Assembly (NCBI GenBank): GCA_023249635.1
Contig: JAHFCH010000011.1
Span: 671 to 64,670, forward strand
Length of the DNA: 64,000 nt
Direction: 5' to 3'
DNA from: Fibrobacterota bacterium
GTDB taxonomy: Bacteria > Fibrobacterota > Fibrobacteria > UBA11236
In this document: positions 1 through 64,000 of the stretch, one piece after another
How positions within the stretch are numbered: the stretch's first letter is position 1
Layout: every line of letters starts with the position of its first letter
The notes under the pieces: generated by a model
Databases searched by the model: none
What the model saw: the letters and a program-made list of their open reading frames with translations, nothing else
Told to the model about the DNA's origin: nothing
Translations under genes and position numbers: made by a program

Positions 1-2757
1 GCCCAGGTTCGCACCCGCGACAGCTCGGTGCTCGACGGCCGCGCGTTCCGGGTCCAGGACAGCGCGCATGCAGGCGGGGATTCGTCGTGGAAGGTCGTAT
101 TCGGAGGCCGCGCCGATCCCAAGGAAACCTGGGCCCGCGCCTGGACGGATACCAACGTGGCCTTTAAATCGGGCCGCATCGAAGCCATGGCGGACCGCGC
201 GGGGCTGCATGTAGAGACCTGGATCCAGCAACCCCGGGCCTACGGGGCCGCGGCCGATTCGCTCTACGCCGAGCAGACCGTCAACAAGGCCGGGTACTAT
301 CTCACGGCATCGCGCGTGTACGGCAAGGAAGCCATGTGGCCGATTACCGGCCAAGTGGAGTGGGGGAGACGGGTCGGCGGCAAGGTGGTTCACAAATCCC
401 AGGTTTCCCTCGCCTTCCGGACGCAACATCCGCGTTACGGGTGGGCCGAATATTCCATGCCCGATCCCCGCAGCATGTCGGTGCGGGTGGAAAACCTGGA
501 GGCGCAGAAACTTCCCTACGTCAAATTGCCCCGGCTTACCGCCTTGGCTCCCGTCGTGACCGGCATTTTCGCCTGGGACATGGAGGAGCGCAACGGCGAT
601 ATCGATGCGGGAGCCACGCTTTCCTACGCCGGGCAAAGCCTGGAAGTCGAAGCCAACGCCCATTGGGACGCCGCCTTATTCATCGCGCAGGGATTGGACG
701 TGACCATTTCCGGCTCCAAGCTGCACTTCTCGGGTTCGGCCCGGTTGGGGGGGCGGCAATTCTGGCAGATGGGGAAATTGGAATTGAAGGACGTGCGCAG
801 TCTGGCCATGGAAGCGCACCGCTTCGACGCCTCGCGGCTTGCGCCCTTCCTGGGGGCGGGTTATCCCGTCGATCGCGCCGCCCTGGACGGCCGCTTGGGG
901 TACACCGATTCCACCGGCTTCAACGGCCAGTACCGCATCGAAAACCTCGACCTGACCCCCATCCGCAAGCTGGTGGCCATACCGCGGCTGGTGCTCACCG
1001 GCCAAGGCGAGAATCTGCGATTGGAGATGCGCACTACTTCGACGGCCTATCCGTGGCTGAACGATTCGCTGCAGGTGGAAGTCCAGGGCGTGCTCGGCAA
1101 GGTTCCGGGGATCCTCGTGGATGCCACCTCGGACGATGGCCTCAAGGTCTCCTTCCACGGAAGCTCCGGCGAGTTCCGCGACATCGATGGGATTTTCTCG
1201 GTGTCCGGCAATGCGGCCCTGCCGGGCCAAGCCGGACTGATCCGGGATGTGCGCCTGGGAGGCCATTACGCGACCCCGTTCTCGCGTGACTTGCTCAAGG
1301 AGATGGTCCTCGATTCCGGAAGCTTCGCGGGCCGTTACGCCATCCCGGGCCTGGACACGCAGGCATTCAGCGGTACCATGTCCCTGCGCGACGGGCGCCT
1401 GCGCATTCCCGACCTTCGATCCGAGAATGGACAGGGCCTCACGCTTTCCGGCGAAGCCGACTGCGAAGTCGCAGGCGCCCCCAAGGTAACGGCTCGGTTA
1501 CGGGGGGAGAACCTGGCCCTGCGGTGGCCGGGGATCCAGAAGCTGGTCCTGCGCGATGCCGACGCCTCCCTGCGCGTGGATTCGGCCGGCCTCTCCGCCG
1601 AGGCGCGGGTGGGCCGCGCGGAATTCGCATCCTCCCGGCCACCCATCAGCATGCATGGCCGCCTGGACGATGTGACCTTCCAATACGTGCAGCCGCCGGC
1701 CCCCAAGGCCGGCAAGGCCGCGGGACCGGTGCCCACGCTTAGGGTCAAGGCCAAGCTCAGCGATTTCCTCTTCAAGCACAAGATCGGTTTCCGGGAATTG
1801 CAGAAGTCGATCGGCAAGGTGAAGGTGGACAAGCGCAAGAAGCGCGTCAAACCCGTGGACGTGCAATTGAACCTGGAGACTGCCGGTGCCGGCAATCGGA
1901 TCGAAACCGACGTGCTGCGCATGGCTTTCACCGGGGATCTGGCCGTGAAGGGTGTCTATCCTTATACCCTGCTCTCCGGCGAATTCTCCGCGCTGAAAGG
2001 CGAGCTGGGCCAGACCACGCAATCCTACGACATCACCGATTTCGATTTGAAGTGGCAGAACGCCACCGTGGAAGAGGGGCGCATCTCGGTGGAGGGCGCC
2101 AAGAAGTTGCGCGTGGATTGCAAACCCGAGACCGAGCGCACCTGTAACGTATACGTCAAACTGGCCGGTCGCCTGGATGAAATGTCCTTCACCTATGACA
2201 GCGATTGCGGGAACAATACCGGGGAAAGCCTGGAACCCAGCGCGCTGATTAACTCGGTTAACCGCGGCTGCTGGTCCGATGTGGACGTGGCGGGAGCGGG
2301 AGGAGGCAATTACGGCGAGGCGGTTTTCGCGCTGTTGGAGCCGACCATCAACGAAAAGCTTTCCAGCGTGGGTGATCGGCTCTCGGGTGGCTGGATCAAG
2401 CGCACCTCGGTAACCGGCATCGGCAGCGCGGTGGCCAAGGACACGGCCGGCAACGAAGCCATCGCCATCGGGGTGGAGAGCAAGGAAAAATGGGGGATGA
2501 GCGTGAAAGCCAACGCCGGCTACCACTCCGAACGCAACGTAGCGAATCCCTGGGAGAGCAAGGTCGCGGTGGAATGGCGGCCTCCCCTGGAGAAAGCCTC
2601 CAAGAGCTCGGATTGGAAGCGCGCCGTGCGCGATCGCGTCACCTTGGAAGCCTCGGCGGAAACCCGGCCCGATGAGCCCGGTAACGTCGCCACCCATCAG
2701 GAGGCGCGCAAGCAGGTGGGCATCCGTTACCGTTATAAATTCTGGAATCTCTGGTAG
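1..2757 (+). CDS. TamB/AsmA-like (DUF490-type) translocation-assembly protein, 5' partial (frame open from nt 1)
   Basis: Long ORF with no stop from window start; large beta-rich secreted-type sequence ending in an aromatic tail (..KFWNLW); immediately followed by an Omp85 gene, the pairing typical of TamA/TamB. Family call from memory, not searched. Confidence 0.45.
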   Translation, partial: AQVRTRDSSVLDGRAFRVQDSAHAGGDSSWKVVFGGRADPKETWARAWTDTNVAFKSGRIEAMADRAGLHVETWIQQPRAYGAAADSLYAEQTVNKAGYYLTASRVYGKEAMWPITGQVEWGRRVGGKVVHKSQVSLAFRTQHPRYGWAEYSMPDPRSMSVRVENLEAQKLPYVKLPRLTALAPVVTGIFAWDMEERNGDIDAGATLSYAGQSLEVEANAHWDAALFIAQGLDVTISGSKLHFSGSARLGGRQFWQMGKLELKDVRSLAMEAHRFDASRLAPFLGAGYPVDRAALDGRLGYTDSTGFNGQYRIENLDLTPIRKLVAIPRLVLTGQGENLRLEMRTTSTAYPWLNDSLQVEVQGVLGKVPGILVDATSDDGLKVSFHGSSGEFRDIDGIFSVSGNAALPGQAGLIRDVRLGGHYATPFSRDLLKEMVLDSGSFAGRYAIPGLDTQAFSGTMSLRDGRLRIPDLRSENGQGLTLSGEADCEVAGAPKVTARLRGENLALRWPGIQKLVLRDADASLRVDSAGLSAEARVGRAEFASSRPPISMHGRLDDVTFQYVQPPAPKAGKAAGPVPTLRVKAKLSDFLFKHKIGFRELQKSIGKVKVDKRKKRVKPVDVQLNLETAGAGNRIETDVLRMAFTGDLAVKGVYPYTLLSGEFSALKGELGQTTQSYDITDFDLKWQNATVEEGRISVEGAKKLRVDCKPETERTCNVYVKLAGRLDEMSFTYDSDCGNNTGESLEPSALINSVNRGCWSDVDVAGAGGGNYGEAVFALLEPTINEKLSSVGDRLSGGWIKRTSVTGIGSAVAKDTAGNEAIAIGVESKEKWGMSVKANAGYHSERNVANPWESKVAVEWRPPLEKASKSSDWKRAVRDRVTLEASAETRPDEPGNVATHQEARKQVGIRYRYKFWNLW

Positions 2758-2763
2758 GCCTGC

Positions 2764-4632
2764 TTGCGGAACTTCCGGCCCATAGCCGTACTCCTTCTCG
2801 CGACGCTTCCCGCCGCTTTGCCCTGGGCCGCCGACCTGTCCGTGGACGGCAACGATCAGCTTTCCCGTCGGAAAATCGAGGCCGCCATCTCCCTGCCCGA
2901 GAAGCCCTCAACCCTCTCCACGGAGGACTGGGAGGATTGGGTCGATGACGTAGCGGGATCCATTACCGATCTCTACGGACAGATCGGCTACCTGGACGCG
3001 GCCGTCAAAGTCGAGAGATCTTCCGATGACAGCGCCGCGGCCGGGGCGCGCGCCAATAAAGAGGAAAGCGTGCGCGTACGTGTTCGCGAAGGCCAGCGCT
3101 ATGTATTCGGGCACGTGGTCGTGGTCACCGTCGACCATGCTCCTCCCGTCGTGGGGGAGGACAAATTGCGCTCGCGGCCCGGGCGCCCCTTCGAGAAGGA
3201 TCTCGTCTTCCGCGATCGGCGCGAGCTTGTCAATGGCTACGGGGACGCGGGTTTCCTGCACGCCCGTTCTTCGGAAAGCATCACTCCGGACACCGTGGCC
3301 AAGACCGTGAACCTGGAATTCCTGGTGGATGCGGGTCCCGCCGTGGTCTTCGATTCCCTGCTTATCCGCAACGAGCGCGAGGGCGATACCACCGGAGCGC
3401 CGGGCGTCACCCGCCCCCGCTTGCTCAACTCCCTGCTAGGGCTCCGGCCGGGAGATACCGTGAGTCTTTCCGACATGGCCGCTTTCGAACGCAAACTCAA
3501 GTCCACGCGTACCTTCAACTACGTGCGCCTGCGTGACAGTTTGCTGGCCTCCCGCGGTACCCGCAGCGCCCTCATCTTGTCCACCGAAGAGCGCGTTCCC
3601 GGGGAAGCGGACGCTTCATTATTCTATGAAACCCAATACGGCGCCGGCGTCGGGCTCAACTGGTCGCAGGGCAACATGCTCGGCAACCTGCACGAGGGCC
3701 GTCTGGGGGGATCATTGGCCCAGCGCAAGCAAACCGTATATCTGGGCTATGCCTCGCCGCTGTTTTTCGGTACCTCGGTCCGTTTCGACGATGATCTCGT
3801 TTCCAACTGGTACCAGGATAGCCCGCTGCAGAAAAGCGCGGGAGCCTACGAAGGCAATTTCGATATCACCAACTCGGCCAAGATCTCCCGCGCATTCACC
3901 GCGTGGTGCCGCGGCGTCAGCACCGCCGAACTTACCGGCCAGAGCGAACGCAAGGACACCAACGACGTGGAGCGCGGCTTCAACCTCAACTTCATCAACT
4001 CGGCCTACTTCAGCTTCCTCGACGCCATCGTCAATCCCGTGCGCGGCGCGCGCTGGTCCCTGACCTGGGGCAATGGCGGCAGCTTCCTCAACCGGCGCCA
4101 GATCGATGTGCCCGTTTCGGACCGCCACAATTGGCTAGAGGTCGAAAGCGCCTTCTACTATCCCCTGGCGGAGCGCCTGAAACTGGCGTATCGCCTGGAT
4201 GGCGGACGCTTCTTCGGCGCCGGCGATCTCAATTCCGAACGCTTTTTCCTGGGAGGCCCTCGCAGTGTGCGCAGCTACGGCTGGCGGGAGGTCTGCCCGG
4301 ATAGGGTCAATGAGGTTTGTGTCACCGAAGGCCTGGAACCGGCCTATTACCTTACCTCGTTCGAAATACGGTCCAACCCTTTCAGCTCCTCCTTTATCAA
4401 TCCCGATGGGCATTGGGCCTGGACCTTGGGGCTTCAGGTGGTTCCCTTCGTCGACTATGGCCAGATATGGCGGGTCGGGTCGAAGCCCACCTCGACTGGA
4501 ACGGGACAGGCATTCGGATTGGGTCTCCGCTACTCGCTGCTTTCCATTTTCAACGTGCGTCTGGACTATGCCATCGACGACCTTGAGCGTACGCACGATC
4601 AGTGGGTACTGGACCTCGCCCAGGCATTTTAG
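2764..4632 (+). CDS. Omp85 (BamA/TamA family) outer-membrane protein
   Basis: Signal peptide (LLLATLPAALPWAADL), POTRA-like N-terminal region, long beta-rich C-terminal region ending ..DLAQAF (C-terminal Phe typical of OMP barrels); 6 nt downstream of the TamB-like ORF. Confidence 0.6.
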   Translation: MRNFRPIAVLLLATLPAALPWAADLSVDGNDQLSRRKIEAAISLPEKPSTLSTEDWEDWVDDVAGSITDLYGQIGYLDAAVKVERSSDDSAAAGARANKEESVRVRVREGQRYVFGHVVVVTVDHAPPVVGEDKLRSRPGRPFEKDLVFRDRRELVNGYGDAGFLHARSSESITPDTVAKTVNLEFLVDAGPAVVFDSLLIRNEREGDTTGAPGVTRPRLLNSLLGLRPGDTVSLSDMAAFERKLKSTRTFNYVRLRDSLLASRGTRSALILSTEERVPGEADASLFYETQYGAGVGLNWSQGNMLGNLHEGRLGGSLAQRKQTVYLGYASPLFFGTSVRFDDDLVSNWYQDSPLQKSAGAYEGNFDITNSAKISRAFTAWCRGVSTAELTGQSERKDTNDVERGFNLNFINSAYFSFLDAIVNPVRGARWSLTWGNGGSFLNRRQIDVPVSDRHNWLEVESAFYYPLAERLKLAYRLDGGRFFGAGDLNSERFFLGGPRSVRSYGWREVCPDRVNEVCVTEGLEPAYYLTSFEIRSNPFSSSFINPDGHWAWTLGLQVVPFVDYGQIWRVGSKPTSTGTGQAFGLGLRYSLLSIFNVRLDYAIDDLERTHDQWVLDLAQAF

Positions 4633-4744
4633 GCGTTTCCGGGCCTTTTATGGGCTATCTCATCCCCAAACCCAGGTCGATTTTTCCGCCATTCTGAGTA
4701 TATTAGAGGGCGCTGACTATTCCAGAAACCCTCCAGGAGGATCC

Positions 4745-5305
4745 ATGGCTTTGGCAAAGAAACTGCAACTTTTCGGAGCCGCGTTAGGTTTAGCCTTGGC
4801 CCTGCCGTCGCTCAGCTTGAGCGAAGTCAAGGGAGGGTGTTCGCAAGACCCCGATAATCCTCCCGCCCGAGGCCAGATGGGCTCGGTGAGCATCGTGACC
4901 ACGCCGGAAAAGGCCGTAGTCTATCTCAATGGGGATAAGCTTGGCCTCTCGCCCATCGATACCGCGTATCCCTCGGGTCGATTCAGCCTCACCCTGATGC
5001 TCAACGGCGAAGAGCTGATCAAAGAGCGTATCAATGTCTGCGCCGGCCAGAAGACGGAGTGGGAAGGCGCCCTGAAGATGCCTTACGGGAGCGTAGCCGT
5101 GAAGACCAATCCCACCAACATCAACGCCCGGGTCACCGTGGATGGGGAAGAGGTGGGTTCGACCAAAGGCGGAGTGCTTACCATCAATCGCTTGGAAGCG
5201 GGCACCCGCGCATTCAAGGTATCCAATGGTAAGCGGCACAAAGAGATGTCGGTCAATGTGCTTCCCGAGGAAACCGTCGAATTGAACGTGGATTTCAAGA
5301 AGTAG
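4745..5305 (+). CDS. PEGA-domain exported protein
   Basis: RBS GGAGGA 7 nt upstream of ATG 4745; signal peptide; two PEGA-like beta segments (VSIVTTPEKAVVYLNGDKLGLSP.., VAVKTNPTNINARVTVDGEEVGST); internal start chosen inside longer ORF 4199..5305. Confidence 0.55.
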   Translation: MALAKKLQLFGAALGLALALPSLSLSEVKGGCSQDPDNPPARGQMGSVSIVTTPEKAVVYLNGDKLGLSPIDTAYPSGRFSLTLMLNGEELIKERINVCAGQKTEWEGALKMPYGSVAVKTNPTNINARVTVDGEEVGSTKGGVLTINRLEAGTRAFKVSNGKRHKEMSVNVLPEETVELNVDFKK

Positions 5306-5343
5306 TCGGGTTCAGGTCCCTCGGGACCGATCCTCTCTGATAG

Positions 5344-5385
5344 AAAAGCGGCCCATCCGGAGATTCCGGACGGGCCGCTTTTTTT
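5344..5385. terminator. Bidirectional rho-independent terminator (A4 - 14-bp stem with one mismatch - T7)
   Basis: aaaaGCGGCCCATCCGGAgatTCCGGACGGGCCGCttttttt lies between the 3' end of the PEGA gene (+) and the 3' end of tRNA-Cys (-). Confidence 0.6.
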
Positions 5386-5389
5386 CAAG

Positions 5390-5464
5390 TGGAGGCGACA
5401 AGCGGATTCGAACCGCTGAATAAAGCTTTTGCAGAGCTCTCCCTTACCACTTGGGTATGTCGCC
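5390..5464 (-). tRNA. tRNA-Cys (anticodon GCA)
   Basis: Reverse complement reads GGCGACA..TTCGAATCC..TGTCGCC-T-CCA. Acceptor stem pairs 7/7; T-arm AGCGG/TTCGAAT/CCGCT; anticodon stem GAGCT/AGCTT with loop CTGCAAA (anticodon GCA); U discriminator typical of tRNA-Cys; encoded CCA. Confidence 0.75.
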
Positions 5465-5625
5465 GCGGGGCTGAAGTTAAAAAAAACGGGGGGAATTTCA
5501 ATCAAGCGGGATGACCCAAGTCTCGGGAATGTCTGCACTTTTTTAATTTTCGGGGCACATTTTCCGGGGCTTTGTTTATTTTTAGGGGAAATGGGGAACC
5601 ACATTTGAGACTGCTACCCAAGCTG

Positions 5626-6714
5626 ATGGTTACCATAGGGCTGACCGCTGCTGCCCATGCGGCATCCGCTAAAGTGGAATCCCCCAAAGGCCCCAGCCGT
5701 ATGGCGGTGCTTGAGTTCGTGGATCTCACGGACAACTCGCAAAAGCCCGATGTCGCCGACCTGATGCGCAAGACCCTGGGGGCTACAGGCAACTGGACCG
5801 TGTTGCCCCGCGATTCCGTAGCGAAACGCCTGGGTGAATTCAACATCAATCCCCATCAAAGCTGCAACAATCCCCAATGCAGTTTCGACATAGGCAACGT
5901 GGTCCAAGCCGAGTACGTGCTCTTCGGCACCGCGTCACCCCTAGCCTCCGTGCAGGCCGTTACCTTGAAACTACTGCATATCCCCTCCGCCAAAATCGTA
6001 TGGACCAAGGTGTTGGAGGCCGAGGGCGGCAGCGAATCGGACCGCATGCGCAGCCTGGAGAAGGCCTTCTCGGGGGCGGCTTCGGAAATGGCGAAGGTAA
6101 AGCCCGATCAAGACAAGGCCAAGCACGGCAAATCCCTGGCGGTGATCGATCTGAGCGAGAACTCGCCCCAGTCCCGGGCCTTCTTCGAGCGGGTTTGCAC
6201 CCGTGTGTACGGCAATACCGCGTTCGATCTCATGAGCCCGACCGAGCTCACCGAACTGCTTACCGCGTTGGAGATCAACAAATACTCCGTGGTACCTTCG
6301 CTTGAGAACATGATCGGGCTCGGGCAGAAGCTCGGGGTATCCAATCTGCTCTACTCGCGACTCTATCGCGACGGGCGTAGTTATATCTATCGACTCGCGA
6401 TGTACGACGTGTCCGGAAAGGCCCTCGTCCTCGAGTTGCCCCCCCAACCCTCCGAAGACATCATCAAATTACTGGACTATGAAAAGGTTTTTTTCAATAC
6501 TCTATTCAGCAAAGAAAAAGACGCGCCCAACCAGGCCGTCGTCAAGGACGGTAGCAAATCCAACAAGGCACTTTGGATCTCCCTAGGCGTACTGGGCATC
6601 GGGGGCGGCGTTGCCGCCTACTGGGTGGAAAACCTCCGCAAGCCGGACAAAGGCGCCAACGGCAACAATCAAGCGATTCCTTTCCCGAAAAATCCACCCG
6701 ACGTCAAGGATTGA
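5626..6714 (+). CDS. Hypothetical exported protein with two tandem repeat halves and a C-terminal TM anchor
   Basis: Signal peptide MVTIGLTAAAHAASA (a TTG at 5572 would give a better charged n-region); two halves each with a V(A/L)V(L/I)-x-F/L-x-D/E-x-(T/S) core reminiscent of CsgG/LpoB-like lipoprotein folds; C-terminal TM ALWISLGVLGIGGGVAAYWV; no lipobox Cys. Confidence 0.45.
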   Translation: MVTIGLTAAAHAASAKVESPKGPSRMAVLEFVDLTDNSQKPDVADLMRKTLGATGNWTVLPRDSVAKRLGEFNINPHQSCNNPQCSFDIGNVVQAEYVLFGTASPLASVQAVTLKLLHIPSAKIVWTKVLEAEGGSESDRMRSLEKAFSGAASEMAKVKPDQDKAKHGKSLAVIDLSENSPQSRAFFERVCTRVYGNTAFDLMSPTELTELLTALEINKYSVVPSLENMIGLGQKLGVSNLLYSRLYRDGRSYIYRLAMYDVSGKALVLELPPQPSEDIIKLLDYEKVFFNTLFSKEKDAPNQAVVKDGSKSNKALWISLGVLGIGGGVAAYWVENLRKPDKGANGNNQAIPFPKNPPDVKD

Positions 6715-6766
6715 TGCGGGCGGGCTACGGGCTATGCCGATTTCAATATATTTTTAGGGACCCATT

Positions 6767-8014
6767 ATGAGCGATACGAATTTCAGCTACATGGAAGTTT
6801 CCGCGAAACGCAAGAAGCGGAACCAGTTCATCTCCGTCCTCATCATCGTGGCCATCGTATTGATGGGCGTGATCGTGTGGGGTTGGATCGAACTGCAGAA
6901 AAGCCGCAACGCGGAGCGGATCAAGAACGCCCTGAACAGCCAGGTGGAACCGGGCTTCAAGGAATCGGAAGGCGGTATGGAGCCGCCTATCGATACCGGT
7001 ACCCTCACCGTGCAGGATACGGTTCCTGTTGCCGTCCCGCCGAAACCGGTGGTGGAAACCCCGGCTCCGGTGAAGCCGCCCGAACCCGTGGCCGTAAAAC
7101 CGAAGCCGCGTAAGGAACAGGTCAAGGCCGTCGATCTGCCCAAGGAACCTGAACCAGTGGCCGTGGCTCCCGTTGTCGAACCGCCGAAACCGAAACCCGC
7201 TCCGGTCAAGCCTCCTGAACCCGTGGCCGTGAAGCCCAAGCCTGAACCGGTCGTCGTCGCCATGCACAAACCGGATCCCATCCCGGCCAACCCCACGCCC
7301 AAGCCGGCGCCGACACCCGCCAAGGTTTATCCTCCCGAGGATCTGCCCCTGCCAGAGAAGCCGGAAGCCACTGAAGAGGTCAAGAACGCCGTCGCGGCGA
7401 TTCCCGCGCCTGCCATGCCCGCTCCCACCGCGGCCACGCCGGCCGATGGGGCAGCCGGCTCGACCAATTTCAAGACCGGCATGTCGGCTTACCGCCAGCA
7501 GGATTACGTGAACGCCATCCGTTCCTTCTCGTCGGTGCCGAAGCCCGTTTCCAAGAAACGCGGCGATGCGGATCGGGACGAATACGTGCAAGCCAATTTC
7601 CTTAAGGGCCTCGCGCTCCTCAAGGTGGGGCACCTGAGCGAAGCCGTGAGCGCGTTCCAGAACGTACTCGAGTACGAAAAATACTATCCCCTGGCGAATA
7701 TGAACCTGGGCATCTGCTACGTGGAGTTGAAGCAATATGCCAAGGCGCACCAGGCCTTCGAGGCGGTCGTCCGCGACCAGAGCTTCATCGATCCCGCCGC
7801 CTTCGACGACGTGATGCAGCGTACCAAGTACTTCTGGGCCCTGGCCTGGACCCGCTTGTACAAGAATGCCACCAACCCGGACAAGCAGAACTTCTACCGC
7901 CAACAGGCGATGCTCAAGTGGAAAGATTACGAAGTCTGGTTTTCCAAGAACGACAAGTATAAGAGCGAGAATCTGAAGGCCGAGAATTACCTCAAGAGCC
8001 TCAGCAGCCTATGA
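6767..8014 (+). CDS. Membrane-anchored protein: N-terminal TM, Pro/Lys-rich extended linker, C-terminal TPR domain (TolA/CpoB-like architecture)
   Basis: N-terminal TM FISVLIIVAIVLMGVIVWGWI; about 200 aa of PxxP/KP repeats including duplicated VKPPEPVAVKPKP; C-terminal TPR-like helices; AGGGA 8 nt before the ATG. Confidence 0.6.
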   Translation: MSDTNFSYMEVSAKRKKRNQFISVLIIVAIVLMGVIVWGWIELQKSRNAERIKNALNSQVEPGFKESEGGMEPPIDTGTLTVQDTVPVAVPPKPVVETPAPVKPPEPVAVKPKPRKEQVKAVDLPKEPEPVAVAPVVEPPKPKPAPVKPPEPVAVKPKPEPVVVAMHKPDPIPANPTPKPAPTPAKVYPPEDLPLPEKPEATEEVKNAVAAIPAPAMPAPTAATPADGAAGSTNFKTGMSAYRQQDYVNAIRSFSSVPKPVSKKRGDADRDEYVQANFLKGLALLKVGHLSEAVSAFQNVLEYEKYYPLANMNLGICYVELKQYAKAHQAFEAVVRDQSFIDPAAFDDVMQRTKYFWALAWTRLYKNATNPDKQNFYRQQAMLKWKDYEVWFSKNDKYKSENLKAENYLKSLSSL

Positions 8015-8020
8015 GGATCA

Positions 8021-8200
8021 TTTGTTTACGCGGCGAGCATGGAGTCGCGAAGCGGTTCCATGGCGAAGCCGCCAAGTTGGATTCAATTTGCGGCGAGCGT
8101 GGAGTTGCGAAGCAACTCCATAGCGAAGCCGCCACTGTTGCTCTTAAATGCGGCGAGCGTGGAGTTGCGAAGCAACTCCATAGCGAAGCCGCCACTGTCA
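8021..8200. repeat. 3 x 60-bp tandem direct repeats, each carrying a 9-bp perfect-stem hairpin (TGGAGTTGC-gaa-GCAACTCCA)
   Basis: Units at 8021, 8081 and 8141; copies 2 and 3 are near-identical and copy 1 is diverged; they start right after the stop of the TPR gene and end 17 nt before the TolB-like start. Confidence 0.85.
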
Positions 8201-8217
8201 GGGAGAAAAGGGTTTCC

Positions 8218-9519
8218 ATGATGATCAGGATGCTGAATTGTGCCTGGCTTTTTGCGGTGGCCGCGGTAACGGCGGGCGCCGGCTTCGGGGCCGAAGCCAC
8301 CGATGCGAGCAAAACCGTGGTCGTCGTTTCCAGCGACAACCCGAAGATCTCGGGGCAATTGTTCCACCCCAAGATCTGCCCGAACCTGGTCAATTACGTG
8401 GCTTTTGTGCGCCAGATCCGGGACAACCGGCAAATCTGGTTGTACGACGCGAAGACCAAGGAATTGACCCAGGTTTCGCCGCGTGCGGCTACCAGCAAGA
8501 TCGAGGACGTCAACATCGACGAGGATACCGATCAAAGCATCTTCAAGGGCTACGAGGATGAGTTGGAATGGTGCCCGGTCCTGCACGATGGCATCCAATA
8601 CTACGTGTACGTGAGCGCCGGCGGAGTCAACAACCACGACGTGTACATCGGTTCCATCGGCGGCAAGCAGCATACCCGGCTGACCTTCGATCCCGAGGTC
8701 GACGGCACCCCGCGCTGGTCCCCGGACGGCAAGAGTCTGACCTTCGTCTCGGCCCGCACCGGCGACGGCGACCTGTACCTGGTCGCTGACATCACCAAGT
8801 ACCTGGGCAAGGATATCAAGCGCGAGGCCAAGGGCGCCTTCGAGCGCCTGACCACCAATCCCGGCGAAGAAATGTTCCCTTCCTATTCGCCCGACGGCCG
8901 CTTCCTGGCCTACACCACCCGCACCAGCGGCAACAAAAAGCGCGGCCTGTACACCATCGCCCTGATGGATTTCAAGGACGAGAAGAAGATCAAGATCTTC
9001 AACAACCAGATCACCAACAACAAAAGCCATCCGTCCTGGTCCTTCGACGGCCACTTCGTAGCCTACCAAATCTCCAATGACCTGAATGATCGGGTAGTGG
9101 ATATCGGCGTTATGCAATTGAAGGTCGACCCCCAAGGCCACTTGGTCGAGGTCGCCGATCTGCACGGCAAGACGCCGAAGATCGCCGAGAACGTGTATCC
9201 GAGCTCCTACACCGGGCCTACCTGGCTGCCGGGCTCGCGCGCCATCGTGTACGCAAAGCGCGAGTCCAGCCGGTTGAATCCGCTGGAGGTGGTGAACCTG
9301 GAGAAATGGCTCTACGATCAGAATTACACCCGGGCCACCATTACGACTCAGTCGAACATCCACCGCGACGTGGATTGCCTTCCCAATCATCCGATCATCG
9401 TATTCGCGGGACAATCGGGCCTGGAATTCCAGATTTTCGCTTCCGTCCTGATCGGCGCCGATCTCAGGTTGGGCGCAGAAAAGGTGGATGTGGCCAAGTA
9501 TGACCTTTTCAAGAACTAA
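8218..9519 (+). CDS. TolB-like periplasmic PD40 beta-propeller protein
   Basis: Signal peptide MMIRMLNCAWLFAVAAVTAGA; repeated PD40 motifs (TPRWSPDGKSLTFVS, FPSYSPDGRFLAYTT, SHPSWSFDGHFVAY). ATG 8218 chosen over ORF-track 8011 because the signal peptide would otherwise be internal and the 5' part is the tandem repeat. Confidence 0.6.
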   Translation: MMIRMLNCAWLFAVAAVTAGAGFGAEATDASKTVVVVSSDNPKISGQLFHPKICPNLVNYVAFVRQIRDNRQIWLYDAKTKELTQVSPRAATSKIEDVNIDEDTDQSIFKGYEDELEWCPVLHDGIQYYVYVSAGGVNNHDVYIGSIGGKQHTRLTFDPEVDGTPRWSPDGKSLTFVSARTGDGDLYLVADITKYLGKDIKREAKGAFERLTTNPGEEMFPSYSPDGRFLAYTTRTSGNKKRGLYTIALMDFKDEKKIKIFNNQITNNKSHPSWSFDGHFVAYQISNDLNDRVVDIGVMQLKVDPQGHLVEVADLHGKTPKIAENVYPSSYTGPTWLPGSRAIVYAKRESSRLNPLEVVNLEKWLYDQNYTRATITTQSNIHRDVDCLPNHPIIVFAGQSGLEFQIFASVLIGADLRLGAEKVDVAKYDLFKN

Positions 9520-10924
9520 GGGTCTGCTCCTTTTCCTGTTCGCGGCGTCCTATCTCCCGAGCGAAGGAAAAGAAGACCCCGTAGAGCTCATCCGGAGGCA
9601 TCGTTACGACGAGGCCATTTCCTCCTGGGACCAGGATCTCCAGGGCGGAAAGTTGGATGAGAAAGGCTTACGAGCCCTCAAGGGCAAGTCCTTGGCGTAT
9701 TTCCGCCTCGGCAGCTTATATGGGGTCTATTCAGGTTTCGCGAATGCGATCATGGCCGAATACTACACAGCATTGATTGAGACCGGCGCCAGCGCCATCC
9801 ATTACCTGTACCTGGGACAGATCCAGTATCAGGGCGGGAAGTTCGCGGACGCGAAGTCTTCTTTCGAGAAGGCGAAGAAGTTGGGCGGCGCAGTCCCCGG
9901 CATTCTGGAGATAAACGACGTCTTCCTCTACTTCGCGAAGAAGCGTTTGGGCGAATCGGCTGAAGTTCCGGTGAGCAAGGACAATGGCGCGCTTTGGGAG
10001 ACCCTCGATCTCAAGCCGGGTCCCGCCGACCTTGCCCAGAGCCTGACGGCACAATCCCAGCGCGGCCGCCGCTGCAGGTTGTCGGTAATGATCCGCGCTA
10101 ATGGGGCCGTGCCTGGGGACATCGAGACGATGCTGAAGGCGGTCTTGAACGATGCCCAACAGCCGGAAATGTACCTGGATCAGGGGAAGAACACCCAGAT
10201 AAACTTCTACGACCCCTTCCTGATGGAAACGCTTTCGGATACGTACTACACTCTGAGCAAATTGACGAATCTCCGCATCAAGGAAGAGGAGAAGCGCTTT
10301 CCCGACCTCGCGGCGAAGTTCAACACCGACCAGGCACTGGCGGAATCGTGCCTCCGCCTGAGTCAGTACAAAGAGGCGAGCTCGTACCTCGCCAAGGATG
10401 GCGGTGACGTCGAAGCGCAATTGGTGAAGGCCCAGGTGCTGGCGCATTCCAATAAGGTGAACGAGGCGAAAGCGTTGCTGGAGACGGTCTCGGAAAGCAC
10501 CAAAAACCCCTCGGACAGGAGGGATATCGCGGACTGTTACTATCTTTTAGGGTTTGACTTGGATAAGGGTTTGAAGCTGGCGGGCCTAGCCGTTAAGGAG
10601 AAAAACGGACCGAATTACTACCGGACCTTCGCCAACCTGCTTTTCGCGACCGGTCAGACCGAAACCGCGATGCAGCAATACGCCAAGGGTTACAAGATCG
10701 AGTATCGCAATCGTATCGATCAGATCGACCCGGAGTATATGACGGACTATGCATTCGCTATTTTCAAGACGAATAAGCTGAGGTACGAGGAGATCGTGGA
10801 AACCCTTTACCATCTCCAGAAGGAGTTCCCGGCTTGCAGGCAGATGCACTATTGCATGCAGGGGATTTCGGCGGGGTTGGCGCGGAGCTACGAATCCCAA
10901 CGGATTTTCCGAAAGGGTGGCTGA
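9500..10924 (+). CDS. TPR-like repeat protein (exported)
   Basis: AAGGTGG 12 nt before ATG 9500 (alternative ATG at 9488); signal-like N-terminus KGLLLFLFAAS; helical-repeat composition throughout; overlaps the TolB-like gene end by about 20 nt. Confidence 0.5.
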   Translation: MTFSRTKGLLLFLFAASYLPSEGKEDPVELIRRHRYDEAISSWDQDLQGGKLDEKGLRALKGKSLAYFRLGSLYGVYSGFANAIMAEYYTALIETGASAIHYLYLGQIQYQGGKFADAKSSFEKAKKLGGAVPGILEINDVFLYFAKKRLGESAEVPVSKDNGALWETLDLKPGPADLAQSLTAQSQRGRRCRLSVMIRANGAVPGDIETMLKAVLNDAQQPEMYLDQGKNTQINFYDPFLMETLSDTYYTLSKLTNLRIKEEEKRFPDLAAKFNTDQALAESCLRLSQYKEASSYLAKDGGDVEAQLVKAQVLAHSNKVNEAKALLETVSESTKNPSDRRDIADCYYLLGFDLDKGLKLAGLAVKEKNGPNYYRTFANLLFATGQTETAMQQYAKGYKIEYRNRIDQIDPEYMTDYAFAIFKTNKLRYEEIVETLYHLQKEFPACRQMHYCMQGISAGLARSYESQRIFRKGG

Positions 10925-11019
10925 CCCATTACCCATGAGGTAGGGGATTGGCCAAGGGGTTTTAGGCGGATAAAGGACGCCGCGGGGGCATGGAAGCGCC
11001 TCCGTTCAGGAAAGGAATC

Positions 11020-12678
11020 ATGACGGGACGGATAGCCAAAAACACGGTGCTCAGGATGGGAACCATGTCATATTTCAAGACTCTTGGGTTAGTCGGAATG
11101 GCCTTGTTATGCGGGTCGACGGCATTGGCTGTCGCGGCCGGCAAGGGGGAAAACCTCAAGGGTGGACGGCTGATCTACGCCGAACCTATCCTTCCGGATA
11201 CCTACGATCCCATTACCACCTCGGACAACGAAACCTCTCTGCGGCTTTCGGAACTCCTATTCGAATCCCTGGTCTACATCGATTATCGCGGCGAGGTCAA
11301 AGGCCGCCTGGCCGAGAAGTGGAATGTCTTCAACGGCAACCAGCGCATCACTTTCTACCTGCGCAAGGACGTGAAATGGCATGACGGCGTGCCCTTTACC
11401 GCCAACGACGTCAAGTTCACCTACGATGCCATCATGAATCCCCTCTCCGACGTTCGCCCCGAGAGCCGCCAGGCCCTGGAAGTGATCAAGAGCGTCTCGG
11501 TGTTGGGCGACTACGTGGTCAAATTCGATTTCGCGACCAGCGTTGCCGAGCCCGAACGCCGCTTCCTGTTCAAGATCGTTCCGGAGCATCTCTTCGGAGG
11601 CAAGCCGGTGTTGTCCAAGTTCAGCAAGTTCTCGAAGAATCCCATCGGAACCGGCTATTACAAGTTCGACCGTGAAACCAAGAACCATGACGTAATCCTC
11701 ACCGCTTTCACGGATCATTACGGTGGACCGCCGAACATCGGCGAAATCAAGATGGTGTACCAGCCGGAAATGTCGCTGCTGGTCCAGAGCCTGCTCCTGA
11801 ACGCCATCGACCTGGTGGTGGAAGTGCCTCCGGGCAAGATCGCGGAAATCGCGAACACGGGCAAGTTCATGATCATCCCGTATAACTCGCTCGCCTTCGC
11901 GTTCTTCGGCTACAACAACAACAATCCCATCCTGAAAATCAAGGAGGTGAGGCAGGCCTTCACCATGGGGATGGACCGGAACAAGATGTTGGAAGACATC
12001 TATTTCGGCAAAGGCGAAGTCATCTCGGGTCCGTTCTCTCCCGCTTCCTGGGGATACAACCCGGACGTGGCGCCGTGGCCCTACGACGCATCCAAAGCCA
12101 AGGCCCTGCTCGACAAGGTCGGCATCAAGGACACGGACGGCGACGGCATCCGCGAGTACAAGGGCATGCCCCTCAAGTTCAAGCTGAAGATCCCCATCTA
12201 CAGCGGTAATGAAGGCGGCCTCTCCGTCTGCCTGCGGTTCCAGAATTACCTGAAAACCCTGGGCGTATCCGTTGAGCTCCAGCACCGCGAATACGAGAAG
12301 TGGAAGGAAGAGGTCAAGTCCAAGCACGACTTCGATATCGTTTTCGCCGAGTGGCTCTTCGACAACTCCTCGGATATCTCCTCGCTGTTCTACTCCACCA
12401 AGAACCAGCCGCCCTCCGGCGACAATTTCATCTCTTACAAGAACCCGAAGGTGGATAGCCTCCTGCAGAAATTCTCGACCACGATCAACCATGAGGTCCG
12501 TCGCCGCATCAATTATGAGCTGCACGAAATCCTCGCCGAAGAGTGCCCATACACGTTCCTGTGGACCCTGGAAAAGAACGCGGCCATCGAGAACAAGGTC
12601 AAGAAGGCGGTGGTCCATCCGTACCGCTTCTTCACCTTCATCAACGACTGGTTCATTCCGGAAGACGAAAGGGATTGA
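11020..12678 (+). CDS. ABC transporter substrate-binding protein, family 5 (OppA/DppA-like)
   Basis: AGGAAAGGAA RBS before ATG 11020 (alternatives 11056/11065); signal peptide; SBP_bac_5-like sequence (ITFYLRKDVKWHDGVPFTANDVKFTYD); followed by permease and ATPase genes. Confidence 0.7.
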   Translation: MTGRIAKNTVLRMGTMSYFKTLGLVGMALLCGSTALAVAAGKGENLKGGRLIYAEPILPDTYDPITTSDNETSLRLSELLFESLVYIDYRGEVKGRLAEKWNVFNGNQRITFYLRKDVKWHDGVPFTANDVKFTYDAIMNPLSDVRPESRQALEVIKSVSVLGDYVVKFDFATSVAEPERRFLFKIVPEHLFGGKPVLSKFSKFSKNPIGTGYYKFDRETKNHDVILTAFTDHYGGPPNIGEIKMVYQPEMSLLVQSLLLNAIDLVVEVPPGKIAEIANTGKFMIIPYNSLAFAFFGYNNNNPILKIKEVRQAFTMGMDRNKMLEDIYFGKGEVISGPFSPASWGYNPDVAPWPYDASKAKALLDKVGIKDTDGDGIREYKGMPLKFKLKIPIYSGNEGGLSVCLRFQNYLKTLGVSVELQHREYEKWKEEVKSKHDFDIVFAEWLFDNSSDISSLFYSTKNQPPSGDNFISYKNPKVDSLLQKFSTTINHEVRRRINYELHEILAEECPYTFLWTLEKNAAIENKVKKAVVHPYRFFTFINDWFIPEDERD

Positions 12679-12684
12679 GCGACC

Positions 12685-13110
12685 ATGGCTGCGAGCATGA
12701 AGCGACACGAACGTAACGGTCTGGCCTGGTGCATCGCCCTGCCCTTCCTCTTGGCGGGCTGCGGCACGACCATGAGCGGCGTGGTGGTTAAGCCTGACGG
12801 CTCGAAACTCACCGAACCCAGCGTGGTGGTATACACCAGTCCGCGCACCGAGTCGGTGCGGGTGGACAAGGACGGCGATTTCAAGATCGGCCGGAACGTG
12901 ATTGAAGAGAACGAGTACACCTTGATCGCCGAGGACAAGGACGGAAACATGGGTTACGTCCGCGCCTTCAAGCCGAAAAAGGGTTCCAACAAGAACATCA
13001 TCGTGCGGCTCTCGCGGGAAATCGACGGCAAGGACGCGGTGATGGAGGGCGGACCCAACGAAGGCAACACGTCCGGCTTGGGCGAGAAGATCCTGAAATC
13101 CAGCCCGTAG
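12685..13110 (+). CDS. Small lipoprotein with carboxypeptidase-regulatory-like beta-sandwich domain
   Basis: Lipobox LLAGC; VVKPDGSKL..VDKDGDFKIG..YTLIAEDKDGNMGY pattern; inserted between the SBP and permease genes. Confidence 0.5.
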   Translation: MAASMKRHERNGLAWCIALPFLLAGCGTTMSGVVVKPDGSKLTEPSVVVYTSPRTESVRVDKDGDFKIGRNVIEENEYTLIAEDKDGNMGYVRAFKPKKGSNKNIIVRLSREIDGKDAVMEGGPNEGNTSGLGEKILKSSP

Positions 13111-13272
13111 CCGGCTATTACATGACCAAGGCCTTGCTTACGGCCGGTAACGCGCGGCCCGCTTGCATTGCAGGGGGCCGCGAGTTGTTCCTAGGGGTTT
13201 CGGAAAGCGATAATGGAATGGGTCCGGCGGACCGCAGGGGGCGGCCGGTCCCGGGAAAACGGTTGAACTGAC

Positions 13273-14181
13273 TTGCGCATCATCGCCAAAATCGTCGGTT
13301 TTTTCGCCGGCTCCATGCTTCTCGTATCCCTTTTGATCTTTGCCATCGTCCACCTCACTCCCGGCGATATCGCCGAGATCCACAACCTCTCCCCATCCAC
13401 CGCCCATACCCTCCATCTCGATCGTCCCGAGGCCGTGCAATACGTGCTCTGGCTTCGCGATTGCCTCATGCTCGACTTCGGCATTTCCATGGTCAACGGT
13501 ACCAAAGTATCCGCCCTGATCGCCGAGTACGCTCCGCCCACGCTTCTGCTCACTTTCGGCTCCCTGTTCCTCTCCCTGCTCATCGCCATTCCCCTGGGCG
13601 TCTACCGCGGCCTGCGCCCGGTCTCGCCGCTGGGCAAGTTCATCAGCCTCGCGGTGTATACGCTTTCCTCCATCCCGGTTTTCGTGCTCGGGTACATCGT
13701 GCTCGCCGTAGTGTTCGGCTTCTTCCATTTCTTCGTGACCACGCCTCCCGAAGGTGAATTCCATTTCTGGCCCTGGCTCAGCTATTACTCCCTGCCTATC
13801 GGGGTGCTGGCGGTGGGCAACGGGACCATCGGGGAATTCGTCCGCTTCATTTCGCTGGAAGTACAGAACGTCAACGGGGCCATGTTCATCAAGGCCGCCC
13901 GCGCCCGGGGCAGCCGGTTGTGGAAGCATTTCTTCCGCTCCATGATCCTTCCCATCTTCAACATCATCGTCACCAACATGGCCGTGCTCTTGGGCGGTCT
14001 GGTCGTGGTCGAACGCATCTTCAATTTCCACGGCTTGGGTTGGCTCAGTTGGGAGGCCACCCTCAAGCGCGACTTCTCCGTGATCATGGGCATCACCCTG
14101 GTAATGGCTTTCCTGATCCGCGTCTTCATGCTCGCCAACGATTTGCTGGCGGTCTGGCTCGATCCCCGGATGCGCGAATGA
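13273..14181 (+). CDS. ABC transporter permease (OppB/DppB-like)
   Basis: Apparent TTG start; six predicted TM segments; BPD_transp_1-like EAA-region sequence; same strand and order as the SBP gene. Confidence 0.7.
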   Translation: MRIIAKIVGFFAGSMLLVSLLIFAIVHLTPGDIAEIHNLSPSTAHTLHLDRPEAVQYVLWLRDCLMLDFGISMVNGTKVSALIAEYAPPTLLLTFGSLFLSLLIAIPLGVYRGLRPVSPLGKFISLAVYTLSSIPVFVLGYIVLAVVFGFFHFFVTTPPEGEFHFWPWLSYYSLPIGVLAVGNGTIGEFVRFISLEVQNVNGAMFIKAARARGSRLWKHFFRSMILPIFNIIVTNMAVLLGGLVVVERIFNFHGLGWLSWEATLKRDFSVIMGITLVMAFLIRVFMLANDLLAVWLDPRMRE

Positions 14182-14191
14182 GGACCGACCC

Positions 14192-15232
14192 ATGAAGCAA
14201 CGGGGTCCCTTCCGCCTGTTCCTGAAACAGCCGGGCGGCTGGCGTATCCTGGCCGGCGGGGTCATCGTATTCCTGCTGGCAATGGCGACCATCACGGGTT
14301 CGGCCTGGACCTCTTACAAGTCCGAGGACCTCGATCTGGAAAACCTGCTGGTACCGCCTTCCGCGGGCTGGCTCAAGCGTTTGATGACCACGGAGGAAGG
14401 CCTGCGCGTGCAGGAGCAGAACAAGGCCGGAGGCCGGGGCCAGCTCAACCATGTGAGGCCGGCGAACGCGGACGATGAGGATCTGGGTTTCCTCGGTAAC
14501 GATTCCGCCCCTGAACCGGCGGAGACCCCTAAGGCCACCGAAGCGACCGGCAAAACCCATGTCTTGGGTACCGACAAGAACGGCCGTGACATGCTGGCCC
14601 TGCTCATCGCCGGCGCCCGCAATTGCTTTCTGCCCGGCCTGGTCACCTGCGCCTTCGCGTTGGGTCTGGGCGTGCCCCTGGGGCTGTTCGCGGGCTATTA
14701 CGGCGGCCGTGTCCGCAAGATCGTGGGCACCTTCAACAGCACCATCCTGTCGCTGCCGCGGCTGGTGCTCATCCTCGTGGTCATTTGCGCCCTGGAGCCT
14801 AACGTTTACTACACCATGGGGGTGCTGGGGGCGACGCTGATCCCGCGCGTCTCGGAATTGATCGCCACCCGCGTGCGCATCCTTTCCAACATGGGGTTCA
14901 TTCTGGCGGCCAAGGAGGCTGCGCTGTCGGATTTCAAGATCCTGTACCGCCATCTTTTCTGGTACCAGAACCGCGCGGTCTTCTTCATCCAGTTCTCGCT
15001 GATCATGGCAGAATCCATCCTGGTCGAGACCACCTTGAGCTATCTCCAGTTCGGCACCAAGCCGCCGGAAGTCTCCTGGGGGAATATCATCGAAGGCAGC
15101 CAGATGTCTTTCTTCAGCGGCTTCTATTGGATCACCTTCTTCCCGGCCGTGGCCATCATCCTGGCCATCCTCGGCTTCTTTTACCTGGGCGACGGCCTCA
15201 ACGCCCGCCTGGCCTGGAAGGAAGGCCGCTGA
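14192..15232 (+). CDS. ABC transporter permease (OppC/DppC-like)
   Basis: N-terminal TM, periplasmic loop, then permease core (GTDKNGRDML.. typical of OppC N-terminal region); stop overlaps next start (ATGA). Confidence 0.7.
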   Translation: MKQRGPFRLFLKQPGGWRILAGGVIVFLLAMATITGSAWTSYKSEDLDLENLLVPPSAGWLKRLMTTEEGLRVQEQNKAGGRGQLNHVRPANADDEDLGFLGNDSAPEPAETPKATEATGKTHVLGTDKNGRDMLALLIAGARNCFLPGLVTCAFALGLGVPLGLFAGYYGGRVRKIVGTFNSTILSLPRLVLILVVICALEPNVYYTMGVLGATLIPRVSELIATRVRILSNMGFILAAKEAALSDFKILYRHLFWYQNRAVFFIQFSLIMAESILVETTLSYLQFGTKPPEVSWGNIIEGSQMSFFSGFYWITFFPAVAIILAILGFFYLGDGLNARLAWKEGR

Positions 15233-17367
15233 TGCTCGGCGCCCCGCTGCTTTCCATCAAAGACCTTTCCATCTGGTTCGGCGGGGGAGGGCGTTACCTC
15301 AAGGCCGTCAACCGCGCCAGCCTGGAAGTGGGCCGCGGAGAAATCGTCGGGCTTATCGGGCAATCGGGGAGCGGCAAGACCACTTTGGCCATGGGCCTGT
15401 TGGGCCTGGTGAAAGGCTATCCCGGCCTATGGGAAGGCCAGGCCCTGCTCGACGGCAAGAGCCTGTTGCCGGATATGGGGCCCTTGATCATCAAGAAGGG
15501 CCAGGACCGTCCCGGCGGCGATTTCCAGGTCGAGAAGCGTTACATCCCGTACCAGCGGGCGCATAAGCGCACGTTGAAAGGGGTATTGGGCCGCGACATC
15601 GCGACCATCTTCCAGGAGCCCAAGGCCAGCCTCGATCCGTTCTATACCGTGGGCGAACACATGATCGAGGCCCTGGAGCGCAACCTCGATCGCCATGAGG
15701 GGGGAGCCAAGACCCCGGGCGGACTTAAGGGGCTGGGCGTGGGTCTGCTCAAGGATGTAGGCCTGGTGGACGCGGAGAACCTTTGGGGCCTGCATCCGCA
15801 TGAGATCAGCGGAGGCATGGCGCAGCGCGTGATGATCTCCATGGCCTTGTGCGCCAAACCCAAACTGCTCATCGCCGATGAACCCTCCACCTCACTGGAC
15901 GTGACCACACAAGCGAAGTTGCTGCAATTGTTCCTGCGCCTGCGGGACAAGCATGGGCTTTCCATCATCATCATTTCCCACGATATCGGCGTGATCCAGG
16001 AAGTCAGTACCCGCATCTACGTCATGCACCGTGGATCGGTGGTGGAGACCGGCACTTCGGAGCATGTGCTGTCGGCCCCCAAGCATCCTTATACGGCTTC
16101 CTTGCTCGATTCCTTCTCGCGTTTCGGCGAGAAGTTGCCGGCGCCGCCTACCGATCCCGATGCCGGCCAGGGTTGCGCCTATCGCGAGATGTGCGCGGCC
16201 TACCGCGGCGTGCTGAATGCTGAGCAGCGGCAGCAATGCGAGAAGCTAAAGCCCATCGGCCAGGCGGAGAGCTTGGCGGCATCCGGGGTTTCCGCCGGCA
16301 TGGGAGATTGGTCGAAGTGTCATTACCGGGAGACCTCCAAGGCCCATGGGCCGGGTACCCCGTCGCATTCCCACCTGGAAGTGCTGATGGCGAAGGAAGG
16401 GAGCGAGACTACCCTTGTGAAGGTGAGGAACCTGCGCAAGCGCTTCACCCAAGGCAAACGTTCCTTCCTGGCCCTCAACGACATTTCCCTGGATATCCCC
16501 CAAGGGAGCACCTACGGCCTGGTAGGGGAGAGCGGGTCCGGCAAATCCACCTTGGGTTTATCCCTGATGGCCCTGCAGGGGGTGGACGCGGGCACGATCG
16601 ACTACAAGTCCGAGGACATCCTCAAGGCCGGCAAGGCCCGCATGCTGGTGCTCCGCCGGGAAATCCGTATGCTTTTCCAACACCCCGAGGGCGTACTGAA
16701 CAGCGGTATGACCATCCAGGACATCTTGGCGGAAGGGTTGGAGCGCGAAGGCGATATCGCCGCGGATGAGCGCCGCCGCCGCGTCTCGGAGGCGCTGGAG
16801 CAGGTGCGGCTGGATCCGGTGCACGGCGCGCGCTATCCCTCCAATCTCAGTTCCGGTGAAAAGCAACGGGCGACCATCGCGCGCGCGCTGATCACCAAGC
16901 CCGCATTCCTGGTCTGCGACGAACCCGTGGCCAGCCTCGACCTGGCCATCCAAAGCCAGGTCATGTCCCTGCTCAAGGAATTCCAGCGGCACCTGGGGCT
17001 GACCTACCTCTTCATCTCGCACAATCTTTCCCTGGTGAAAATCCTGGCCGATCGCATCGGGGTCATGTACATGGGATACCTGGTGGAAGAGGCCAAGGTG
17101 CGGCATTTCACGGTAGCCGGCGCGCGCCATCCTTATACGCGGCTCTTACTGGCCTCGACCCCGAGCCTGGATCCGGGCATCCGGGAAGTGCTGGCGCACT
17201 ACCCGGACGTGGAGCCGGTGCGTCTCGAAGGAGGTTGCCCTTTCCGCAATCGCTGTCCCGTATACCTCGCCAACAAATCCCCGCTGTGCGAAACCACCAT
17301 GCCCCCCTTGGTGGACATTGAAGTGGGCGCGCGCGTGGCTTGCCATTTCCCGCTCCCCGGCGGCTGA
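15232..17367 (+). CDS. Fused double ABC ATPase (OppD-OppF-like, two nucleotide-binding domains in one polypeptide)
   Basis: Two Walker A motifs (GQSGSGKTT and GESGSGKST), two signature/Walker B regions (LSGGMAQRVMISMAL..LIADEPTS; LSSGEKQRATIARAL..LVCDEPVASLD), C-terminal oligopeptide-type Cys-rich tail; ATG 15232 overlaps the oppC-like stop. Confidence 0.75.
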   Translation: MLGAPLLSIKDLSIWFGGGGRYLKAVNRASLEVGRGEIVGLIGQSGSGKTTLAMGLLGLVKGYPGLWEGQALLDGKSLLPDMGPLIIKKGQDRPGGDFQVEKRYIPYQRAHKRTLKGVLGRDIATIFQEPKASLDPFYTVGEHMIEALERNLDRHEGGAKTPGGLKGLGVGLLKDVGLVDAENLWGLHPHEISGGMAQRVMISMALCAKPKLLIADEPSTSLDVTTQAKLLQLFLRLRDKHGLSIIIISHDIGVIQEVSTRIYVMHRGSVVETGTSEHVLSAPKHPYTASLLDSFSRFGEKLPAPPTDPDAGQGCAYREMCAAYRGVLNAEQRQQCEKLKPIGQAESLAASGVSAGMGDWSKCHYRETSKAHGPGTPSHSHLEVLMAKEGSETTLVKVRNLRKRFTQGKRSFLALNDISLDIPQGSTYGLVGESGSGKSTLGLSLMALQGVDAGTIDYKSEDILKAGKARMLVLRREIRMLFQHPEGVLNSGMTIQDILAEGLEREGDIAADERRRRVSEALEQVRLDPVHGARYPSNLSSGEKQRATIARALITKPAFLVCDEPVASLDLAIQSQVMSLLKEFQRHLGLTYLFISHNLSLVKILADRIGVMYMGYLVEEAKVRHFTVAGARHPYTRLLLASTPSLDPGIREVLAHYPDVEPVRLEGGCPFRNRCPVYLANKSPLCETTMPPLVDIEVGARVACHFPLPGG

Positions 17368-17395
17368 AGGAACCTGGAAAAATTGAACGGAAAAG

Positions 17396-17426
17396 AAAAA
17401 GCCCCGCGGATGCGGGGCTTTTTGCT
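17396..17426. terminator. Bidirectional rho-independent terminator
   Basis: aaaaaGCCCCGCggatGCGGGGCttttt lies between the convergent 3' ends of the ABC ATPase gene (+) and the Zn-ribbon gene (-). Confidence 0.6.
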
Positions 17427-17451
17427 TTGGAGCGGAAGGCGGGAAGCGGGA

Positions 17452-17844
17452 CTATAAACCGTTGATGAAGTCGTTCACGTCCTTGACGCGATTGAGGTCG
17501 ATCTTCAGGTTGGTTATATCATCGCTGATCAACGGGGTGTCGCGCACCGGAGCGCCGGCCTTATGGGTGGCGCGCGCTTCGGCGGGTTTCACGATCAGGG
17601 AGGTATGCCCCTTGTTGGTCTCGCGGGCGTTGATGTTCTTGAGGATGCCCTGGACGGTGGTCATTTGGAGATTGCCCTGGATCTTCTCGATCTCGCTTTC
17701 GTCGATCTCGAAGGTCTTGCCATAGTAGTACATGAGGGCGGAATTGCACGAGGGGCAATTGAGCACGATCATGTACGCCTCTGATCCTAGAAAGAGTTCG
17801 CTGACCTCTTTGCAGTGGGGGCATTTGACATAGAGGGGTTTCAT
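17452..17844 (-). CDS. Hypothetical zinc-ribbon protein
   Basis: CPHC-x16-CPSC N-terminal Zn ribbon; lower GC than neighbours; no family recognised. Confidence 0.45.
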   Translation of the reverse strand: MKPLYVKCPHCKEVSELFLGSEAYMIVLNCPSCNSALMYYYGKTFEIDESEIEKIQGNLQMTTVQGILKNINARETNKGHTSLIVKPAEARATHKAGAPVRDTPLISDDITNLKIDLNRVKDVNDFINGL

Positions 17845-18008
17845 ATATGCTCCTGACTCCTGTTGTGAAAATACAAAGATCCAGAGCCTCTTGTTTTAAG
17901 TCTATTGCTTAGCCTGGGGCGTGTCAAGTGGAAATATGGCCGGAATCGCCACTTGGACGGTGCCCTGCAGCCCGCATTTGGCGGGCCTTGGAGCGCGTTC
18001 GGGGGTAT

Positions 18009-18371
18009 TCACTCTATGATTGCGAAGGCCACGGCGTACTCGCCTTGGTGGGATATCGAGACAAGACAACGGGTTGCGCCGAGGGTGGAAAGCTTCTCGC
18101 GGGCCGCGCCGGTCAAGGTAACCATCGGGGCTCCGGAAGCGTCGGGAAGGATTTCGATCTGGCCCCATCCCAAGCCGCCGCTCCATCCGGTGCCGAACGC
18201 CTTGAGTATCGCCTCCTTCGCCGCGAAGCGGCCGGCGATGCGTTCATGGGGGGAAGCGTAGCGTCCGCAGTACGCGGCTTCGGACTCGGTGAGGATTCGC
18301 CCCACGGCTTCCGGAGCCAATTTTTTTATCCTTTCGATATGGCAGATATCGGTGCCGATGCCTATTACCAT
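18009..18371 (-). CDS. acpS: Holo-[acyl-carrier-protein] synthase
   Basis: MVIGIGTDICHIERI..; 120 aa; classic AcpS N-terminal motif and length. Confidence 0.75.
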   Translation of the reverse strand: MVIGIGTDICHIERIKKLAPEAVGRILTESEAAYCGRYASPHERIAGRFAAKEAILKAFGTGWSGGLGWGQIEILPDASGAPMVTLTGAAREKLSTLGATRCLVSISHQGEYAVAFAIIE

Positions 18372-18540
18372 TATATCCCCCGGATCGAATCCGGCCCCTT
18401 CTCACCGCGGTCAGACGAATATTTGACCACTTGCGACTGGACCCTTTTGCGTTGTGAATCCATGCGACGGGCTCAAACTCCCGCTAATACCCACAGTTCC
18501 GGCAATATAGCCAAAGGGCGCCGGGCCCCCGAGGGGCCGC

Positions 18541-19731
18541 ATGTCGGAGTCTGAGCTACAGGCGAAAATGGCCTATTTGCTGGAGCCCGGCAGCCTATCG
18601 CTCTTGCGGGATTTATGCGCTGATCCCCGCGATGACCTCGCGCTGGCGGGTGCGCCGGCATTGCGCGGGATGCCCGCTCCCCGGCGCATCGCATTGTTTG
18701 AGCAGCGCAAGTTGCGGCTCAAGGCCGCCCGCAAACGGCCCGAGGCCATGGACATGATCTTCACGCCGTTGGGCCAAGAGCAACTGACGCATGCTGAGCT
18801 CGCCACCTACAAGACCGCGCGCATACCGGATTCGATGCGCACCATCGCGGATCTGTGCTGCGGCCTGGGCGGCGATTCCATGCGCATGCCGGCGCGCCTG
18901 CGCGTATGCGGCGTCGATCGTTCGCGCGGCACCTTGATGGCATATCGGCACAACGTAGGACTGCTGCGGGGCGCGGCCGCAGTGGAAGGCGACGTAACCG
19001 CGGGCCCGCTACGGGCGGACGCGGCTTGGATCGATCCTTCGCGCCGCGCCGCTGGCAAATCGGATCGCTGGCAAGATCAGGAGATGTCGCCGAGCTGGGA
19101 TCAGTTGGAACGGCTTATCGCGCGCTACGGTTCCATGGCGATCAAACTCGGACCGGGAATCGCGTTCCCGGAATTCCTGGAATCTTTCGAGTGGGAGTAC
19201 CTCGGATTAAACGATGAATGCCTGGAAGCGGTAGTGTGGACGGGAAGCCTGGGGAGGCCGGGTATGATGCGCGCGGTGGAGCTTCCCGAAGGCGCGTCCA
19301 TCGAAGCCTTGCGCGCCGATCTTCCCGACAGTTTCGGTGAAACGGGAGCCCCTGCCGGATTTCTTTACGAACCCGTGAAATCCGTGGTGCGCTCCCATCT
19401 TTTCGGCGTATTGGCGGCGAAGTCACGATTGTGGCAAATCGATCCCCGTATCGCTTATCTTACGGGAAACCATCGCGTGCGCGATCCCTTGCTGAAGGCC
19501 TATCGCATCTTGGGCGAATTGCCTTTCGACAAAAAGGCCATAGGGGAATTCCTTAGGAAGAACGAAGTCGGGCGCTTGGAGATCAAGAAGCGCGGGGTGA
19601 ACCTGATCCCGGAGGAATTCCGCACGGGCCTGCGGCTGGCCGGGCCCAACGAGGGTACCCTATTCTTCACCAAGGTGATGGAGCGGAAAACGGTTTTCTG
19701 GGCGCGGGCGTTGGGCGAGCAGGACGACTAA
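18541..19731 (+). CDS. Class I SAM-dependent methyltransferase (Tgs1/RsmD-like GxGGD motif)
   Basis: IADLCCGLGGDSM motif I, acidic motif II, WIDPSRR post-motif; function not assignable from sequence. Confidence 0.5.
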   Translation: MSESELQAKMAYLLEPGSLSLLRDLCADPRDDLALAGAPALRGMPAPRRIALFEQRKLRLKAARKRPEAMDMIFTPLGQEQLTHAELATYKTARIPDSMRTIADLCCGLGGDSMRMPARLRVCGVDRSRGTLMAYRHNVGLLRGAAAVEGDVTAGPLRADAAWIDPSRRAAGKSDRWQDQEMSPSWDQLERLIARYGSMAIKLGPGIAFPEFLESFEWEYLGLNDECLEAVVWTGSLGRPGMMRAVELPEGASIEALRADLPDSFGETGAPAGFLYEPVKSVVRSHLFGVLAAKSRLWQIDPRIAYLTGNHRVRDPLLKAYRILGELPFDKKAIGEFLRKNEVGRLEIKKRGVNLIPEEFRTGLRLAGPNEGTLFFTKVMERKTVFWARALGEQDD

Positions 19732-20000
19732 TCGTCCACCAGGAAGGTGGTTTGCCCCACCGTAAAGCTCTCGCCAGGCTGTAATATGGCGCTGGGGACG
19801 CGCTCACCGGCCACCGTCATCCCGTTGGTCGAGCCCAAATCGATGACCGTGATGGTGCCGTCGCCGACTACGTCGATGGACAGGTGTTTGCGGGAAATAT
19901 GCGGATCCGGGACGAATACGTCGCAGCTCTGATCCCTACCGACGATATTCATGCCGATTTTAAGCGGGAATCGGGAGTTATTGCAAACCAAAAACGGCAT
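19728..20000 (-). CDS. FHA-domain protein
   Basis: GR-x-xxCD..SR.H..I...G...V.DLGSTNGT architecture (IGRDQSCDVFVPDPHISRKHLSIDVVGDGTITVIDLGSTNGMTV); 3' end overlaps the methyltransferase stop in a convergent palindrome. Confidence 0.6.
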   Translation of the reverse strand: MPFLVCNNSRFPLKIGMNIVGRDQSCDVFVPDPHISRKHLSIDVVGDGTITVIDLGSTNGMTVAGERVPSAILQPGESFTVGQTTFLVDD

Positions 20001-20249
20001 AGTTCCTGCGGCGATGCGACTATTCTAGAATACTGTTCGGAAGATTTTCCATAGGTCCGTCGAGAAGGCGGATTCCGCCGTTCGTTGCCTAACCCAATCC
20101 CTCGGATCGGCGAATTTCAGGCCAAAAGTTAGTAAAAATACGTCCCTGCGCTTTGACGCGGCCCCCTTCCGTATCATAAAATCCCGAGGTAAGCATTTTT
20201 AGCGCCGCAGCCGCCGACGAACGGATCCGAACGTGAGCCTCCCTTCGCT

Positions 20250-21437
20250 ATGACGTATTCAGAGAAACCCATGATCCTGGTGGTGGAAGATTCCCGCGTG
20301 CTCGCCAAGGTGATCGAGCAACGGCTTTCGCCCAGTTTTCGGGTGGCCATGGCGCATGACGGCGAGGATGCCCTCCGGCAATTGGCCGCCGGCGGTTACG
20401 CCGCCGTGGTTCTCGATCTCGTGCTCCCCAAGATGGACGGATTCGAAGTCCTTCGCGCCATGCGCCAGCAAGGCATTTCCATTCCGGTGATCATCGCCAC
20501 GGCAAAGCCGCGCCAGGCTGTGGAAGGCGATGCCAAGGAATTCGGGGTGGAAGCCATTCTCTCCAAGCCCCTCGATTACGGGGTGCTGACCGATATGCTG
20601 CAGCAGGCGATTTCCAAATCGTCGGCGATGACGGTGGAAGAAGCTGAAGTCAACCGGGCGACCGGCAAGAAGTATCCCTTCCGCCTGGCCAAGCGATGCT
20701 GCTACATCTGCGGATACGAGAAGGTCCAGGTATTCCTGCCTATCAAGGAAGGCTATGTTGAGGATTGGAACCGCGGCTCCTTTCCCCAATACACCAGCAA
20801 GCCCGGTTACGAGGATTGGGATCATCTCAAGACCCTCGTCATGGTCTGCCCGTATTGCTTTTTCGCATCGTCCGATCCCGCCGATTTCGCGGACAGCAAA
20901 GACGCGTCCTACCCTTACAGCGAAGAGTCCAAAAAGATCCTGGCCCGGAGTATTTCCATCCGCAAGCGGCTGGTGCCCGAAGCCCTGGATATCGACCCGC
21001 GCTTCGATCATCCCTACCGCGATCGCGATACCGTGGTGGTGTCCCTGGTGCTGGCGGAAAAATGCTGCAACGGTCTCATCCTGGCCGGCAAGCCCGGTGC
21101 GTATTGCCAGGCAGGCGTGTATACCACCCTGCAGGGCGCGCTCAATTCTTCCACTGCGGAGAAGTACTATCGCGAAGGCTTGATGAGCTTCGAGAACCAA
21201 CTGAAGCATAAGGAGAGCCCCCGGCGCGTGCTGGTACGGACTTACTTCTTCTGCATAGTCCTGAACATGCAGCTCAACCGCACCATCGTCGGCCGCGATA
21301 TCATGAAAAAGGTCGAGGAACTTTACGCCGACGCCCGCTACGAGGAAATCAGCGACGAAGAGCGGGAGTGGCTGATGCGCATCAACCTCATCTGGAAGAA
21401 CGGCTGCGGGTCGGGAGTGCCCCGGGATATCGTGTGA
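20250..21437 (+). CDS. Response regulator: CheY-like receiver fused to a double CxxC zinc-ribbon plus helical output domain (DUF2225-like from memory)
   Basis: Receiver (LVVEDS.., phospho-acceptor D in VVLDLVLPKMDG, K in ILSKP); C-terminal CCYICGYE..x35..CPYCFF plus helical region; no DNA-binding or enzymatic output recognisable. Confidence 0.6.
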   Translation: MTYSEKPMILVVEDSRVLAKVIEQRLSPSFRVAMAHDGEDALRQLAAGGYAAVVLDLVLPKMDGFEVLRAMRQQGISIPVIIATAKPRQAVEGDAKEFGVEAILSKPLDYGVLTDMLQQAISKSSAMTVEEAEVNRATGKKYPFRLAKRCCYICGYEKVQVFLPIKEGYVEDWNRGSFPQYTSKPGYEDWDHLKTLVMVCPYCFFASSDPADFADSKDASYPYSEESKKILARSISIRKRLVPEALDIDPRFDHPYRDRDTVVVSLVLAEKCCNGLILAGKPGAYCQAGVYTTLQGALNSSTAEKYYREGLMSFENQLKHKESPRRVLVRTYFFCIVLNMQLNRTIVGRDIMKKVEELYADARYEEISDEEREWLMRINLIWKNGCGSGVPRDIV

Positions 21438-22513
21438 AACCGGCCGCTGCCAAGCCGCCCTCCTTCGTCGTACATAATTCCAATTCCGAAATCGGCGGAG
21501 CCGAAGCCAGTCTGCTTGCGGCTGTGGCGGTAAACCTCGCGACCGTAGCCGATGCCCGACCGCTTTTCCTGGTACCCGCCGAAGGCGGCCTTTCCCGCGC
21601 CCTTACCGCGCGCGGCTGGGAGTTCCGCGTCCTGCCATGGCCTCGCGGCCTCGCAGCCCTGACCCAGCGGCGTTTGTGGTCGCTGCCCTTGGCTTTGCCG
21701 GGACTGTTGCCTTACCTGTGGCGCTTGCGGGGGGTTTTCCGGGATGCGGACTCCATCTGGTCCAGCGGCGTCAAAAGCCATTTCGCCTGCCTGCTGCTTT
21801 CGCCCTGGCTGCGCGGCCGGCTCCTCTTTGACGTGCGCGATTTCTTCCGCAACCGGCTCATCCGCCGCTCCCTGGCCTTCGCCTCCGCGCGCTTCGGCTG
21901 CCGTATCGCCGCCAACAGCCGGGCCGTGGCCGCGGATTATCCCGGCGCCGAGGTACGTTACCCGCAGGTTACGCTGCGACGTCCCGCCGTGGACCGCCGG
22001 GTTCCTTCTGGACGTCGCGTAATCGCCCACTTGGCCTACTTCGCCCCCTACAAGGGCCAGCATCTGTTCCTGGATTGCGCCCGGGCCCTGCTCGACGCGG
22101 GCGTGGACGCCGAATTCCTGATCATCGGGGACGTGATTTATCCCGCCGAGTCGTATGCGCGCTATCGCGAAGAGCTGTTCGCCCAGGTAGGCCGCTTGCG
22201 CCTTAACGAGCACGTGCGTTTCCTGGGGAAGCTGGATGGCCCGGAGGCGGTACAGGAGATACTGGAGCGGACCGATCTGCTGCTGCACTGCACCACCGAA
22301 CCCGAACCCTTCGGCCGCGCGGTGATGGAAGCCCTGCTATGCGGGTGCGCAGCGGTATGCCATGGGGGCAGCGGCGTGTGTGAGGTGACGGAAGCGGAGC
22401 GGGGATTCCCGGGGTGGATGGGACCGCTCGGGAAGGTGTTGGGGGAGGAGTACGTGAGGGTGCGGTTGAGTGACGATATCGTCGGGCGTCGGGCGTCGGG
22501 CGTCGGGCGTTAA
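21434..22513 (+). CDS. Glycosyltransferase family 1 (GT4-type); 3' end runs into a repeat element
   Basis: GTG start overlapping the upstream stop (GTGA); C-terminal GT1 core (EPFGRAVMEALLCGCAAVC); last ~12 codons (..VGRRASGVGR) are encoded by GTCGGGC heptads of the palindromic element. Confidence 0.6.
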   Translation: MKPAAAKPPSFVVHNSNSEIGGAEASLLAAVAVNLATVADARPLFLVPAEGGLSRALTARGWEFRVLPWPRGLAALTQRRLWSLPLALPGLLPYLWRLRGVFRDADSIWSSGVKSHFACLLLSPWLRGRLLFDVRDFFRNRLIRRSLAFASARFGCRIAANSRAVAADYPGAEVRYPQVTLRRPAVDRRVPSGRRVIAHLAYFAPYKGQHLFLDCARALLDAGVDAEFLIIGDVIYPAESYARYREELFAQVGRLRLNEHVRFLGKLDGPEAVQEILERTDLLLHCTTEPEPFGRAVMEALLCGCAAVCHGGSGVCEVTEAERGFPGWMGPLGKVLGEEYVRVRLSDDIVGRRASGVGR

Positions 22514-22599
22514 AACTGTGGATTGGTCCTTGTGCGGATTCCCGTTTTAACGCCCGACGCCTAGCCGCGCAGCGGCGTACGCCCGACGCCCGACGATAT
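22475..22599. repeat. MITE/REP-like palindromic element, GTCGGGC-heptad family, copy 1
   Basis: Perfect 20-bp terminal inverted repeats (GATATCGTCGGGCGTCGGGCG .. CGCCCGACGCCCGACGATAT); nested perfect 16-bp inverted repeat (CGTCGGGCGTTAAAAC/GTTTTAACGCCCGACG); extra small hairpin GCCGCgcaGCGGC; four tandem GTCGGGC heptads. Confidence 0.75.
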
Positions 22600-22632
22600 G
22601 CCTGAACGGGAATATCTCATTCCAGCACCGGA

Positions 22633-23832
22633 CTACTTGATAAAAGCTTTCTTAGCGGCTTTCCAGTTTCCCGCCGCCAACCCCAGCATGCGCGCATATC
22701 CCACCAGCTTGGACGGCAGGGAGAGATCCGCGTCCACCATATCCTTGAAGATTCGGTAGAAGGCGGTTTGCGTGGGCAGCGGCAGTTCCACCACGAAATC
22801 GCGGATGGACATTTGGCGGTGGTGGTGCTTGCCGAATTGTTCCCAACAATCCACCTGGTATTGCACGAGGAAGGAGCGGGAGAGGTCACCGTTGCGGAAG
22901 CCCGCGTCGATCCAGCGCGAGGCCAGTTCCCCGCCTAGGATACCGCTGATGATGCCGCCGCCGGTGAGGGGATTGGTATGGTGGGCCGCGTCCCCGCAGA
23001 GTACGAAGCGGTCGGCCACGAACTCGGTCAGGTTGCCGCTCACGGGAACCGCGCCGCCGTGCACTTCCACGACCTTGGCGTCCGGGAACAGTCGGTTCTT
23101 GTACTCCATGCTCAGGTCGTACATGTTCTTCTCGCCGAGCTTGGGCGTAAGCACGCCCGAACCCAGGTTCACCACCCCGGATTTGAGTTTGGGAAAAACC
23201 CACACGTATCCCTTGTTGATGGAATCGTGGCCCTGCCAGAAGGTGAGATGGTTCGGGTTGACGTCCATGGCATCGACGCGCAGTTCGATGGCGGAGCAGA
23301 CCTGGGGCGGAAGCTGGCGGGTCTTGAGCCCCACCCAGCGGCCGCTCAGGGCCTCGACCCCGTCGGCGCCGACCACGAGCCTGGCCGTGATGGTCGAGGC
23401 GGTTTTGCTGGCCTCGTCCACGATGGCGAGTTCGCGGACACCGTCCTTGACGGGAGAGATGCCTTCGATGCGGGTGTTGACGCAGAGTTCGGCGCCGGCG
23501 GCCTGGGCTTGCCGGGCCACGTCCTGATCGAACAGGCGCCGATCTATCATCAGCCCGATGTCTTCTTTATCGTACCGGATGCTGACGCCGCCCGGACCGT
23601 TGAGGATGACGCCGTTCAGATCGGTTTCGATGTAGGCTTCATTCACCTTCATGAAATTGGAAAGCCGCGAACGCCGGCCGGTGGCTTCTCCGCAGCGGAC
23701 GGGAACGCCCACTACGGGGCGCTTCTCGGCCAACAGTACATGGTAACCGCGGGCCGCCAGGTTGCGGGCGCACAGGCTACCCGAAGGTCCGGCGCCGATG
23801 ACGACCACGTCGTATGTGCGGGAGGCGGGCAA
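22633..23832 (-). CDS. Geranylgeranyl reductase family FAD-dependent oxidoreductase
   Basis: YDVVVIGAGPSG dinucleotide-binding motif near the N-terminus, then GGR-family sequence; putative TTG start at 23832 directly after the ferredoxin stop (the ORF-track N-terminal extension overlaps the ferredoxin gene). Confidence 0.65.
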   Translation of the reverse strand: MPASRTYDVVVIGAGPSGSLCARNLAARGYHVLLAEKRPVVGVPVRCGEATGRRSRLSNFMKVNEAYIETDLNGVILNGPGGVSIRYDKEDIGLMIDRRLFDQDVARQAQAAGAELCVNTRIEGISPVKDGVRELAIVDEASKTASTITARLVVGADGVEALSGRWVGLKTRQLPPQVCSAIELRVDAMDVNPNHLTFWQGHDSINKGYVWVFPKLKSGVVNLGSGVLTPKLGEKNMYDLSMEYKNRLFPDAKVVEVHGGAVPVSGNLTEFVADRFVLCGDAAHHTNPLTGGGIISGILGGELASRWIDAGFRNGDLSRSFLVQYQVDCWEQFGKHHHRQMSIRDFVVELPLPTQTAFYRIFKDMVDADLSLPSKLVGYARMLGLAAGNWKAAKKAFIK

Positions 23833-23843
23833 GGAGCGGGGAC

Positions 23844-24074
23844 CTAGGCGACGATGGGGGACGTAGGCGTCCCTTTGACGATGGAGAGCGCGCCCACGGG
23901 ACAAAAGCGGACGCAGATGGTGCAATACGTGCATTTGTCCTGGAATACCTGCAGGTCGACCCCGAACATATCCAACGCGAGATCCGGGCAGGTGCCGACG
24001 CATCCCGCGCAGGAGATGCAGGTCTCCCGATCGAGCAGCAAAGTCTTGTTGGGTTTTTTCGGTCCGGCGGACAT
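23844..24074 (-). CDS. 2x[4Fe-4S] ferredoxin
   Basis: Two CxxCxxCxxxCP motifs (CISCAGCVGTCP; CTYCTICVRFCP), 76 aa; immediately upstream of the reductase on the same strand. Confidence 0.7.
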   Translation of the reverse strand: MSAGPKKPNKTLLLDRETCISCAGCVGTCPDLALDMFGVDLQVFQDKCTYCTICVRFCPVGALSIVKGTPTSPIVA

Positions 24075-24256
24075 AAGCGAGGTCCAAATAGTACAAAATT
24101 GGGCCGCGCGGGCTTCGCGCGCGCGCCGTTTACCCTCGCCGCGGCCCCGTGGGCGCGGGTCGGAGTGGGGGATTTAGCTATATTTCCCCCGCTGCGCCCG
24201 GCACGGGCTTCCGGCGCAATCCCGAACGGATGCTACCCGAACAGATGGAACCACCG

Positions 24257-26884
24257 ATGAAACCCATTGCGGGCGAACTGGAGAAGATCCTCCCCTTCGT
24301 CAAGAATCCCGGCCGCTATATCGGCGGTGAGAACAATCAGGTGGTTAAGGATCCCGCGCACGTGCTGGCATCCATGGCCCTCGTCTTCCCGGACGCCTAC
24401 GAATTGGGCATGTCCCATAACGGGACCAAGGTCCTGTACCATATCCTCAACCGCGAGCCGGACCTGGCGGCGGAGCGCGCTTTCGCCCCCATGGTCGACA
24501 TGGCGGAAAAGATGCGCGCGGCCGGCATCCCTTTGTATACCCTGGAATCGTACCGGCCCATCGCGGCCTTCGAAGCCGTGGGCATCTCGCTGCAGACGGA
24601 GTTGAATTACACCAACGTGCCTTTCCTGCTCGAGCTCGGTGGCATCAAGGCCTGGAGCCGCGACCGTGGCGAGGCCGATACCTTCGTGATCGGCGGCGGA
24701 CCGTGCATGGCCAATCCGGAACCGGTGGCCGACTTCTTCGACCTGTTCGTGATCGGGGACGGGGAGATCCTGGCCGTGGAAATCCTGCGCCGCATCGGCC
24801 AGGGGCGGAAATCCGCCTGGACCCGCGAGCAGATCCTGCGGGATCTGGCGACCCTGAAGGGCGTGTACGTGCCGCGCTTCTTGGACGTGACCGAAAGCCC
24901 CCATGGCGAAACCGTGCCGGTGGTGGATGGCTCGCAGGGCCCCTATCTCCGCGCAAAGTCCATCCAGCGCGCCTGGGTGGAAGTGCTCAACAAGGACGAT
25001 TACCCGGTGAAGAACCTGGTGCCCCACGTGAAGCTGGTGCATGACCGCTTCTCGGTGGAGGTGATGCGCGGTTGCACCCAGGGTTGCCGCTTCTGCCAAG
25101 CCGGCTACTGGTACCGCCCCAACCGCGAGCTCAACGCCGACGCGGTGGTGGAAATCTCCCGCGCCGGCCTGGCCGCGACGGGGGAGACGGAACTGGGCCT
25201 GCTTTCCCTCTCCACCGCCGACTACGGCCCGGTGGAAAAGGTGCTCGACGCCCTCATCGACCAGGACGACTTCGAGGACATCAGCCTTTCCCTGCCTTCC
25301 CTGCGCGCCAACAGCTTCGGCCAGGGCTTGGCCCGCAAGGCCGCCGCCCTCAACGGCGGCAAGAGCGCCACCTTCGCGCCCGAGACGGGTTCGGAACGCC
25401 TGCGCAAGATGATCAACAAGACCATCAGCGACAAGGATATGTACGAGGCGGCGGAGAGCGTCTACTCCAACGGCTTCCACAACATCAAGCTGTATACCAT
25501 GGTGGGCCTGCCCACTGAAAACCTGGACGATATGCGCGCCTTCTGCGAGCTGATCGACAACCTCAATCGTATCGGTCAGAAGCACAACCGGCGCAATACC
25601 GTGCATGCCAGCATCGGCATATTGGTGCCCAAGCCGTTTACGCCCATGCAATGGGTGCCTTTCATGGACGAAGCCCGGGTCAACGAGCATATCCGCTTCG
25701 TGCGCGAGGCCTTCAAGTACGTCAAGAGCGTACGCATCAGCTGGAGCGACTACGGGCTGGCCCATGTGGAGAGCTTCTACTCGCGGGGCGATCGTAAGCA
25801 GTCCGGCATGATCTACGAAGCCTACAAGCGCGGCCAGGTTTTCGAATCCTTCGGCGAGCATTTCAGCTACGATGGTTGGAAGGCGCTGTGGGCCGAGAAC
25901 GCCTATCCCCTGGATCGCATGGTCCGGGAGCGGGCCCTGGACGAGGTGTTCCCGTGGGACTTCATCCATGCGGGCGCCAACAAGGGCTTCCTCAAGAACG
26001 AGTACAAGAAGATGCTCAAGGAGGACAGCGCCCCGGTTCCCGATTGCAAGTGGGGGGATTGCCAGAAATGCGGCATCCCGGGTAACGGCGAGGATACCCG
26101 CCTGTCGCCCATGCCGGAAAAGTTCATCGCGCCCAACCGCACGCCGGAGGAGATCAAGGCTTTGGCGGAATCGCGCAAGAAGAAGCGCGAAGGCATCTTC
26201 GCCTATCACCTGACCTACCGCAAGTCCGGGCTTTCCCGCTATATCGCGCACCAGAACACCCTCGATCTTTTCGAGCGGGCTTTCCGCCGTTTGCGCCTGC
26301 CCCTCAATTATTCGGACGGCTACAATCCGCGCCCCGTGATCAAGAATACCGGCGCCCTGCCCCTGGGTCTGGAGTCGCGCAAGGAATTGCTCATCATCGA
26401 ATTCCGCGAGCCCTTGCGCCGCGACGAGGCGGAGACCTGCCGCGCCCTTTCCGAGATGCTGCCGGTGGGCATGGATGTGGTTTCCCTTTTGCCCGTGGAA
26501 CGTTCGCGCATGCCCCACGTCTCCGACATCACCTATCGCTCGGGCAGCTACCCGGGTGGGTTGGAAGCCTTGGAGGCCGGACATAGCCGCTACGCCCAGG
26601 GGACCTATGTCCGCCAGGCGCGCAATCGGGAGAAGGAAATCGATCTGGCCGATGAGATCCAGGCCGTGTGGATGGAGAACGGCGAACTGTGCGTGAAGGC
26701 CAAGACCCATCCCAGCGGATCGTCCATCAGCCCTTATCTGGCCTTCGCCGGGTTGCTCGGGGTCGATCATGAATTCCTCCGCAGCACTCCCATCTACAAG
26801 GATGATTTCACCCTGGAGCCGTTGCCTCCCATCGGCCCGGCCCGTACCGCGCCCCGCCGCGTCGTCGACGGGGCCGAGGCATGA
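24257..26884 (+). CDS. Radical SAM protein (TIGR03960-like) fused to a C-terminal DUF2344/TIGR03936-like region
   Basis: CTQGCRFC (Cx3Cx2C) about 290 aa in; N-terminal Rossmann-like region; about 250 aa C-terminal extension resembling the 'radical SAM-linked' partner normally encoded by a separate gene. Family names from memory. Confidence 0.55.
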   Translation: MKPIAGELEKILPFVKNPGRYIGGENNQVVKDPAHVLASMALVFPDAYELGMSHNGTKVLYHILNREPDLAAERAFAPMVDMAEKMRAAGIPLYTLESYRPIAAFEAVGISLQTELNYTNVPFLLELGGIKAWSRDRGEADTFVIGGGPCMANPEPVADFFDLFVIGDGEILAVEILRRIGQGRKSAWTREQILRDLATLKGVYVPRFLDVTESPHGETVPVVDGSQGPYLRAKSIQRAWVEVLNKDDYPVKNLVPHVKLVHDRFSVEVMRGCTQGCRFCQAGYWYRPNRELNADAVVEISRAGLAATGETELGLLSLSTADYGPVEKVLDALIDQDDFEDISLSLPSLRANSFGQGLARKAAALNGGKSATFAPETGSERLRKMINKTISDKDMYEAAESVYSNGFHNIKLYTMVGLPTENLDDMRAFCELIDNLNRIGQKHNRRNTVHASIGILVPKPFTPMQWVPFMDEARVNEHIRFVREAFKYVKSVRISWSDYGLAHVESFYSRGDRKQSGMIYEAYKRGQVFESFGEHFSYDGWKALWAENAYPLDRMVRERALDEVFPWDFIHAGANKGFLKNEYKKMLKEDSAPVPDCKWGDCQKCGIPGNGEDTRLSPMPEKFIAPNRTPEEIKALAESRKKKREGIFAYHLTYRKSGLSRYIAHQNTLDLFERAFRRLRLPLNYSDGYNPRPVIKNTGALPLGLESRKELLIIEFREPLRRDEAETCRALSEMLPVGMDVVSLLPVERSRMPHVSDITYRSGSYPGGLEALEAGHSRYAQGTYVRQARNREKEIDLADEIQAVWMENGELCVKAKTHPSGSSISPYLAFAGLLGVDHEFLRSTPIYKDDFTLEPLPPIGPARTAPRRVVDGAEA

Positions 26885-27222
26885 GTCCGCAGCTCCCCGG
26901 TCCCCAGGATCCCAAGGCCCTCATGGAGCGTCTCGATGGGCTCTTGGCCGCCGAGACCGAAGAAGAGAAGATCCGCGCCGGTATGGGTATCCGCTTGGCC
27001 TTGGCCATGGCCCAGGAGCTCAAGGACGGCAAACCCTTCGGCTCCAATACCGCCGAGTTGGTCGCGGCCTGGATGCACGACTACGGTCAGGAAACCGTGG
27101 ATGCCGCCGTGAAGGTGGCCCGCGAATTCCTGACCAAGCCCGAAGAGATGCGCAAAGCCTTGGCCAAGCGGCTTACCCCGGGCTACGATGCGGATACGAC
27201 GGACGCGGACGACCAAGAGTGA
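26881..27222 (+). CDS. Hypothetical small acidic protein
   Basis: ATGA overlap with the radical SAM stop and GTGA overlap with the next start; no recognisable domain. Confidence 0.4.
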   Translation: MSPQLPGPQDPKALMERLDGLLAAETEEEKIRAGMGIRLALAMAQELKDGKPFGSNTAELVAAWMHDYGQETVDAAVKVAREFLTKPEEMRKALAKRLTPGYDADTTDADDQE

Positions 27223-28109
27223 AGGGCCTCCACGCTTCCATCGACATCGGGACGAACACCGTAAAGTTGCTCATAGCCGAGGTCCGGGACGGCATCCTGC
27301 ATGCCGTATTCCAGCGGGCCGAAGCGCCGCGCGTGGGACGTAACCTGGGAGCTACGGGACGCATCTCGGAGGAATCCTTCGGCGATCTGAGCGATGCCTT
27401 GCGCGCCTTCACATCGGATATCCGTGAACGCGAAGCGGAGTTGGCGGGCGTAGTCGCCACCCAGGCCTTCCGTACCGCGTCCAACGGGCCGGAGTTGCTC
27501 GCCAAGGTTTCCGCCCTGGTCGGTACCGAAGCCCGTATCATCGCGGGACCGGAAGAATCCCGCTTGGGCTGGCTGGCGGTGGCCAACCGGCATCCTTCGC
27601 CCGCCCTGGCCGTGCTCGACATCGGCGGCGGCAGCACGGAAATCACCCGCAAAGGCGGCGGCTTCTCGACCCCGATCGGAGCGGTCGGCTTGCTGGAAGC
27701 CTGCGGCAACGATGCCGCGGCCTGCCGCGCCAAGGCCGCGGAAGCCCTCGCGGGCGATTACTCCGATTGGCAAGGGGCCCAGTTGGCCGCGGTGGGCGGT
27801 ACCGCCACGGCGCTGGCCATGCTCGAGCTGGGCTTGCCGGCGTATGATGCCGAAGCCATCGAAGGCCTGCCGGTGCCCAAGGAAAGGGTGGCGGCCAACA
27901 TCGAACGGCTCACCGGATTGGACCGGGAAGCGCTTTTGAAATTGCCGGGCATGGACCGCGGGCGCGCGGATATCCTGATGCCGGGGCTCTGTATCCTGGA
28001 AGCCTTCCTTACCCAGATAGGCGCCGCCGAATTCCGCGTTTCGGATCGCGGCATCCGTTACGGCATCATCCTGGATTGGCTGCGCAAGCGGTCCGCCGGT
28101 CCCGCTTAA
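27219..28109 (+). CDS. Ppx/GppA-family phosphatase (exopolyphosphatase / pppGpp phosphohydrolase-like)
   Basis: ASIDIGTNTVKLLIAE N-terminal actin-like ATPase motif, ..LDIGGGSTE.. second phosphate motif; about 296 aa. Confidence 0.6.
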   Translation: MKGLHASIDIGTNTVKLLIAEVRDGILHAVFQRAEAPRVGRNLGATGRISEESFGDLSDALRAFTSDIREREAELAGVVATQAFRTASNGPELLAKVSALVGTEARIIAGPEESRLGWLAVANRHPSPALAVLDIGGGSTEITRKGGGFSTPIGAVGLLEACGNDAAACRAKAAEALAGDYSDWQGAQLAAVGGTATALAMLELGLPAYDAEAIEGLPVPKERVAANIERLTGLDREALLKLPGMDRGRADILMPGLCILEAFLTQIGAAEFRVSDRGIRYGIILDWLRKRSAGPA

Positions 28110-28116
28110 GGATTCC

Positions 28117-28821
28117 ATGCGCATCAATCGTTATCTCGCCTTATGCGGCTTCGGCAGCCGCCGCGCCGTCGAAGATCTCATCCGCGGGGGCGCCGTCTCC
28201 GTGGCCGGGGAAATCACCTACGAGCTCGGCCGGCAGATCGCCGAGGGCGAGAAAGTGACCGTGCTCGGCAAGCCCGCCCGGCCGCCTTCGGAGCATGAAT
28301 ACGTCATGCTCAATAAACCCAAAGGCTACCTGTGCTCGGCCAGCGATCCCTATGATCGGCCCACCATCTACCGTCTCTTGCCGGTTACCTGTAAGAAGCT
28401 CCATTATGTCGGCCGCCTGGACTTCAACAGCCGTGGACTGATACTGCTCACCAATGATGGAGGTTTGACCCATTCCTTACTCCATCCCAGCCGCGAGGTT
28501 CCCCGCACCTATAAGGTGTATACCCGTAAACGATTGGCTGAAAAAGACGCCAAGACCCTGCTGCACGGAGTCGATATCGGTTTCGACGAGAAGGCCCGGG
28601 CGGTCTCTATCCGCCATGTTGAAGATCATTTCGAGATCGTGCTTCAAGAAGGCAAGAACCGCGAAATCAGGCGAATGATGGCAGCCATCGGCTACCGGGT
28701 GGTAGACTTGCAGAGGATACGATTCGGCGCCTTGGAGCTGGGCGATTTGCCCGAAGGCGGACACCGGCGTTTGGCCGCATCCGAAGTAGCCCGCTTGCAT
28801 GGGAAGAATAACGAAGATTGA
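28117..28821 (+). CDS. Pseudouridine synthase, RsuA/RluB family
   Basis: S4 domain start (MRINRYLALCGFGSRR), catalytic GRLD motif (HYVGRLDFNSRGLILLTNDG), KNREIRRM C-terminal motif. Confidence 0.7.
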   Translation: MRINRYLALCGFGSRRAVEDLIRGGAVSVAGEITYELGRQIAEGEKVTVLGKPARPPSEHEYVMLNKPKGYLCSASDPYDRPTIYRLLPVTCKKLHYVGRLDFNSRGLILLTNDGGLTHSLLHPSREVPRTYKVYTRKRLAEKDAKTLLHGVDIGFDEKARAVSIRHVEDHFEIVLQEGKNREIRRMMAAIGYRVVDLQRIRFGALELGDLPEGGHRRLAASEVARLHGKNNED

Positions 28822-30271
28822 ATTCGCGCTGCTGATGGCCCTACCGGCCTTCGCGTCGGATACTTCCGTTCCCGTTCCCCGTCTGCAGCACGCCCCGGTC
28901 CTGCTCGCCATCCCCGACGCCAACATCCTGATGCACGGTCAATACCGCTTGAACGGCCGCTTCCAGTACTTCACCAGCTCGGAACCCGGCGCGGCGGATA
29001 CCGCCTTTGGCGACACCGCCAATCCCAGCGCCTCGACCAAGGCGCAGAACCTCAACTACACCTCCGAGATTCTGTTCGGGATCGAGAATCGCGCCGAAGT
29101 CGGCATCCAATACGGCCGCGCGGTTTCCTTTTCCATCAAGGCCCTGGTCTGGCGCGAAGATCTCTTCTGGCCGGATGTCGTGTTCGGCGCGCGCAACCTG
29201 TTCGGCAGCCAGGAAGGCGGTCTCTACGGCGTGACCGATTCCAAGACGCTTAAGAACCTGCAATCGGAAAGCTATATGACCCTGGCCAAGACCTTCGCCG
29301 GACGCGCCCGACTCCACGCCGGATTCTCCGTCCTAAGCCACGCCACCAAAGGCTACGCCAGCATCAACGGCGGCCTGGAGCAGGACCTGGGCGCAGGAGC
29401 TTTCCTGGGCTACGAGGTATTCGAACGCTTCTCGGATTTCCATCAGGTGCTCAGTCTGCAATGGCGCTACCGGAACATGGTCGGCCTCTCGGTGGCCATG
29501 ACCGAGTTCCAATCCTGGATCCGGCAAGATGGGCAATGGGGATTCTTCCTCACCCCGTCCAAGAACAATCCCAACGGGTATAATTCGCCCGGTATCTCCA
29601 TCTCCTTGCAAGTATTGGGCTGGGTTCCGCATCGCGACAAGCGCACCTTGCCGGAGCGCGTATCCATCCTGGAAGTGAAGAATGCCGAGCTGGAAAAACA
29701 GGTGGAAGAATTGGAACAGGTGAAGCAACGCCTCGCCGATTTGGAAGCCCGCGGCTTCGCCCCGGCCCAGGAGCAATCCGATTCCAACGCCGCGCCTGGC
29801 GATTCGACGGCACCGGCTGCCTCCGCCCAGCCCCAGGGACCGGCCCAGCAGGCCGTTGCCTGGCTCAAGGCCATCAACGAAAAATCCAATTCGGACCTGG
29901 GCGATCCCCGCGAGATCCGGGAAATGATGGGTAAGCTGCTGGCGCTGGGACCCGAAGCCGCCGAAGCGGTCAAGCTTTCCGCCGCCGACACCACCGCCGG
30001 TCCCGCCCGGGTCACGGCCGTGCTCGTCATGGCGTATAGCAAAGATGCCGGCTACGAGACTTCGCTCCGTGCCCTTTGCAACGATACCGATCCCCGCATC
30101 CGGCGCGAAGCCCTTACGGCACTCGTGAAACTGGGCAGCCACGCGGCCCTGGAAGATGCCAAGCGCCTGCTTTCCGATCCTGACGAGACCGTGGCCCTGG
30201 CCGCCGGCGAAGCGTACCGTCAGCTCAAGGCCGCGCCCAAGGCGGCCCCCGTCCGCAAGTCACGTAGATAA
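28799..30271 (+). CDS. Exported protein: beta-rich N-terminal domain, coiled coil, C-terminal HEAT/PBS-lyase-like repeats
   Basis: Signal peptide (..LMALPAFASD); alternating hydrophobic beta-strand pattern for about 270 aa; coiled coil (VKNAELEKQVEELEQVKQRLADLEARG); HEAT-like repeats (DPRIRREALTALVKLG..DPDETVALAAGEAY). Confidence 0.5.
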   Translation: MGRITKIEFALLMALPAFASDTSVPVPRLQHAPVLLAIPDANILMHGQYRLNGRFQYFTSSEPGAADTAFGDTANPSASTKAQNLNYTSEILFGIENRAEVGIQYGRAVSFSIKALVWREDLFWPDVVFGARNLFGSQEGGLYGVTDSKTLKNLQSESYMTLAKTFAGRARLHAGFSVLSHATKGYASINGGLEQDLGAGAFLGYEVFERFSDFHQVLSLQWRYRNMVGLSVAMTEFQSWIRQDGQWGFFLTPSKNNPNGYNSPGISISLQVLGWVPHRDKRTLPERVSILEVKNAELEKQVEELEQVKQRLADLEARGFAPAQEQSDSNAAPGDSTAPAASAQPQGPAQQAVAWLKAINEKSNSDLGDPREIREMMGKLLALGPEAAEAVKLSAADTTAGPARVTAVLVMAYSKDAGYETSLRALCNDTDPRIRREALTALVKLGSHAALEDAKRLLSDPDETVALAAGEAYRQLKAAPKAAPVRKSRR

Positions 30272-30363
30272 CCGGAATCCCGTCGTAACACGGCTGTTAC
30301 TCGGTTCCCGATTGGCGATGTAATCGTTGGCGCTTGTGGTTGATTGGTTATATTTCCCGTGCG

Positions 30364-31410
30364 ATGAAGACCGCAGAATTCGATTTCACCTTTCCCGAAG
30401 CCCAGATCGCATATTCGCCCTTGCCTCGCGGGGAGGCGCGCATGTGGGTGGCCGATCGCGCTTCCGGTAATGACACCCTTCCGGCGCATACCCGGGACCT
30501 GGCCGATTTCCTGGCCCCGGGGGATGTCCTGGTCCTCAATGATACCAAGGTGCTAAGGGCCAGGCTCTTGGCCGAAACCCCTGCGGGCGGACGCATGGAG
30601 GCCTTGCTGCTAAAGCCCGCGGCCGCGACCGCGGCGGGTGTACGCTGGGAAGCCATGGCCAAGCCCGGGAAGCGATTCCGCATGGGCGATCGGATCGCTT
30701 TTTCCCCGCGCATGACGGCGGCGGTAACGGAGGTGAGGCCCGACGGAACCCGCGTGTTGGAGTTCCCCCTGGCCGCGGAAGAGTTCCACCGGGAGCTCGA
30801 AGCGGTGGGGAAAATCCCCCTTCCCCCGTACATCAAGCGCGAGGCCGGAGCCGCGGACGCCCAAGCCTATCAGAGCGTATTCGCGTCGCATCCCGGTTCG
30901 GTGGCCGCGCCCACGGCCAGCCTCCACCTTAGCGAGGAGATGTTGGCGGCCATCACGGCCAAAGGGGTAGGTATCGTGAAAGTTACCCTGCACGTGGGGG
31001 CCGGCACCTTCAAGCCGGTGCAGAGCGAGGAGCTATCCGGCCATGTCATGCATTCCGAGTCTTACGTATTCGGTCGCGAGGCCGCGGAGGCGCTCAATGC
31101 CGCGCGGGCCCGGGGGGGCCGCATCTGGGCGGTAGGCACCACGGCGGCCCGGGTGCTGGAAACCTGCGCCAAGGGTACCGGGGGCAAGCCCTTCCTGGCA
31201 GGGGAGGGGGAGACCGACATCTTCATCCATCCCGGTTATTCCTGGAAAGGCGTGGACGGCCTGCTGACCAATTTCCATTGGCCCAAGTCCACCTTGTTCA
31301 TGCTGGTATGCAGCCTGTTGGGCGTGGAACGCGCCAAATCGGTCTACGCCAGCGCCATCGCCGACGGCTGCCGGCTATTCAGCTATGGCGACGCCATGCT
31401 CATCCGGTGA
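30364..31410 (+). CDS. queA: S-adenosylmethionine:tRNA ribosyltransferase-isomerase
   Basis: MKTAEFDFTFPEAQIA.. N-terminus and length typical of QueA; conserved internal motifs (VGTTAARVLE). Confidence 0.8.
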   Translation: MKTAEFDFTFPEAQIAYSPLPRGEARMWVADRASGNDTLPAHTRDLADFLAPGDVLVLNDTKVLRARLLAETPAGGRMEALLLKPAAATAAGVRWEAMAKPGKRFRMGDRIAFSPRMTAAVTEVRPDGTRVLEFPLAAEEFHRELEAVGKIPLPPYIKREAGAADAQAYQSVFASHPGSVAAPTASLHLSEEMLAAITAKGVGIVKVTLHVGAGTFKPVQSEELSGHVMHSESYVFGREAAEALNAARARGGRIWAVGTTAARVLETCAKGTGGKPFLAGEGETDIFIHPGYSWKGVDGLLTNFHWPKSTLFMLVCSLLGVERAKSVYASAIADGCRLFSYGDAMLIR

Positions 31411-31550
31411 TGGAATGAAGATGCGTTCCCAGATTCGCATGGGGCGGGAATTCATCCCGCCGCAGGCAGCGGATACCCTTTGGTTACGCGTCATACTCGC
31501 GGCCAAGTTCACGATACGATTCGATTCCCCCATTCCGTAAGGAGAACCTG

Positions 31551-32243
31551 ATGCGCCCGATTCCCCGCAAATCCCTGTTTCTCATCCCGTTCCTGTTCGC
31601 CGCCTGCGCCCAGCCGCGAATGGTGCCCCCGGAGGAAGTCGCGGGCGGTACCGTCCTTGACGCCAAGAACCGGAGCAGCGCCTCGGGATTGTTCGTGAAC
31701 GAGGCCTTTGACCTGGGTAGCTATAAGGTGGCCAATGTCAAACGCAAAGCCGAAAGCGGCTCCGGATTCACCATCAGCAATTACAGCCAGAACAAGACGA
31801 CCACGGGATACTCCTGGCAATTGGAAGGCGGAGCGACTCCGTGGAAGGGCGTATGCGCCATGACCCGCAGCGACAAGGGCGTTGGGCTCGGCAACGGCAT
31901 GTCCTTCAGCAAGCAGAAGACCAATCTCACCTGCGAATGCACCGGCGGTCCCCAGGCAGGGCGCCTGGAAATGAAAGCCGCGGATGGCGGAAGTTACACG
32001 GGTACCTTCACGCCGGCCGGCAAAAGCTATGACCTGACCCCGGTGACGACGACGGACAAGAAGACGTTCGGAATGGGAGCGGTGGGCTATCGTTTCGACG
32101 CGACCGACGGCGCCCGCGGCGCGGTGGAAACCCTCAAGCCTGGCCGCATCTGGTTCACGGAAAAGCTGACCGCCGAAGAACGCGAACCCGCGGCCTGCGT
32201 ATTGACCGGACTGATGCTCTACGTAGAGCCCTCCGATAATTAA
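31551..32243 (+). CDS. Hypothetical lipoprotein
   Basis: AAGGAGA RBS 6 nt upstream; lipobox LFAAC; Cys-containing beta-rich body. Confidence 0.5.
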   Translation: MRPIPRKSLFLIPFLFAACAQPRMVPPEEVAGGTVLDAKNRSSASGLFVNEAFDLGSYKVANVKRKAESGSGFTISNYSQNKTTTGYSWQLEGGATPWKGVCAMTRSDKGVGLGNGMSFSKQKTNLTCECTGGPQAGRLEMKAADGGSYTGTFTPAGKSYDLTPVTTTDKKTFGMGAVGYRFDATDGARGAVETLKPGRIWFTEKLTAEEREPAACVLTGLMLYVEPSDN

Positions 32244-32276
32244 GGATAATTAAGGCGTATATTCTGATGCCATCAT

Positions 32277-32331
32277 GGAGTTTCGCCCCGCGAAACTCCT
32301 AAAGGCAAACTAGGCGAAGCCTAGTTTGCCT
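32277..32331. terminator. Two consecutive perfect hairpins between convergent genes (GGAGTTTCG-cccg-CGAAACTCC; AGGCAAACTAGG-cgaag-CCTAGTTTGCCT)
   Basis: Seen directly; the second stem includes the hemE stop and last codons; no U-tract, so likely a bidirectional terminator or RNA-stability structure. Confidence 0.45.
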
Positions 32332-33385
32332 CGTGAACCGCATCAACGAAAGCCCGCGCATGGGCGGGATCGATATCCGGCAGAATCCCGTGCCCTAGAT
32401 TGAACACGTGCGGCCGCGCCCCTACCAGCGACTTCAAGGCCCGGGTCTTCTCCGCGATCTGCGCTGGGGATCCGTACAAGGCGCAGGGATCGAGATTGCC
32501 CTGGAATACCTGCTTGGGATAGGCCTTGAGGGCGGCGGCCATATCGGCGCGCCAGTCCAGGCCCAGCACGTCGGCACCCAGGGTCGCGAAATGCGGGAGC
32601 AAATGCGGCGCCCCATTGGCATAATGCACCACCGGCAGGTTCGGGAACTCCGCTTTTACGGCCTGGATGACGGCCCGGGTATGGGGGAGCACGTGGAGGC
32701 GATATTCTTCCGGGCCCAGATAACCGGCCCACGAATCCATGATGGTGATGACATCGGCGCCTTGGCGCGCCTGTTCCCGCAGGTAGGCCGAAGTCACGGA
32801 CGCGAGCTTGCGCATGAGGACGGCGAACACTTCGGGGCGCGAGAAAAGCAGTGCCTTCAGTTTGGACAATTCCTTCGATGAGCCGCCTTCCACCATGTAG
32901 GAAGCCACCGTGAACGGTCCGCCCGCGAATCCGATCAAGGGGACCCGATCGCCCAAGGCGCGTTTGGTCAGACGGATGCCTTCGAAGACATAGGCCAATT
33001 CGGAATTGAGATCGCCTTCCGGCAAAGCGGCGATGACGGCATCGTCACGGAGGGGGTTGGCTATGACGGGTCCGCGCTTTTCCTGGAACTCCACCTGCAA
33101 GCCCATGGGCGGCAGGAGTACCAGGATATCCGAGAACAGGATGGCCGCGTCCACGCCGATCTGATCGACCGGTTGGATGGTCACCTCGGCAACATGCTCC
33201 GGCGAACGGCAGAAATCCAGGAAATTGGGGAAGAGGGCGCGCACGCGACGGTAATCCGCGAGGTACCTGCCCGCCTGCCGCATGATCCATACCGGCGGCC
33301 GCGCGGGGACGCGGCCCTGGGCGGCGTCGAGCAGGGAACGGTTGCGGAAAACGGGGGCGGGGATTGGGTCGGCCATGCTTGGCAA
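32321..33385 (-). CDS. hemE: Uroporphyrinogen decarboxylase
   Basis: PPVWIMRQAGRYL motif near the N-terminus; full-length URO-D-like sequence. Confidence 0.85.
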   Translation of the reverse strand: MPSMADPIPAPVFRNRSLLDAAQGRVPARPPVWIMRQAGRYLADYRRVRALFPNFLDFCRSPEHVAEVTIQPVDQIGVDAAILFSDILVLLPPMGLQVEFQEKRGPVIANPLRDDAVIAALPEGDLNSELAYVFEGIRLTKRALGDRVPLIGFAGGPFTVASYMVEGGSSKELSKLKALLFSRPEVFAVLMRKLASVTSAYLREQARQGADVITIMDSWAGYLGPEEYRLHVLPHTRAVIQAVKAEFPNLPVVHYANGAPHLLPHFATLGADVLGLDWRADMAAALKAYPKQVFQGNLDPCALYGSPAQIAEKTRALKSLVGARPHVFNLGHGILPDIDPAHARAFVDAVHEAN

Positions 33386-33432
33386 TGTAGCTCAATTCCC
33401 GCCCGGATGCCTATGACCGAAGGGTTGCGGCC

Positions 33433-34308
33433 CTACGCCCGCGCGGCCGCGAAGCCCCACCATCCGTCCATTTCCGTTTCCGCCACGATGCGGAAATGGG
33501 CGCGCTCGCGCCAGGCCAGGAAAAAGGGTTTGTCCTCGAGCCTTTGCCCGGAGACGAGGAAGACTCCTTCCCCCCCGGGAGAGCGGGGACCCATCGGCGC
33601 CAGGCGGCCGGGAAGTTCCTCGCGGAACGGCCAGAGTTCCGTACGGATCATATTGCAGATGACGATGCCGAAAGCGGCCCGGGGTGAGAGGGCGTCGGTG
33701 CCGCCGATCAAGGTACGGAAGCGGCAGTCGGGCGGCGGGGGATTGAGGAGCAGGTTTTCGTTGAGGCACGGTCCCACCACGGGATCGATGTCGAGAGCCA
33801 CCACCTCGGCGGCGCCCAACTGGGCCGCGTAGATGGCGAGGATACCCGTTCCCGTTCCGATGTCGAGAACGGAGGCTCCGCGTACGGAGACCTGCTCGAG
33901 GAGGGTCGCGGCGATGCGGGTGGATTCATGCGAACCGGTGCCGAAGGCCATCTTGGCCTCCAGCCGGATGATATGCTTGGCGCCGGCCGGAGCCTGGACC
34001 CAGGGGGGCATCACCATCAGGGAAGGGGTCACCTCCACGGGCGTTTGACGATCGCGCCAGCTGCGATCCCAATCTTCGATGCGCTCTTCGCCCCAGGCAA
34101 GGGCTACGCGTTCCCGGAACCGCTCCCGAGCCATTCCCAAATCCTCAGCGGTGGAGAAGAATCCCTTCAGCAAAACGCCTTCGGCCGAGGGCGCGGTCTC
34201 TTCGACTTCTTCCACTCCGCCGGCGCCGCATTCGAACAGTCCATCCTGGTCCAATTCGGCCTCGGCCGTAGGGGATCGGAAACAAAGCCACCAATATGAA
34301 TCCACCAA
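33433..34308 (-). CDS. prmA: Ribosomal protein L11 methyltransferase
   Basis: PrmA N-terminal W-x-E-acidic region, SAM motif VLDIGTGTGILAI, downstream ALDIDP motif. Confidence 0.8.
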   Translation of the reverse strand: MVDSYWWLCFRSPTAEAELDQDGLFECGAGGVEEVEETAPSAEGVLLKGFFSTAEDLGMARERFRERVALAWGEERIEDWDRSWRDRQTPVEVTPSLMVMPPWVQAPAGAKHIIRLEAKMAFGTGSHESTRIAATLLEQVSVRGASVLDIGTGTGILAIYAAQLGAAEVVALDIDPVVGPCLNENLLLNPPPPDCRFRTLIGGTDALSPRAAFGIVICNMIRTELWPFREELPGRLAPMGPRSPGGEGVFLVSGQRLEDKPFFLAWRERAHFRIVAETEMDGWWGFAAARA

Positions 34309-34429
34309 CCCTCACAAACCCCGGAAAACGGCCCGGACGGGCAAATATAGGCACATTTCCTTTCATCTTCCGGCCGGTTTTATATATTCCAGAGTCCACT
34401 TCCGGCGGCCATCCGCACCAAGGAGTCCA

Positions 34430-35440
34430 GTGAGCGAATCCCTTACCGCGGTCCTATCCTATGAGCAAGTGCTCAAGGATGCCCGGGAGTGCGTCGCATC
34501 CGCCCTTGATGAGGTGCATAAGCTGATGCTCGAGGTGGCGGACAGCGCTCCGGGCAAGCTCTCCGGACAACTGAATTCCCTGCTGGTGCGCAAAGGCAAG
34601 CGTATCCGCTCCACTTTCCTGTTCCTGATGGCGGCCAGCGGACGCAACGGCATTTCCGAACGCGCCATTCGCGTCGCGGCAGCCATCGAACTCATCCATC
34701 TGGCCTCCCTGGTCCACGACGACATCATCGATGACAGCGATCTGCGCCGCAACGAGAAGACGGCGCATAAGCGCTGGGGCAACCGCATGGCGGTGTTGCT
34801 GGGCGATTATACCCTGGCCAAGTCCATGGAAATGGTATGGAGCGATCGTGATCATCGGATTCCCCTGAGCCTGTCCAAGGCTTCCAGCCGCCTGATCATG
34901 GCCGAAGTGATGGAAGTGGAAGGGGCCGGCAACGCCGACCTTTCCCCTGAGCAATACTTCGCCGTCATCGAGGGCAAGACCGCGGCCCTCTTGATGGCCT
35001 GCGGGGAATGCGGATCCATCCTCGCCGGTTTCGATGACACAATGGTGCGCGCGGGATTGGAGCTGGGCCGCAATTTCGGAATGGCCTTCCAGATCATCGA
35101 CGATTTGCTCGACTTCGGCTATGGGGCCGAAAACCTGGACAAACGCACCTTTTCCGATCTCAAGAACGGCTACTTCACCCTGCCGCTCATCCTGTACTTC
35201 GAAGGCTGCGACGCCGCCGAGCGCGAACGGATGCTGACCCTGCTCGCCACGGCGGGTTCGGAAAGCACCCAGACCGAAATCAAGCGCCTGCTAGATTCGC
35301 GCATGGCCTTCCAGAAGGCGCGCGATATCGCCATCGAAAAAATCAACGCCTGTATGCCGTTCCTGGAAAGCCTGCCGGAATCGGCGGCTTCGGGACATCT
35401 GAAGAAGGTGTGTCGTTTGATGACGGAGAGGTCCGCATAG
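34430..35440 (+). CDS. Polyprenyl diphosphate synthase (IspB-like long-chain trans-prenyltransferase)
   Basis: AAGGAG RBS then GTG 34430; first DDxxD (LVHDDIIDDSDLRRN), second Asp-rich motif (IIDDLLDF); about 336 aa. Confidence 0.75.
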   Translation: MSESLTAVLSYEQVLKDARECVASALDEVHKLMLEVADSAPGKLSGQLNSLLVRKGKRIRSTFLFLMAASGRNGISERAIRVAAAIELIHLASLVHDDIIDDSDLRRNEKTAHKRWGNRMAVLLGDYTLAKSMEMVWSDRDHRIPLSLSKASSRLIMAEVMEVEGAGNADLSPEQYFAVIEGKTAALLMACGECGSILAGFDDTMVRAGLELGRNFGMAFQIIDDLLDFGYGAENLDKRTFSDLKNGYFTLPLILYFEGCDAAERERMLTLLATAGSESTQTEIKRLLDSRMAFQKARDIAIEKINACMPFLESLPESAASGHLKKVCRLMTERSA

Positions 35441-35469
35441 GCGGAACCTCCGGGGATTTGTCCGGGGAA

Positions 35470-35545
35470 AGGTTTAAGGTTTAAGGTGGGTGGGTCCCGT
35501 AGGCCCGGTCCAATTCAACCCCCTTAAACCTTAGACCTTAACCTA
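35470..35545. repeat. Palindromic element, GGTTTAA-heptad family, copy 1
   Basis: AGGTTTAAGGTTTAAGGTGGG ..30 nt.. CCCTTAAACCTTAGACCTTAACC; long imperfect hairpin between convergent polyprenyl synthase (+) and mltG (-); a near-identical family member sits at 54594-54681. Confidence 0.7.
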
Positions 35546-36637
35546 TCTCATCTTCTTCTTCCCCGGATTATCCACTCCCCGCTTCGCCCGATTCGCCGCG
35601 GCCACGTCCTTGAAGCGGACATGGTCCGAATTGTCGACGGAGAAGAAATGCTCCCGGGAGCCGTCATCCTTCGCCACGAAGTACATCTTGTCGGTTTGCG
35701 GAGGGCGCAGGGCCGCGCGCAAGGCGCCGCGTCCGGGATTGGCGATGGGGCCGGGCGGCAGGCCCGTGAACTTGCGGGTATTATACGGCGAGTCGCAGTT
35801 GAGATCCGAGACCAGCAGCGGTCCCGTAGGCTTATGCACGGCGTATCGGACCGTGGGGTCGGCGCCCAGGCTCCAGCCTTGGTTCAGGCGGTTGTAGAAG
35901 ACCCCGGCGATGGGTTCCTGCTCCGCGGGCACGGCGGCTTCCTTCTCGACGATTGAGGCCAGGGTGACCCAGCCGCGCTGCCCGTACTTCCGATACACGG
36001 GGGACGCGAGGTCGAACTCCCTTTCCACCGCCAGGAAACGGCGCGTCATCACTTTGAGGATGTCGCGTTCCGTAACCTTCCAGGGTAACACGTAGGTTTC
36101 CGGGAACAGATAGCCTTCCAGATCCGGGGCGTCCAATCCGCATGCCTTGGCGAAGGCCGGGTCGTGGACCAGGAATTCGAACTTGAGGCTGTCGAGGGGG
36201 AACTTGGCCTTGAGGATGGAGAAGATCTCGTAGGAGGCCTTCCCCTCGGGAATGGTGATCATCTGCGTCGCCATCTTGCCGCTCGTGAGCTTCCAGGACA
36301 TATCCATGGCCGAGTTGGACGGACGGACGTAGAAATAACCCGCCCGGATCTTCTTGTCCTGGCGGGTGAAGCGCAGGAAGAGGCGGAACACGGTGGCGTT
36401 GGGGATGAGGCCTTTGGCCTGGAGGTCTTGGGAGAGGGTGGCCAGGGATGCTTTGGCGGGCACTTCGTAGAGCACGTTGCCGCTAACGGGATCGGCTTCC
36501 AAGCCGGTGACCGATGCGGGCTTGGGGATGGATTTGGCGGTGAGCACCCAAATCACGGCGCCGGCAGAAACGGCGATGACCAGGAGCGCCGCCAAGCTTC
36601 CCGAAAACGAGAATCCCTTTTTCCGTTTCTTAGCCAT
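35543..36637 (-). CDS. mltG: Endolytic murein transglycosylase (YceG family)
   Basis: N-terminal TM anchor then YceG-like domain (..GYLFPETY.., ..LTLASIVEKEA..) full length. Confidence 0.8.
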   Translation of the reverse strand: MAKKRKKGFSFSGSLAALLVIAVSAGAVIWVLTAKSIPKPASVTGLEADPVSGNVLYEVPAKASLATLSQDLQAKGLIPNATVFRLFLRFTRQDKKIRAGYFYVRPSNSAMDMSWKLTSGKMATQMITIPEGKASYEIFSILKAKFPLDSLKFEFLVHDPAFAKACGLDAPDLEGYLFPETYVLPWKVTERDILKVMTRRFLAVEREFDLASPVYRKYGQRGWVTLASIVEKEAAVPAEQEPIAGVFYNRLNQGWSLGADPTVRYAVHKPTGPLLVSDLNCDSPYNTRKFTGLPPGPIANPGRGALRAALRPPQTDKMYFVAKDDGSREHFFSVDNSDHVRFKDVAAANRAKRGVDNPGKKKMR

Positions 36638-36694
36638 GGAAATTTCCGCTGAGACAATTTAGCCCGATTCCCGGGATCGGGCACGGGAATCCCA

Positions 36695-37876
36695 TCAATA
36701 TTGCGCCATGGATGGCCTGCCCGCCAATACCCCGCGTACGGTTTCGGCCACCACGCCGGCTTCCATCTGGCGTAGGCAGGAAAAGTGACCGCAGGGAGGC
36801 ATGGAACCCAGGTAATAGCAGGGACGGCAGGGGATATCCTCGAGGAAAACCGGAGTGGAGGTGAGGGGGTTCCACTTGCGCGGATCCGTCGGTCCGAACA
36901 GGGTTACCGTGGGAACCCCGCAGGCCGCCGCCAGGTGCAAAGTTCCCGTATCGTTTCCGACCACCAGATCGCAGGTAGCCACTTCCCGCATCAGCCCCGC
37001 GTAATCGAGCCGCCCGGTGGTATCGGTCAAAGGGCCTTCCGCTTTGGCGGCGATGCGATCGGCTTCCACCCGCTCCCCGGGCGCTCCCAGCAGGACGAAC
37101 TCGTGGCCGTCCCTGGCCAAAAGGGTGATCAGTTCCGCGTACTTTTCCCACGGCCACTTCTTCTGCGGCCAATTGAAAGACGACCCGAAGACGATGCCGA
37201 TGCGCGCTTTGCGACCCAAGGGTGCCGAAGCCGCACGCGGAGACCCGGCGACGGCGGGATTGTCGTTTTCCGCTGAGCGGGGATACAGCGGCGGGGGATT
37301 GGAGGAGGGAATGTCCATCCCCAAAACGCGATAGAAGCATTGCCACTCCGGCATATGCCGGGGCAGGGGCACTTCGAAGTCGTGATGCTTGGGTAGCGCG
37401 CCTTCCACCTGGAAGCCGCGCGAAAAAGGGATGCCGATCAGCCGCTTCAGCACCGGCCCGGTGCCGCGGTACAATTCCAGGTCCACGAATTCGGCGTAGC
37501 CGTTCCGGCGCAGGCGCAGGATTTGCCCCAGACAGCGGAACCATAAGCGCGGATCGATCAACTCCAGCAGCAAGCGGCGTCCCGTTACCGGGAGCACGTA
37601 CACAGCGGAGATTTCCGGGGCGCGGCGATACACCTCAGCGATACGGGAGGAGACGAGTACATCCAGGGTCACGCCCGGATGGCGGCGTTTGAACTCACGT
37701 AAGGCGTACAGCGAAACCACCGCGTCGCCCATGCAGCACCATTTGCATATCAGCGCGCGGTGCGCTCCTTCCGGCGCGTTAGGCCGGGTATGCCCGGGAC
37801 CGGGGCGCAACCAGGCCAACACGCCGCGCATTACGAAATGCTCCAGGCTGCGCACCAAGGCGTTGCTGCGGGTCAT
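36695..37876 (-). CDS. Glycosyltransferase family 9 (ADP-heptose:LPS heptosyltransferase-like)
   Basis: C-terminal GT9 signature (VVGNDTGTLHLAAACGVPTVTLFGPTDP). Confidence 0.7.
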   Translation of the reverse strand: MTRSNALVRSLEHFVMRGVLAWLRPGPGHTRPNAPEGAHRALICKWCCMGDAVVSLYALREFKRRHPGVTLDVLVSSRIAEVYRRAPEISAVYVLPVTGRRLLLELIDPRLWFRCLGQILRLRRNGYAEFVDLELYRGTGPVLKRLIGIPFSRGFQVEGALPKHHDFEVPLPRHMPEWQCFYRVLGMDIPSSNPPPLYPRSAENDNPAVAGSPRAASAPLGRKARIGIVFGSSFNWPQKKWPWEKYAELITLLARDGHEFVLLGAPGERVEADRIAAKAEGPLTDTTGRLDYAGLMREVATCDLVVGNDTGTLHLAAACGVPTVTLFGPTDPRKWNPLTSTPVFLEDIPCRPCYYLGSMPPCGHFSCLRQMEAGVVAETVRGVLAGRPSMAQY

Positions 37877-38982
37877 GGGACTGGATCCCCCAGCACACCG
37901 GCTACCGCCGATTGCAGGCCGCGCGCGGCGGCCGCAGGGCCGTATTGGGCATGCGCCTTGAGACGGGCCGACTCCAGGGCTTCGGGCGCCGGGTAGGCCC
38001 GGAAGATGGCGGCCACGGCTTCGGCCATTTGCGCCGGAGTATCCAGGTCGCGCGCCGCCAGGGTGGGGAAGTCTTCGGCCAGGGCCGCGAGATTGCCTGT
38101 GCGGCTGGCCAGCACAGGTAACCCGCAGGATACCCCCTCGATGGCCGCCTTGCCGAATTGTTCCGCCTGACGGGAGTTTTCCCCGGTGGGAAGGATTAGC
38201 AGGGAAGCCCCCGACAGTTCGTCCTCAAGACCGTCGTTGTCCACGTGCCCGCGGAAATCCACGCGAGGGAGCACGCCCAGGCCCAAGGCCAATGCGATCA
38301 GCCGTTCCCTTTCCGGTCCGTCGCCGATGATGCGGAGGCGGTAGCCCGGGAGCAAGGCGATGGCTTCCACCAGCACATCCACGCGCTTAAGGGGGATAAG
38401 CCGGCCCACGTAAGCCAGCGTGCGTCCGGCGGCCTCGGAACTCAAGGGCCGGCGCGCGCGTATCCAAAGGGGGACCACGAATACCGTGCCTGCGAAGCCC
38501 CACTCCCGGATGCGGGCGGCAATCTCCTGGGTGGGCGCGATGCAGGCGCGCGCGGCGGAGAAGGAAGCCAGCAGCAGGCGCGTGAAAGGCCAGGGCAGCC
38601 GCTTGGGCCGGTTTTCCGCGGTATAGAACAGGAAAGGGATGCCCAATTCGCGCGCGGCCAAGGCCACTTGCCGCGTGGCCAGGCACCAGGGTTCTTCCCA
38701 GCAATAGATGGCGTCCGGGCGCAGCCGGCGCAACAATGCGCGCAGCCCTATCCACATGAAAAGGGAATTGCGTCCCGAGCCGAGTACGGGCAGGGGATGC
38801 AGGGACGGGCGTCCGGGACCGCCCGGATATTGCCGCGGGGCATGGTAGACGTGCCCGAGGGATCGGGAATGCCAGTGCGCCGGAAGGATGAGATCGACCT
38901 GGGATCGCCAGCCCCCGAAGGCGAGGCGGTTTTCTTCGGCGGCCAGGGGATGGCCGATGACGGCGATGCGGCGCTCACGCAC
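37873..38982 (-). CDS. Glycosyltransferase family 4 (GT1 superfamily)
   Basis: GT-B C-terminal domain sequence (..EQFGKAAIEGVSCGLPVLASRTG..); 4-nt overlap with the downstream GT9 and 8-nt overlap with the upstream gene. Confidence 0.65.
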   Translation of the reverse strand: MRERRIAVIGHPLAAEENRLAFGGWRSQVDLILPAHWHSRSLGHVYHAPRQYPGGPGRPSLHPLPVLGSGRNSLFMWIGLRALLRRLRPDAIYCWEEPWCLATRQVALAARELGIPFLFYTAENRPKRLPWPFTRLLLASFSAARACIAPTQEIAARIREWGFAGTVFVVPLWIRARRPLSSEAAGRTLAYVGRLIPLKRVDVLVEAIALLPGYRLRIIGDGPERERLIALALGLGVLPRVDFRGHVDNDGLEDELSGASLLILPTGENSRQAEQFGKAAIEGVSCGLPVLASRTGNLAALAEDFPTLAARDLDTPAQMAEAVAAIFRAYPAPEALESARLKAHAQYGPAAAARGLQSAVAGVLGDPVP

Positions 38983-40537
38983 GGGCGCCTCCCGGAAGGA
39001 TCATCGGGCGGCCCGGCAGACCGGGAAGGGCGGCGTCATTCCCGGCGGCCTTCGCGGCTTCGGTCACCGCCTTGGCAGCCAGCTCATCGGCATCCATCTG
39101 GACGCGGGTTTCCCGGTAGAGGCGGCTGATGCAACCCAGGCTGAACCAGAAGAAAATATCGCCCGGCGGAGTATGCAGATGGGTGCCGGTAAGGTTCAGC
39201 ACCGTGATCACGAAAAGGATCGTCACCAACAGGCGCGCGAACTCCACCACTTCCGGATCCTTATGGTGCCCGATGATCTTGAATCCGCGGTAATAGGAGA
39301 CGATCAGGATGAGCAGGAAGACGATGACCCCCGGATAACCGATCTCGCCCAATACCAGGAAGTAGTAGCTATGCGCGTATCCGGTGGTACCCTGGCCTTT
39401 GCCCAGGGGGAAAATCTTTGACATGTACAGGATACCGACCCAGGTCTCCATGCGCTTCTGCACGCTGTACTCTTGCAGCGGATTCGCGAGCGCGGCGGTC
39501 CGGTTCGTGATCATGGTTTCGGTAAGATTCTTGGTCTTGTTGAGTTTCACGCTCAAAGCGGCTTCCCGCTTGAAACTCCCCGCGCCTCCGCCGCCGCCGC
39601 CGCCCTTCGCCGAATATCCGCCGATGCCGCCGACCATCACCAGGATCATGCCGATCTTGAGCCATTTGTTATCTACGCGCAGGAAGACGACGAAAAAGAA
39701 GAATCCCGCGCCGGCGGCAAGCCAATTGGTGCGCACCGTCGCGATCATCAGAGGCGCGATGGAAGCCATGATCAGCAGGATCCCGAACGGTTTGGTCAGC
39801 CTGCCCTTGGTTACGATCCAGTAAACCCCCGAAATAAGGAGCAGGACCATACCGTCCGACATGGCGGCCGGGGAGGCGTAGGTCGAGAAAGGCCGTACCA
39901 CCCCTTCGATGCGCAGGGTGGTGAAGGTGATGGAATCCAGCCACTTCTGCTCGAATCCGAAGAATCCGAACAGGATCTGCTTTACGCCGTACAGGGCCGT
40001 GAAGAACAGCAACCAACAGGCCCAGGTATAGACCTTCTGGGTTTCCTTGAACTCGGTAAGCACGTAACTGCCCGCGAAGAAGAAGAATACGTAGAGCCCA
40101 TTGAACTTGAAGCCGTACAGGCTTTCCTGCAATCCGTTCTGGCTGCCCACGAAAACCTTGATCAGCAGCAGGAAGGTGTATAGGACGATCAGGGTGGAGA
40201 GGAGATCCTTGGAGCGCTCCTTGTTCAGGATCCACAGCAGGATCAGGGCCAGGATAAGCCCGCCCATGACGCCATCGGAAATCAACATCAGGTAATCCAG
40301 GGCGGGACGTTCGCTGATGAGATAGTACATGCGCCGGAACATGGGGATATATAGCGGTAGGCAGAAGAGATAATAGACGCCCACCTTGGGCCATTTCAAG
40401 GTCGGTATCAGGAACAGGCCGATGCAGAACATGGCAGTCTCGGCGCGGGAAGGGATATGCATCAAGCGGTACACGAAACCCAGGCCGAAGAGGGCCATAG
40501 CGGGGATGAATACGAACCAGAATCCGGTCTTCTTCAT
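38975..40537 (-). CDS. Wzy-type polymerase / O-antigen ligase-like multi-TM protein
   Basis: About 12 predicted TM helices, large periplasmic loop, Gly-rich stretch; internal ATG 40537 chosen (ATGA overlap with upstream GT stop) instead of the GC-shadow extension to 41233. Confidence 0.6.
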   Translation of the reverse strand: MKKTGFWFVFIPAMALFGLGFVYRLMHIPSRAETAMFCIGLFLIPTLKWPKVGVYYLFCLPLYIPMFRRMYYLISERPALDYLMLISDGVMGGLILALILLWILNKERSKDLLSTLIVLYTFLLLIKVFVGSQNGLQESLYGFKFNGLYVFFFFAGSYVLTEFKETQKVYTWACWLLFFTALYGVKQILFGFFGFEQKWLDSITFTTLRIEGVVRPFSTYASPAAMSDGMVLLLISGVYWIVTKGRLTKPFGILLIMASIAPLMIATVRTNWLAAGAGFFFFVVFLRVDNKWLKIGMILVMVGGIGGYSAKGGGGGGGAGSFKREAALSVKLNKTKNLTETMITNRTAALANPLQEYSVQKRMETWVGILYMSKIFPLGKGQGTTGYAHSYYFLVLGEIGYPGVIVFLLILIVSYYRGFKIIGHHKDPEVVEFARLLVTILFVITVLNLTGTHLHTPPGDIFFWFSLGCISRLYRETRVQMDADELAAKAVTEAAKAAGNDAALPGLPGRPMILPGGARA

Positions 40538-41631
40538 GCCGGCTCCGCGGCCTTCGCTACCGGCGCCGTGCGCGCCTGGGCCACCTGGTAAAGGTCGAGG
40601 TAAGCGGACGCCACCGTAGCCGGCGCGAAACGGCGCGAGAATTCCCGCGCCTTGCGGACGATTTCCCGCCGCGAATTCACGTCCTTGAGCATGCGCGATA
40701 CGCATTCCCCGGCCTGCTCCGGCGCGGCTACCAGGCCGGTTTCCCCGTCTTTGAGTATGAATTCGCTGCCGGGATGGGGGGCCGTGATTACCAGGCAGGA
40801 ATAGGCCATCGCCTCGATGATGCCGACGCCGAAGCCCTCGTAACTGGAAAGGCACAAGTAAATCCAGCTTTCGCGGTAGAGCGCGATCAGCTCTTCCTGG
40901 GAAAGACGGGTGCGGAAATCCACGCCGCGGAATTCCTCCCGCCGCCGCAAGTCCTCGATCTCGCCTTTGGGCCCGACATAGCTGAGCCGTAGATCGGGAA
41001 TGCCCACACGCAGGCGCTGCCAGATTTCCAGGGCCAGATCGCCGCGTTTGCGCGATTTGCGCGAGCCCAGGTATAGCACGCTGGGGACCCCGGTCTTCTG
41101 GGTCGCGACCGGATCGGGTTGGCCGGGAAGCATGCAGGGGATTACGCGATCGACACCGGTGAGATGCGCGGCCACGTGGGGCGATATGCCAACGGTCAGC
41201 CGGCAGCGGCGCGCCTCGCGGCGTTCCATCCAATAGGATAGCCCTTGCGCCAGCTTTCCCTTGAGGCCGGCGGCATGCTTGAATTCCAGCGCCGCGGTGC
41301 CGTAGAAGGTGCGCACGAAATTCCCGCGGTAACGGAGGAACCCGCCGTCTCCGTGGATATGCACCGCGTCATATCCGTCCATGGGCAGCTTACGGTACCA
41401 GAGCGGGTACCAGAGGCGCTTGAGGAACGGGGCGTAGCGTAGGGCGACGGCCAGACCGGGGAGGCGGATGGGCAAGACGCGGTAGCGCGCATCGGCAGGG
41501 CGGCCGGAATGCGTATACACGGAAACCTCGTGCCCGAGATCGGAAAGGGCGTTGGCCAAGCGATGCACCTGGATGGAAACGCCAGTGAACGAATCCGGAG
41601 GCAAATCGCGATGGAGGAAGAGCAGCTTCAT
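40534..41631 (-). CDS. Glycosyltransferase family 1
   Basis: MKLLFLHRDLPPDSF.. GT4-like N-terminus; E-x7-E C-terminal region (EGFGVGIIEAMAYSCLVI); ATGA-coupled at both ends. Confidence 0.6.
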   Translation of the reverse strand: MKLLFLHRDLPPDSFTGVSIQVHRLANALSDLGHEVSVYTHSGRPADARYRVLPIRLPGLAVALRYAPFLKRLWYPLWYRKLPMDGYDAVHIHGDGGFLRYRGNFVRTFYGTAALEFKHAAGLKGKLAQGLSYWMERREARRCRLTVGISPHVAAHLTGVDRVIPCMLPGQPDPVATQKTGVPSVLYLGSRKSRKRGDLALEIWQRLRVGIPDLRLSYVGPKGEIEDLRRREEFRGVDFRTRLSQEELIALYRESWIYLCLSSYEGFGVGIIEAMAYSCLVITAPHPGSEFILKDGETGLVAAPEQAGECVSRMLKDVNSRREIVRKAREFSRRFAPATVASAYLDLYQVAQARTAPVAKAAEPA

Positions 41632-42743
41632 GTCGCGGCGCTCCCGGTCCCGGCCAGAAACTCCCAGGTGGCGCGCGCCACGGCGGTGGAGGTGAAGCGT
41701 TCTTCGACATTGCGGCGCTGGGCTTCCCGTACCGATTCGGCGTCCGCCAGGGGCAGACGGGATAACAAGGCCGCCAGGGATTCCGCATCCCCTTGGGCGA
41801 AAGTCGCCTGGGGAAACAAGGTCAGTTCGGGGATGAAACCGGAATCGCTGCCTATCGCGATGCATCCGCACAGGATTCCCTCGATGAGGGAGCGGCCGAT
41901 TTGCTCTTTCCAATCGGGCATGGTCAGGGAAGGCAGGATCACGTACTCGGCAGCCTGATACCAGCGCAGCAGTTGATCCGACTCCAAGGCTCCCAGGTGT
42001 CTCCATTGCATGGGCAGGCTGCGGGGAAGGGTCCCGGCCAGCGGTCCATTGCCGGCGGTGAAGACGCGGAGATCAGGGAACAGCGGCAGCACCTGGGCCA
42101 ACAAGGACAGGCCTTTGGATGCAACCATGCTGCCCGCGAAGAATAGCACCGTCTCGTGTTCGCGTATGCCATGCATGCGCCGGAAGGCAGCCCGCGCATC
42201 GGGCGCGGCGGGCAGGAAAAAGGCTTCCGATCCCCACAAGGGAATGACCCGGGTGGGCTTGCGGAACCCGTTGGCCTTGAGTACGGCGTCGGCTTCGCCA
42301 GAAGCGGTAATGCTGCGCGAGATCAGGGCCTGGTTGATGCGGGTGGCCAGGCGGTGGTGCCAACGGTAATATCCCGGGGAACGCAGATTCTGCAAGGCGT
42401 AATTGACGACGCGCACCGGAGGCCAGGCCAAGCGCGCGCACAGGGCGTGCCAGGCCAGACTCGGGCGGTCCATCTCGTCCATCACGTACAGGTAACGTGG
42501 ACGATACGACCACAGGTGCCAGATGAGGGCGGGTACCCAGTACCGCGCGCTGAGCCGCGGCAGATAGGTGACTTCCACGATTTCGCAATCACCCATATTC
42601 GCCCCAGCGGCCGTGAACTCGCGGGAGCCGTGTTTCCAAGTGCGGGGGGAAAGCACGCGCACGTGCGCGTGCCGGGAAAGCTCCAGGAAGAATTGCCGAT
42701 AGGCGGGTACCACGGCCCCGGACCAGAGAATGAGGATCTTCAT
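41628..42743 (-). CDS. Glycosyltransferase family 1
   Basis: MKILILWSG.. start; GT-B C-terminal motifs (..SLIEGILCGCIAIGSDSG..); ATGA-coupled. Confidence 0.55.
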   Translation of the reverse strand: MKILILWSGAVVPAYRQFFLELSRHAHVRVLSPRTWKHGSREFTAAGANMGDCEIVEVTYLPRLSARYWVPALIWHLWSYRPRYLYVMDEMDRPSLAWHALCARLAWPPVRVVNYALQNLRSPGYYRWHHRLATRINQALISRSITASGEADAVLKANGFRKPTRVIPLWGSEAFFLPAAPDARAAFRRMHGIREHETVLFFAGSMVASKGLSLLAQVLPLFPDLRVFTAGNGPLAGTLPRSLPMQWRHLGALESDQLLRWYQAAEYVILPSLTMPDWKEQIGRSLIEGILCGCIAIGSDSGFIPELTLFPQATFAQGDAESLAALLSRLPLADAESVREAQRRNVEERFTSTAVARATWEFLAGTGSAAT

Positions 42744-43669
42744 GGCGCGCGCAGCCTCGCGATATCGCCCCAACGCGCTGCGCATAGCCCCAGGATGCAG
42801 GCCTGTTCCACCGCGGCTACGATGAGTGCCTGGGCCGAAGGCAACAGGGCCCGCGCCCGATCCGCGGCTGAAAGCCCGGGCGCGCCGAAATAACCGAGGC
42901 ATTCCTTGAGGCATGCGGCGGAATACCGGGTGCACCAGGCGGCCAAGGTGCCGCGCGCGTCCGCATGGTAGCGCACGCGCCGGTAGCTGGCGGGATGCTT
43001 CCGGAACAGGAGTATCTCGGCCCGCACCAGCCGATCCTGGGTCGCGTAGGCCAAGCGCAAGGAGCGCCCGAAGCGGCGGGGCAGGTGGGGATGCTCCACC
43101 ACGAGATCGGCGCAGAAAGGGACGGGGCCGCGTTTCTCGAACAAGGTGAGCCCGAGATCGGTATCCTCGCGGAAATTCACGGTGAAGGCTTCATCGAATC
43201 CGCCCAGCGCCACCACCTCGCCCACGCGGAATACCATGTTGGCGGTGGCATAGGTGCCGCCGGTGGGATTGTGCAGGGAGTGGGTGAAAGGCGGCTTCGG
43301 TCCCGGGGACGGGCGCACGGCGCCTTCTACGGCGGGAGCGTCCGCGTAACGGGCGGGGATGCCGGCCAGGGTCTCGAAGTAGCGACGGTCAAGCAGGCAG
43401 TCGGTGTCGGAGAACGCGAGCCAGGGAGTGGGGCTGTTGCGTAGGGCGTGGTTGCGCGCATGGGCCGCGGAGACATGGGGCAAGCGGTGTACGGTCAGCC
43501 GGGGATGTCCGGCTTCCCGCAAAACCTCCGGGGTAACGTCGGTGGAACCGTCGTCCACGACCATCAGCGGCACCAGGTCGGAACCATGCTCGCGCCAGGC
43601 GGCCAGGAAGCGCCGCAGCAACGCGGCCTGGTTGAAGGTGGGCATGGCCAGGGAGATGGCGTCGTTCAT
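42740..43669 (-). CDS. Glycosyltransferase family 2
   Basis: GT-A fold markers: PLMVVDDGSTD (DxD-type), ..AFSDTDC.., ..VNFREDTDLG.. Confidence 0.65.
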   Translation of the reverse strand: MNDAISLAMPTFNQAALLRRFLAAWREHGSDLVPLMVVDDGSTDVTPEVLREAGHPRLTVHRLPHVSAAHARNHALRNSPTPWLAFSDTDCLLDRRYFETLAGIPARYADAPAVEGAVRPSPGPKPPFTHSLHNPTGGTYATANMVFRVGEVVALGGFDEAFTVNFREDTDLGLTLFEKRGPVPFCADLVVEHPHLPRRFGRSLRLAYATQDRLVRAEILLFRKHPASYRRVRYHADARGTLAAWCTRYSAACLKECLGYFGAPGLSAADRARALLPSAQALIVAAVEQACILGLCAARWGDIARLRAP

Positions 43670-44319
43670 ACCGCCCCCCGTCCCAGCAACACGGTGGGGA
43701 TGGTCGCCATGATTATTTCCACGTCGATGGCCAGCGAGGCATGCAGCGCGTAGTACACGTCCAGATCGACCATGTCGTCGAATTTCAGGTTGGAGCGCCC
43801 GCGCACCTGCCAAAGGCCGGTCATGCCCTGGGGCACGGTCATGCGCACCTTTTGGATTTCGTTATACTGGCTCACCTCGCGCAACAGCGGAGGCCGCGGT
43901 CCCACCAGCGACATTTCCCCGCGCAGTACGTTCCAGAACTGGGGCAATTCATCGAGGCTGGTGCGCCGCAGCACCCGTCCCACCCGCGTTATCCTGGGAT
44001 CGTTGCTGATCTTGAAAGTGATGCCTCCGGATTCATTCAGGTTGTCGAGCTCCCATTGCCGTAGATGGGCTCCCACCCGCATGGTGCGGAACTTCAGGAA
44101 CTTGAAGCGGTGGCCGTATTGCCCGACGCGGGTTTGCACGAAGAAGATGGGACCGCGGGAGTCGGCTTTGATGAACGCGACCATGGGGAGGAATACGATG
44201 AACAAGAACATGAGGCCGGCCAATGCGCCGGCGACATCGATGCCGCGTTTCGCGGCGTGGTATACGTTACCCCTGAGGACCCTGCTATCCCAAACGCTTT
44301 TCTTCGAGTTTCGTCCCAT
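43666..44319 (-). CDS. Polyprenyl-phosphate sugar phosphotransferase (bacterial sugar transferase family, WbaP/WcaJ C-terminal-domain type)
   Basis: KRGIDVAGALAGL..SRGPIFFVQTRVG..FKFLKFRTM..DELPQFWNVLRGEMSLVGPRP motifs; single TM. Confidence 0.75.
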   Translation of the reverse strand: MGRNSKKSVWDSRVLRGNVYHAAKRGIDVAGALAGLMFLFIVFLPMVAFIKADSRGPIFFVQTRVGQYGHRFKFLKFRTMRVGAHLRQWELDNLNESGGITFKISNDPRITRVGRVLRRTSLDELPQFWNVLRGEMSLVGPRPPLLREVSQYNEIQKVRMTVPQGMTGLWQVRGRSNLKFDDMVDLDVYYALHASLAIDVEIIMATIPTVLLGRGAV

Positions 44320-45523
44320 AAGTTTGCAACAATCTCCGCGCGCATGCGTCCGGCGCGAACTCGGCTTGGATGCCGGCCGCGACTTGGCGCATTTCCTGCG
44401 GAATCCCGCGATTCCGCAGCCTATATTCTCTTATTTTTACCGCCAGGATTGCGCTGTTTTCGGAGGGGAAGAGCGATCCGCGTTCGGGACGGTCGATGAT
44501 CTCCGGGATGCCACCCACGTCGCTGCCCAACAGAAAACATCCCCGGGAAAGCCCTTCCAGTGCCACGTAGGGGTAGTTCTCCATCAAGGAGGGAATCACG
44601 AGGGCCCCGGCCCAATCGTAATGGGCGAGGATACGGGAATGGTCGCAGGGTCCCGCGTATTCCAGCGCGTAATGGCGGCCTCCCGGGCCCATGGGCTGAT
44701 CGCGGTGGGCCTGAAGGGAACGGATGCATTCCGCATCCGTTTCCCGGGTGGGAGGATACATATGGCCCACCACGCGCAAAGTGAGCCCTTCGGCTTCGGC
44801 GCCCAGCGAGTCCAGGGCCTGCAGTAGAACCTGAAGTCCTTTGCGATGTTCGACGCGTCCCACGAAAAGCAGGTTGCCGGGGGCCTTGGAATCCCAGTCG
44901 ACGGGATCATCCCACAGGGAAAGGGGATTACGGTTGACCACGGCTTCGCGTCCCAGGCCCAGGGTATCGCGCACGTAACCTCCGGCCATATACGCGCTGG
45001 GCGACACCACCAAATCGGCCCGCCGGCAGGCCGATCGCTGGAGCGCCATGATTTTCCGCCGTTCCAGGTAATTGTCCGCGTACCCGTCCAGCCAACTGGA
45101 ATGCACCCGACAGACCACGCGGGGGGATTTGCGGCCCGTCTCCGGGCGCGGAAAGTGGGCACCTTCCCCCATGGTTTCGGGATATTCCCAGGCGTCGAAG
45201 CCGGAAGCATCAAGCGATTCCGAGATGTAACGCGCGGCCGTACGCGCCCAGGTTAGCGCATCGAGATAGTGGGGAAGCGCGCGACGGTACCACGCGCGGT
45301 ACGGGTACCAGAGTTTACCGGCGGGGAAATGGTGGCCCAGCATGGGAACGCGGTGCACGGTAACGCCCATCCGTGAGGTTACCTCGGCATAGGGCCCGTT
45401 GCAGACCACGTGCACTTCATGGCCGGCCCGCGCCAGCAGGCCGGCGGCGGCCGCGGAATACGTGGCGATGCCGCCGACATGGGTCAGGGGAGGGTACTCC
45501 CGGGAGAGGATCCCGATTTTCAC
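44285..45523 (-). CDS. Glycosyltransferase family 1
   Basis: GTG start in a GTGA overlap with the upstream stop; VKIGILSREYPPLTHVGGIATY GT4 N-terminus; C-terminal E-x7-E region. Confidence 0.6.
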   Translation of the reverse strand: MKIGILSREYPPLTHVGGIATYSAAAAGLLARAGHEVHVVCNGPYAEVTSRMGVTVHRVPMLGHHFPAGKLWYPYRAWYRRALPHYLDALTWARTAARYISESLDASGFDAWEYPETMGEGAHFPRPETGRKSPRVVCRVHSSWLDGYADNYLERRKIMALQRSACRRADLVVSPSAYMAGGYVRDTLGLGREAVVNRNPLSLWDDPVDWDSKAPGNLLFVGRVEHRKGLQVLLQALDSLGAEAEGLTLRVVGHMYPPTRETDAECIRSLQAHRDQPMGPGGRHYALEYAGPCDHSRILAHYDWAGALVIPSLMENYPYVALEGLSRGCFLLGSDVGGIPEIIDRPERGSLFPSENSAILAVKIREYRLRNRGIPQEMRQVAAGIQAEFAPDACARRLLQTYGTKLEEKRLG

Positions 45524-46851
45524 CGGGACTCCGGCGCAGACGCGGTTCCGCGGGATTTCCGCCATGCGGCCATCAGGCGCTCCGGAATTTCGAGGCGGCG
45601 TTGGCGTAGCCAGGCGGTCTGGGCGGCGGGGACGCGCGCGTCCAGGCCATCGCAATGCGCGCGCAACGCTTTCAGCCAATCGTCTTCGTCGCCGGGGCGC
45701 GGTGCGAGCGCCCCCGTGGCCTGGGCCACGGCTTTCATCTCGCCCGTGGCCGAGCCGATGCAGGAAAGACCTGCGGACATGGCTTCGAAGTAAACGTAGG
45801 GACTGTTCTCCCACAGCGATGGGACCGCCAGAGCGGTGAAGCGCGCGAAGAGGGCCGGCCGGGCTTCCGGAGCGCACGGCGCTTCCCACGCGAGACGGGC
45901 GCGAATGCCGGGGGCTTGGGAGGCCAGGGCTTCCTTTACCGCCTGGGCATAGGGACCCGAGGCGGATCCACCCACCAGGGTCAGGGACGCGAAGGGGCGC
46001 TCTTCCGCCAAGCGCAGAAAGGCGCGCACGAGCACAAGCACGCCTTTGCGTTCTTCCACGCGGCCCAGGTACAGAAAGCGCGTCGGCAGGATGCTGGCGG
46101 GTACGGACAGGGCCCGTGCGCGTTCCCTGGCTTCCGCGGGATCCGCCGGCGCTGCGCTCCAGCCGCTGCCGGTATTCGGCGGCGGCGGTCGCAGGGTCGG
46201 GGTGGCGACGGCTTCCGTGCGGGCAAGGGCCGCGGCGCGCGCGGATCGCAGCGGTTCCACCAAGTCCGGGATGGCCATTTCGTAGGGTAGGGGATTGGGC
46301 ACGTGCTCCCAACCCCGCAGCCAGGGCATCCGTTCGCGCACGAACTCGGCGGAAGGCGCGGCCAGGAAAGGCGCGCGCGCGAGGCAATCGCGTTCGCGCC
46401 ATTCCGAAAGCCGATCGGAGAGCCTTGCGCGCAGTCCCGTCACGGGCGCATGCGGTACCAGGAACGCGGGAGTATGGATGCGCACCTGGCAGCGTGGCCG
46501 TAAGGCCCGGTTGCGCAAGGCGAAGAAGGCATAACCCTGGAAATCGCAGAACTCGTAAACGCGATCCGGCGCGTCCGCCGCCGCCAACTCCCGTTCCAAC
46601 CAATAGGCGTGCTCCCACATGACATTTTCGCCGTAGAAAAGGCGATAGGCCAGGCCGCGGAACGGGCTGCGGAGCCAGGCACGCCGTCCGATGGGCAACG
46701 CGGTTTCCCCGGAATAGGCGGAGGGATTATGCGTATAGACTTTTCCGGTCATACCTTGCTTCCGGCATAGGTCGAGCGCCAGGCGGATATAGGTGCGGAT
46801 ACCGCCGCCGGCGGCGTCCGGGGGTTCGGGGTCGATGAAGACGAGTTGCAT
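45520..46851 (-). CDS. Glycosyltransferase family 1
   Basis: MQLVFIDPEPPDAAGGGIRTYI.. GT4 N-terminus; ..PSLWENSPYVYFEAMSAGL.. C-terminal core. Confidence 0.55.
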   Translation of the reverse strand: MQLVFIDPEPPDAAGGGIRTYIRLALDLCRKQGMTGKVYTHNPSAYSGETALPIGRRAWLRSPFRGLAYRLFYGENVMWEHAYWLERELAAADAPDRVYEFCDFQGYAFFALRNRALRPRCQVRIHTPAFLVPHAPVTGLRARLSDRLSEWRERDCLARAPFLAAPSAEFVRERMPWLRGWEHVPNPLPYEMAIPDLVEPLRSARAAALARTEAVATPTLRPPPPNTGSGWSAAPADPAEARERARALSVPASILPTRFLYLGRVEERKGVLVLVRAFLRLAEERPFASLTLVGGSASGPYAQAVKEALASQAPGIRARLAWEAPCAPEARPALFARFTALAVPSLWENSPYVYFEAMSAGLSCIGSATGEMKAVAQATGALAPRPGDEDDWLKALRAHCDGLDARVPAAQTAWLRQRRLEIPERLMAAWRKSRGTASAPESR

Positions 46852-46871
46852 GCTGGGGATCCGCTCGGGTT

Positions 46872-48500
46872 TCAGCGCGTACCGCCGCCCGCGGGCAGCT
46901 TGCGCTCCAGGAACCAGGATACGTATCTGGGCAGGAAACGGTGCATGGCCGCCAGGATGCGGCGATCGTCTTCCTGCGGCTTGAACAGGATCAAGGTGAG
47001 GATAAGGTAAGCGAATCCGGATATCGCCACGGCGAATCCCAGCCGCACCGAGCGCATCCCGAACAGGATATCGAAATCGTGCCCGGTCCATTCGTAGAGC
47101 AGGCTCTGGGTAGGGGCGAAGATACTGAATTGCGGGCTCTCGAGTTTCAGCAGCGAAGCCATGATGGCGCTCATGATGGCGGTAGCGAAAGCGGTTTTGC
47201 CCCACGCCCCCCAGGGTATGCTCAGATCCAGGTTGCGCGAGGTATATATGAATCCGCCGATGACGCCCAGGGACGTGGTGAAGGAATAGCAGAACGCGGC
47301 CCCGCGGGACCCGTAGCGCGGGACCAGCCAGATGCACAGGGCGATGTTCAACACGGCCAGGACCGCGCCGTATTTCAGTATGAATTGCTGGCGATTGCTC
47401 GCGTAGATGACGGCGGAGCCAGGTTGCGCCAGGGACGAAAGCAGGGCCCCGGCGCAAAGGATCTGGAAGCAATCCTTGGTCTCGCTGTACGCGTGCCCGT
47501 AGAAGATGACCACCAGCTCGTAGGCCGCCAGGAAGCATATCGCCACGGTGGGCAGCACAAAGAAGGCCGAGTAACGCAAGGCATGCCGGTAGGTCTTCTT
47601 CATCTTCTCGTGTTCCATGCGCCCGTGTTGCTCCGAAGAGAGGGGCAGCAGCAGCCGCCACATGAGGTTCGGCAAGGTGCCCGTGAACTTGACGATCAGG
47701 TTCTGGGCCAGGTTGTAATAGGCGATCTGCGAAGCCGCGCAGTAGCGTCCCAGAAAGTAATTCTCCGAGCGCGACCACACCACCAAGTCCACGAAGTGGA
47801 TGCCGATACCGGAGCGGCTGTATTCCAATAACTCTTTTTTCCATTTCCCGTCCGAGGGCTGGAAGCGGAACCAGCCCTTGAGCAGACCCTCTTTGCGGGC
47901 GGCCAGGTAGTAGAAAACGAGGTTTACGACCGCGAAGATCAGGTTGATCCAGAACAGGGAGAGCAACCCCCACCCCTTATACATGACGTAGACCTTGGTC
48001 AACAGGGCTAACGGCGTTACGGTGAGCGAATGCACCGTTTGGTAGCGGAAGATTTGCGCGCCCTCCAGGGTCGCGGAGAAAATCGCCGTCTGGATGCCCG
48101 GGGTAATCGCCAGGAACGCCAGCATGAAAATCATGCTCTGGTTTCGGGAGAAGTAATGATCGGCGATGCGCGAGGCGTAGCACATGAGCCCGATGCTGGT
48201 AACCGCGGCGATGGCGAACTCGATGTAGAAGATGAAACGTACCGCGGAGAGAACATCCCCGTGCCGGCCCTCGGCGCGGAACTGGGCGGTGAACTTGGTT
48301 ATCGAGGTGATGAATCCAAGCGAGATGACCACCGAGACCGTGCCCGCGAACCACTGTACCTGATGGAAGATTCCCAGCTTATCCGGGCCCAGGGAGCGGG
48401 CCATGACGACCGACGCGGCCATGCCCAACACGAACGAAACCGCGTTGGAACACAGGAAATGGACGATATTACGGGCGACCTTGCGGAGCGTGGCCGACAT
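46872..48500 (-). CDS. wzx: Wzx-type polysaccharide flippase (MOP superfamily)
   Basis: About 14 TM helices; polysaccharide-biosynthesis-protein-like N-terminus (..VSFVLGMAASVVMARSLGPDKLGIF..). Confidence 0.7.
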   Translation of the reverse strand: MSATLRKVARNIVHFLCSNAVSFVLGMAASVVMARSLGPDKLGIFHQVQWFAGTVSVVISLGFITSITKFTAQFRAEGRHGDVLSAVRFIFYIEFAIAAVTSIGLMCYASRIADHYFSRNQSMIFMLAFLAITPGIQTAIFSATLEGAQIFRYQTVHSLTVTPLALLTKVYVMYKGWGLLSLFWINLIFAVVNLVFYYLAARKEGLLKGWFRFQPSDGKWKKELLEYSRSGIGIHFVDLVVWSRSENYFLGRYCAASQIAYYNLAQNLIVKFTGTLPNLMWRLLLPLSSEQHGRMEHEKMKKTYRHALRYSAFFVLPTVAICFLAAYELVVIFYGHAYSETKDCFQILCAGALLSSLAQPGSAVIYASNRQQFILKYGAVLAVLNIALCIWLVPRYGSRGAAFCYSFTTSLGVIGGFIYTSRNLDLSIPWGAWGKTAFATAIMSAIMASLLKLESPQFSIFAPTQSLLYEWTGHDFDILFGMRSVRLGFAVAISGFAYLILTLILFKPQEDDRRILAAMHRFLPRYVSWFLERKLPAGGGTR

Positions 48501-48515
48501 CGTGCCCTTTCCGCC

Positions 48516-50669
48516 TCAGTCCTTTTTCGCCAGGTAATTGTGGTAGTAGTGCTTGTAGTACCCGTAGGAACTATAGCCCTTGGTGATGTCCACATCGTTC
48601 AGGATGCAACCGAGCATGCGGGCGTTCACGTTGCGCAACGCCTGCAGGGTACGCGAGCTTACCGCGATGCTGGTCTTGTTCGCGCGGATCACCAGCACCA
48701 CGCCGTCCAGCTTGGTGGCCAGGATGGCGGCGTCGGTAACGGCGATGACCGGGGGGGTATCGAAAAGGATGTAGCGGAAACGCTTCTTCAGCTCGTCCAG
48801 GAAGGTGTCCATCTTCTTGGAACCGAGCAGCTCGGCCGGGTTGGGCATATAGGCGCCCGCGGTCATCACCTGCAGATTGGTTCCGGGAAGGTTGCGGCAC
48901 ACCTCGTCGAGGGTATTGGTGCCCGCGAAAAGTTCGCCGAAACCGGGACCGCGATCGAGGCCGAAAAGGTGATGGTTCACGGGGCGACGCAGGTCGGTAT
49001 CGATCACCAGGGTGGGTTCCCCCTGCTGCGCGAAGGAAAGGGCCGTATTGGCCATCGTCAGCGATTTGCCTTCGCCGGGACCGCTGCTGGTGATCAGCAA
49101 TGTCTGGATGGCCTTGTCCGGGCTGGAGAAGACGATATTGGTACGCAGCGAACGGTACGATTCCGCGACTACGCTTTCCTCGTTCTGCGGCCCCATCATC
49201 AGGCCCGGGTACTTGTTGCGTATCTGCTGCTTCTTGCCCTTGGTGAAAGTACGTTTGACCTCGATATCCGATTTCTTGGGGTTGATATGGGGGATGGTGC
49301 CCAACAGCGTCAGGCCCAGCATCTTCTCCACGTCGTCCGGCGACTTGACCGTATCGTCCATGAACTCGCGCAGGATGGAAAGCCCGATGCCGAAGACCAG
49401 GCCCACCAGCAGGGAGACCGCGTAGAAGACCATATCCTTGCGGGGCACGGGCTCGGTCGGCAGTTGGGCGTCGTCCACCAGCTTCAACCCGCCGGACTTG
49501 GATTCCAGCTGGATGGTCGCGTCTTCCAGGCGTTCCGACAGGCGCTGATGGGTGGCGATATAGCGGGCCAGCAGATTGTCGATCTGGGTCAGCTCGAACT
49601 CCTCCTGGCCCAGCTTGGGATGGTTCTCGCGGTAGGTGATGATGGCGCGCTTGAAGGCGTCCAGCCGGGCGCGCTTCATGTTCATTTCCGCTTCCGAACT
49701 CGCCAATTCCTTGCGGATGGATTGCCACTGGTTCAGCAGCCCGATGTCCTGCTGGGTATCGCTGCCCTTGGTCAGCTTCACCAGTTTGGTTTCGATTATC
49801 GCCATGTCCTGGCTCAGTTTGCTGTCGGCGGTGAGGGTGATGCCCAGGCGCATCATCTTCTCCTTCTCCTTCTCCAGCACCTTCATCTGTGCCCGCAGGC
49901 TGTCGATGGACTTCTCATTGCCGCTGGCCGCGGGCTTGTTGATGGTGTTGTCCAAGGTCTTGAAGTAGCTCCGCTTGGCTTCCAGATTGGCCTTGTCCAA
50001 TTCGAATTTCACCAGCTCCTGCTGGTAGTTCTTCTCCAAGGCATCCAGGCCCGCCGCGTCGCCGATGCTCTGGAGCGAAGAGATGTCCGACTTGCGATTG
50101 CGTTCCAGCTGGATTTCGTCGCGTTTCTTGATGCAGACCTCGATCTGCTCCTTGATGGCGTCGATGGCCTTTACCGCCTCCTCGTTCTCCACCTTGCGGC
50201 AGAATACGATGAGGCTGTCGGTGGCGACCTTTACCAGCCGGTAACTGAGGTTGGCGTTGTGGGTCTTGCTCGAAATGGTGAAGAAGGATTCCACCGTACC
50301 TTCGTCCACATGCAGGTTGTCGCTGATGAATTCCTTCTGCTTCTTGGTCACGCCCGCCTTGGCCAAATCACCTGCGGTCGCCTGTACCATGCGGTCCAGG
50401 AAGGCCTGGCTCTGGAAGATGGTCTTGTAGAATCCGATGCCGCGCTGGTTGTCGTCATTCGACAACAGCACCGAGGCCGCGTTTACAGGCGCCTTGTCCA
50501 TTACCAACTGGCTGGAGGTGATGTAATAGTCGGGCAGGCGCTTGATGAACCACCAGGTGGGCCCCAGGAACGCGGCGATGGAGAACAGCAGGATATAACG
50601 GCCCTTGATGAGGAGCCGGAAGTAGTCGCCGAACTGGAGTTCGCGTTGCGGTTTGGGCGCTTCGCTCAT
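48516..50669 (-). CDS. wzc: Polysaccharide co-polymerase / BY-kinase (Wzc-like tyrosine autokinase)
   Basis: Two TMs flanking a long coiled-coil periplasmic region; cytoplasmic P-loop (SSGPGEGKS), Walker B (LVIDTDLRRP); C-terminal Tyr cluster (GYSSYGYYKHYYHNY). Confidence 0.8.
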   Translation of the reverse strand: MSEAPKPQRELQFGDYFRLLIKGRYILLFSIAAFLGPTWWFIKRLPDYYITSSQLVMDKAPVNAASVLLSNDDNQRGIGFYKTIFQSQAFLDRMVQATAGDLAKAGVTKKQKEFISDNLHVDEGTVESFFTISSKTHNANLSYRLVKVATDSLIVFCRKVENEEAVKAIDAIKEQIEVCIKKRDEIQLERNRKSDISSLQSIGDAAGLDALEKNYQQELVKFELDKANLEAKRSYFKTLDNTINKPAASGNEKSIDSLRAQMKVLEKEKEKMMRLGITLTADSKLSQDMAIIETKLVKLTKGSDTQQDIGLLNQWQSIRKELASSEAEMNMKRARLDAFKRAIITYRENHPKLGQEEFELTQIDNLLARYIATHQRLSERLEDATIQLESKSGGLKLVDDAQLPTEPVPRKDMVFYAVSLLVGLVFGIGLSILREFMDDTVKSPDDVEKMLGLTLLGTIPHINPKKSDIEVKRTFTKGKKQQIRNKYPGLMMGPQNEESVVAESYRSLRTNIVFSSPDKAIQTLLITSSGPGEGKSLTMANTALSFAQQGEPTLVIDTDLRRPVNHHLFGLDRGPGFGELFAGTNTLDEVCRNLPGTNLQVMTAGAYMPNPAELLGSKKMDTFLDELKKRFRYILFDTPPVIAVTDAAILATKLDGVVLVIRANKTSIAVSSRTLQALRNVNARMLGCILNDVDITKGYSSYGYYKHYYHNYLAKKD

Positions 50670-51613
50670 TTTTTGATCACCGAGGTAATCACGAACCAGG
50701 CCGTGAGGAACGTGACCATGTCGCGCATGATATCGAGGGTCTTGGTCCAAGTGACCACCTTGGCGTACATGATGATCATGTCGCCCTCTCCCAGCAGGGG
50801 CAGGTCTTCGGTCTTACCGTTGTCGATGAACTTCTGCATATCCAGCACGTAGTCGGCCTTTTGCCCGCCCAGCGCCGAGATGATGCGCACCTTGTGCATG
50901 TTGGCGTCCGGGGCCGGCCCGCCGGCCAGGTAGAGCATGTCGAATACGGAAGCCTGTTCGCCCACGGGGTAGAACCCGGGCTTGCTGACCGCCCCGAGGA
51001 TTTTCACGTACTTGGATTTCTTGGAGGAGAGCAGAATGATGCGATCGCCATCGTACAAGGTCGGCAACAGCGTCAGGTCGCCCGAGCTCAGGAACTTCTG
51101 CAAGTCGTAGTAGCTGGCGTTCTCGTCGCCCTGGTTCTTACGCACGATCTTGACGCGCTGCAGGTCCGCGGTCTCGAGGCTGCCGCCGGCGGCCAGCATT
51201 ACTTCCTGCAGGCTGGCCTTGGGGGGCATCATCAGTACGCCGGGTTTCTTGACCTGGCCCAGCACGTAAAGGGAAATGGGATTCTCGGTCAATACGCTCA
51301 CCAGCACCATCGGCGACTCCACCACTTTGGCGAGTTTGTAGGTGAGGATGTCTTGCAACTCGCTGGTGGTCTTGTCGACCACGGGTACGTCCTGGTAGAG
51401 CGGGTAATCGATGGTGCCGTTATCGTTCACGCGCACGATCTGGGAAAGCTCTTTGTCGTTCTTCACCACGATGTTCAAGGTCATCCCGGATTTGATCACG
51501 GTCGCGGCGCAAGGCGAACTCAAAATGAAAAGTGAAAACTGAAAAATGAAGACGGAAAGGAATGCGAATCCTGTCCCGATGGCGGTTTGCACTTTGAAAT
51601 TTTCACTTTTCAT
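50666..51613 (-). CDS. wza: Polysaccharide export outer-membrane protein (Wza-like)
   Basis: Signal peptide, Poly_export-like region (..TLNIVVKNDKELSQIVRVNDNGTIDYPL..), two SLBB-like segments; ATGA overlap with wzc. Confidence 0.75.
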   Translation of the reverse strand: MKSENFKVQTAIGTGFAFLSVFIFQFSLFILSSPCAATVIKSGMTLNIVVKNDKELSQIVRVNDNGTIDYPLYQDVPVVDKTTSELQDILTYKLAKVVESPMVLVSVLTENPISLYVLGQVKKPGVLMMPPKASLQEVMLAAGGSLETADLQRVKIVRKNQGDENASYYDLQKFLSSGDLTLLPTLYDGDRIILLSSKKSKYVKILGAVSKPGFYPVGEQASVFDMLYLAGGPAPDANMHKVRIISALGGQKADYVLDMQKFIDNGKTEDLPLLGEGDMIIMYAKVVTWTKTLDIMRDMVTFLTAWFVITSVIKK

Positions 51614-51628
51614 TTTTCACTCTAGGCT
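51518..51628. repeat. AT-rich palindromic element, GTGAAAA-heptad family, copy 1 (spans wza start codon and signal-peptide codons)
   Basis: Left arm AAAATGAAAAGTGAAAACTGAAAAATGAAGA (encodes FIFQFSLFIL on the minus strand); right arm TTTCACTTTTCATTTTTCACTC (contains the wza ATG); 17+ bp of complementarity between arms. Confidence 0.7.
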
Positions 51629-51667
51629 TTGTGGGCTATCCGATTATACTCCCTGGATCGCTTTCGC

Positions 51668-52717
51668 CTAGGCCGGCTTGAATATGAAAGGCGATTTCAT
51701 CTCCACCGGACCTCCCGAAGAAGGCGGGAATATCCAACGTTTGATGCGACGTAAAAGCTCGGCGGTGAAATCCGGATCATCCAACGTGGTTTCCGAACGC
51801 AGTATGGATACGTTGGAAACGGTGCCATCCTCTTCGATAACTATCAATACGGATACCTTGCCCTCCAAAGCCGGATTGGATTTGAGACGTTCTTCATAGA
51901 GCATACTGACCATGGATTGTTTTTTCGAAATAAAGGCCGCGACTTCGCCCGGGCTCCGGTTTCCCGTGAATTTGGCCGACTTGTCGGTGGCGGTGGGGCG
52001 TTCCGTATCGGTCACCCCGATCTTGCCTCCCACGGCCGATTTCGCGTTCTGGAAGCCGTGGACCATGTTTTCGATGCCGCTGGTGCTGCCCACCGCTTCG
52101 CCTTTCATTACGGTTCCCTTGGGCGATCCTTCCCGGTTGAAATCGCCCTTTTTGCCGTCGAATTTCGTCAAGCCCTCGATGCTTCCCAGGCGAGCGTCGA
52201 GATCACCGAAGCCCGCGAAACGATCATGTCCGCCGCCCGGTCCCGCTTTGCCTACGGTCCTGCCGATGGCGCCCGGGCCTTTTCCGGAGAGGATGGAGAG
52301 TACGGCCGCCTTGGTGATGCGTTCCTGCACCTGGGTTATCTGCTGGGTCACGGTAGCGCGCGAACGCTCTATGCGTGCGAGGGCCGAAGCCTCCCCTTTG
52401 CCCGCGCCCGGAGCGGGACGCGCCTGGCCGGTCGAGCCCTTGGGGGCCGTCGGCTTGGGGATGGCCTTCCCCGGGGGCTTGAGCGGCATGATGATCTTGG
52501 AGACGCGATCGGAAAGATCTTCCAGGGTCGGCTTCTCGAGCTTGCTGTAGTCCACGTTGCGTATGCCCACCAGCACCATCATGAACAGCATCAGGCACGC
52601 CACGAAACTGGTAATGGCCGGAACGTCGATGTTGTCGAACATCCCGCCTTTGTAGCCGGGATTGCGATCTTCCGGCGGCCGGGGCTTGGGCGTTTCCTGT
52701 ACGGGGCTATTCGACAT
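51668..52717 (-). CDS. tonB: TonB-family energy transducer
   Basis: N-terminal TM, Pro/Lys/Gly-rich spacer, C-terminal TonB domain (GKVSVLIVIEEDGTVSNVSILRSE..). Confidence 0.7.
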   Translation of the reverse strand: MSNSPVQETPKPRPPEDRNPGYKGGMFDNIDVPAITSFVACLMLFMMVLVGIRNVDYSKLEKPTLEDLSDRVSKIIMPLKPPGKAIPKPTAPKGSTGQARPAPGAGKGEASALARIERSRATVTQQITQVQERITKAAVLSILSGKGPGAIGRTVGKAGPGGGHDRFAGFGDLDARLGSIEGLTKFDGKKGDFNREGSPKGTVMKGEAVGSTSGIENMVHGFQNAKSAVGGKIGVTDTERPTATDKSAKFTGNRSPGEVAAFISKKQSMVSMLYEERLKSNPALEGKVSVLIVIEEDGTVSNVSILRSETTLDDPDFTAELLRRIKRWIFPPSSGGPVEMKSPFIFKPA

Positions 52718-53198
52718 CGCGCTTCATCACCGCTAAGGAAAAACTGCTGTAGCCGTTATCGCCGCAGGTGGCGAGTACCTTCTGTAAAAGCCAGTAGGGG
52801 ATGAGGTGATCGCCCTGGATGGTCAGCTTGCCGTTGAACTCGACGCTCTTGTCGTACTCGGCGATATCCTCGGTCTGCTTACGCTTGTCCTCCAGGAACC
52901 GCGCCAGGCCCGGGATGTCGTTACCGGGCCTTTCCTGCTCCTCGGTGACGAGCGCCACGGGATTGCCTTCCACCATGATGTGTTTGGTGCTGATGGAAAT
53001 GTTGAGGGTGTTCTCCGGCTTGATCTTGGAAGTACTCATGGGCAGTTCCAGATTCTTGGTCTGGGTGACTATCTCGCCCTCGGAGGAAAAATTCTTGAGT
53101 AGGAAGAACACCAGGCAGATGAGCACGTCCACCAGGGACGTCATCGCCGGCTTGGCCGATTCCGTCGGCTGCCTACGGCGCTTGCGCCCGGTCTTCAT
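52707..53198 (-). CDS. exbD: Biopolymer transport protein ExbD/TolR
   Basis: Single N-terminal TM (SLVDVLICLVFFLL) then ExbD-like periplasmic domain. Confidence 0.75.
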   Translation of the reverse strand: MKTGRKRRRQPTESAKPAMTSLVDVLICLVFFLLKNFSSEGEIVTQTKNLELPMSTSKIKPENTLNISISTKHIMVEGNPVALVTEEQERPGNDIPGLARFLEDKRKQTEDIAEYDKSVEFNGKLTIQGDHLIPYWLLQKVLATCGDNGYSSFSLAVMKRDVE

Positions 53199-53731
53199 TG
53201 GTACACGCCTCCGGACAACAGGATGTTCGGGAACCTCTGCTCGCGCATCACGTCCATGGTGGTGATGATGTCCTGGTACACCACGGCGGAGTCTATCAAG
53301 AGCACCACGTCTTCGGCGCTGGGATATTCCTCCTTGAGCTTCTTCATGAACTGCCCCAGCCGCGGGTAATCGAAATCCTTCGTTCCTTTGGGAATGGGAT
53401 CGAGTTTGCGTCCCTCGCCGATCACCTGGAACCCGTTCTCGGAAACCAGCACCGTGATATCGACGCTCGGGGCCTTTTCGGTCGAATCGGCGGCCGCCTT
53501 GGCCTGGTCCTCGCCGCCGCCGCCGCTTTGGGGCGGCAGGTTGAATTTGATCACCGCCAATTGCGTGAACACCACCATGGTCACCAGGAACGAGATGAGG
53601 ATGATGAGCATGTTCATCATCGGCGTCATGTCCAGATCGATGGGCGCGCCCATGGCGGACCCGCCTTTGGACGCGATGCCTCCGCGTTGTTTACCGCCTC
53701 CGGGGGCGGGACCGGCAACCGAACCGCTCAT
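53195..53731 (-). CDS. exbD: Biopolymer transport protein ExbD/TolR (second paralogue)
   Basis: IDLDMTPMMNMLIILISFLV TM then ExbD-like domain; 4-nt overlaps at both ends. Confidence 0.7.
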   Translation of the reverse strand: MSGSVAGPAPGGGKQRGGIASKGGSAMGAPIDLDMTPMMNMLIILISFLVTMVVFTQLAVIKFNLPPQSGGGGEDQAKAAADSTEKAPSVDITVLVSENGFQVIGEGRKLDPIPKGTKDFDYPRLGQFMKKLKEEYPSAEDVVLLIDSAVVYQDIITTMDVMREQRFPNILLSGGVYQ

Positions 53732-54429
53732 CCAGCATGCCCGGTCGCGGCGGGACCGGCCGGAGCCGCGCCAGGCGGGGCTTTCGGGCTGGTCTTGCGT
53801 TGGGCATTCATGAAATTCACCAGCCGGAGCACGGTCTCATCGATTTGTTCCAGCAACTGGTTCGATTTCGATCCCAGCCAGGTGAAGGAAGCCATGCAGA
53901 TCATGGCGGCGATGAGCCCGAGCGCCGTGGCGTTCAGCGCTAAGGTGATACCGCGCGCCAGTAGTTTGCTTTTCTGGGAGGGGTCGGCGGCTTCGAGCGC
54001 GGCAAAGGCTTCCTGCAGGCCGAAAATGGTTCCGAGCAGTCCTACCAGGGTGCAAAGGTTGGCGAGCAGTCCCAGGTAATGGGTGCGTTTCTGCAAGCGT
54101 GGGACTTCCCGCAGCGACACTTCTTCCAGGGCATCCTTGATTTCTTCCGCGGTGGCGGCCTGCTCGTATTTCCAGATGCCCGCTTCCAGGATCAGGCCAA
54201 GGGGGGTGCCGGTCTGATTGCACAGCTTGCGGGCGTCGGCGATCTTATCCTTGCGGATCAAGGCCGTGGTGTCGGCCAGCAGCTTCTTGGAATTGATCCG
54301 GCATTTGATGAAGAAGAACCAGATCCGTTCGAGCATTATGGAGAGCCCCAGCCCCAAAAGGCCGAGAATCATGTACTCCACGGCCCCGCCCTCGTCGACG
54401 AATTTGGCAATTTTCATCAGGATTTCCAT
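53728..54429 (-). CDS. exbB: MotA/TolQ/ExbB proton-channel protein
   Basis: Three TMs with the conserved C-terminal channel region (..GLLGTIFGLQEAFAAL..TALGLIAAMICM..); ATG 54429 chosen. Confidence 0.75.
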   Translation of the reverse strand: MEILMKIAKFVDEGGAVEYMILGLLGLGLSIMLERIWFFFIKCRINSKKLLADTTALIRKDKIADARKLCNQTGTPLGLILEAGIWKYEQAATAEEIKDALEEVSLREVPRLQKRTHYLGLLANLCTLVGLLGTIFGLQEAFAALEAADPSQKSKLLARGITLALNATALGLIAAMICMASFTWLGSKSNQLLEQIDETVLRLVNFMNAQRKTSPKAPPGAAPAGPAATGHAG

Positions 54430-54593
54430 AAAACCTCTGGCTTTCAAAAAGGGACAGGTCGGCATTGGGATTATCGTATTCCTGGGGATTTGGAAGCAAC
54501 GGAGCGGGTGGGTGAACTCGGGGTAGGCCGGGAACTTACGGTTGGTTGACCCGCGGAAGCGCCAGGGGAAGGGGGGAGGCTGCCCCAGGGAAT

Positions 54594-54681
54594 GGGTTTA
54601 AGGTCTAAGGTTTAAGGTGGGGGAATTCAACGCCGTGAACATTCCCCTTAAACCTTTAACCTTAAACCTTAAACCTTCTTC
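54594..54681. repeat. Palindromic element, GGTTTAA-heptad family, copy 2
   Basis: GGTTTAAGGTCTAAGGTTTAAGGTGGGGG - 20 nt - CCCCTTAAACCTTTAACCTTAAACCTTAAACC; upstream of exbB and of the divergent gene starting 54817. Confidence 0.7.
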
Positions 54682-54816
54682 AATCCCCGGTTTTCCCCTG
54701 TTTTCCCACAAATTTCCTCCTTTTCCAGCCCCGGTTCCCTTGTGCAAACAGCCCCTTCGCGGTATATTGCTTACTTATACGGACACGGTTTCCCCAACCG
54801 GTTTAAGGAAGGATTT

Positions 54817-55275
54817 ATGAAGAAGACCATCGCGTTCCTGTTCCTCGCTTTCGCATCGGTCACCCTCGCGGGGTCTAAGACTGAAATGACCAACGTTACC
54901 CGTATCAAGTCGGGCGGCGCCACCATCTACAAGACCGAAGCCGGGGATGAATCGGACAAGGTCGCGGACGCCGGCACCGGCGATGAGGTCACTCTACTGA
55001 AACAGGGCAAAGGCCGTTCGCTGATCAAGACCTCCGGCTCCATCAAGGGCTGGGTCGACAACAGCACCATCGAAAAGGTGAAGATTTCCAGCGGCGGTAC
55101 CCATAACCTGAAAGACGTGGAAGTCGTGGGCTGGCTGGACAATCCTTCCGCTGTCTACATTTTGGACAATTCCAATCCGGATTTGAACGCGCTGCCCATC
55201 GATCGCAATTTCAACAATGAAATCATCGAGAAAAAGGACCGCGAAGAGGTCGAACGCACGTACGACGAAAACTGA
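54817..55275 (+). CDS. Hypothetical secreted protein (SH3b-like beta domain?)
   Basis: AAGGAAGGA RBS; signal peptide MKKTIAFLFLAFASVTLAGS; lower GC than flanks; domain guess weak. Confidence 0.45.
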   Translation: MKKTIAFLFLAFASVTLAGSKTEMTNVTRIKSGGATIYKTEAGDESDKVADAGTGDEVTLLKQGKGRSLIKTSGSIKGWVDNSTIEKVKISSGGTHNLKDVEVVGWLDNPSAVYILDNSNPDLNALPIDRNFNNEIIEKKDREEVERTYDEN

Positions 55276-55368
55276 GTATATTCTAATTATACAGAAGCGG
55301 CCGGGCTGGACCCGGCTCCGCTGAAGGGAAGGGCCTCCAAGGAGGTCCTTTTTCTTTGGGGGTGGTTT

Positions 55369-56364
55369 TTACCAACCTTGCTTGCGTATGCTCGTCTCGC
55401 CAATCAATTCGCGCATCCCTTTCTTCAGCTCTTTTAAGCCGTCGCCCGTGAGGGCGGAGGTGCGTAGAATGGGGCAGCCTTCCTTCTTGAAGCGCTTGTC
55501 GATCTTGAACTCGCCCAAGTCGCATTTGTTCATGGCGATCAGCTTCGGCTTCTGCAGCAATAGGGGATGGAACTTCTCCATCTCGGCGCGTAACACCTTG
55601 TATTGGCCGTACGGATCCTCGCCGCTCGCGTCAATGATATAGGCCAGGCAGAAGCTCCGCTCGATGTGGCGCAGGAACCGGTGGCCCAGGCCTTTGCCTT
55701 CGGCAGCGCCTTCGATGAGACCGGGGATGTCCACCAGTACGAAGCTTTGCCCGGGCGCGACTTCGACCAGGCCCAGGATGGGCTTCAGAGTGGTGAAAGG
55801 ATAATCGGCGACCTTGGGCGTGGCCGCGGAAAGCTTGCGGATGAGCGAGCTTTTTCCCGCGTTGGGGAAGCCCACCAGGCCGCAGTCCGCCACCAGCTTA
55901 AGCTCGAGCAGCAGTTTGCGCGATTCACCGGGATCGCCCGGGGTGGATTGCCGCGGCGCGCGATTGGTGCTGCTTTTGAAGGCGGCATTGCCGACTCCGC
56001 CACGGCCGCCTTGCGCCACGGTGTAGCGTTGGCCGGCCTCTTTCAGGTCGGACAGCAGTTCTCCCGTGGCGAGATCCTTCACCAGCGTTCCCACCGGAAC
56101 CGTAATCTCAATGTCCTTACCATTACGGCCGGTACACAGAGAGGGTTCTCCCGGACCGCCCGCATCGGCGCGGAATATGCGTTTGTTCCCGATATCGTAA
56201 AGGGTATGTATTTCGGTGGTGGCGACCACCACGACATGGCCTCCCCGGCCGCCGTTTCCGCCGCTGGGTCCCCCGAGGGGAACGAATTTTTCCCGACGGA
56301 AGCTGACCATGCCTTTTCCGCCGTGGCCCGCGTGAACTTCCAGCTTGGATTCATCAATGAACAT
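55369..56364 (-). CDS. obg: GTPase Obg/CgtA
   Basis: Obg fold N-terminus (MFIDESKLEVHAGHGGKGMVSFRREKFVPLGGPSGGNGGRGG), G1 GFPNAGKSS, G3 DIPG, G4 NKCD. Confidence 0.85.
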   Translation of the reverse strand: MFIDESKLEVHAGHGGKGMVSFRREKFVPLGGPSGGNGGRGGHVVVVATTEIHTLYDIGNKRIFRADAGGPGEPSLCTGRNGKDIEITVPVGTLVKDLATGELLSDLKEAGQRYTVAQGGRGGVGNAAFKSSTNRAPRQSTPGDPGESRKLLLELKLVADCGLVGFPNAGKSSLIRKLSAATPKVADYPFTTLKPILGLVEVAPGQSFVLVDIPGLIEGAAEGKGLGHRFLRHIERSFCLAYIIDASGEDPYGQYKVLRAEMEKFHPLLLQKPKLIAMNKCDLGEFKIDKRFKKEGCPILRTSALTGDGLKELKKGMRELIGETSIRKQGW

Positions 56365-56844
56365 GCGCGTAAATGTACTAAACGCCGTATTCGCAAAGCG
56401 TATGCCACCCGCTCCCCAAGCCCGGTTCCGCGGGGCTTACGGGGAGGGGTTGTGGGAATCGCGTAGTGTAGCCCAGGGAGGCGGAAAGGCAGCGCGCCGC
56501 AGGGTTTGTGTTTTTTACGGCGTAAGAGCGGGGGTCAGTTACGTCGATGGCCTTCTAGGCCAAGCAGGCATGCGCCATGATTCCGTAACCACACGTCCAT
56601 CGTATCCTTTCCATCCCGTCGGAACCGCGGACTGAGTCATCAGTCACTGGTTCCATCCGTGCAAGCGATTGACAATTTCCGCCGCACGGGCGAGGCGCGG
56701 ATCCACCCTTCCACGCACTGAGTGTGCGCGTTATTCGCGTCTCCAGGATCTTGAGAGGTTTGATACCCGTTGTTAACTTGATCGCATTCATGGCGCCCGG
56801 ACGCATTCCGGCAGGGAACACACCAAAATAGGGAGTTGCCAAGA

Positions 56845-57096
56845 ATGTCCAAGAAAAGATTCGTTACGACCGGTGAGATAGCGAAGATCTGCGAAGTCAG
56901 CCCCAAGACGGTGATCGCATGGATCGAGCGCAAACAACTGCGCTCCTTCCGCATCGGCCGGGGTCCCCGCAAGGTTACCCTCGCTGATCTGTATGACTTC
57001 CTCGGTTCGAGGAACTTCCCGATCGCTTCGCTGGAAGAACTGACGCGCATGCTCGAAGAACAGGCTAACCGCGAAGAGCTGGTTCCCGCGGTCTGA
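56845..57096 (+). CDS. Excisionase-family helix-turn-helix DNA-binding protein
   Basis: GGGAG RBS 9 nt upstream; MSKKRFVTTGEIAKICEVSPKTVIAWIERKQLRSFRIGRGPRKV matches the excisionase/MerR-like HTH pattern. Confidence 0.6.
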   Translation: MSKKRFVTTGEIAKICEVSPKTVIAWIERKQLRSFRIGRGPRKVTLADLYDFLGSRNFPIASLEELTRMLEEQANREELVPAV

Positions 57097-57150
57097 CCCG
57101 ATGGGAGTCGGGGGTGACGACCGGCGCAATGCCGGTCCACGGACACATCC

Positions 57151-58596
57151 CTAGCTCTTACGTGCCAACCCCGAGCCGCCTTTACGGTCCGCGCCTTCGC
57201 CGCCTAACCGCAGTTCCTTCCCGTTAATCCCCAGCTTCTTCATTTTGTTATGGAGTGCTGTGCGGGTTATTTCCATGACCTTTGCGGCTTCGGACACGCT
57301 CCAGCCGCAGTTTTGCAGGCGCGCGAGCACGAAATCCCTCTCGATTTTCCGTAGATGCCCCTTGAGGGTAGGGTATGTCTGCGTGTCCAGCGCTACCACC
57401 AAAGCTTGCCCGTTCGGCGCGGTTGCCGATTTGAGATAGGCCTCCACTTCGGACCGGCTGATCAGCGGGCCCTTGGCGAAGGAAATGCCGCGCTGAATGA
57501 TGTTCTCCAGCTCGCGGATATTCCCCGGAAAGGAATAGCCCGAAAGCAGTTCCATGGCGTCGTCGCCCAGGCCTACCTTGGCCGCGTGGCGCTTTTGGTG
57601 TTTGGCCAGGAAATGCCGTACCAGTTGCGGTACGTCCGCGATGCGCGCGCGCAAGGGCGGCAGCCCGATGGGTATGACATTGAGCCGGTAGTACAGGTCC
57701 TCGCGGAAATGTCCCGACTTGATGGCCTCTTCCAGGTTGCGGTTGGTGGCCGCGATCACGCGCACGTTCACGTGCCGCACCTTGTTCTCACCCACGCGGC
57801 GGAACTCGCCTTCCTGCAGGATGCGCAGCAGCTTGGTCTGGCTGCGTAAAGGGATATCGCCGATCTCGTCCAGGAAAATGGTGCCGTTATCCGCCACCTC
57901 GAACAAACCTTCGCGATCGCCGACCGCGCCCGAGAAGGCGCCCTTGGCATGGCCGAACAATTCGCTCTCGATCAGGCCTTCGGAGATGGCGCAGCAATTG
58001 ACGATCACGAAACCATGCGCGGCGGCGTTGGCTTCGGCGCTGTAGATGGCGCGCGCCACCAATTCCTTGCCCGTGCCGCTTTCCCCGCGGATGAGCACGT
58101 GGCCTTTGGAATGCCGGGCCTTATCGATGAGCCGGAACACCTCCTGCATCGGCTCCGACGCGCCGATGATGTTCTGCGCGGCGTAGCCCTCGGCGCCCAG
58201 CTTGGCCAGGGGTCCGGTCTTGGCGCGCGTGCTCTTCTCGAAGGTCTTCCCGAGCGCCGCGTGCAACTGATCGGGATTGACCGGCTTGAGTAGGTAGTCG
58301 TCCGCGCCGATGGTTTGGGCCTTGCGGGCCACGTCGTAGGAGCCATGCGCGGTGAGGATGAAGACGGGCAGATCGGGCTGCAGTTGCTTGACCCGGCGGA
58401 CAAGCGCGAAGCCGTCGATGCCGGGCATCACCAGGTCGGTGATGATAAGGCTGAATTTGCGGCGCCCCAATTGCTCCAGGGCCTCTTCGCCATTCTGGGC
58501 CAGATGCACGTCGTAGCCGGCCGCCGTGAGGATATCCTTCAGGTAGAAGGCGGTGATCTTCTCGTCGTCGACGATGAGGATGGAGAGGTTATCCAT
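57151..58596 (-). CDS. Sigma-54-dependent response regulator (NtrC/Fis family enhancer-binding protein)
   Basis: Receiver (DDEKI.., D in IITDLVMPGIDG), AAA+ sigma-54 interaction domain (GESGTGKE, GAFSGA), C-terminal Fis-type HTH. Confidence 0.85.
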   Translation of the reverse strand: MDNLSILIVDDEKITAFYLKDILTAAGYDVHLAQNGEEALEQLGRRKFSLIITDLVMPGIDGFALVRRVKQLQPDLPVFILTAHGSYDVARKAQTIGADDYLLKPVNPDQLHAALGKTFEKSTRAKTGPLAKLGAEGYAAQNIIGASEPMQEVFRLIDKARHSKGHVLIRGESGTGKELVARAIYSAEANAAAHGFVIVNCCAISEGLIESELFGHAKGAFSGAVGDREGLFEVADNGTIFLDEIGDIPLRSQTKLLRILQEGEFRRVGENKVRHVNVRVIAATNRNLEEAIKSGHFREDLYYRLNVIPIGLPPLRARIADVPQLVRHFLAKHQKRHAAKVGLGDDAMELLSGYSFPGNIRELENIIQRGISFAKGPLISRSEVEAYLKSATAPNGQALVVALDTQTYPTLKGHLRKIERDFVLARLQNCGWSVSEAAKVMEITRTALHNKMKKLGINGKELRLGGEGADRKGGSGLARKS

Positions 58597-60856
58597 GGGA
58601 TTGCCAGCTCTTCACCAACTCGGCGTAAATCTTCGGGTAGGTATTCAGCAGGTCCTTTTCGAAAGCCGCCATTCCCGTGCGCGGCTTGATGGTAAGCCGC
58701 GTCCCGTTGGGCAGGGCCACCTGGCGATTGAGGTTCTCACCGAACTTGCGCAGGATGGCGGGCACGGTCTCCAGGGTGGTCATGGGCAGAACCACGAGGA
58801 AACGATTGAAGGCCAGGTAGCCCACGAAATCGGACTCGCGCAGGAAGCGCCGCATGTCGCCGATGAGCACGTTCTGCAGGCCGCGCAGGGCATCGCCATG
58901 GGTATCGAAACCGGCCTTGTCCTCGGGCAGGCCTTGGAACGAGACCAGCAGGGCGCTGAAGGGAAGCTGGTAGCGCAGGGCCCGGCTGATTTCCGATTTG
59001 ATGAAGAAGTCGAGCACCGCTTTTACGTACACGCCTGCGGGTAATTCCTTGGAGGCGGCCTTTTCGCGGCGGGCCAGCATTTCCTGGCGCACTTTCTGCA
59101 TTACCTGGCTGCCGGCCTCTTTCGCGAGAGACTCCGGATCGAGACCTTCCCGGGCCCGTCCCAGGGTCTCGTCCATTTCCTTCTCGTCGCTGAACATCTC
59201 CAGCAGGAATTGGATCTTTTCCGCCTCGCTTACGCCTGTGTCCCGCATTTGCGCCATGGCGGCGCGTCCCTTGAGGTCGGTCACGGAACGTTGCATGCGC
59301 AGGCGGAGCTTCTGCTGGCCCATGGCCCGCAATTCCTCGGGCATGCCCTTATCCTGCAGCTTCTGGTTTACCTCCGCTTCCATCTGGTGCAACATGGTGC
59401 TCAGCTTGGCCGCTTCCCTGGGATTGGCGTCGATGCGCTCGCCCGCGGCCTCGCCGGCCTTCTCCACGAAATCGGCCAGGGAATTGATCATGTCCTCGGC
59501 CGAGCCCTCGCGATTCGACTTGCGGGCCTCGCTGGCGAGCACGATCAATTGGGCCGCTTGGCGCGGGTTCTCTTGCAATTCGCGCAGCAGCTCTTCCTGG
59601 CTTATGCCCAGGCTTTGCCCGGCCTGCAAGAACTCCTGATAGCTCTGGTCGGTGCCCAGCAGGGTATTCAGTTCGGCGAGCAGGTTGAAGAATTCGATCA
59701 AGGGCACGCCCTGCTTCAGCAACTCGGCCCGGAACAGGTTTAGCACCCGCTGCAGATGGGCGCGATCGGGCACGATGCGCTGCACCACCTGGGCCATACG
59801 CTTGGGATTGCCCTTGCACTTGCGGTACTCCTCCATCACCAGTTGCGCCGCCGTCTGGGTGAAGATATCGTCGGCGGCTTCGGCGAGGCGGCCGGCTTCG
59901 GCTACCTTGGCGGGATCGGGACGCGTCAGGGTGGGCAATCCCGATTCGGTGAGCTTGCCCGCGTTACCGCCTCCGCCCAGGTGCTGGGCAAGTCCCTGCT
60001 GGGCCTTCACGGCTTTCAGCAATTCGGATCGCATGCTGTACATGCCGGCCAGCAAATCCTCGATGGGCACATTGCCGGTGCCCGCTTCGGCGCGGAAGGC
60101 GCCCACCACGTTCAACAGGCTTTGCTTCAGGGACTGGGCCTCTTGCCCGGGGTTGGCCACCGTGTTCTTGAGGATGGCGTCCGGCAGGGCGGAAGGGCTT
60201 TCCAGCACCTTGAGCAGGCTCAGGTTGGCGTTCATTTCCTGCGCGGTGAGATGCCCCAATACCACGCGCATGGCCGCGTCATCAAAGGCGCTGTTGGCGC
60301 GGCGCAGTTCCCCGGAAAAAGTGCCTCCTGGGCCCGGGCCTCCGCCATCGGGCGAACCAGTTGGCCTGGGGCCGCCCGCCGGGTGGCTTCCACCTGCCGT
60401 GACGACTTCGTCGCCGGACTTTACCGTCTGCAGGCTTACGTTGTTCACGTTGAAACAGGTGATGCTCTGATTGGTCAGGTAAGCCAGGAAGCGCGCGGGA
60501 TCGGCATGGGTCATGCTGCAGGCGTCCAGAAAGCGGGCGAGCGCGCCCATGGAAACGGGCTGCGAGAAGGTGATGGACTCGATCCCGAAGCGGCGCAGGT
60601 GGTCGGCGATCTTCCGGTTGTTGGGCGCATACACCAGATCGACATGGCCGATGTAATACCCGAATTCCTGGAAGAGGATCGAAAGGGAAGCATCCTGGCC
60701 CAGGCATTTCGCGAAGGCTTCGTAAACGCGGGGAATGGTCTCTTGCGCGACGGGATGATCGAAAGCGTAGGCGACGGTGCGCTGGTAAAACAGATTTAGC
60801 AGCCGAACCAGGTTCTCGGCGTCGATACGGGAAAAGGCCTTGGTGTCCTGGTTCAT
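58589..60856 (-). CDS. Large signalling protein with C-terminal degenerate GGDEF domain (GGDEF replaced by AFNRF; I-site RESD retained)
   Basis: C-terminal approx 150 aa align to the diguanylate cyclase fold (..LLVSF..THGDALRGLQNVL..RESDFVGYLAFNRFLVVLP..); N-terminal 600 aa helical, no family recognised; 8-nt overlap with the sigma-54 regulator gene. Confidence 0.55.
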   Translation of the reverse strand: MNQDTKAFSRIDAENLVRLLNLFYQRTVAYAFDHPVAQETIPRVYEAFAKCLGQDASLSILFQEFGYYIGHVDLVYAPNNRKIADHLRRFGIESITFSQPVSMGALARFLDACSMTHADPARFLAYLTNQSITCFNVNNVSLQTVKSGDEVVTAGGSHPAGGPRPTGSPDGGGPGPGGTFSGELRRANSAFDDAAMRVVLGHLTAQEMNANLSLLKVLESPSALPDAILKNTVANPGQEAQSLKQSLLNVVGAFRAEAGTGNVPIEDLLAGMYSMRSELLKAVKAQQGLAQHLGGGGNAGKLTESGLPTLTRPDPAKVAEAGRLAEAADDIFTQTAAQLVMEEYRKCKGNPKRMAQVVQRIVPDRAHLQRVLNLFRAELLKQGVPLIEFFNLLAELNTLLGTDQSYQEFLQAGQSLGISQEELLRELQENPRQAAQLIVLASEARKSNREGSAEDMINSLADFVEKAGEAAGERIDANPREAAKLSTMLHQMEAEVNQKLQDKGMPEELRAMGQQKLRLRMQRSVTDLKGRAAMAQMRDTGVSEAEKIQFLLEMFSDEKEMDETLGRAREGLDPESLAKEAGSQVMQKVRQEMLARREKAASKELPAGVYVKAVLDFFIKSEISRALRYQLPFSALLVSFQGLPEDKAGFDTHGDALRGLQNVLIGDMRRFLRESDFVGYLAFNRFLVVLPMTTLETVPAILRKFGENLNRQVALPNGTRLTIKPRTGMAAFEKDLLNTYPKIYAELVKSWQSHG

Positions 60857-60945
60857 GGGATTCCGATATTTTAGCCTTTTATCGGTGAAGCTGCCACCTG
60901 ACGGGCACTTAGCTAGGGACGGGGCCCCCGGGGCAAATGCTATAA

Positions 60946-61878
60946 TTGGCCGCGATGGCCATCCCCGCCGCTTTACCCGATTTGACCGGCCAAACCCTGG
61001 GCACGGTTACCCTGCTCCAGAAGATCGGCGAAGGCAGCATGGGCGTGGTATACCGGGGTTTCCAGAACACCTTGAGCCGTCCCGTGGCGGTAAAGGTGGT
61101 CTTCCGCAACCGCCTCAACAAGCTTTTCACCTCGGAACGCTTCCGCCAAGAAGCCGAGGTGGTCGCCAACCTGTTGCATTCCAACATCGTGACCATTTTC
61201 GAATTCGGCGAGCAGCCCGACTTCATGTACTTCATCATGCAGTTGGTGGAGGGAGTCAACCTTTCGGCCTGGCTCAAGCAAAAGAAAAAGCACCCTTTGC
61301 CCCGCAAGCGCGTGCCCTCCATGGACGAATTGCTGCGGCTGGCGGAGCAGGTCCTTGAGGTACTGGCTTTCGCCCATGCCGAAGGCGTCATCCACCGGGA
61401 CATCAAGCCCGAGAACCTGCTCTGGATCGAAAAGAGCAGGAAGGTCTTGGTGGCCGATTTCGGCCTCGCGGCGGTGTACCATACCGTCTACGACGAAGAG
61501 AAGGCGTTTATCCTGGGGTCCCCGCTATACGTCTCGCCGGAGCAGGCCCGCGGGGAAACCGTGGACGGCCGGGCCGATCTCTTCTCCTTCGGCTGCGTGC
61601 TGTTGGAAATGACCCTGGGTTTCCTGCCCGTAAAGGTGGAGCGCCCGGAACGCATTTTCCAGACCCGGGCCAAGGAAAGCCCCGATATGTTCACCGGCAT
61701 GGCCCATGACCATAGCCCCGCCGTTCCCCGTCCCTGGAGCGATTTCGTGGCCAAGGCGTTGGTGGCGAAGCGGGACCAGCGGTATGCGGGAGCAGAGCAG
61801 ATGCTGACGGCACTGCGGAATATCGCGCCTGGGCTGCGGGCCGGCGACAAGGAGGATACGGGACAAGCTACGGCATAA
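60946..61878 (+). CDS. Hanks-type serine/threonine protein kinase (kinase domain only)
   Basis: IGEGSMGVVY Gly loop, VAVKVV Lys, HRDIKPENLL catalytic loop, DFGLA, SPE motif (YVSPEQ). Confidence 0.8.
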   Translation: MAAMAIPAALPDLTGQTLGTVTLLQKIGEGSMGVVYRGFQNTLSRPVAVKVVFRNRLNKLFTSERFRQEAEVVANLLHSNIVTIFEFGEQPDFMYFIMQLVEGVNLSAWLKQKKKHPLPRKRVPSMDELLRLAEQVLEVLAFAHAEGVIHRDIKPENLLWIEKSRKVLVADFGLAAVYHTVYDEEKAFILGSPLYVSPEQARGETVDGRADLFSFGCVLLEMTLGFLPVKVERPERIFQTRAKESPDMFTGMAHDHSPAVPRPWSDFVAKALVAKRDQRYAGAEQMLTALRNIAPGLRAGDKEDTGQATA

Positions 61879-61903
61879 AACGAGCCCGCGTTGGTTCGAG
61901 CGG

Positions 61904-62030
61904 CATATCGTCGGGCGTCGGGCGTACGGGGCGAAGCGCCCCTAAGCGTCGGGCGTAAATGCGAAAATGCTCCCATTTTCTTGCATTTACGCCCGACGCC
62001 GAACGCCCGACGCCAAACGATGCGCTGCTA
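61904..62030. repeat. MITE/REP-like palindromic element, GTCGGGC-heptad family, copy 2 (inverted orientation, more degenerate)
   Basis: CATATCGTCGGGCGTCGGGCG .. GGGGCGaagCGCCCC .. CGTCGGGCGTAAATGC / GCATTTACGCCCGACG .. CGCCCGACGCCAAACGATG; same terminal 20-mer as copy 1 on the left, degenerate on the right. Confidence 0.7.
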
Positions 62031-62117
62031 CCGACACCGTAGTGTCCAGTTCGCATCCAACCCTCTCGTACAATTTTTATCTTTGTCCCACCACCATCGA
62101 TCAGGGGATCCCCTCAC

Positions 62118-62639
62118 ATGACCCAAGAGGCCACCGGCGCCGGCAAAGACGATATGCTCGAAAGCATGCTCAAAGGCCTTCGCGAGGATGAAATCGGGGT
62201 GCTGGATCGGTTTACCGACTACCAGAAATCCACCGCTCCCTTTTTCGAAAAGGTCGAAGTCGCCCACGAGTTCCTGGATCTGCTCACCTTCAAGATCAAG
62301 GAGAGCAAGTCGAAGATGAACAAGGAACTGCTCGCGCAGTTCTCCCTGGCCTTCCTCCGCCAGACCGTCCGCACCTACGGCTACAATCCCAAGTTCGTCG
62401 CCACCCAGGCCAAGGCCCTCATCACCTATTACCAGAACCAGAAGAACCTGGAGAGGGCCATCGAGGTTTGCGAATTCCTGATCCTACAGGGCATCACCGA
62501 TGACGATGCCAAGGGATTCCACGTCCGTCTCGACGAGTTGTACCGCCTCAAGCGGAAGATCGAGGAAAAGGGCGGGGATATTTCGGGGATCAGCTTTCCG
62601 ACCATGGATGATGATGAGTCGGATGATTCTGAAGAGTGA
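62118..62639 (+). CDS. Hypothetical protein with acidic C-terminal tail
   Basis: CAGGGGA RBS; 173 aa; ends DDDESDDSEE; followed by a perfect 7-bp hairpin GCAGAACtaagagtGTTCTGC. Confidence 0.45.
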   Translation: MTQEATGAGKDDMLESMLKGLREDEIGVLDRFTDYQKSTAPFFEKVEVAHEFLDLLTFKIKESKSKMNKELLAQFSLAFLRQTVRTYGYNPKFVATQAKALITYYQNQKNLERAIEVCEFLILQGITDDDAKGFHVRLDELYRLKRKIEEKGGDISGISFPTMDDDESDDSEE

Positions 62640-62663
62640 GGCAGAACTAAGAGTTGTTCTGCC

Positions 62664-62790
62664 AGGGCTAAAAGTGAAAAAGGAAAAGTGAAAAATTAAA
62701 AAATCAAATTTTTGTATGTCGCTGGCGGGTTAGGGTCCGCCCTCCCGGTTTTTCACTTTCCATTTTTCACTTTGATTTTTTAGCCCCAGC
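62664..62790. repeat. AT-rich palindromic element, GTGAAAA-heptad family, copy 2
   Basis: CTAAAAGTGAAAAAGGAAAAGTGAAAAATT .. GC-rich centre (GGCGGGttagggtCCGCC) .. TTTTTCACTTTCCATTTTTCACTTTG; the right arm is 22/24 identical to the wza-overlapping copy. Confidence 0.7.
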
Positions 62791-62808
62791 GACCTACCCG
62801 CATTCAAC

Positions 62809-63561
62809 CTACCAATACTTGGTCAATACCTCGGGGCCGTTGCGGGTCATCGCAAGGGTATGCTCGAACTGCGCGGACAGCTTCCCGTCCCGCGTGAACA
62901 CGGTCCAACCATCATCGGCTACGAAGACGTCGGCGCTGCCTTCATTGATCATGGGCTCGATGGTGAAGACCATGCCTTCCGTGATTTTCTGCCCGCGGCT
63001 GCCCGAGCGGTAATGTAACACCATGGGGTCTTCGTGGAAGCCCCGTCCGATGCCGTGGCCGCAGAATTCGCGTACCACTCCATATCCGAACTCGTCGGCC
63101 AGGTCTTGGATGGCCGCGCCGATATCGCCGAAATGGTTGCCGGCATAGGCTACGGCGATGCCTTCTTCCAGGCAGCGATAGGTCACGTCCACCAGCTTTT
63201 GCACCTGGGGCGAAACCTTGCCCACGAACACCGTCTTGGAAGTGTCGCCGTGGTAGCCGGCCAGGGTGCAGGTCACGTCGATGTTGATGATGTCGCCATC
63301 CTTCAGCAACGTCTTACCCGGAATGCCGTGGCACACCACGTTGTTCACCGAGGTGCAGACGGACTTGGGGAAGCCATGGTAGTTGAGCGGGGAAGGGTAG
63401 GCGCCCTTCTTGACTGTATAATCATGGACGAACCGGTCGATATCATCCGTGGTGATGCCCGGCTTCACGATCTCTTCGGCGCGGGCCAGCACTTCAGCCG
63501 CCAGTACGCAGGCTTCCCGCATCAGCCCGATTTCTTTGTCCGTTTTGATTTTGATAGCCAT
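62809..63561 (-). CDS. map: Type I methionine aminopeptidase
   Basis: MAIKIKTDKEIGLMREA.. start (internal ATG 63561), metal ligands in conserved context (..DIINIDVT.., ..GHGIG.., ..FTIEPM..). Confidence 0.85.
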   Translation of the reverse strand: MAIKIKTDKEIGLMREACVLAAEVLARAEEIVKPGITTDDIDRFVHDYTVKKGAYPSPLNYHGFPKSVCTSVNNVVCHGIPGKTLLKDGDIINIDVTCTLAGYHGDTSKTVFVGKVSPQVQKLVDVTYRCLEEGIAVAYAGNHFGDIGAAIQDLADEFGYGVVREFCGHGIGRGFHEDPMVLHYRSGSRGQKITEGMVFTIEPMINEGSADVFVADDGWTVFTRDGKLSAQFEHTLAMTRNGPEVLTKYW

Positions 63562-63715
63562 ACAACCCCTGGGGTCTCCTGAATTTACAAAATTATACCT
63601 CTCAGCCGCCCGTTGCGCCGCCCACCCCCCATTGACCCCTCGGAGTGGGCATTCGCCGTCCCGCAAACGGTGGGGCGGGAAGTAATTTTTTGGGTCTTTG
63701 GGCCGGAGGAAAGCG

Positions 63716-63973
63716 ATGGTTATCGGAAAATCAAGTCGGGTCCGGGTTACGGTCAAGGTTCGGGCCGCCCTGGCCGCGGCTGCCCTCGCGCTTTGGGCGG
63801 GGTGCAAAACCGACTGCGGCGAAGCCGTCCGCATGGGCGATTTCGAATTTCTCCAAGGGAATTACGTGAACGCGGTCCGGCAATACGAAAAAGCCCTGAG
63901 GGCCGACGCGGCGTGCCGGATGATCGATGGGAGATTGGAAGAGGCTCGCCGCAAGGCGGCAGCGAGCCACTAA
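63716..63973 (+). CDS. Small hypothetical lipoprotein (TPR-like helix pair)
   Basis: GGAGGA RBS; lipobox LWAGC; 85 aa. Confidence 0.4.
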   Translation: MVIGKSSRVRVTVKVRAALAAAALALWAGCKTDCGEAVRMGDFEFLQGNYVNAVRQYEKALRADAACRMIDGRLEEARRKAAASH

Positions 63974-64000
63974 GCGACTAGCGGAGACCCTCGGAAGGTT

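Follow-up and report, generated by a model that had tools for sequence, protein, structure and literature searches.

Four kinds of sequence come closest to the array described here, i.e., MIRUs, REPs, RPEs and the stem-loops that separate some cistrons. MIRUs (mycobacterial interspersed repetitive units; Supply et al. 1997) are, according to PMC3184786, tandem units of 40-100 bp, variable in number and intercistronic in polycistronic operons, with GC-rich internal inverted repeats and with ORFs whose ends overlap the flanking genes, suggesting translational coupling. RPEs (Rickettsia palindromic elements; Ogata et al. 2000) are cited in that source as in-frame palindromic insertions in coding sequences (PMC3184786). 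REPs form part of transcripts and can influence the stability of the mRNA (PMC3184786). The REPs and BIMEs of Enterobacteria and Pseudomonas measure a few tens of nt; they are imperfect palindromes rich in GC and can be clustered between the genes of an operon. REPs near a stop codon can also reportedly affect translation of the upstream gene, as Liang, Rudd and Deutscher are said to have found in 2015. Finally, intercistronic stem-loops and RNase III-type hairpins (malE-malF REP, puf operon, phage T7 early mRNA) set unequal amounts of cistron products post-transcriptionally.

The array studied here occupies positions 8030-8209 of the window, i.e., the whole 64-kb stretch of DNA that was analysed, and consists of three head-to-tail units of 60 nt in an uncultured Fibrobacteria bacterium. 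Like MIRUs, its units are short (57-60 nt), vary in number (0-3 copies) and lie within an operon, with an ORF that starts on the upstream stop. Unlike MIRUs, which have ~40-50 loci per genome and MITE-like target duplications, the Fibrobacteria element is found at one locus, has no MIRU sequence similarity, and its ORF runs in frame into the downstream gene. It shares with REPs and BIMEs the GC-rich imperfect palindromes clustered between operon genes. Those elements occur as hundreds of dispersed, extragenic and untranslated copies, BIMEs being usually alternating, whereas the array is confined to a single locus, in direct tandem and in frame. The palindrome itself is present, yet lies within a conserved open frame and not in DNA that is clearly extragenic, and a dispersal of the REP/BIME type (tens to hundreds per genome) was not seen in the 64-kb window, in 249 kb of related DNA or in a metagenome scan.

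As in RPEs, the palindrome is in frame within an ORF and putatively tolerated as extra peptide. RPEs are 105-146 bp long, non-tandem and inserted in many genes, whereas the Fibrobacteria element is 57-60 nt long, tandem and restricted to one junction; the search of 1.84 billion representative proteins with the encoded peptide gave no RPE-type dispersal over many genes. The likeness with intercistronic processing hairpins lies in the presence of stable hairpins between cistrons, some of the known ones having an asymmetric internal loop. These known hairpins are untranslated and fixed in copy number, whereas the array is copy-number variable and probably translated. A CRISPR array was ruled out: the «spacers» are 13-16 nt long and show homology among themselves and with the 5' flank, and the array is located between two conserved genes, whereas CRISPR spacers are unique and of ~21-72 nt, with cas genes usually nearby.

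By analogy, the array would work most like MIRUs and REP-type or other intercistronic stem-loops, and its in-frame aspect recalls RPEs. It is not a member of the MIRU, REP or RPE families, since their dispersal was not found in the DNA and proteins searched and there is no sequence relationship. It is an orphan, in-frame, structured intercistronic VNTR.

Location, structure and specificity of the array

The array is flanked by two genes of the forward strand. The upstream gene (6767-8014) encodes a membrane-anchored, proline-rich TPR protein of 415 aa (Pfam TPR_2/TPR_16) and ends with the stop TGA at 8012-8014. The downstream gene encodes a PD40 beta-propeller (Pfam PD40) and covers 8218-9519 from its conserved ATG, with the signal peptide MMIRMLNCAWLFAVAAVTAGAGFGAEA at ~8218-8298. 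The ATG at 8011-8013 overlaps the TPR stop (ATGA) and opens an ORF (8011-9519) that crosses the repeats and joins the PD40 gene in frame. This extended ORF has 502 aa, i.e., an array-encoded 69-aa N-terminal extension (net +5) plus the PD40 pre-protein, and a 502-aa gene is called in a public assembly.

Eight ORFs of the window were included in the Pfam scan. The labels «TolA/CpoB-like» and «TolB-like» given to the two genes by the initial annotation are loose, since the scores fall far under the NCBIfam cut-offs: the TPR protein has a weak 30 bits with the YbgF/CpoB model (cut-off 90) and the PD40 protein 95 bits with the TolB model (cut-off 343). The PDB matches of the PD40 protein are TolB propellers (E = 1e-10).

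The TPR-PD40 synteny is conserved in 20 of 20 Fibrobacteria loci, all from MAGs. TamB-like, Omp85/POTRA and PEGA genes are located 5' of the TPR gene; on the 3' side, the PD40 gene is followed by an overlapping second TPR gene, then by a solute-binding protein gene. No promoter-like site was detected in 6500-9800. The TPR and PD40 genes are envelope genes, predicted to be co-transcribed and translationally coupled. A transcriptional attenuator, one of the roles first considered, is not supported: no array hairpin was recovered by the terminator scan and no unit is followed by a U-tract, the bases after the three units being AAGUUGG, ACUGUUG and ACUGUCA.

Two other candidates were dismissed. 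A fusion by TPR read-through or -1 frameshift is contradicted by stops in the TPR frame of most relatives and by the lack of a slippery heptamer before the stop; the 731-aa fusion P0092 looks like a frameshifted assembly. Sequestration of the SD by a GGAGA/UUUCC mini-hairpin (241-nt fold) was not retained, since the pairing is not kept in loci with GGTTTGCC.

Tandem Repeats Finder, the repeat search of the window and RNA folding bear out the initial annotation: the hairpins exist as an array, and this array fills the junction between the TPR and PD40 genes. Tandem Repeats Finder delimits 8030-8198 (period 60, 2.8 copies, 87% matches, score 240); the repeat search gives 60-nt copies beginning at 8030, 8090 and 8150. 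The phase first given needs correction by 10 nt, the string CGGCGAGCG being found at 8031, 8091 and 8151 and not at 8021, 8081 and 8141. Likewise the first hairpin begins 15 nt after the stop 8012-8014 (19 nt past the A of ATG 8011) and not 6 nt after it.

One unit of the window array comprises a 44-nt compound hairpin and a 16-nt AU-rich linker. When the relatives are included, units are 57-60 nt long, i.e., the 44-nt hairpin plus a linker of 13-16 nt. On the plus strand, the comparison of segment lengths delimits an AU-rich 5' flank from the overlapping start to hairpin 1 (8014-8029) and two AU-rich linkers of 16 nt (8074-8089 and 8134-8149), which separate hairpin units 1 (8030-8073), 2 (8090-8133) and 3 (8150-8193). 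In the 3' flank (8194-8217), the purine-rich GGGAGAAAAGGG (8201-8212) is, by its sequence, the ribosome-binding region that serves the conserved start.

The 44-nt core reads GCGGC-GA-GCG-UGGAGUUGC-GAA-GCAACUCCA-U-A-GC-GAA-GCCGC-C. As RNA it is predicted to form 17 pairs: a 5-bp outer stem (GCGGC/GCCGC) leads through an internal loop of purines (2x3) to a 12-bp inner helix, which has one bulged A and is capped by a GAA triloop. The 9-bp stem described at first is indeed a perfect inverted repeat, TGGAGTTGC/GCAACTCCA with a 3-nt GAA loop, in unit 2 (8100-8120, arms 8100-8108 and 8112-8120) and unit 3 (8160-8180, arms 8160-8168 and 8172-8180); the full hairpin is larger. Computed folding energies are -25 kcal/mol for unit 1 and -28.4 kcal/mol for units 2 and 3, with z = -4.0, -5.7 and -6.0, respectively, vs. 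shuffles.

Units 2 and 3, correctly taken as near-identical, show no difference over 49 nt. The 44-mer core is exact (0 mismatches) at 8090-8133 and 8150-8193 and is contained in 0 of 100 shuffles; a degenerate pattern additionally recovers unit 1. The latter, with the same GCGGC/GCCGC outer stem, is diverged as stated (8 of 44 positions differ from units 2 and 3), but its stem is not lost: the RNA retains all 9 pairs by means of two G·U wobbles and one compensatory change of U-A to C-G. The two GCGAAGC motifs per unit were also confirmed. There are 31 such sites vs. 19 expected, 6 of the 31 being the array's own; the motif is otherwise unremarkable and was discarded as a genome-wide signal. 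Three copies are also present in L001, an independent assembly from another sample; L002, a third assembly, breaks within unit 2.

The array had been supposed specific to this junction and not dispersed, and the searches of the window, relatives, metagenome contigs, viral contigs and proteins bear this out. In the window, the 44-mer and the degenerate pattern, which accommodates every known copy, match 8030-8193 alone, and in the fetched related loci the orthologous junction alone. The pattern scan of JGI metagenome contigs gave 16 matches, of which two are true (L032 and L033, identical to each other, both syntenic) and 14 are chance matches in high-GC coding DNA; that of IMG/VR viral sequences gave 0 matches. 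A covariance model (R1) built from 11 units and run over 249 kb (window plus relatives) recovers the syntenic junction copies alone, the next best having E = 0.5. With Rfam, only tRNA-Cys passes the gathering thresholds in the window, and a permissive scan of 7900-8320 gave no score close to threshold; the sole near-match, a Mycobacterium sRNA model (21 bits vs. a gathering value of 44), is noise. An exact 34-mer scan of genome contigs gave 0 matches with a query that is too strict.

At the protein level, a word-indexed search with the 69-aa extension gave no candidates, and phmmer with the same peptide found no related repeat among 1.84 billion representative proteins. The phmmer matches with E = 1e-8 to 1e-4 are a false lead, i.e., TPR_12-type proteins and the ORFs P0107 and P0115. 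P0107 is a spurious ORF across a CRISPR array adjoining cas2 (L048), and the CRISPR repeat GCTGTGGCTTGCGGGGAATCGTCGCTCGGATACACT has ~52% identity with the hairpin by hand comparison.

Two unrelated long-palindrome families, with two copies each, were seen in the same 64-kb window, which is thus able to detect dispersed families of such density. The hairpin repeat is not dispersed and belongs to one junction in one clade of Fibrobacteria MAGs, the absence of copies elsewhere referring to 64 kb of its own genome, ~185 kb of relatives and one metagenome pattern scan.

Copy number among relatives and selection on the hairpin

The number of repeats was expected to vary, and orthologous junctions contain 0, 1, 2 or 3 copies, in addition to truncated units and deletion scars. 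No unit (stop + 23 nt + ATG) is found in L006, L007, L010, L011, L017, L021, L040 and more distant relatives. L003 has only a truncated 20-nt outer stem. One unit is present in L008, L009, L020 and L039, and a truncated unit plus one unit in L032. Two units are found in L004 and in P0080, which is known from its protein only, and a truncated unit plus two units in L005. Three units are present in the window. Two loci carry deletion scars: in L050 the first 8 nt of the hairpin are joined at a GAG microhomology, and L049 has a 21-nt junction without GGGAG.

On the neighbour-joining tree of the PD40 coding sequence, the element loci form one clade (80% bootstrap), with the zero-copy L007 and L006 just outside. 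The losses are nested within this clade: the scar loci L049 and L050 are sister to L039 and L005, respectively (100% bootstrap each). The zero-copy L040 is sister to the window (72%). The simplest history is that a single Fibrobacteria clade acquired the element once and passed it on vertically, with later duplications and truncations and with two or three losses. With at least 2-3 losses, and with L003 keeping the truncated 20-nt stem alone, any function is dispensable.

Among element-bearing species, the mean pairwise difference is 42% at four-fold degenerate sites of the PD40 gene and 3.5% at its codon positions 1+2. The orthologous hairpin differs by 18% overall, i.e., 16.5% at paired and 23.6% at unpaired positions, and the adjacent linkers by 43-46%, about the neutral rate. 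Constraint thus acts on the hairpin but not on the linkers.

One fold is shared by all 11 full units and is more stable for the sense than for the antisense strand. When the structure is imposed on the sense strand, 92.5% of the cells are paired, with 13 one-sided G·U wobble cells; the antisense mirror structure gives 83.4% and 2 wobble cells. Four pairs are changed on both sides in the sense structure (U-A to C-G twice, A-U to G-C, and G-C to A-U). The G/U-rich 5' arm is conserved twice as strongly as the 3' arm, as it should be if, opposite a G or a U, exchanges between C and U and between A and G are tolerated. Compensatory changes are also possible in palindromes without selection, via template-switch «quasi-palindrome correction». 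Since G·U and compensatory changes maintain pairing on the sense strand only, the selected object is the mRNA structure: these substitution patterns demonstrate, at the level of compared sequences, purifying selection on the hairpin as a sense-strand RNA structure.

These data bear on the reading of the array as a selfish or neutral palindromic tandem repeat (MIRU, REP or RPE-like), i.e., one insertion in the first PD40 codons followed by slippage, without host function, the host ORF merely filtering frameshifted or stop-containing versions. Such a history, which we regard as rather unlikely, would account for the copy number of 0-3, for truncations that remove the inner palindrome, for the microhomology deletion of L050 and for the repeated losses, and precedents are known in both the in-frame palindromic insertions of RPE type and the intercistronic MIRU VNTRs with overlapping ORFs (PMC3184786). 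It fits poorly with a repeat found at one locus instead of dispersed, and with the contrast, across species, between neutral linkers and a hairpin evolving at about one third of the neutral rate. Moreover, the sense-strand G·U bias is predicted neither by drift nor by strand-symmetric DNA processes.

Reading frame across the junction

Measured from the overlap codon, the conserved AUG (8218) lies at a distance divisible by 3 in 11 of the 11 junctions that contain a unit or a remnant (207, 66, 147, 180, 87, 90, 87, 90, 126, 21 and 42 nt); this distance is 27 nt in zero-copy loci. The segments themselves measure 19, 22 or 25 nt (5' flank), 44 or 20 nt (hairpin), 13 or 16 nt (linker) and 21, 24 or 27 nt (3' flank), and all hairpins share one codon phase. 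The array had been noted to be open in two frames in the window, which is correct. Over the 11 junctions, the PD40 frame contains 0 stop triplets, vs. 10 and 17 in the other two frames (27 in total). With shuffled linkers, the chance of an open frame is 0.16-0.64 per locus and its product over loci 5e-5; these statistics are approximate because the loci share ancestry, and correspond to ~9-12 independent indel or duplication events rather than to 11 loci. None of these ~9-12 events is out of frame. On the other strand of the window, an ORF at 8001-8393 overlaps the array; it was dismissed, since no minus-strand frame is consistently open across relatives.

The start of the frame is also conserved. 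An ATG overlaps the TPR stop (ATGA) in 7 of the 11 element or scar junctions and TTGA replaces it in the others; in three of these an ATG follows one or two codons on, and one has TTG alone. In every surviving version of the junction, as compared by sequence, a stop-overlapping start (AUGA or UUGA) opens a frame that continues without interruption into PD40. A bias of ORF calling does not account for this pattern, since L039 and L049 are annotated from the short start and keep the frame all the same.

The conservation of the frame, the 0 vs. 27 stops and the start at the upstream stop indicate that the array is probably translated. Re-initiating ribosomes would probably read it as an extension of the n-region of the PD40 signal peptide. 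Across variants, the net charge of the hydrophilic, array-encoded extension ranges from 0 to +7, which is compatible with a cytoplasmic n-region ahead of the signal peptide MMIRMLNCAWLFAVAAVTAGAGFGAEA.

The start at 8218 chosen by the initial annotation holds good. Zero-copy and element loci alike conserve the nucleotides of the purine-rich GAGAAAAGG and of ATG 8218, and outgroups have a GGAGG- or AAGGA-type SD at the equivalent place. The tblastn matches to the PD40 protein begin at residue 1, homologues starting at the equivalent of 8218. In L006, the overlap codon is CTA, and this locus and the outgroups can start only at that equivalent, so the upstream start may be minor. The 8218 start is ancestral and presumably still used.

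Can the array nevertheless be an untranslated intercistronic leader, i.e., a platform for RNA processing, stability or protein binding, with PD40 starting at 8218 only and an open frame due to coincidence? The conserved SD and AUG at 8218, sole possible start in the outgroups and L006, are in agreement with it, as are a hairpin selected as RNA and not as peptide, and the absence of an SD in the sequence ahead of ATG 8011. Nevertheless, three observations would be left unexplained: all indels are multiples of 3; linkers evolving at the neutral rate contain 27 stops in the other frames and 0 in that of PD40; the upstream stop retains a start codon on or beside it. We consider such a leader unlikely. 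The initial annotation favoured it, taking the ORF from 8011 for an artefact of ORF callers and naming translation through the repeats as the opposite case; with frame kept in 11 of 11 junctions and 0 vs. 27 stops, it is to this opposite case that the comparative evidence points.

It is very improbable that the 20-residue repeat (consensus GERGVAKQLHSEAA) is functional and gives the PD40 protein a cytoplasmic N-terminal domain or a membrane anchor. In favour of this, the frame is open in all cases, all hairpins are in one codon phase, and some replacements are conservative (e.g., K to R, or changes of Leu codons). However, the variation is not 3-periodic: variable hairpin columns number 4, 7 and 6 at codon positions 1, 2 and 3, respectively, and many third positions are invariant. 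The ratio of synonymous to non-synonymous changes is 12:24, i.e., 33% synonymous vs. 24% expected by chance; selection at the peptide level was dismissed on these two grounds. In addition, the linker-encoded residues are unconstrained, the 1.84 billion proteins contain no related peptide, and truncated and zero-copy relatives are otherwise intact.

Operators for a dimeric protein, or cruciform sites, formed in DNA by the 21-bp palindromes TGGAGTTGC-GAA-GCAACTCCA 60 bp apart can be set aside as highly unlikely, for although the inverted repeats are perfect and regularly spaced and GCGAAGC is a very stable DNA mini-hairpin motif, the strands are asymmetric (13 sense vs. 2 antisense wobble cells, 5' arm twice as conserved), no promoter-like site exists in 6500-9800, and the array lies within an operon between coupled genes.

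Proposed coupling of the two genes

The reading that we prefer, of a translated and structured array between coupled genes, can be put as a chain of events, drawn from comparative sequence analysis. After terminating on the TPR gene, ribosomes would re-initiate at the overlapping codon and translate first the hairpins and then PD40, giving a pre-PD40 protein with a longer, positively charged n-region. Signal peptidase would cut the extension off, so that both starts would yield one mature protein, and the SD and AUG at 8218 would still permit independent initiation. The hairpins may slow or gate the stream of coupled ribosomes and block scanning to 8218; alternatively or additionally, they may be stem-loops for stabilisation or processing. 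The PD40 output per TPR protein would then be set by how many units there are. Taken as a whole, i.e., re-initiation, translated hairpins and tuned coupling and/or mRNA stability, this chain is plausible and is held tentatively, at slightly less than an even chance.

From the position and the structure of the hairpins we infer an effect on coupling or stability. According to a review of translational coupling, RNA structure located just past an upstream stop reduces it, and coupling weakens with distance (PMC12548453). The units being 57 or 60 nt long, i.e., multiples of 3, a change in copy number is unable to shift the frame; the copy-number-variable phase switch evoked at first is thus not supported.

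A more specific and quite speculative version would be a heritable «coupling rheostat», i.e., a translated structured VNTR whose number of units splits the ribosomes between those that re-initiate at the stop-overlapping AUG and go on through the hairpins and those that load independently at the downstream SD and AUG. The GAA loop and the internal loop of purines might then be recognition sites for a dedicated RNA-binding protein or RNase. If this is true, changes in copy number would let the stoichiometry of the two envelope proteins evolve with the frame left intact.

A selected mRNA structure, tandem copy-number variation and a strict conservation of frame, which are normally met with separately, are found here together at one orthologous site across species. 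If the proposed chain holds, hairpins could come to lie between a canonical start and the re-initiation start ahead of it with the product unharmed, because the extension would be removed along with the signal peptide, and the number of repeats could tune translational coupling. The junction has also a practical aspect. Gene callers differ on the start of PD40 orthologues (502, 461, 481 or 432 aa) and short-read assemblies break at the junction. It is well suited to testing how start codons are annotated in MAGs.

Array copy number in one metagenome

Two close relatives of the PD40 beta-propeller gene, i.e., those encoding the public protein calls P0080 and P0069, are found together in JGI sample 3300056388. 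P0080 has an array of two hairpin units, as read from its 480-aa protein call, and P0069 has a junction without units, in which a 17-nt spacer separates the PD40 start from the stop of the TPR gene. It must be stated that the junction sequence of P0069 was taken from L049, a contig of a different sample in which the P0069 protein is likewise encoded; in this unit-free junction, the distance from the overlapping start (the start codon on the TPR stop) to the PD40 ATG is 21 nt. The occurrence of a two-unit and a unit-free junction in one metagenome thus hints that co-existing strains differ in array copy number.

Gene boundaries and public gene calls

A weak 5-bp hairpin (CCUCA/UGAGG, window 7999-8016) encloses both the stop codon of the TPR gene and the ATG that overlaps it, and is followed by AUCAUUUGUU. 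This hairpin was flagged by the terminator scan, the flag rate of which is lower than the shuffled expectation. At its 3' end, the PD40 gene overlaps the next TPR gene (window 9488-9519) by 20-32 nt, depending on the choice of start, so that the whole envelope gene cluster looks translationally coupled. The gene for tRNA-Cys(GCA) (window 5390-5464, - strand) lies on the strand opposite to this cluster, in the space that separates the PEGA-domain gene from the + strand ORF that follows.

In the public gene call P0092 (JGI contig, 731 aa), the TPR and PD40 genes are joined as one ORF. For the C-terminal part of its TPR portion, this ORF follows a different frame, and the fusion thus most likely reflects a frameshift in assembly or sequencing.

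P0107, a 459-aa protein considered as a relative of the array-encoded peptide, was rejected: it had come up only because its peptide sequence is similar by chance. The locus is a CRISPR array (repeat GCTGTGGCTTGCGGGGAATCGTCGCTCGGATACACT, adjoining cas2; positions 1015-2622 of contig L048), carried as a protein in the annotation of a public assembly.

Dispersed palindromes and short tandem arrays

A dispersed family of long palindromes of about 120 nt is present at two sites in the window (22478-22600 and 61905-62025), each directly 3' of the end of a + strand ORF. Within a GATATCG...CGATAT frame, repeats of the heptamer CGTCGGG make up the left arm and complementary CCCGACG repeats the right one; the copy at 61905-62025 contains a central GGGGCGAAGCGCCCC mini-hairpin. 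The family probably represents an element of a terminator-like or MITE/REP-like kind.

A second dispersed family of palindromes (window 51522-51625 and 62669-62785; about 105-115 nt) has arms (AAAAGTGA/AAAATGA)n and (TCACTTTT/TCATTTT)n and a GC-rich centre. Its copies adjoin gene ends in AT-rich intergenic DNA.

Three short tandem arrays detected by TRF, i.e., GGTTTAA (x3.4), CCTTAAA (x4.6) and TCCCCGGTTT (x2.4), are packed into 110 nt of intergenic DNA (window 54595-54707).

Follow-up and report, generated by a model that had tools for sequence, protein, structure and literature searches.

Heptanucleotide-armed palindromes dispersed at gene ends in uncultured Fibrobacteria

A family of heptad palindromes

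The window analysed here, the whole 64,000-nucleotide stretch of Fibrobacterota contig JAHFCH010000011.1, contains palindromic elements whose arms are short heptanucleotide arrays. We name these elements heptad palindromes. In our reading, to which we assign a probability of roughly 55%, they are dispersed extragenic palindromes of the REP/REPIN kind in uncultured Fibrobacteria, forming RNA hairpins at gene ends and being copied between sites. In structure modelling each copy, as single-stranded DNA or RNA, folds into a Y-shaped hairpin of very high stability: its base is a GC-rich stem of heptads, above which stand one or two interior hairpins. Sequence comparison between loci and relatives shows the copies built from GTCGGGC to descend from one another and to be gained or lost at individual intergenic sites. 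The GTCGGGC family is a previously undescribed repeat within a known, unexplained repeat class.

Two GTCGGGC copies in the window

The first copy, A, occupies positions 22475–22599 of the forward strand. It consists, in order, of ATATC, four GTCGGGC heptads, a hairpin (P2), the inner right-arm heptads, TAG, a second hairpin (P3), GTA, the outer right-arm heptads and GATAT. The left arm at 22481–22508 is made of four perfect tandem heptads, with exact matches at 22481, 22488 and 22495, and constitutes a fourfold G3N4 motif. All sequence strings that the original prediction had quoted for this copy were located at their positions, and its perfect 20-bp terminal inverted repeats are exact: ATATCGTCGGGCGTCGGGCG at 22476–22495 is the reverse complement of the outer right arm, CGCCCGACGCCCGACGATAT, at 22580–22599. 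The nested perfect inverted repeat does enclose a 27-nt loop, but is 18 bp long rather than the 16 bp first described. This repeat forms the stem of P2 (22499–22561, with arms at 22499–22516 and 22544–22561), and its distal 8 bp (GTTAAAAC / GTTTTAAC) are non-heptad sequence. The small hairpin that had been noticed downstream is P3 (22564–22576, GCCGC-gca-GCGGC), which interrupts the right arm. The fold of the whole element has an energy of −94.9 kcal/mol (z = −11.6).

Copy A also extends a coding sequence. The GT1 glycosyltransferase ORF at 21368–22513 reads through the four heptads and stops within the element, as had been claimed, with its TAA codon (22511–22513, forward strand) lying inside the 5′ arm of P2. 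No stop codon occurs upstream of copy A in the glycosyltransferase frame, so translation enters the element, and the last 12–13 codons of the ORF are copy A sequence. The called gene product is 359 aa long, with the Pfam Glycos_transf_1 domain at residues 190–322. In the comparison of glycosyltransferases the conserved body stops at about EYVRVxL, and the tails past this motif are free to vary. A check proposed earlier, on whether the C-terminal tail is lineage-specific, thus came out positive. As far as such sequence comparison goes, the tail is an incidental by-product of read-through, non-conserved as protein.

The second copy, B, repeats this architecture in inverted orientation on the minus strand (61904–62030), 39 kb from copy A and with the identical order of hairpins; it is present, and more degenerate, just as the original prediction had it. 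Its outer two heptads lie at 61910–61923, P3 (GGGGCG-aag-CGCCCC) at 61928–61942, the P2 arms at 61946–61967 and 61978–61999, and the degenerate four-heptad arm at 61990–62022. The outer arms are 81% complementary and the inner 22-nt arms 91%. Aligned with each other, the two copies are 80% identical and have the non-heptad motifs CGCCCGACGCYTAG, GTA and GATATGCC in common, while the inner 8-mer reads GTAAATGC in copy B and GTTAAAAC in copy A. Five base pairs show fully compensated changes (three in P2, two in P3), and disruptive changes number zero. The interior hairpins are thereby shown to be free to change in sequence if pairing is kept. Compensated changes do not prove selection on RNA structure, since template switching from arm to arm can produce them mechanically.

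Chance and assembly error are both ruled out as sources of these palindromes. The double heptad occurs nine times in the window against an expectation of 2.3, a count that none of 100 shuffles reaches, and CGCCCGACG occurs 13 times against 2.7 expected. The folding energies of copies A and B, −94 to −96 kcal/mol on either strand (z = −9.3 to −11.9), are matched by none of 200 shuffles. A detector of inverted tandem 7-mers, with 30 dinucleotide shuffles as control, finds six elements in the window, five of them strong, against 0.27 per shuffle and no strong ones. The elements are identical across three assemblies: an independent assembly (L099) agrees at 100% identity over 2159 nt spanning copy B, and in a third (L100, 99.75% identity) all four differences fall outside the elements. 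Heptad number does not vary between these near-identical strains (the window, L099 and L100).

Palindromes built from other heptads

Four further palindromes in the window, not mentioned in the original prediction, are built from other heptads and fall into two sequence types, GTGAAAA and GGTTTAA. One GGTTTAA ... TTAAACC palindrome (35468–35543) lies between the convergent genes for polyprenyl synthetase (plus strand) and YceG (minus strand). The other GGTTTAA-type element (54595–54679) is found in the divergent intergenic region between exbB and a 152-aa gene. It is the sole element that does not adjoin a gene 3′ end, and is absent in L127 and L129; its place in a divergent promoter region at 54.6 kb counts against an explanation by transcript 3′ ends. 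Of the two GTGAAAA-type palindromes, one (51522–51630) lies between the tonB stop codon and a Poly_export gene, both on the minus strand, and overlaps the signal-peptide codons of the latter. The other (62671–62781) separates the convergent genes for a 173-aa protein (plus strand) and methionine aminopeptidase (minus strand); the orthologous gaps in L129, L131, L134 and the P0083 contig are just 20–44 nt long.

Dispersal in relatives and turnover at orthologous sites

The GTCGGGC family is dispersed in uncultured Fibrobacteria as palindromes of about 120–200 nt, in which the basal stem usually comprises four heptads and the interior hairpins vary. The syntenic MAG RYN_348 (GCA_028287505.1) carries at least seven copies (in L050, L056, L072, L077 and L090, and at two sites in L101), a count that comes from about 60 kb including five loci selected for the repeat, against two copies per 64 kb in the window. 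The RYN_348 copies have the form (GTCGGGC)×4 ... (GCCCGAC)×4, with perfect arms of 28–31 nt. Three more GTCGGGC copies are present in the Fibrobacteria-like loci L109 and L121, and all elements from these two loci and RYN_348 fold, with z from −7.9 to −13.4. The left arm consists of four units in 10 of 12 Fibrobacteria-type arms. By a search pattern blind to orientation, the G-rich array is the 5′ one in all GTCGGGC palindromes and in 13 of 16 heptad types overall. The interiors range from 56 to 142 nt and are mostly unalignable, sharing being limited to subfamily modules; such modules are common to subsets of the RYN_348 copies, and also to subsets of copies from a Gemmatimonadaceae-like lineage. 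The 7-nt period and the preference for four units find no account in a pure hairpin model.

Orthologous sites differ in occupancy between relatives. At the junction of the GT and GGR genes, the window and RYN_348 (114-nt gap) both carry an element, with the GT stop codon inside it in each case; the site is empty in L102, where the gap is 3 nt, and in the P0002 contig, where it is 25 nt. The RYN_348 locus L101 and the empty locus L102 are equally distant from the window, and the pattern may reflect either one ancestral element lost in L102 or two independent gains. The permease/ATPase junction is filled in RYN_348 and empty in the window, where the stop and start codons overlap. The orthologous site lacks copy B in six loci (L127, L129/L130, L131, L134, L135 and the P0083 contig). 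Three further elements of the window are likewise missing at two to four related loci with an examinable site. Alignments of filled and empty sites from the closest relatives (88–91% protein identity) yield no exact insertion boundary, their flanks being too diverged. The arms are perfect though the flanking coding DNA is only about 74–80% identical between the window and RYN_348. Two copies in the window, at least seven in RYN_348 and others elsewhere, together with presence and absence at orthologous sites, bear out the proposal that these are members of a multi-copy dispersed hairpin family and not chance palindromes.

Could the elements instead have arisen in place? Arrays might grow by slippage beside existing hairpins and be matched by template switching between the arms, with no copying between loci, so that the shared heptad would reflect a bias of mutation or composition. 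According to Mrazek 2007, as quoted in PMC4692102 and PMC4679880, no type of long simple-sequence repeat is more abundant than the heptanucleotide type in most bacterial genomes, and a proposal links slippage to a polymerase contact of 7 nt. GTCGGGC itself also occurs as plain arrays, in L040, L079 and the plasmid pTAV3. Gemmatimonadaceae-like copies have unequal arms and a 21-nt higher-order period, and the heptads differ by lineage (L127, L134, L003, L028). All this suits an origin in place, which we nevertheless consider unlikely. Copies A and B share non-heptad junction motifs as well as hairpin order and are therefore not independent in-place products, and interior modules are shared by unlinked copies. 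Free slippage should spread arm lengths, whereas four units prevail; and the empty sites of 3–25 nt contain no hairpin that could have seeded an array.

Dispersal by copying between sites leaves room for the same processes within a copy. Array slippage and arm-to-arm template switching, in the manner of quasi-palindrome correction, would keep the arms pure and complementary. For the spread itself, an activity acting in trans without duplicating the target site would be needed, for instance recombination or a single-strand HUH/Y1-type enzyme.

Position at gene ends and possible roles

Of 17 Fibrobacteria-type elements, 16 adjoin at least one gene 3′ end. Their distances to the stop codon run from −57 to about +70 nt, and most lie some 20–70 nt away or overlap the stop. 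Nine contexts are tandem, five convergent and one divergent, and two have one side unknown; one RYN_348 copy sits inside an ABC-transporter operon. The preference for gene 3′ ends fits the REP-like part of the original prediction, REPs being located mostly after ORFs, where the neighbouring genes are convergent or point the same way (PMC3733652). From this position, and by analogy with REPs, we infer a role at the RNA level. The element would be transcribed in the 3′ untranslated region and act as a 3′-end hairpin of the RNA, which would block 3′-to-5′ exonucleases or mark and insulate transcript ends in the manner of REPs and BIMEs. Stem-loops mark transcript 3′ ends with or without Rho-dependent termination (PMC13613805). 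In some family members the interior hairpin appears to resemble an intrinsic terminator.

A role in double-stranded DNA is quite improbable. The palindromes would then be mirror-symmetric arrays of sites bound by a multimeric protein, for instance DNA gyrase, a nucleoid-associated protein or some global regulator. The conservation of heptads across loci and species while interiors drift agrees with this, as does the element in the divergent promoter region. Escherichia coli BIMEs bind gyrase and IHF. In Geobacter, paired heptanucleotide arrays are annotated as putative global-regulator sites (PMC2700814). However, a protein binding only the arms has no need of compensated pairing in the interior, the three unrelated heptads of the window would demand three proteins, and 16 of the 17 elements are found next to gene 3′ ends, not at promoters.

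Alternatively, the elements could primarily be bidirectional intrinsic terminators, the heptad arms serving just as extensions of the stem. Several interiors in RYN_348 and in L109 and L121 are modules of an A-tract, a GC hairpin and a T-tract; in L101, at 11042, the hairpin is followed by GGTTTTTTCTTCTCTTT. A terminator-like score is reached by six of the 17 family members, where about 2.4 would be expected, and four of the six reach it on both strands; the enrichment is mild. Five elements lie between convergent genes, and the GTGAAAA-type arms are themselves A-rich and T-rich tracts. Against this, all six window elements, among them copies A and B, fail a simple hairpin-plus-T-tract rule, so that canonical rho-independent termination was rejected for the window copies. 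The window has ordinary compact terminators elsewhere (5344–5382 and 17391–17428), and terminators would be out of place inside the ABC-transporter operon of RYN_348 and in the divergent promoter region of the window. We regard termination as the primary function as a quite improbable explanation.

The G-rich arms suggest a switch in which four G3N4 units form a quadruplex in competition with pairing to the C-rich arm, modulating transcription or RNA decay. As a sequence motif (GTCGGGC)×4 fits the fourfold G3N1–7 pattern exactly, and the 5′ arm is the G-rich array in 13 of the 16 heptad types. The modal number of four units is also that of the Xanthomonas GGGAATC repeats, which form quadruplexes in vitro (PMC4692102). 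Such a switch is nonetheless very unlikely: the GTGAAAA and GGTTTAA types share the architecture without any G3 tract, and where both arms are present a 28-bp GC-rich duplex (about −95 kcal/mol) should outcompete a three-tetrad quadruplex.

Tests of element class

The original prediction placed the elements in a mobile or recombinogenic REP/MITE-like family, of which the REP-like half stands and the MITE half does not. A classical MITE would derive from an insertion sequence by deletion and be moved by a DDE transposase through recognition of its inverted ends. We hold this to be highly improbable: the long near-perfect terminal inverted repeats (20 nt perfect in copy A, 34 nt at 82%), multiple copies, small size and variable presence between relatives are as expected, but no direct repeat recurs consistently beside the roughly 12 copies inspected, interiors agree in neither sequence nor length, and about 983 kb of searched DNA contains no solo arm and no longer element with GTCGGGC ends. 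Nor was a transposase, or any element with such ends, found in this DNA, viral contigs or plasmids. The lack of target-site duplication, of a family-wide conserved interior and of a transposase together mean that the elements are not classical MITEs. A phage or plasmid element was likewise rejected, with zero matches to the GTCGGGC element in viral contigs; the sole plasmid match, in Paracoccus versutus pTAV3, is GTCGGGC repeated about 22 times as a plain array. A megablast search with pure heptads gave no match, probably owing to its low-complexity filter.

By definition a REP is a palindrome of 20–40 nt, one end of which bears GTAG or CGTC as an unpaired tag, the CGTC type having an 8–9-bp stem that opens with A/T pairs, a 4–5-nt loop and a CCA tail (Di Nocera 2013). 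The arms of the heptad palindromes begin with CGTC, but this tetranucleotide is paired and recurs in every heptad, and the copies show neither an A/T-initiated stem of 8–9 bp nor a CCA tail; they are not REPs of the GTAG/CGTC type. They do form inverted doublets that fold into one long hairpin, and they are extragenic and mostly downstream of ORFs, as REPs and REPINs are. A search for IS200 TnpA by tblastn, of low sensitivity with its approximate query sequence, returned no match in about 983 kb. A TIRYT or RAYT partner for the heptad palindromes is a plausible lead. Assignment to a known RNA family was rejected too, as no Rfam model other than that of a tRNA reaches its gathering threshold in the window; below threshold only plant miRNA-precursor models appear, at 25–30 bits against gathering scores of 137–150.

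Relation to known repeats

Elements of about 100–150 nt that form long RNA hairpins in transcripts include Correia/CREE, ERIC and the Rickettsia RPEs. RPEs can enter genes in-frame, and the heptad palindromes resemble them in this respect, with the glycosyltransferase tail and the Poly_export signal peptide as instances of in-frame absorption. Correia/CREE, ERIC and RPE interiors are conserved, with TA target duplications and IHF sites as additional features of Correia elements; to our knowledge, none of the three has ends made of heptanucleotide arrays. By contrast, the interiors described here are unconserved and the ends are such arrays.

With REPs, BIMEs and REPINs (PMC3116915, PMC3733652) the heptad palindromes have in common extragenic location, multiple copies, inverted doublets forming a long hairpin, lack of target-site duplication, several families per genome and variable presence between strains. 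REP units differ in being imperfect palindromes with an unpaired tag, whereas the arms here are tandem heptads with CGTC paired within the stem, and no RAYT is known for the GTCGGGC family. The interiors also vary far more than REPIN spacers do.

Although the family was not recognised when first noticed, its class had already been described in Xanthomonas (PMC4692102) and Geobacter (PMC2700814). The closest description is the Xanthomonas class, in which G-rich heptameric repeats form convergent inverted pairs (Rehm et al. 2015, PMC4692102), and its features of sequence and position recur here: at least four 7-nt units with G3 tracts, convergent pairs and a position at stop codons. The Xanthomonas GGGAATC repeats prefer four units, form 70–75 convergent inverted pairs per genome, tend to sit at or overlap stop codons and are transcribed (PMC4692102). 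Both families thus consist of tandem 7-nt units in convergent G-rich pairs, are intergenic and at or overlapping stop codons, and show partial positional conservation between related species. They differ in heptad sequence, phylum and GC content. In addition, the elements described here have structured interior hairpins with compensated evolution, one arm often interrupted by a hairpin, and the same architecture from heptads without G3 tracts within one genome. Turnover here seems faster than the 83% positional conservation reported for Xanthomonas would suggest (PMC4692102).

Other short heptanucleotide arrays are less similar. Cyanobacterial STRR, the TAACTGA repeats of Beggiatoaceae (PMC4679880) and the Geobacter arrays (PMC2700814) are likewise intergenic, lineage-specific and unexplained in function, and the Geobacter arrays occur as strand-switched pairs of four or five units. 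STRR and TAACTGA arrays, however, are mostly direct and unpaired, and the latter lie just upstream of start codons; for none of the three have hairpins enclosing structured interiors been described.

Among long simple repeats, those of 7 nt are the most strongly over-represented in many bacterial genomes, with no explanation of the cause. In Fibrobacteria and a Gemmatimonadaceae-like lineage, heptads form inverted arrays that converge on and enclose structured hairpins at the ends of genes; this connects what was observed in Xanthomonas and Geobacter with REP-like biology across phyla. A broader reading takes these, each with two converging arrays of some four G-rich heptads and a local hairpin between them, as programmable gene-end modules used across phyla, recognised and dispersed by a dedicated factor that reads nucleic acid in 7-nt steps, such as one OB-fold/cold-shock monomer per heptad, or a single-strand HUH enzyme. 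We consider this speculative and unlikely; if true, it would provide a mechanism for the excess of heptanucleotide repeats in bacterial genomes.

On the preferred reading as REP/REPIN-like palindromes, no new mechanism is revealed, and both function and means of spread are what we infer. The heptad palindromes turn over quickly between relatives, with arms that stay perfect and interiors that drift through compensating changes, and concrete filled and empty sites are now to hand for experiments. They have been absorbed into coding sequence at both gene ends, as a C-terminal tail in the glycosyltransferase and within a signal peptide. In practice, such elements cause called genes to carry spurious extensions at the C- or N-terminus, and they could be used as strain markers.

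Structure of the two copies

Both GTCGGGC-armed hairpin elements of the window, copy A (22475-22599) and copy B (61904-62030), are present. In copy A, the left terminal repeat ATATCGTCGGGCGTCGGGCG (22476-22495) is fully reverse-complementary to 22580-22599, as had been claimed, and four perfect GTCGGGC heptads occupy 22481-22508. The nested inverted repeat (22499-22516 and 22544-22561; I12 in our inverted repeat scan) has the 27-nt loop of the original prediction, but is perfect over 18 bp rather than 16 bp. A small hairpin, GCCGC-gca-GCGGC, follows at 22564-22576, and copy B is indeed inverted and more degenerate (I3, I10). Aligned in one orientation, the copies share the same architecture: a terminal ATATC, four heptads and hairpin P2, followed by 1.5 right-arm heptads, YTAG, the small hairpin P3, GTA, two heptads and GATATGCC. 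The distal 8 bp of P2 and the sequence of P3 differ between the copies. All five base-pair changes (three in P2, two in P3) are compensated on both sides, and no one-sided disruptive change was found in P2 or P3 between copies A and B. Across the elements, the arms remain perfect while the interiors drift with compensation. DNA-level correction between the arms could alone produce such compensated changes, which are therefore no proof of selection on RNA structure.

Both copies are predicted to form a Y-shaped three-way junction carried by a GC-rich stem of heptads, and each strand folds at between -94 and -96 kcal/mol (z -9.3 to -11.9). The double heptad occurs 9 times in the window against 2.3 expected, and CGCCCGACG 13 times against 2.7; these counts and the fold z-scores exclude a chance palindrome. 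An assembly artefact is excluded by two independent metagenome assemblies, in which copy B and the neighbouring element are unchanged.

As predicted, the four heptads of copy A are read through by the glycosyltransferase (GT) ORF at 21368-22513, whose TAA stop falls within the element. The Pfam GT1 domain covers residues 190-322 of the 359, and across 14 aligned homologues the conserved body stops at approximately EYVRVxL, with freely variable tails past that point. The heptad-encoded tail is limited to the window and RYN_348, a Fibrobacteres MAG syntenic with part of the window (tail ...GVGRRASG...), where the DNA element is present, and the reading frame relative to the heptads differs between the two. 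The tail is thus not conserved as protein, a matter that the original prediction had left to the homologues, and it is incidental read-through.

Other heptad palindromes in the window

The inverted repeat scan revealed four further palindromes with tandem 7-mer arms of unrelated sequence. A detector requiring two tandem 7-mers and their reverse complement within 300 nt counts six elements in the window versus 0.27 in dinucleotide shuffles; the same design at periods 8-10 finds zero elements in the window. Of the GTGAAAA-type palindromes, one (51522-51630) overlaps the Poly_export/SLBB gene (minus strand) at its 5' end and the other (62671-62781) separates the convergent genes of a 173-aa protein and methionine aminopeptidase (MetAP). 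GGTTTAA-type palindromes lie between the convergent polyprenyl synthetase and YceG genes (35468-35543) and in the divergent exbB/152-aa promoter region (54595-54679), the latter being the sole element that does not adjoin a gene 3' end. Such an end is adjoined by 16 of 17 Fibrobacteria-type elements, usually about 20-70 nt from the stop codon or overlapping it.

At 51522-51630, the hydrophobic core of the Poly_export/SLBB signal peptide (...FLSVFIFQFSLFIL...), which precedes the conserved mature N-terminus ATVIK, is encoded by the T-rich heptads. In L129/L130, the orthologous protein carries a signal peptide of 23 aa that is unrelated. Judging by sequence, this element has apparently been recruited into the coding region, in parallel to the GT tail.

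Gain and loss at orthologous sites

The GT/GGR junction holding copy A is also filled in RYN_348 (114-nt gap), by an element that has the same architecture although both P2 and P3 are entirely different, and is empty in L102 (3-nt gap) and the P0002 contig (25-nt gap). Since L102 and the RYN_348 locus L101 are equally distant from the window, this element may be ancestral or may have been gained twice. Conversely, the ABC permease/ATPase junction carries a 193-nt element in RYN_348 and is empty in the window, where stop and start codons overlap. The copy B site, between a kinase gene and the 173-aa gene, is filled in the window and empty in L127, L129/L130, L131, L134, L135 and the P0083 contig. 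The GTGAAAA site between the 173-aa gene and MetAP is empty in L129, L131, L134 and the P0083 contig (20-44-nt gaps). An additional CHAP-domain gene lies there in L127, without a palindrome. In L135, a close relative whose 173-aa protein is 90% identical, the junction contains an unrelated insert of 308 nt (L135:2306-2615) that includes a GC-rich hairpin and a doublet of GACTTCA, again without a heptad palindrome. The GGTTTAA site between exbB and the 152-aa gene is empty in L127 and L129. This pattern of filled and empty sites indicates that elements turn over at individual sites. L134 carries an AAAATTG palindrome at a site empty in the window, and L127 has gained a GTGCAAA palindrome (L127:6368-6502) where the window genes overlap; heptad types are therefore lineage-specific among related Fibrobacteria.

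Family members in other genomes

The window proteins place the source organism as an uncultured Fibrobacteria MAG. Among the matches listed from a genome-collection scan with an 18-mer pattern, most of them due to chance, RYN_348 has at least five loci of the form (GTCGGGC)x4 ... (GCCCGAC)x4 with interiors of 56-142 nt; its synteny spans 11.8-33.2 kb of the window at 70-88% DNA identity. A palindrome-specific pattern matched 23 metagenome loci, two of which, L109 and L121, are Fibrobacteria-like (GC 0.60). The predicted multi-copy, dispersed family is borne out by the copies in RYN_348, L109 and L121, the fold z of all RYN_348 copies examined being -7.9 to -13.4. Seventeen of the 23 loci (within L104-L126) come from sample Ga0268241, have a GC content of about 0.72 and share modules with the Gemmatimonadaceae MAG L065; a second phylum therefore uses GTCGGGC in the same arrangement, and either transfer or convergence may account for the common heptad. 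This Gemmatimonadaceae-like organism (~72% GC) carries at least 17 GTCGGGC palindromes with interior modules in common, and its arms, often of unequal length, show a higher-order period of 21 nt, made up of two GTCGGGC units and one GCACGGC. The heptad-palindrome architecture is cross-phylum. In 13 of the 16 heptad types collected, the 5' arm is the G-rich one, a trend rather than a strong statistic because some types are mutually related.

Two long RYN_348 copies (L101:3548-3740 and L077:5572-5775) have a common interior module, approximately GCGGCGG-GGAA-GCC-GCCGTT-GCCC-AGCCGCCCA, which suggests a second small repeat nested within the heptad palindrome. In the control loci (L003/L028/L046 set), palindromes are built from GGGATGA heptads in Pyrinomonadaceae and from CAGCTAT heptads in Thiocapsa, and a Burkholderiaceae MAG has four in 8 kb (GTCGGGA, GTCGGCA and GTGGCGA). 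No match to the palindrome was found in viral contigs. The sole plasmid match, in Paracoccus versutus pTAV3, consists of about 22 GTCGGGC units in a plain array without a palindrome (L133:1500-1650; NZ_CP035286.1 ~855976-856125) that lies between convergent genes and enters the DAHP synthase stop codon; in this cultured alphaproteobacterium, GTCGGGC is an ordinary simple-sequence repeat.

Relation to known repeats and possible mode of action

Dispersed and related by descent, the elements form hairpins, sit at gene ends, and have been gained or lost between relatives. Of the original interpretation, the REP-like dispersed family stands, supported by this turnover and by the REP-like position at gene 3' ends, while the reading as a classical MITE and the view of an unrecognised family do not. 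The closest published description is that of the Xanthomonas GGGAATC repeats (Rehm et al. 2015, PMC4692102), G3-containing heptamers with a clear four-unit preference. Each genome has 70-75 of them as convergent inverted pairs; the repeats tend to sit at stop codons or overlap them, show evidence of being transcribed, and fold into G-quadruplexes in vitro. GTCGGGC arms likewise favour four units (10 of 12 Fibrobacteria-type left arms), and (GTCGGGC)x4 matches the G3N4 x4 motif. In Geobacter metallireducens, paired sets of four or five heptanucleotides with a strand switch were annotated as putative global-regulator sites (PMC2700814). In most genomes, heptanucleotides are the most frequent of the long simple repeats (Mrazek 2007, cited in PMC4692102 and PMC4679880), and a proposed physical basis for the 7-nt period is the binding of cold-shock OB-fold proteins at about one monomer per heptamer (PMC4679880). 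Copies A and B are a further example of this previously described and mechanistically unexplained class.

A canonical terminator is rejected for the window copies: the hairpin-plus-T-tract rule selects none of the six window elements, and 6 of 17 across the family versus about 2.4 expected. Compact bidirectional terminators (A-tract, GC stem, T-tract) do occur at 5344-5382, adjoining tRNA-Cys (5390-5464, minus strand), and at 17391-17428 (I16, I20), so the genome has ordinary terminators beside its heptad palindromes. A classical MITE is opposed by the unconserved interiors and lengths, by flanks with no consistent target-site duplication in the copies inspected in the window and relatives, and by the DNA examined, viral contigs included, in which no transposase or longer element with these ends was found. 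GTAG-/CGTC-tagged REPs are likewise rejected, CGTC being present but paired and repeated, with the required stem, loop and tail features missing, and copies A and B belong to no Rfam family.

As REP-like elements, the palindromes would be transcribed into 3' untranslated regions, where stable hairpins could block exonucleases or insulate transcript ends, by analogy with REP/BIME. Stem-loops mark transcript 3' ends with or without Rho-dependent termination (PMC13613805), which is consistent with such a role. Slippage and template switching between the arms may maintain arm purity, and spread probably proceeds by a mechanism without target duplication.

Other features of the window

Overlapping long ORFs on the minus strand at 44285-47973 (44285-46618 and 45520-47973) each have a C-terminal GT1 domain. 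The composition-based gene map does not assign this region, so gene calls there are ambiguous; a frameshift is possible. The 173-aa protein (62118-62639) has no Pfam match and is highly conserved across Fibrobacteria, where it has 157 homologues (E <= 1e-5); identity ranges from 63 to 92% for the best 120 of the 157. Its gene always lies between a Ser/Thr kinase and methionine aminopeptidase, with a conserved T-rich, TTTTTTAAGTTTG-like motif upstream.

Follow-up and report, generated by a model that had tools for sequence, protein, structure and literature searches.

Six palindromic, hairpin-forming elements of 70–135 nt lie within the window, the whole 64-kb stretch of Fibrobacterota DNA that was analysed. 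In each of them one arm consists of 2–4.7 tandem heptads and the opposite arm of their reverse complement. The elements belong to three families of unrelated sequence, with two copies each: GTCGGGC (E1 and E2), GGTTTAA (E3 and E4) and a GTGAAAA-like, A-rich family (E5 and E6). On balance, we favour the interpretation that the six loci represent copied members of three non-autonomous hairpin repeat families, the stems of which came to be built of heptads through a slippage bias towards 7-nt steps. They provide a new, multi-family example of the known and unexplained excess of 7-base repeats in bacteria.

Anatomy, period and gene context of the elements

A non-heptad core of 23–70 nt separates the arms of the six elements. 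The heptads are imperfect, and in the A-rich family variants alternate to give an apparent 14-mer. One arm of both E1 and E2 is broken by a small GC-rich side hairpin. The elements and side hairpins are as follows:

E1, 22476–22599, no strand: GTCGGGC family; ATATC-(GTCGGGC)4-GTTAAAAC, 27-nt loop, GTTTTAAC-GCCCGAC-GCC, side hairpin, (GCCCGAC)2-GATAT; between convergent GT1 (+) and FAD/GGR oxidoreductase (−) genes.
E1 side hairpin, 22562–22579, no strand: in the right arm; TA-GCCGC-GCA-GCGGC-GTA.
E2, about 61902–62021, no strand: GTCGGGC family; GGCATATC-(GTCGGGC)2-GTAC, side hairpin, TAAGC-GTCGGGC-GTAAATGC, loop, GCATTTAC-GCCCGAC-GCCGAAC-GCCCGAC-GCCAAAC-GAT; between a Ser/Thr kinase gene and a 173-aa gene, both +.
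E2 side hairpin, 61928–61942, no strand: GGGGCG-AAG-CGCCCC, with GCGAAGC contained within it.
E3, 35469–35541, no strand: GGTTTAA family; (AAGGTTT)2.7-AGGTGGG, core including AATTCAAC, CCCC-(TTAAACC/TTAGACC)3; between convergent polyprenyl synthase (+) and YceG (−) genes.
E4, 54594–54677, no strand: GGTTTAA family; GGGTTTA-AGGTCTA-AGGTTTA-AGGTGGGG, core including AATTCAAC, CCCC-(TTAAACC)4.6; between the divergent genes for ExbB/MotA (−) and a 152-aa protein (+).
E5, 51522–51621, minus strand: A-rich family (AAAATGA/AAAGTGA/AAACTGA); within the 5′ end of a Poly_export/SLBB gene (50666–51613, minus strand).
E6, 62665–62786, no strand: A-rich family; GGGCT-(AAAAGTG/AAAAAGG)4.7, core, (TTTTCAC/TTTCCAT), TTTTAGCCC; between the convergent 173-aa gene (+) and a methionine aminopeptidase gene (−).

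E2 and E6 each have the same sequence in two ENA contigs that were assembled independently, which indicates that the elements are not assembly artefacts.

TRF counted 2.4–4.7 heptad copies per arm, and the autocorrelation of all 12 arms is strongest at period 7 (values 0.46–0.92); no other period exceeds 0.70, a value that the left arm of E6 reaches at period 8. When inverted repeats were sought with arms of at least 18 nt and complementarity of at least 85%, seven loci were found in the window, whereas 60 dinucleotide shuffles averaged 0.32 and never exceeded 3. Six of these are the heptad-built elements, and the seventh is an ordinary hairpin adjoining tRNA-Cys (5344–5382). Assuming that 15% of long inverted repeats have 7 as their best period, a rate taken from 1.28 Mb of control DNA, six out of seven corresponds to P of about 7 × 10⁻⁵. 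A scan of the relatives that was blind to heptads gave the same picture, in that all of the long inverted repeats found (in contigs L083 and L090) have period 7. Furthermore, every period-7 array of at least three copies in the window and relatives (5/5) has an inverted partner within 250 nt, for which the chance expectation is ~1%. The sequence-only reading had described three families with heptad-built arms and had considered their common 7-bp period unlikely by chance, and both statements are upheld.

The gene contexts are mixed: three elements lie at convergent gene ends and one each in a co-directional spacer, a divergent promoter region and the 5′ end of a gene. The same reading had confined the copies to gene ends, boundaries and a start codon. 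Pfam scans and gene tables place four elements in fully intergenic sequence; however, the GT1 ORF runs through the left arm of E1, which overlaps the ORF tail, and E5 covers the first ~30 codons of its gene instead of lying next to a start codon. The A-rich arm of E5 holds the ATG, and its T-rich arm codes for the hydrophobic core of the signal peptide. E4 lies upstream of a promoter-like stretch that is itself conserved in L083.

Gain, loss and probable copying within the lineage

In related Fibrobacterota contigs, the orthologous sites tested are empty for E1, E2, E3, E4 and E6. The spacer in question measures −14 to 12 nt for E1, 7–16 nt for E3 (L136, L135) and 15–44 nt for E6 (L085, L087, L090, L091), or about 23 nt in the P0005 contig, as judged from its gene table only. 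E2 is missing from the orthologous spacer of L083, L089, L090 and L091, and the L089 spacer orthologous to the E6 site, at about 308 nt, is likewise without such an element. By these comparisons, the elements are lineage-specific gains, probably recent ones, in this Fibrobacterota lineage. Within the lineage of the window itself, L001 and L002 are identical and reveal no copy-number polymorphism.

The copies within a family, of which two are available in each case, are of common descent. E1 (minus) aligns with E2 (plus) from end to end over an architecture of ~120 nt that includes the non-heptad ends and the side hairpin, which has matching position and flanks in both (GTAC...TA, with E1 read on the minus strand). 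E3 and E4 agree in their junctions and flanks, and both contain the core motif AATTCAAC and the variant heptad GGTCTAA. Given that ends, junctions, variant heptads and side hairpin are common to the members of a family, we infer that the elements spread as copies.

Alternatively, the elements could have originated in situ and without transposition, a local hairpin having gained heptads by slippage that were then mirrored by template switching, with the likeness between copies due to convergence or gene conversion. Array turnover and heptad divergence do occur in place in related and metagenome contigs (see below), and neither a transposase nor a target-site duplication was found. Nevertheless, E1 and E2 lie 39 kb apart and in opposite orientation, E3 and E4 resemble each other in non-heptad junctions and flanks, and insertions occupy spacers of just 7–16 nt in relatives, all of which makes an origin in situ distinctly improbable.

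The RAYT/HUH-type transposase put forward in the sequence-only reading as a candidate was not found in the sequence covered. Pfam scans of about 60 window ORFs revealed no Y1 or other transposase domain, and the gene tables of the relatives (about 130 kb, about 150 genes) contain no RAYT/HUH (Y1/HUH, PF01797) or other transposase. Inspection of the flanks of the six elements by eye revealed no direct duplication. Of the features of a MITE, inverted termini are present, but neither a target-site duplication nor a related autonomous IS was found. An enzyme for mobilisation and a parent element were likewise not found, so that the grounds for ‘mobile’ are copy similarity and presence or absence.

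A broader proposal is that the heptads serve as recognition modules, read for their hairpin geometry or as successive 7-nt units by a protein that would generate or move the elements or regulate through them. Candidate readers include RAYT/HUH, another hairpin-specific transposase, or an OB-fold protein of the cold-shock type that takes up one heptamer per monomer in ssDNA or RNA; CspB has been reported to bind heptamer repeats with one protein per heptamer. Three unrelated sequences with one period and one architecture, the dispersal of copies within the genome, and the ~100-nt hairpins likewise made by REP doublets are all compatible with such a reader. However, the arms are devoid of REP features, as they neither fold on themselves nor carry an unpaired GTAG/CGTC tag, the CGTC inside CGTCGGG being paired within the stem. 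A sequence-specific binder would fail on the more than 20 heptads described below and on the drift from AAAGTGC to AAATTGR at a single site, while heptads that are double-stranded in a closed stem are out of reach for proteins that bind ssDNA or RNA. We therefore consider a protein reader unlikely.

Origin of the 7-nt period and possible functions

Heptad arrays change in steps of one unit. Two metagenome contigs that are 97% identical (L108 and L125) differ by an exact 7-nt indel in a heptad array, and arrays have turned over between L094 and L127 with the GANNCCC frame conserved. L083 and L090 carry elements at one common site, with the same core junction and different heptads (the AAAGTGC to AAATTGR drift); among the 35 pairs of the stem, 17 are unchanged, nine have changed on both sides and one on one side. 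E1 and E2 differ by six double (compensatory) changes, five of them in the apical helix. Beside seeded matches in the metagenome contigs, more than 20 different heptad sequences form arrays; period 7 accounts for 62 of the 105 arrays that reach three copies. Heptad arrays of many sequences also occur in unrelated bacteria and phages, and heptad palindromes were found in unrelated control genomes (Alloalcanivorax L059, Dokdonella L035 and the betaproteobacterial MAG L012), the one in Dokdonella being of the GGGAATC type. Palindromes with a 9-nt period are also present (L073, L049).

We infer from these data that the elements are REP/REPIN- or MITE-like in behaviour, i.e., small, non-autonomous and hairpin-forming, and that their stems would be made of tandem heptads because bacterial arrays grow, shrink and homogenise preferentially by 7-nt steps. 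This known heptanucleotide slippage bias is attributed to the length of DNA gripped by the replicative polymerase; slippage by itself does not explain why 7 should be favoured over 6 or 8, and the 9-nt palindromes and the lack of copy-number polymorphism between L001 and L002 also count against this reading. A change in one arm would persist only with a mirror change in the other, which might be supplied by selection acting on the hairpin or by template switching inside it (quasi-palindrome correction); the compensatory changes cannot separate selection from such copy-correction. The outcome would be a mirror-symmetric stem with a fixed period and a free sequence.

Two earlier suggestions survive in part. 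Slipped-strand expansion of heptads at hairpin tips agrees with the gain or loss of one heptad between 97%-identical strains, although it is the outer and middle parts of the stem, not the hairpin tips, that are made of heptads. A mechanism shared by the three families is favoured insofar as period 7 in the relatives and across many heptads points to a sequence-independent process, but this is not specific to the window and equates to the known heptanucleotide-repeat excess. In view of the 7-nt steps, and of the variety of heptads across unrelated bacteria and phages, the ‘shared mechanism’ is most readily understood as the known slippage bias acting on REP/MITE-like hairpins with arms that remain complementary.

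G-quadruplex formation of the Xanthomonas or Nostoc kind was also considered as the unifying feature. The (CGTCGGG)4 of E1 fits G3N4G3N4G3N4G3, and many metagenome heptads have the form NNNCGGG, including AATCGGG (= GGGAATC). A tract of three or more G or a G4-capable unit is nevertheless present only in the GTCGGGC family (E1, and E2 with long loops), and the GGTTTAA and GTGAAAA-type arms are without G-tracts, yet have equal period and architecture. G4 as the unifying cause is thus ruled out by E3–E6 and extremely improbable as an account of the elements; it could still hold for the GTCGGGC family alone.

All six elements fold far better than shuffled sequences, at −34 to −97 kcal/mol. The RNA fold of E1 has −94.9 (+) and −95.6 (−) kcal/mol with z about −11.7, and that of E2 −97.1 kcal/mol with z −11.7, 57 pairs and 89% of the sequence paired. 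The corresponding values are −43.9 kcal/mol (z −4.8) for E3, −44 kcal/mol on both strands alike (z −6.5) for E4, −33.6 kcal/mol (z −4.2) for the mRNA strand of E5 and −46 to −51 kcal/mol (z −4.8 to −7.1) for E6. Once inserted, the elements would form highly stable stem-loops at gene ends, in ssDNA or in RNA, and would most likely act there as a barrier to transcription or exonuclease, being otherwise tolerated as passengers.

It is also conceivable, if rather doubtful, that the elements are selected cis-acting RNA structures, such as bidirectional terminators, mRNA 3′-end stabilisers, RNase III sites or, at the Poly_export start, a translational hairpin, with the heptad period a by-product of stem lengthening. 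Three of the six sit exactly between convergent genes that almost abut in relatives, the hairpins are very stable on transcribed strands, both L083/L090 and E1/E2 show compensatory changes, E5 encloses a start codon, and comparable roles have been proposed for REPs. In E5 and E6, the T-rich arm is a candidate U-tract. On the other hand, relatives do without elements at the corresponding sites, the gene contexts vary, with E4 in a divergent promoter region, and copy similarity inside families favours spread over independent selection. The element stems, at 20–45 bp, are far longer than those of typical intrinsic terminators. A simple consensus scan of 50000–64000, a range which holds E2, E4, E5 and E6, called no GC-stem and U-tract terminator at any of these four, so that within its reach they are not canonical intrinsic terminators; with the mixed contexts, this does not bear out the earlier view of selection as terminators, and a terminator or RNA-stabiliser function is at most a supposition. 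Nothing in the window but tRNA-Cys reached the Rfam gathering threshold, and permissive Rfam scans of E1, E2 and E6 returned solely miRNA-hairpin look-alikes far below it.

Comparison with known repeat systems

A comparable architecture is that of the GGGAATC heptads of Xanthomonas, which form 70–75 inverted pairs per genome, with most sites paired, one array on each strand and the two convergent; related species differ in the lengths but retain the type of pair, and 83% of the Xcc sites are common to Xac (Rehm et al., 2015, PMC4692102). As in that system, the elements described here consist of intergenic tandem heptads in stem-loop-capable pairs, and in all six the same-heptad arrays lie on opposite strands, close together and convergent. 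They differ in that three unrelated families occur within 40 kb, in contrast to the one G-rich, G4-capable family per Xanthomonas genome, and two of the three are AT-rich and G4-incapable. Moreover, they possess a side hairpin as well as defined ends and cores outside the heptads, are absent from the orthologous sites of relatives, and belong to the phylum Fibrobacterota.

Heptanucleotides are the most abundant class of long SSRs, for which polymerase slippage has been suggested (Mrazek et al., 2007, as summarised in PMC4679880 and PMC4692102). According to such summaries, these LSSRs and the cyanobacterial STRRs (Mazel et al., 1990) resemble our elements in their 7-nt unit, in having several unrelated heptads per genome and in their intergenic bias. 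Slippage-type changes in copy number, seen here in the metagenome pair L108/L125, are a probable further likeness, and in the same accounts the function of those repeats is unexplained and they appear mainly as direct arrays, whereas here every array is the arm of a palindrome. In heterocystous cyanobacteria, STRRs reportedly lengthen helix P12 of the RNase P RNA and would there be put to use within a hairpin.

For the Nostoc heptamers, the number of inverted pairs on record is small (PMC4692102). The TAACTGA heptamers of marine Beggiatoaceae, Cyanobacteria and Bacteroidetes comprise 169 direct sets and one indirect set, and Csp, S1 and CsrA have been proposed as their binders (MacGregor, 2015, PMC4679880). 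They too form short intergenic arrays (2–6 copies), often beside start codons (cf. E5 and the L083/L090 elements), but have a single heptad sequence and no described hairpin architecture.

A REP unit is an imperfect palindrome of 20–40 nt with a stem of 8–9 bp or more, a short loop and an unpaired GTAG/CGTC tag; two such units make a REPIN, and the RAYT gene is typically flanked by repeats (PMC3733652, PMC3116915). Like REPs, REPINs and BIMEs, our elements are dispersed, extragenic palindromes of ~100 nt, often between convergent or co-directional genes, with several families per genome, some copies in genes and a presumed non-autonomous mobility. They depart from REPs in that each arm is a direct array of heptads and does not fold on itself, and in that neither a tag nor a RAYT was seen. 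Nostoc SDRs are said to be hairpin inserts of 21–27 nt that are tied to tandem heptamers, nested, and variably present at orthologous loci. In the elements described here the heptads themselves form the stem, unlike in those inserts; the side hairpin of E1 and E2 may resemble an SDR-like insert, and this likeness is offered only as a lead.

Six hairpin elements with heptad stems

Three unrelated heptamers occur in tandem at six sites of the window, and at each of these sites the reverse complement follows a few tens of bases downstream. The six elements, two per heptad family, are as follows:

E1, 22476-22599, GTCGGGC family, between convergent genes
E2, about 61902-62021, GTCGGGC family, between co-directional genes
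E3, 35469-35541, GGTTTAA family, between convergent genes
E4, 54594-54677, GGTTTAA family, between divergent genes, in their promoter region, with a promoter-like stretch conserved in one relative lying downstream
E5, 51522-51621, A-rich family, within the Poly_export/SLBB gene, at its 5' end
E6, 62665-62786, A-rich family, between convergent genes

The contexts are heterogeneous: convergent (E1, E3, E6), co-directional (E2), divergent (E4) and the 5' end of a gene (E5). One heptad is GC-rich and G4-capable (GTCGGGC), while two are AT-rich, and the units of the A-rich family vary (AAAGTGA, AAAATGA, AAAAAGG). TRF reported period-7 arrays at 6/6 sites, and the eleven longest inverted repeats returned by the repeat finder all lie within the six elements. 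All of them are predicted to fold into long hairpins (-34 to -97 kcal/mol; z -3 to -12 against shuffles).

Detectors that demand two exact heptads per arm overlook most of the elements. The inverted-repeat scan used was blind to tandem repeats (arms of at least 18 nt with at least 85% complementarity) and was followed by autocorrelation of the arms, in which self-similarity was maximal at a shift of 7 in 12/12 arms. The scan found seven long inverted-repeat loci in the window, compared with 0.32 on average, and never more than three, in 60 dinucleotide-preserving shuffles. Six of the seven are the heptad elements, the other being a plain hairpin adjoining tRNA-Cys. Control DNA consisted of 1.28 Mb of unrelated loci from an Obg-based contig search (about 50% identity, Proteobacteria and others), and the best arm period was flat across its 40 long inverted repeats, with period 7 in six of them. 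At that rate, the chance of six in seven is about 7e-5, which bears out the proposal of the sequence-only reading that the stems share a 7-nt period beyond chance.

E2 and E6 are base-for-base the same in two independently assembled contigs, and L002, a contig of the window's own lineage, differs from the window at four positions, all outside the elements. An assembly artefact is therefore ruled out, as it also is by similar elements in isolate genomes.

The gene content of the window is ordinary, comprising housekeeping and envelope genes. It includes surface-polysaccharide genes (many glycosyltransferases, Wzx, and Wzc and Wza-like exporters), envelope and transport genes (TamB, an Omp85-family protein, a TolB-like PD40 beta-propeller protein and an oligopeptide-type (Opp) ABC transporter), and genes for QueA, HemE, ExbBD-TonB, Obg, a sigma-54 response regulator, a Ser/Thr kinase and Map. 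The window genes yielded no transposase, integrase or HUH domain, leaving the earlier suggestion of a RAYT transposase unsupported.

Ancestry, gain and turnover of the arrays

E1, read on the minus strand, can be aligned end to end with E2 on the plus strand. Their common plan runs GGCATATC, (GTCGGGC)2, GTAC, a GC-rich side hairpin, TA(A/G)GC and GTCGGGC, and continues with an 8-bp AT-rich apical stem, a loop, three to four GCCCGAC units and CGAT. In the E2 fold of 57 pairs, 89% are paired in both elements and both sides are altered at six pairs, five of them within the apical helix, while shifting the partner by 1-3 columns lowers pairing to 35-45%; this covariation comes from two sequences only, one of which (E2) supplied the structure. 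E3 and E4 have in common AGGTGGG...CCCC junctions, the core motif AATTCAAC and GGTCTAA as a variant unit, and their flanks are similar. From these alignments, the common plan of E1 and E2 and the junctions of E3 and E4 indicate that the elements are dispersed copies, not six independent inventions. A GTCGGGC palindrome was also seen in a soil metagenome (L126 1143-1334); it contains a small hairpin, GTAAAATGC-GAAGAG-GCATTTTAC, nearly the same as the E2 apical stem (GTAAATGC...GCATTTAC), but after it come about 100 nt of different sequence.

Syntenic loci were retrieved from eight related contigs, with identities of 68-90% for a 173-aa protein and 70-76% for QueA; even among relatives at 86-90% protein identity, the intergenic DNA is too diverged for base-exact insertion boundaries. 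The orthologous positions in these loci are without the window's elements. At the E2 position, relatives have unrelated spacers of 66-132 nt or overlapping genes, and at the E1 position their spacers range from -14 to 12 nt. Two relatives have 7-16 nt at the E3 position, and the E4 region holds no palindrome. At the E6 position, the spacer measures 15-44 nt in most relatives and about 308 nt in one (L089), yet the latter is also without the element. The elements are gains, not conserved features. In another relative, L083, the position of E6 between the gene for the 173-aa protein and map holds an extra peptidoglycan hydrolase gene (PG_binding/CHAP, 10569-11321).

Two relatives carry heptad palindromes of their own at a common site, immediately 5' of the sigma-54 response-regulator gene start (L083 6345-6500 and L090 4406-4537), where two genes overlap in the window instead. 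The two elements have a core junction in common, AAATGGGGA, in phase with the heptads, and their heptad units are unlike (AAAGTGC in L083, AAATTGR in L090). When 35 stem pairs were anchored on AAATGGGGA, 17 were unchanged, nine were altered at both partners and still pair, one was altered at a single partner and eight were broken in one of the two. The unit has thus undergone concerted replacement across the two arms.

A metagenome scan with ATCGTCGGGCGTCGGGCGT gave 43 loci. Between two 97%-identical metagenome contigs, a (CCAGGCA)n array differs by exactly one heptad, which supports slipped-strand expansion, another of the mechanisms put forward from the sequence. A pair at 86% identity differs in array lengths and variants, with the GANNCCC frame fixed, and the end of contig L084 falls within a heptad array.

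Heptad arrays elsewhere and a proposed origin of the stems

The heptad-stem phenomenon is not peculiar to this genome. More than 20 other heptads form arrays adjoining the seeded metagenome matches, often as mosaics (e.g., L111), and 62 of the 105 arrays with at least three copies in metagenome loci have period 7, compared with two of period 8. Many of these heptads have the form NNNCGGG, among them AATCGGG, which is the GGGAATC unit of Xanthomonas. Inverted partners lie within 250 nt of 5/5 period-7 arrays of at least three copies in the window and its relatives, with about 1% expected by chance; the corresponding counts are 11/62 in metagenome loci and 4/10 in controls. Five hairpin arms in the control loci are strongly periodic, three with period 7 (an (AGTTGAA)n array at locus L059 of Alloalcanivorax gelatiniphagus MEBiC 08158, a Dokdonella array of GGGAATC type and one from a betaproteobacterial MAG) and two with 9- or 12-nt periods. 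Two MAGs, one labelled Bordetella and one from Rhodocyclaceae, have palindromes with arms of 9-nt period and CACAGAGNN units (L073 2447-2520 and L049 16411-16498); hairpin stems of tandem units are thus not confined to period 7. In addition, (AAGGTTT)n arrays were found in 29 viral contigs of 23-64% G+C. They are mostly direct, and show ubiquity and no link to the window elements.

Several of these arrays have features of their own. The common NNNCGGG frame recurs with varied heptads in metagenome loci L094, L095, L103, L106, L109, L120 and L127, the prefixes seen being CGT-, AAT-, TTT-, ATT-, TAT-, ACT-, TAA-, AGA-, CGA-, AGT- and GGT-CGGG, and in L094 the three variable positions drift stepwise inside one array. 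Side-by-side mosaics of up to six different heptad arrays, and arrays of as many as 19 copies, occur in soil and sediment metagenomes (L111 3840-4060, L096 1-2341). Direct (AAGGTTT)n arrays of six to more than 17 copies are present in viral contigs L155, L157, L160 and L165, some of them giant-virus MAGs, with the L160 array at the contig end; AAGGTTT is one base off the plant telomere unit TTTAGGG.

In most prokaryotic genomes, heptanucleotides are reported to outnumber every other class of long simple repeat, and the suggested cause is that 7 nt is the stretch contacting the polymerase, which favours slippage (Mrazek, 2007, as cited in PMC4679880 and PMC4692102). Xanthomonas genomes hold about 185 GGGAATC arrays each, 70-75 as inverted pairs capable of forming stem-loops; array lengths differ between species, while the pair type is conserved (PMC4692102). 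In Beggiatoaceae, the TAACTGA repeats number 169 direct sets against a single indirect one (PMC4679880). Cyanobacterial STRR heptamers are a further heptad family, and bacterial heptads have been on record since 1990. Cold-shock proteins, each monomer of which binds one heptamer, are proposed readers of heptad repeats. What is new here is the combination of three unrelated heptad families, palindromic throughout, with defined ends and the presence of a side hairpin; in the literature searched, no heptad-stem elements are described in Fibrobacterota.

A REP is defined as a small self-folding stem-loop bearing a GTAG or CGTC tag that stays unpaired (PMC3733652, PMC3116915), and the heptad arms of E1-E6 fall outside this definition. 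As integron attC sites, GTTAAAAC/GTTTTAAC of E1 are only loosely like core sites, E2 differs and an integrase is absent. The elements had no match in Rfam, and a simple terminator scan limited to 50000-64000, a range that includes E2, E4, E5 and E6, called none of these four as a canonical terminator. A G-quadruplex cannot be the common cause because two families are without G-tracts.

The best-supported account of the heptad stems combines spread, 7-nt slippage and arm mirroring. Small non-autonomous hairpin elements would have spread within this lineage, and their stems would have grown and been homogenised through 7-nt slippage. Arm complementarity would be maintained via hairpin selection or intra-hairpin template switching, and the outcome would be a stem with a fixed period and free sequence. 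At gene ends, such stems could plausibly act as a barrier to transcription or to an exonuclease, a role that we only infer.

A bolder reading, which we consider improbable, makes heptad-stem hairpins a mobile-element class of their own, set by periodicity and geometry and not by sequence, that is built and spread by machinery measuring 7 nt. A nuclease or transposase that processes hairpins might serve as such machinery, as might a polymerase or primase adding or copying 7-nt units across the fold-back. If true, it would account for the long-known heptanucleotide excess of many bacteria and phages.

As natural experiments go, the window is unusually clean, with three unrelated heptads in one genome and a common mirror-symmetric hairpin architecture. 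Because such unlike heptads adopt a common architecture, periodicity can be separated from sequence. The empty sites of the relatives, together with one orthologous element showing concerted heptad replacement, could be used to measure the birth, mirroring and movement of arrays, here in uncultured organisms represented by 64 kb and fragments.

Gene remodelling and a separate repeat family

Heptad insertions remodel genes, giving a polysaccharide exporter a predicted new signal peptide and start codon and a glycosyltransferase a new C-terminal tail. In the Wza-like Poly_export protein (gene 50666-51613, -), the start codon and the entire putative signal peptide (MKSENFKVQTAIGTGFAFLSVFIFQFSLFILSSPCAA) come from E5: the A-rich arm encodes the ATG and N-terminal residues, and the hydrophobic core VFIFQFSLFIL is read from the T-rich heptad arm. 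Orthologues in two relatives (L085, L087) have unrelated, shorter signal peptides. Phase variation at E5 was considered, as a 7-nt step would alter the frame, but its three heptads all differ, making slippage there unlikely. The ORF of the glycosyltransferase gene GT1 (21368-22513, +) has no stop before E1; it continues through four GTCGGGC units of the left arm and ends ...VGRRASGVGR*. In relatives, this gene ends 12 nt short of its convergent neighbour or overlaps it.

The window also holds a separate repeat family that is not heptad-tandem. Between a TPR gene and the TolB-like PD40 gene (8030-8198), a 60-nt unit occurs three times in tandem, each comprising a nested hairpin, GCGGCGAGCG-TGGAGTTGC-GAA-GCAACTCCA-TAGCGAAGCCGCC, and a spacer. 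The array has a predicted fold of -91 kcal/mol (z -5.8). GCGAAGC occurs twice per unit, and six of its 31 matches in the window (19 expected) come from this array.
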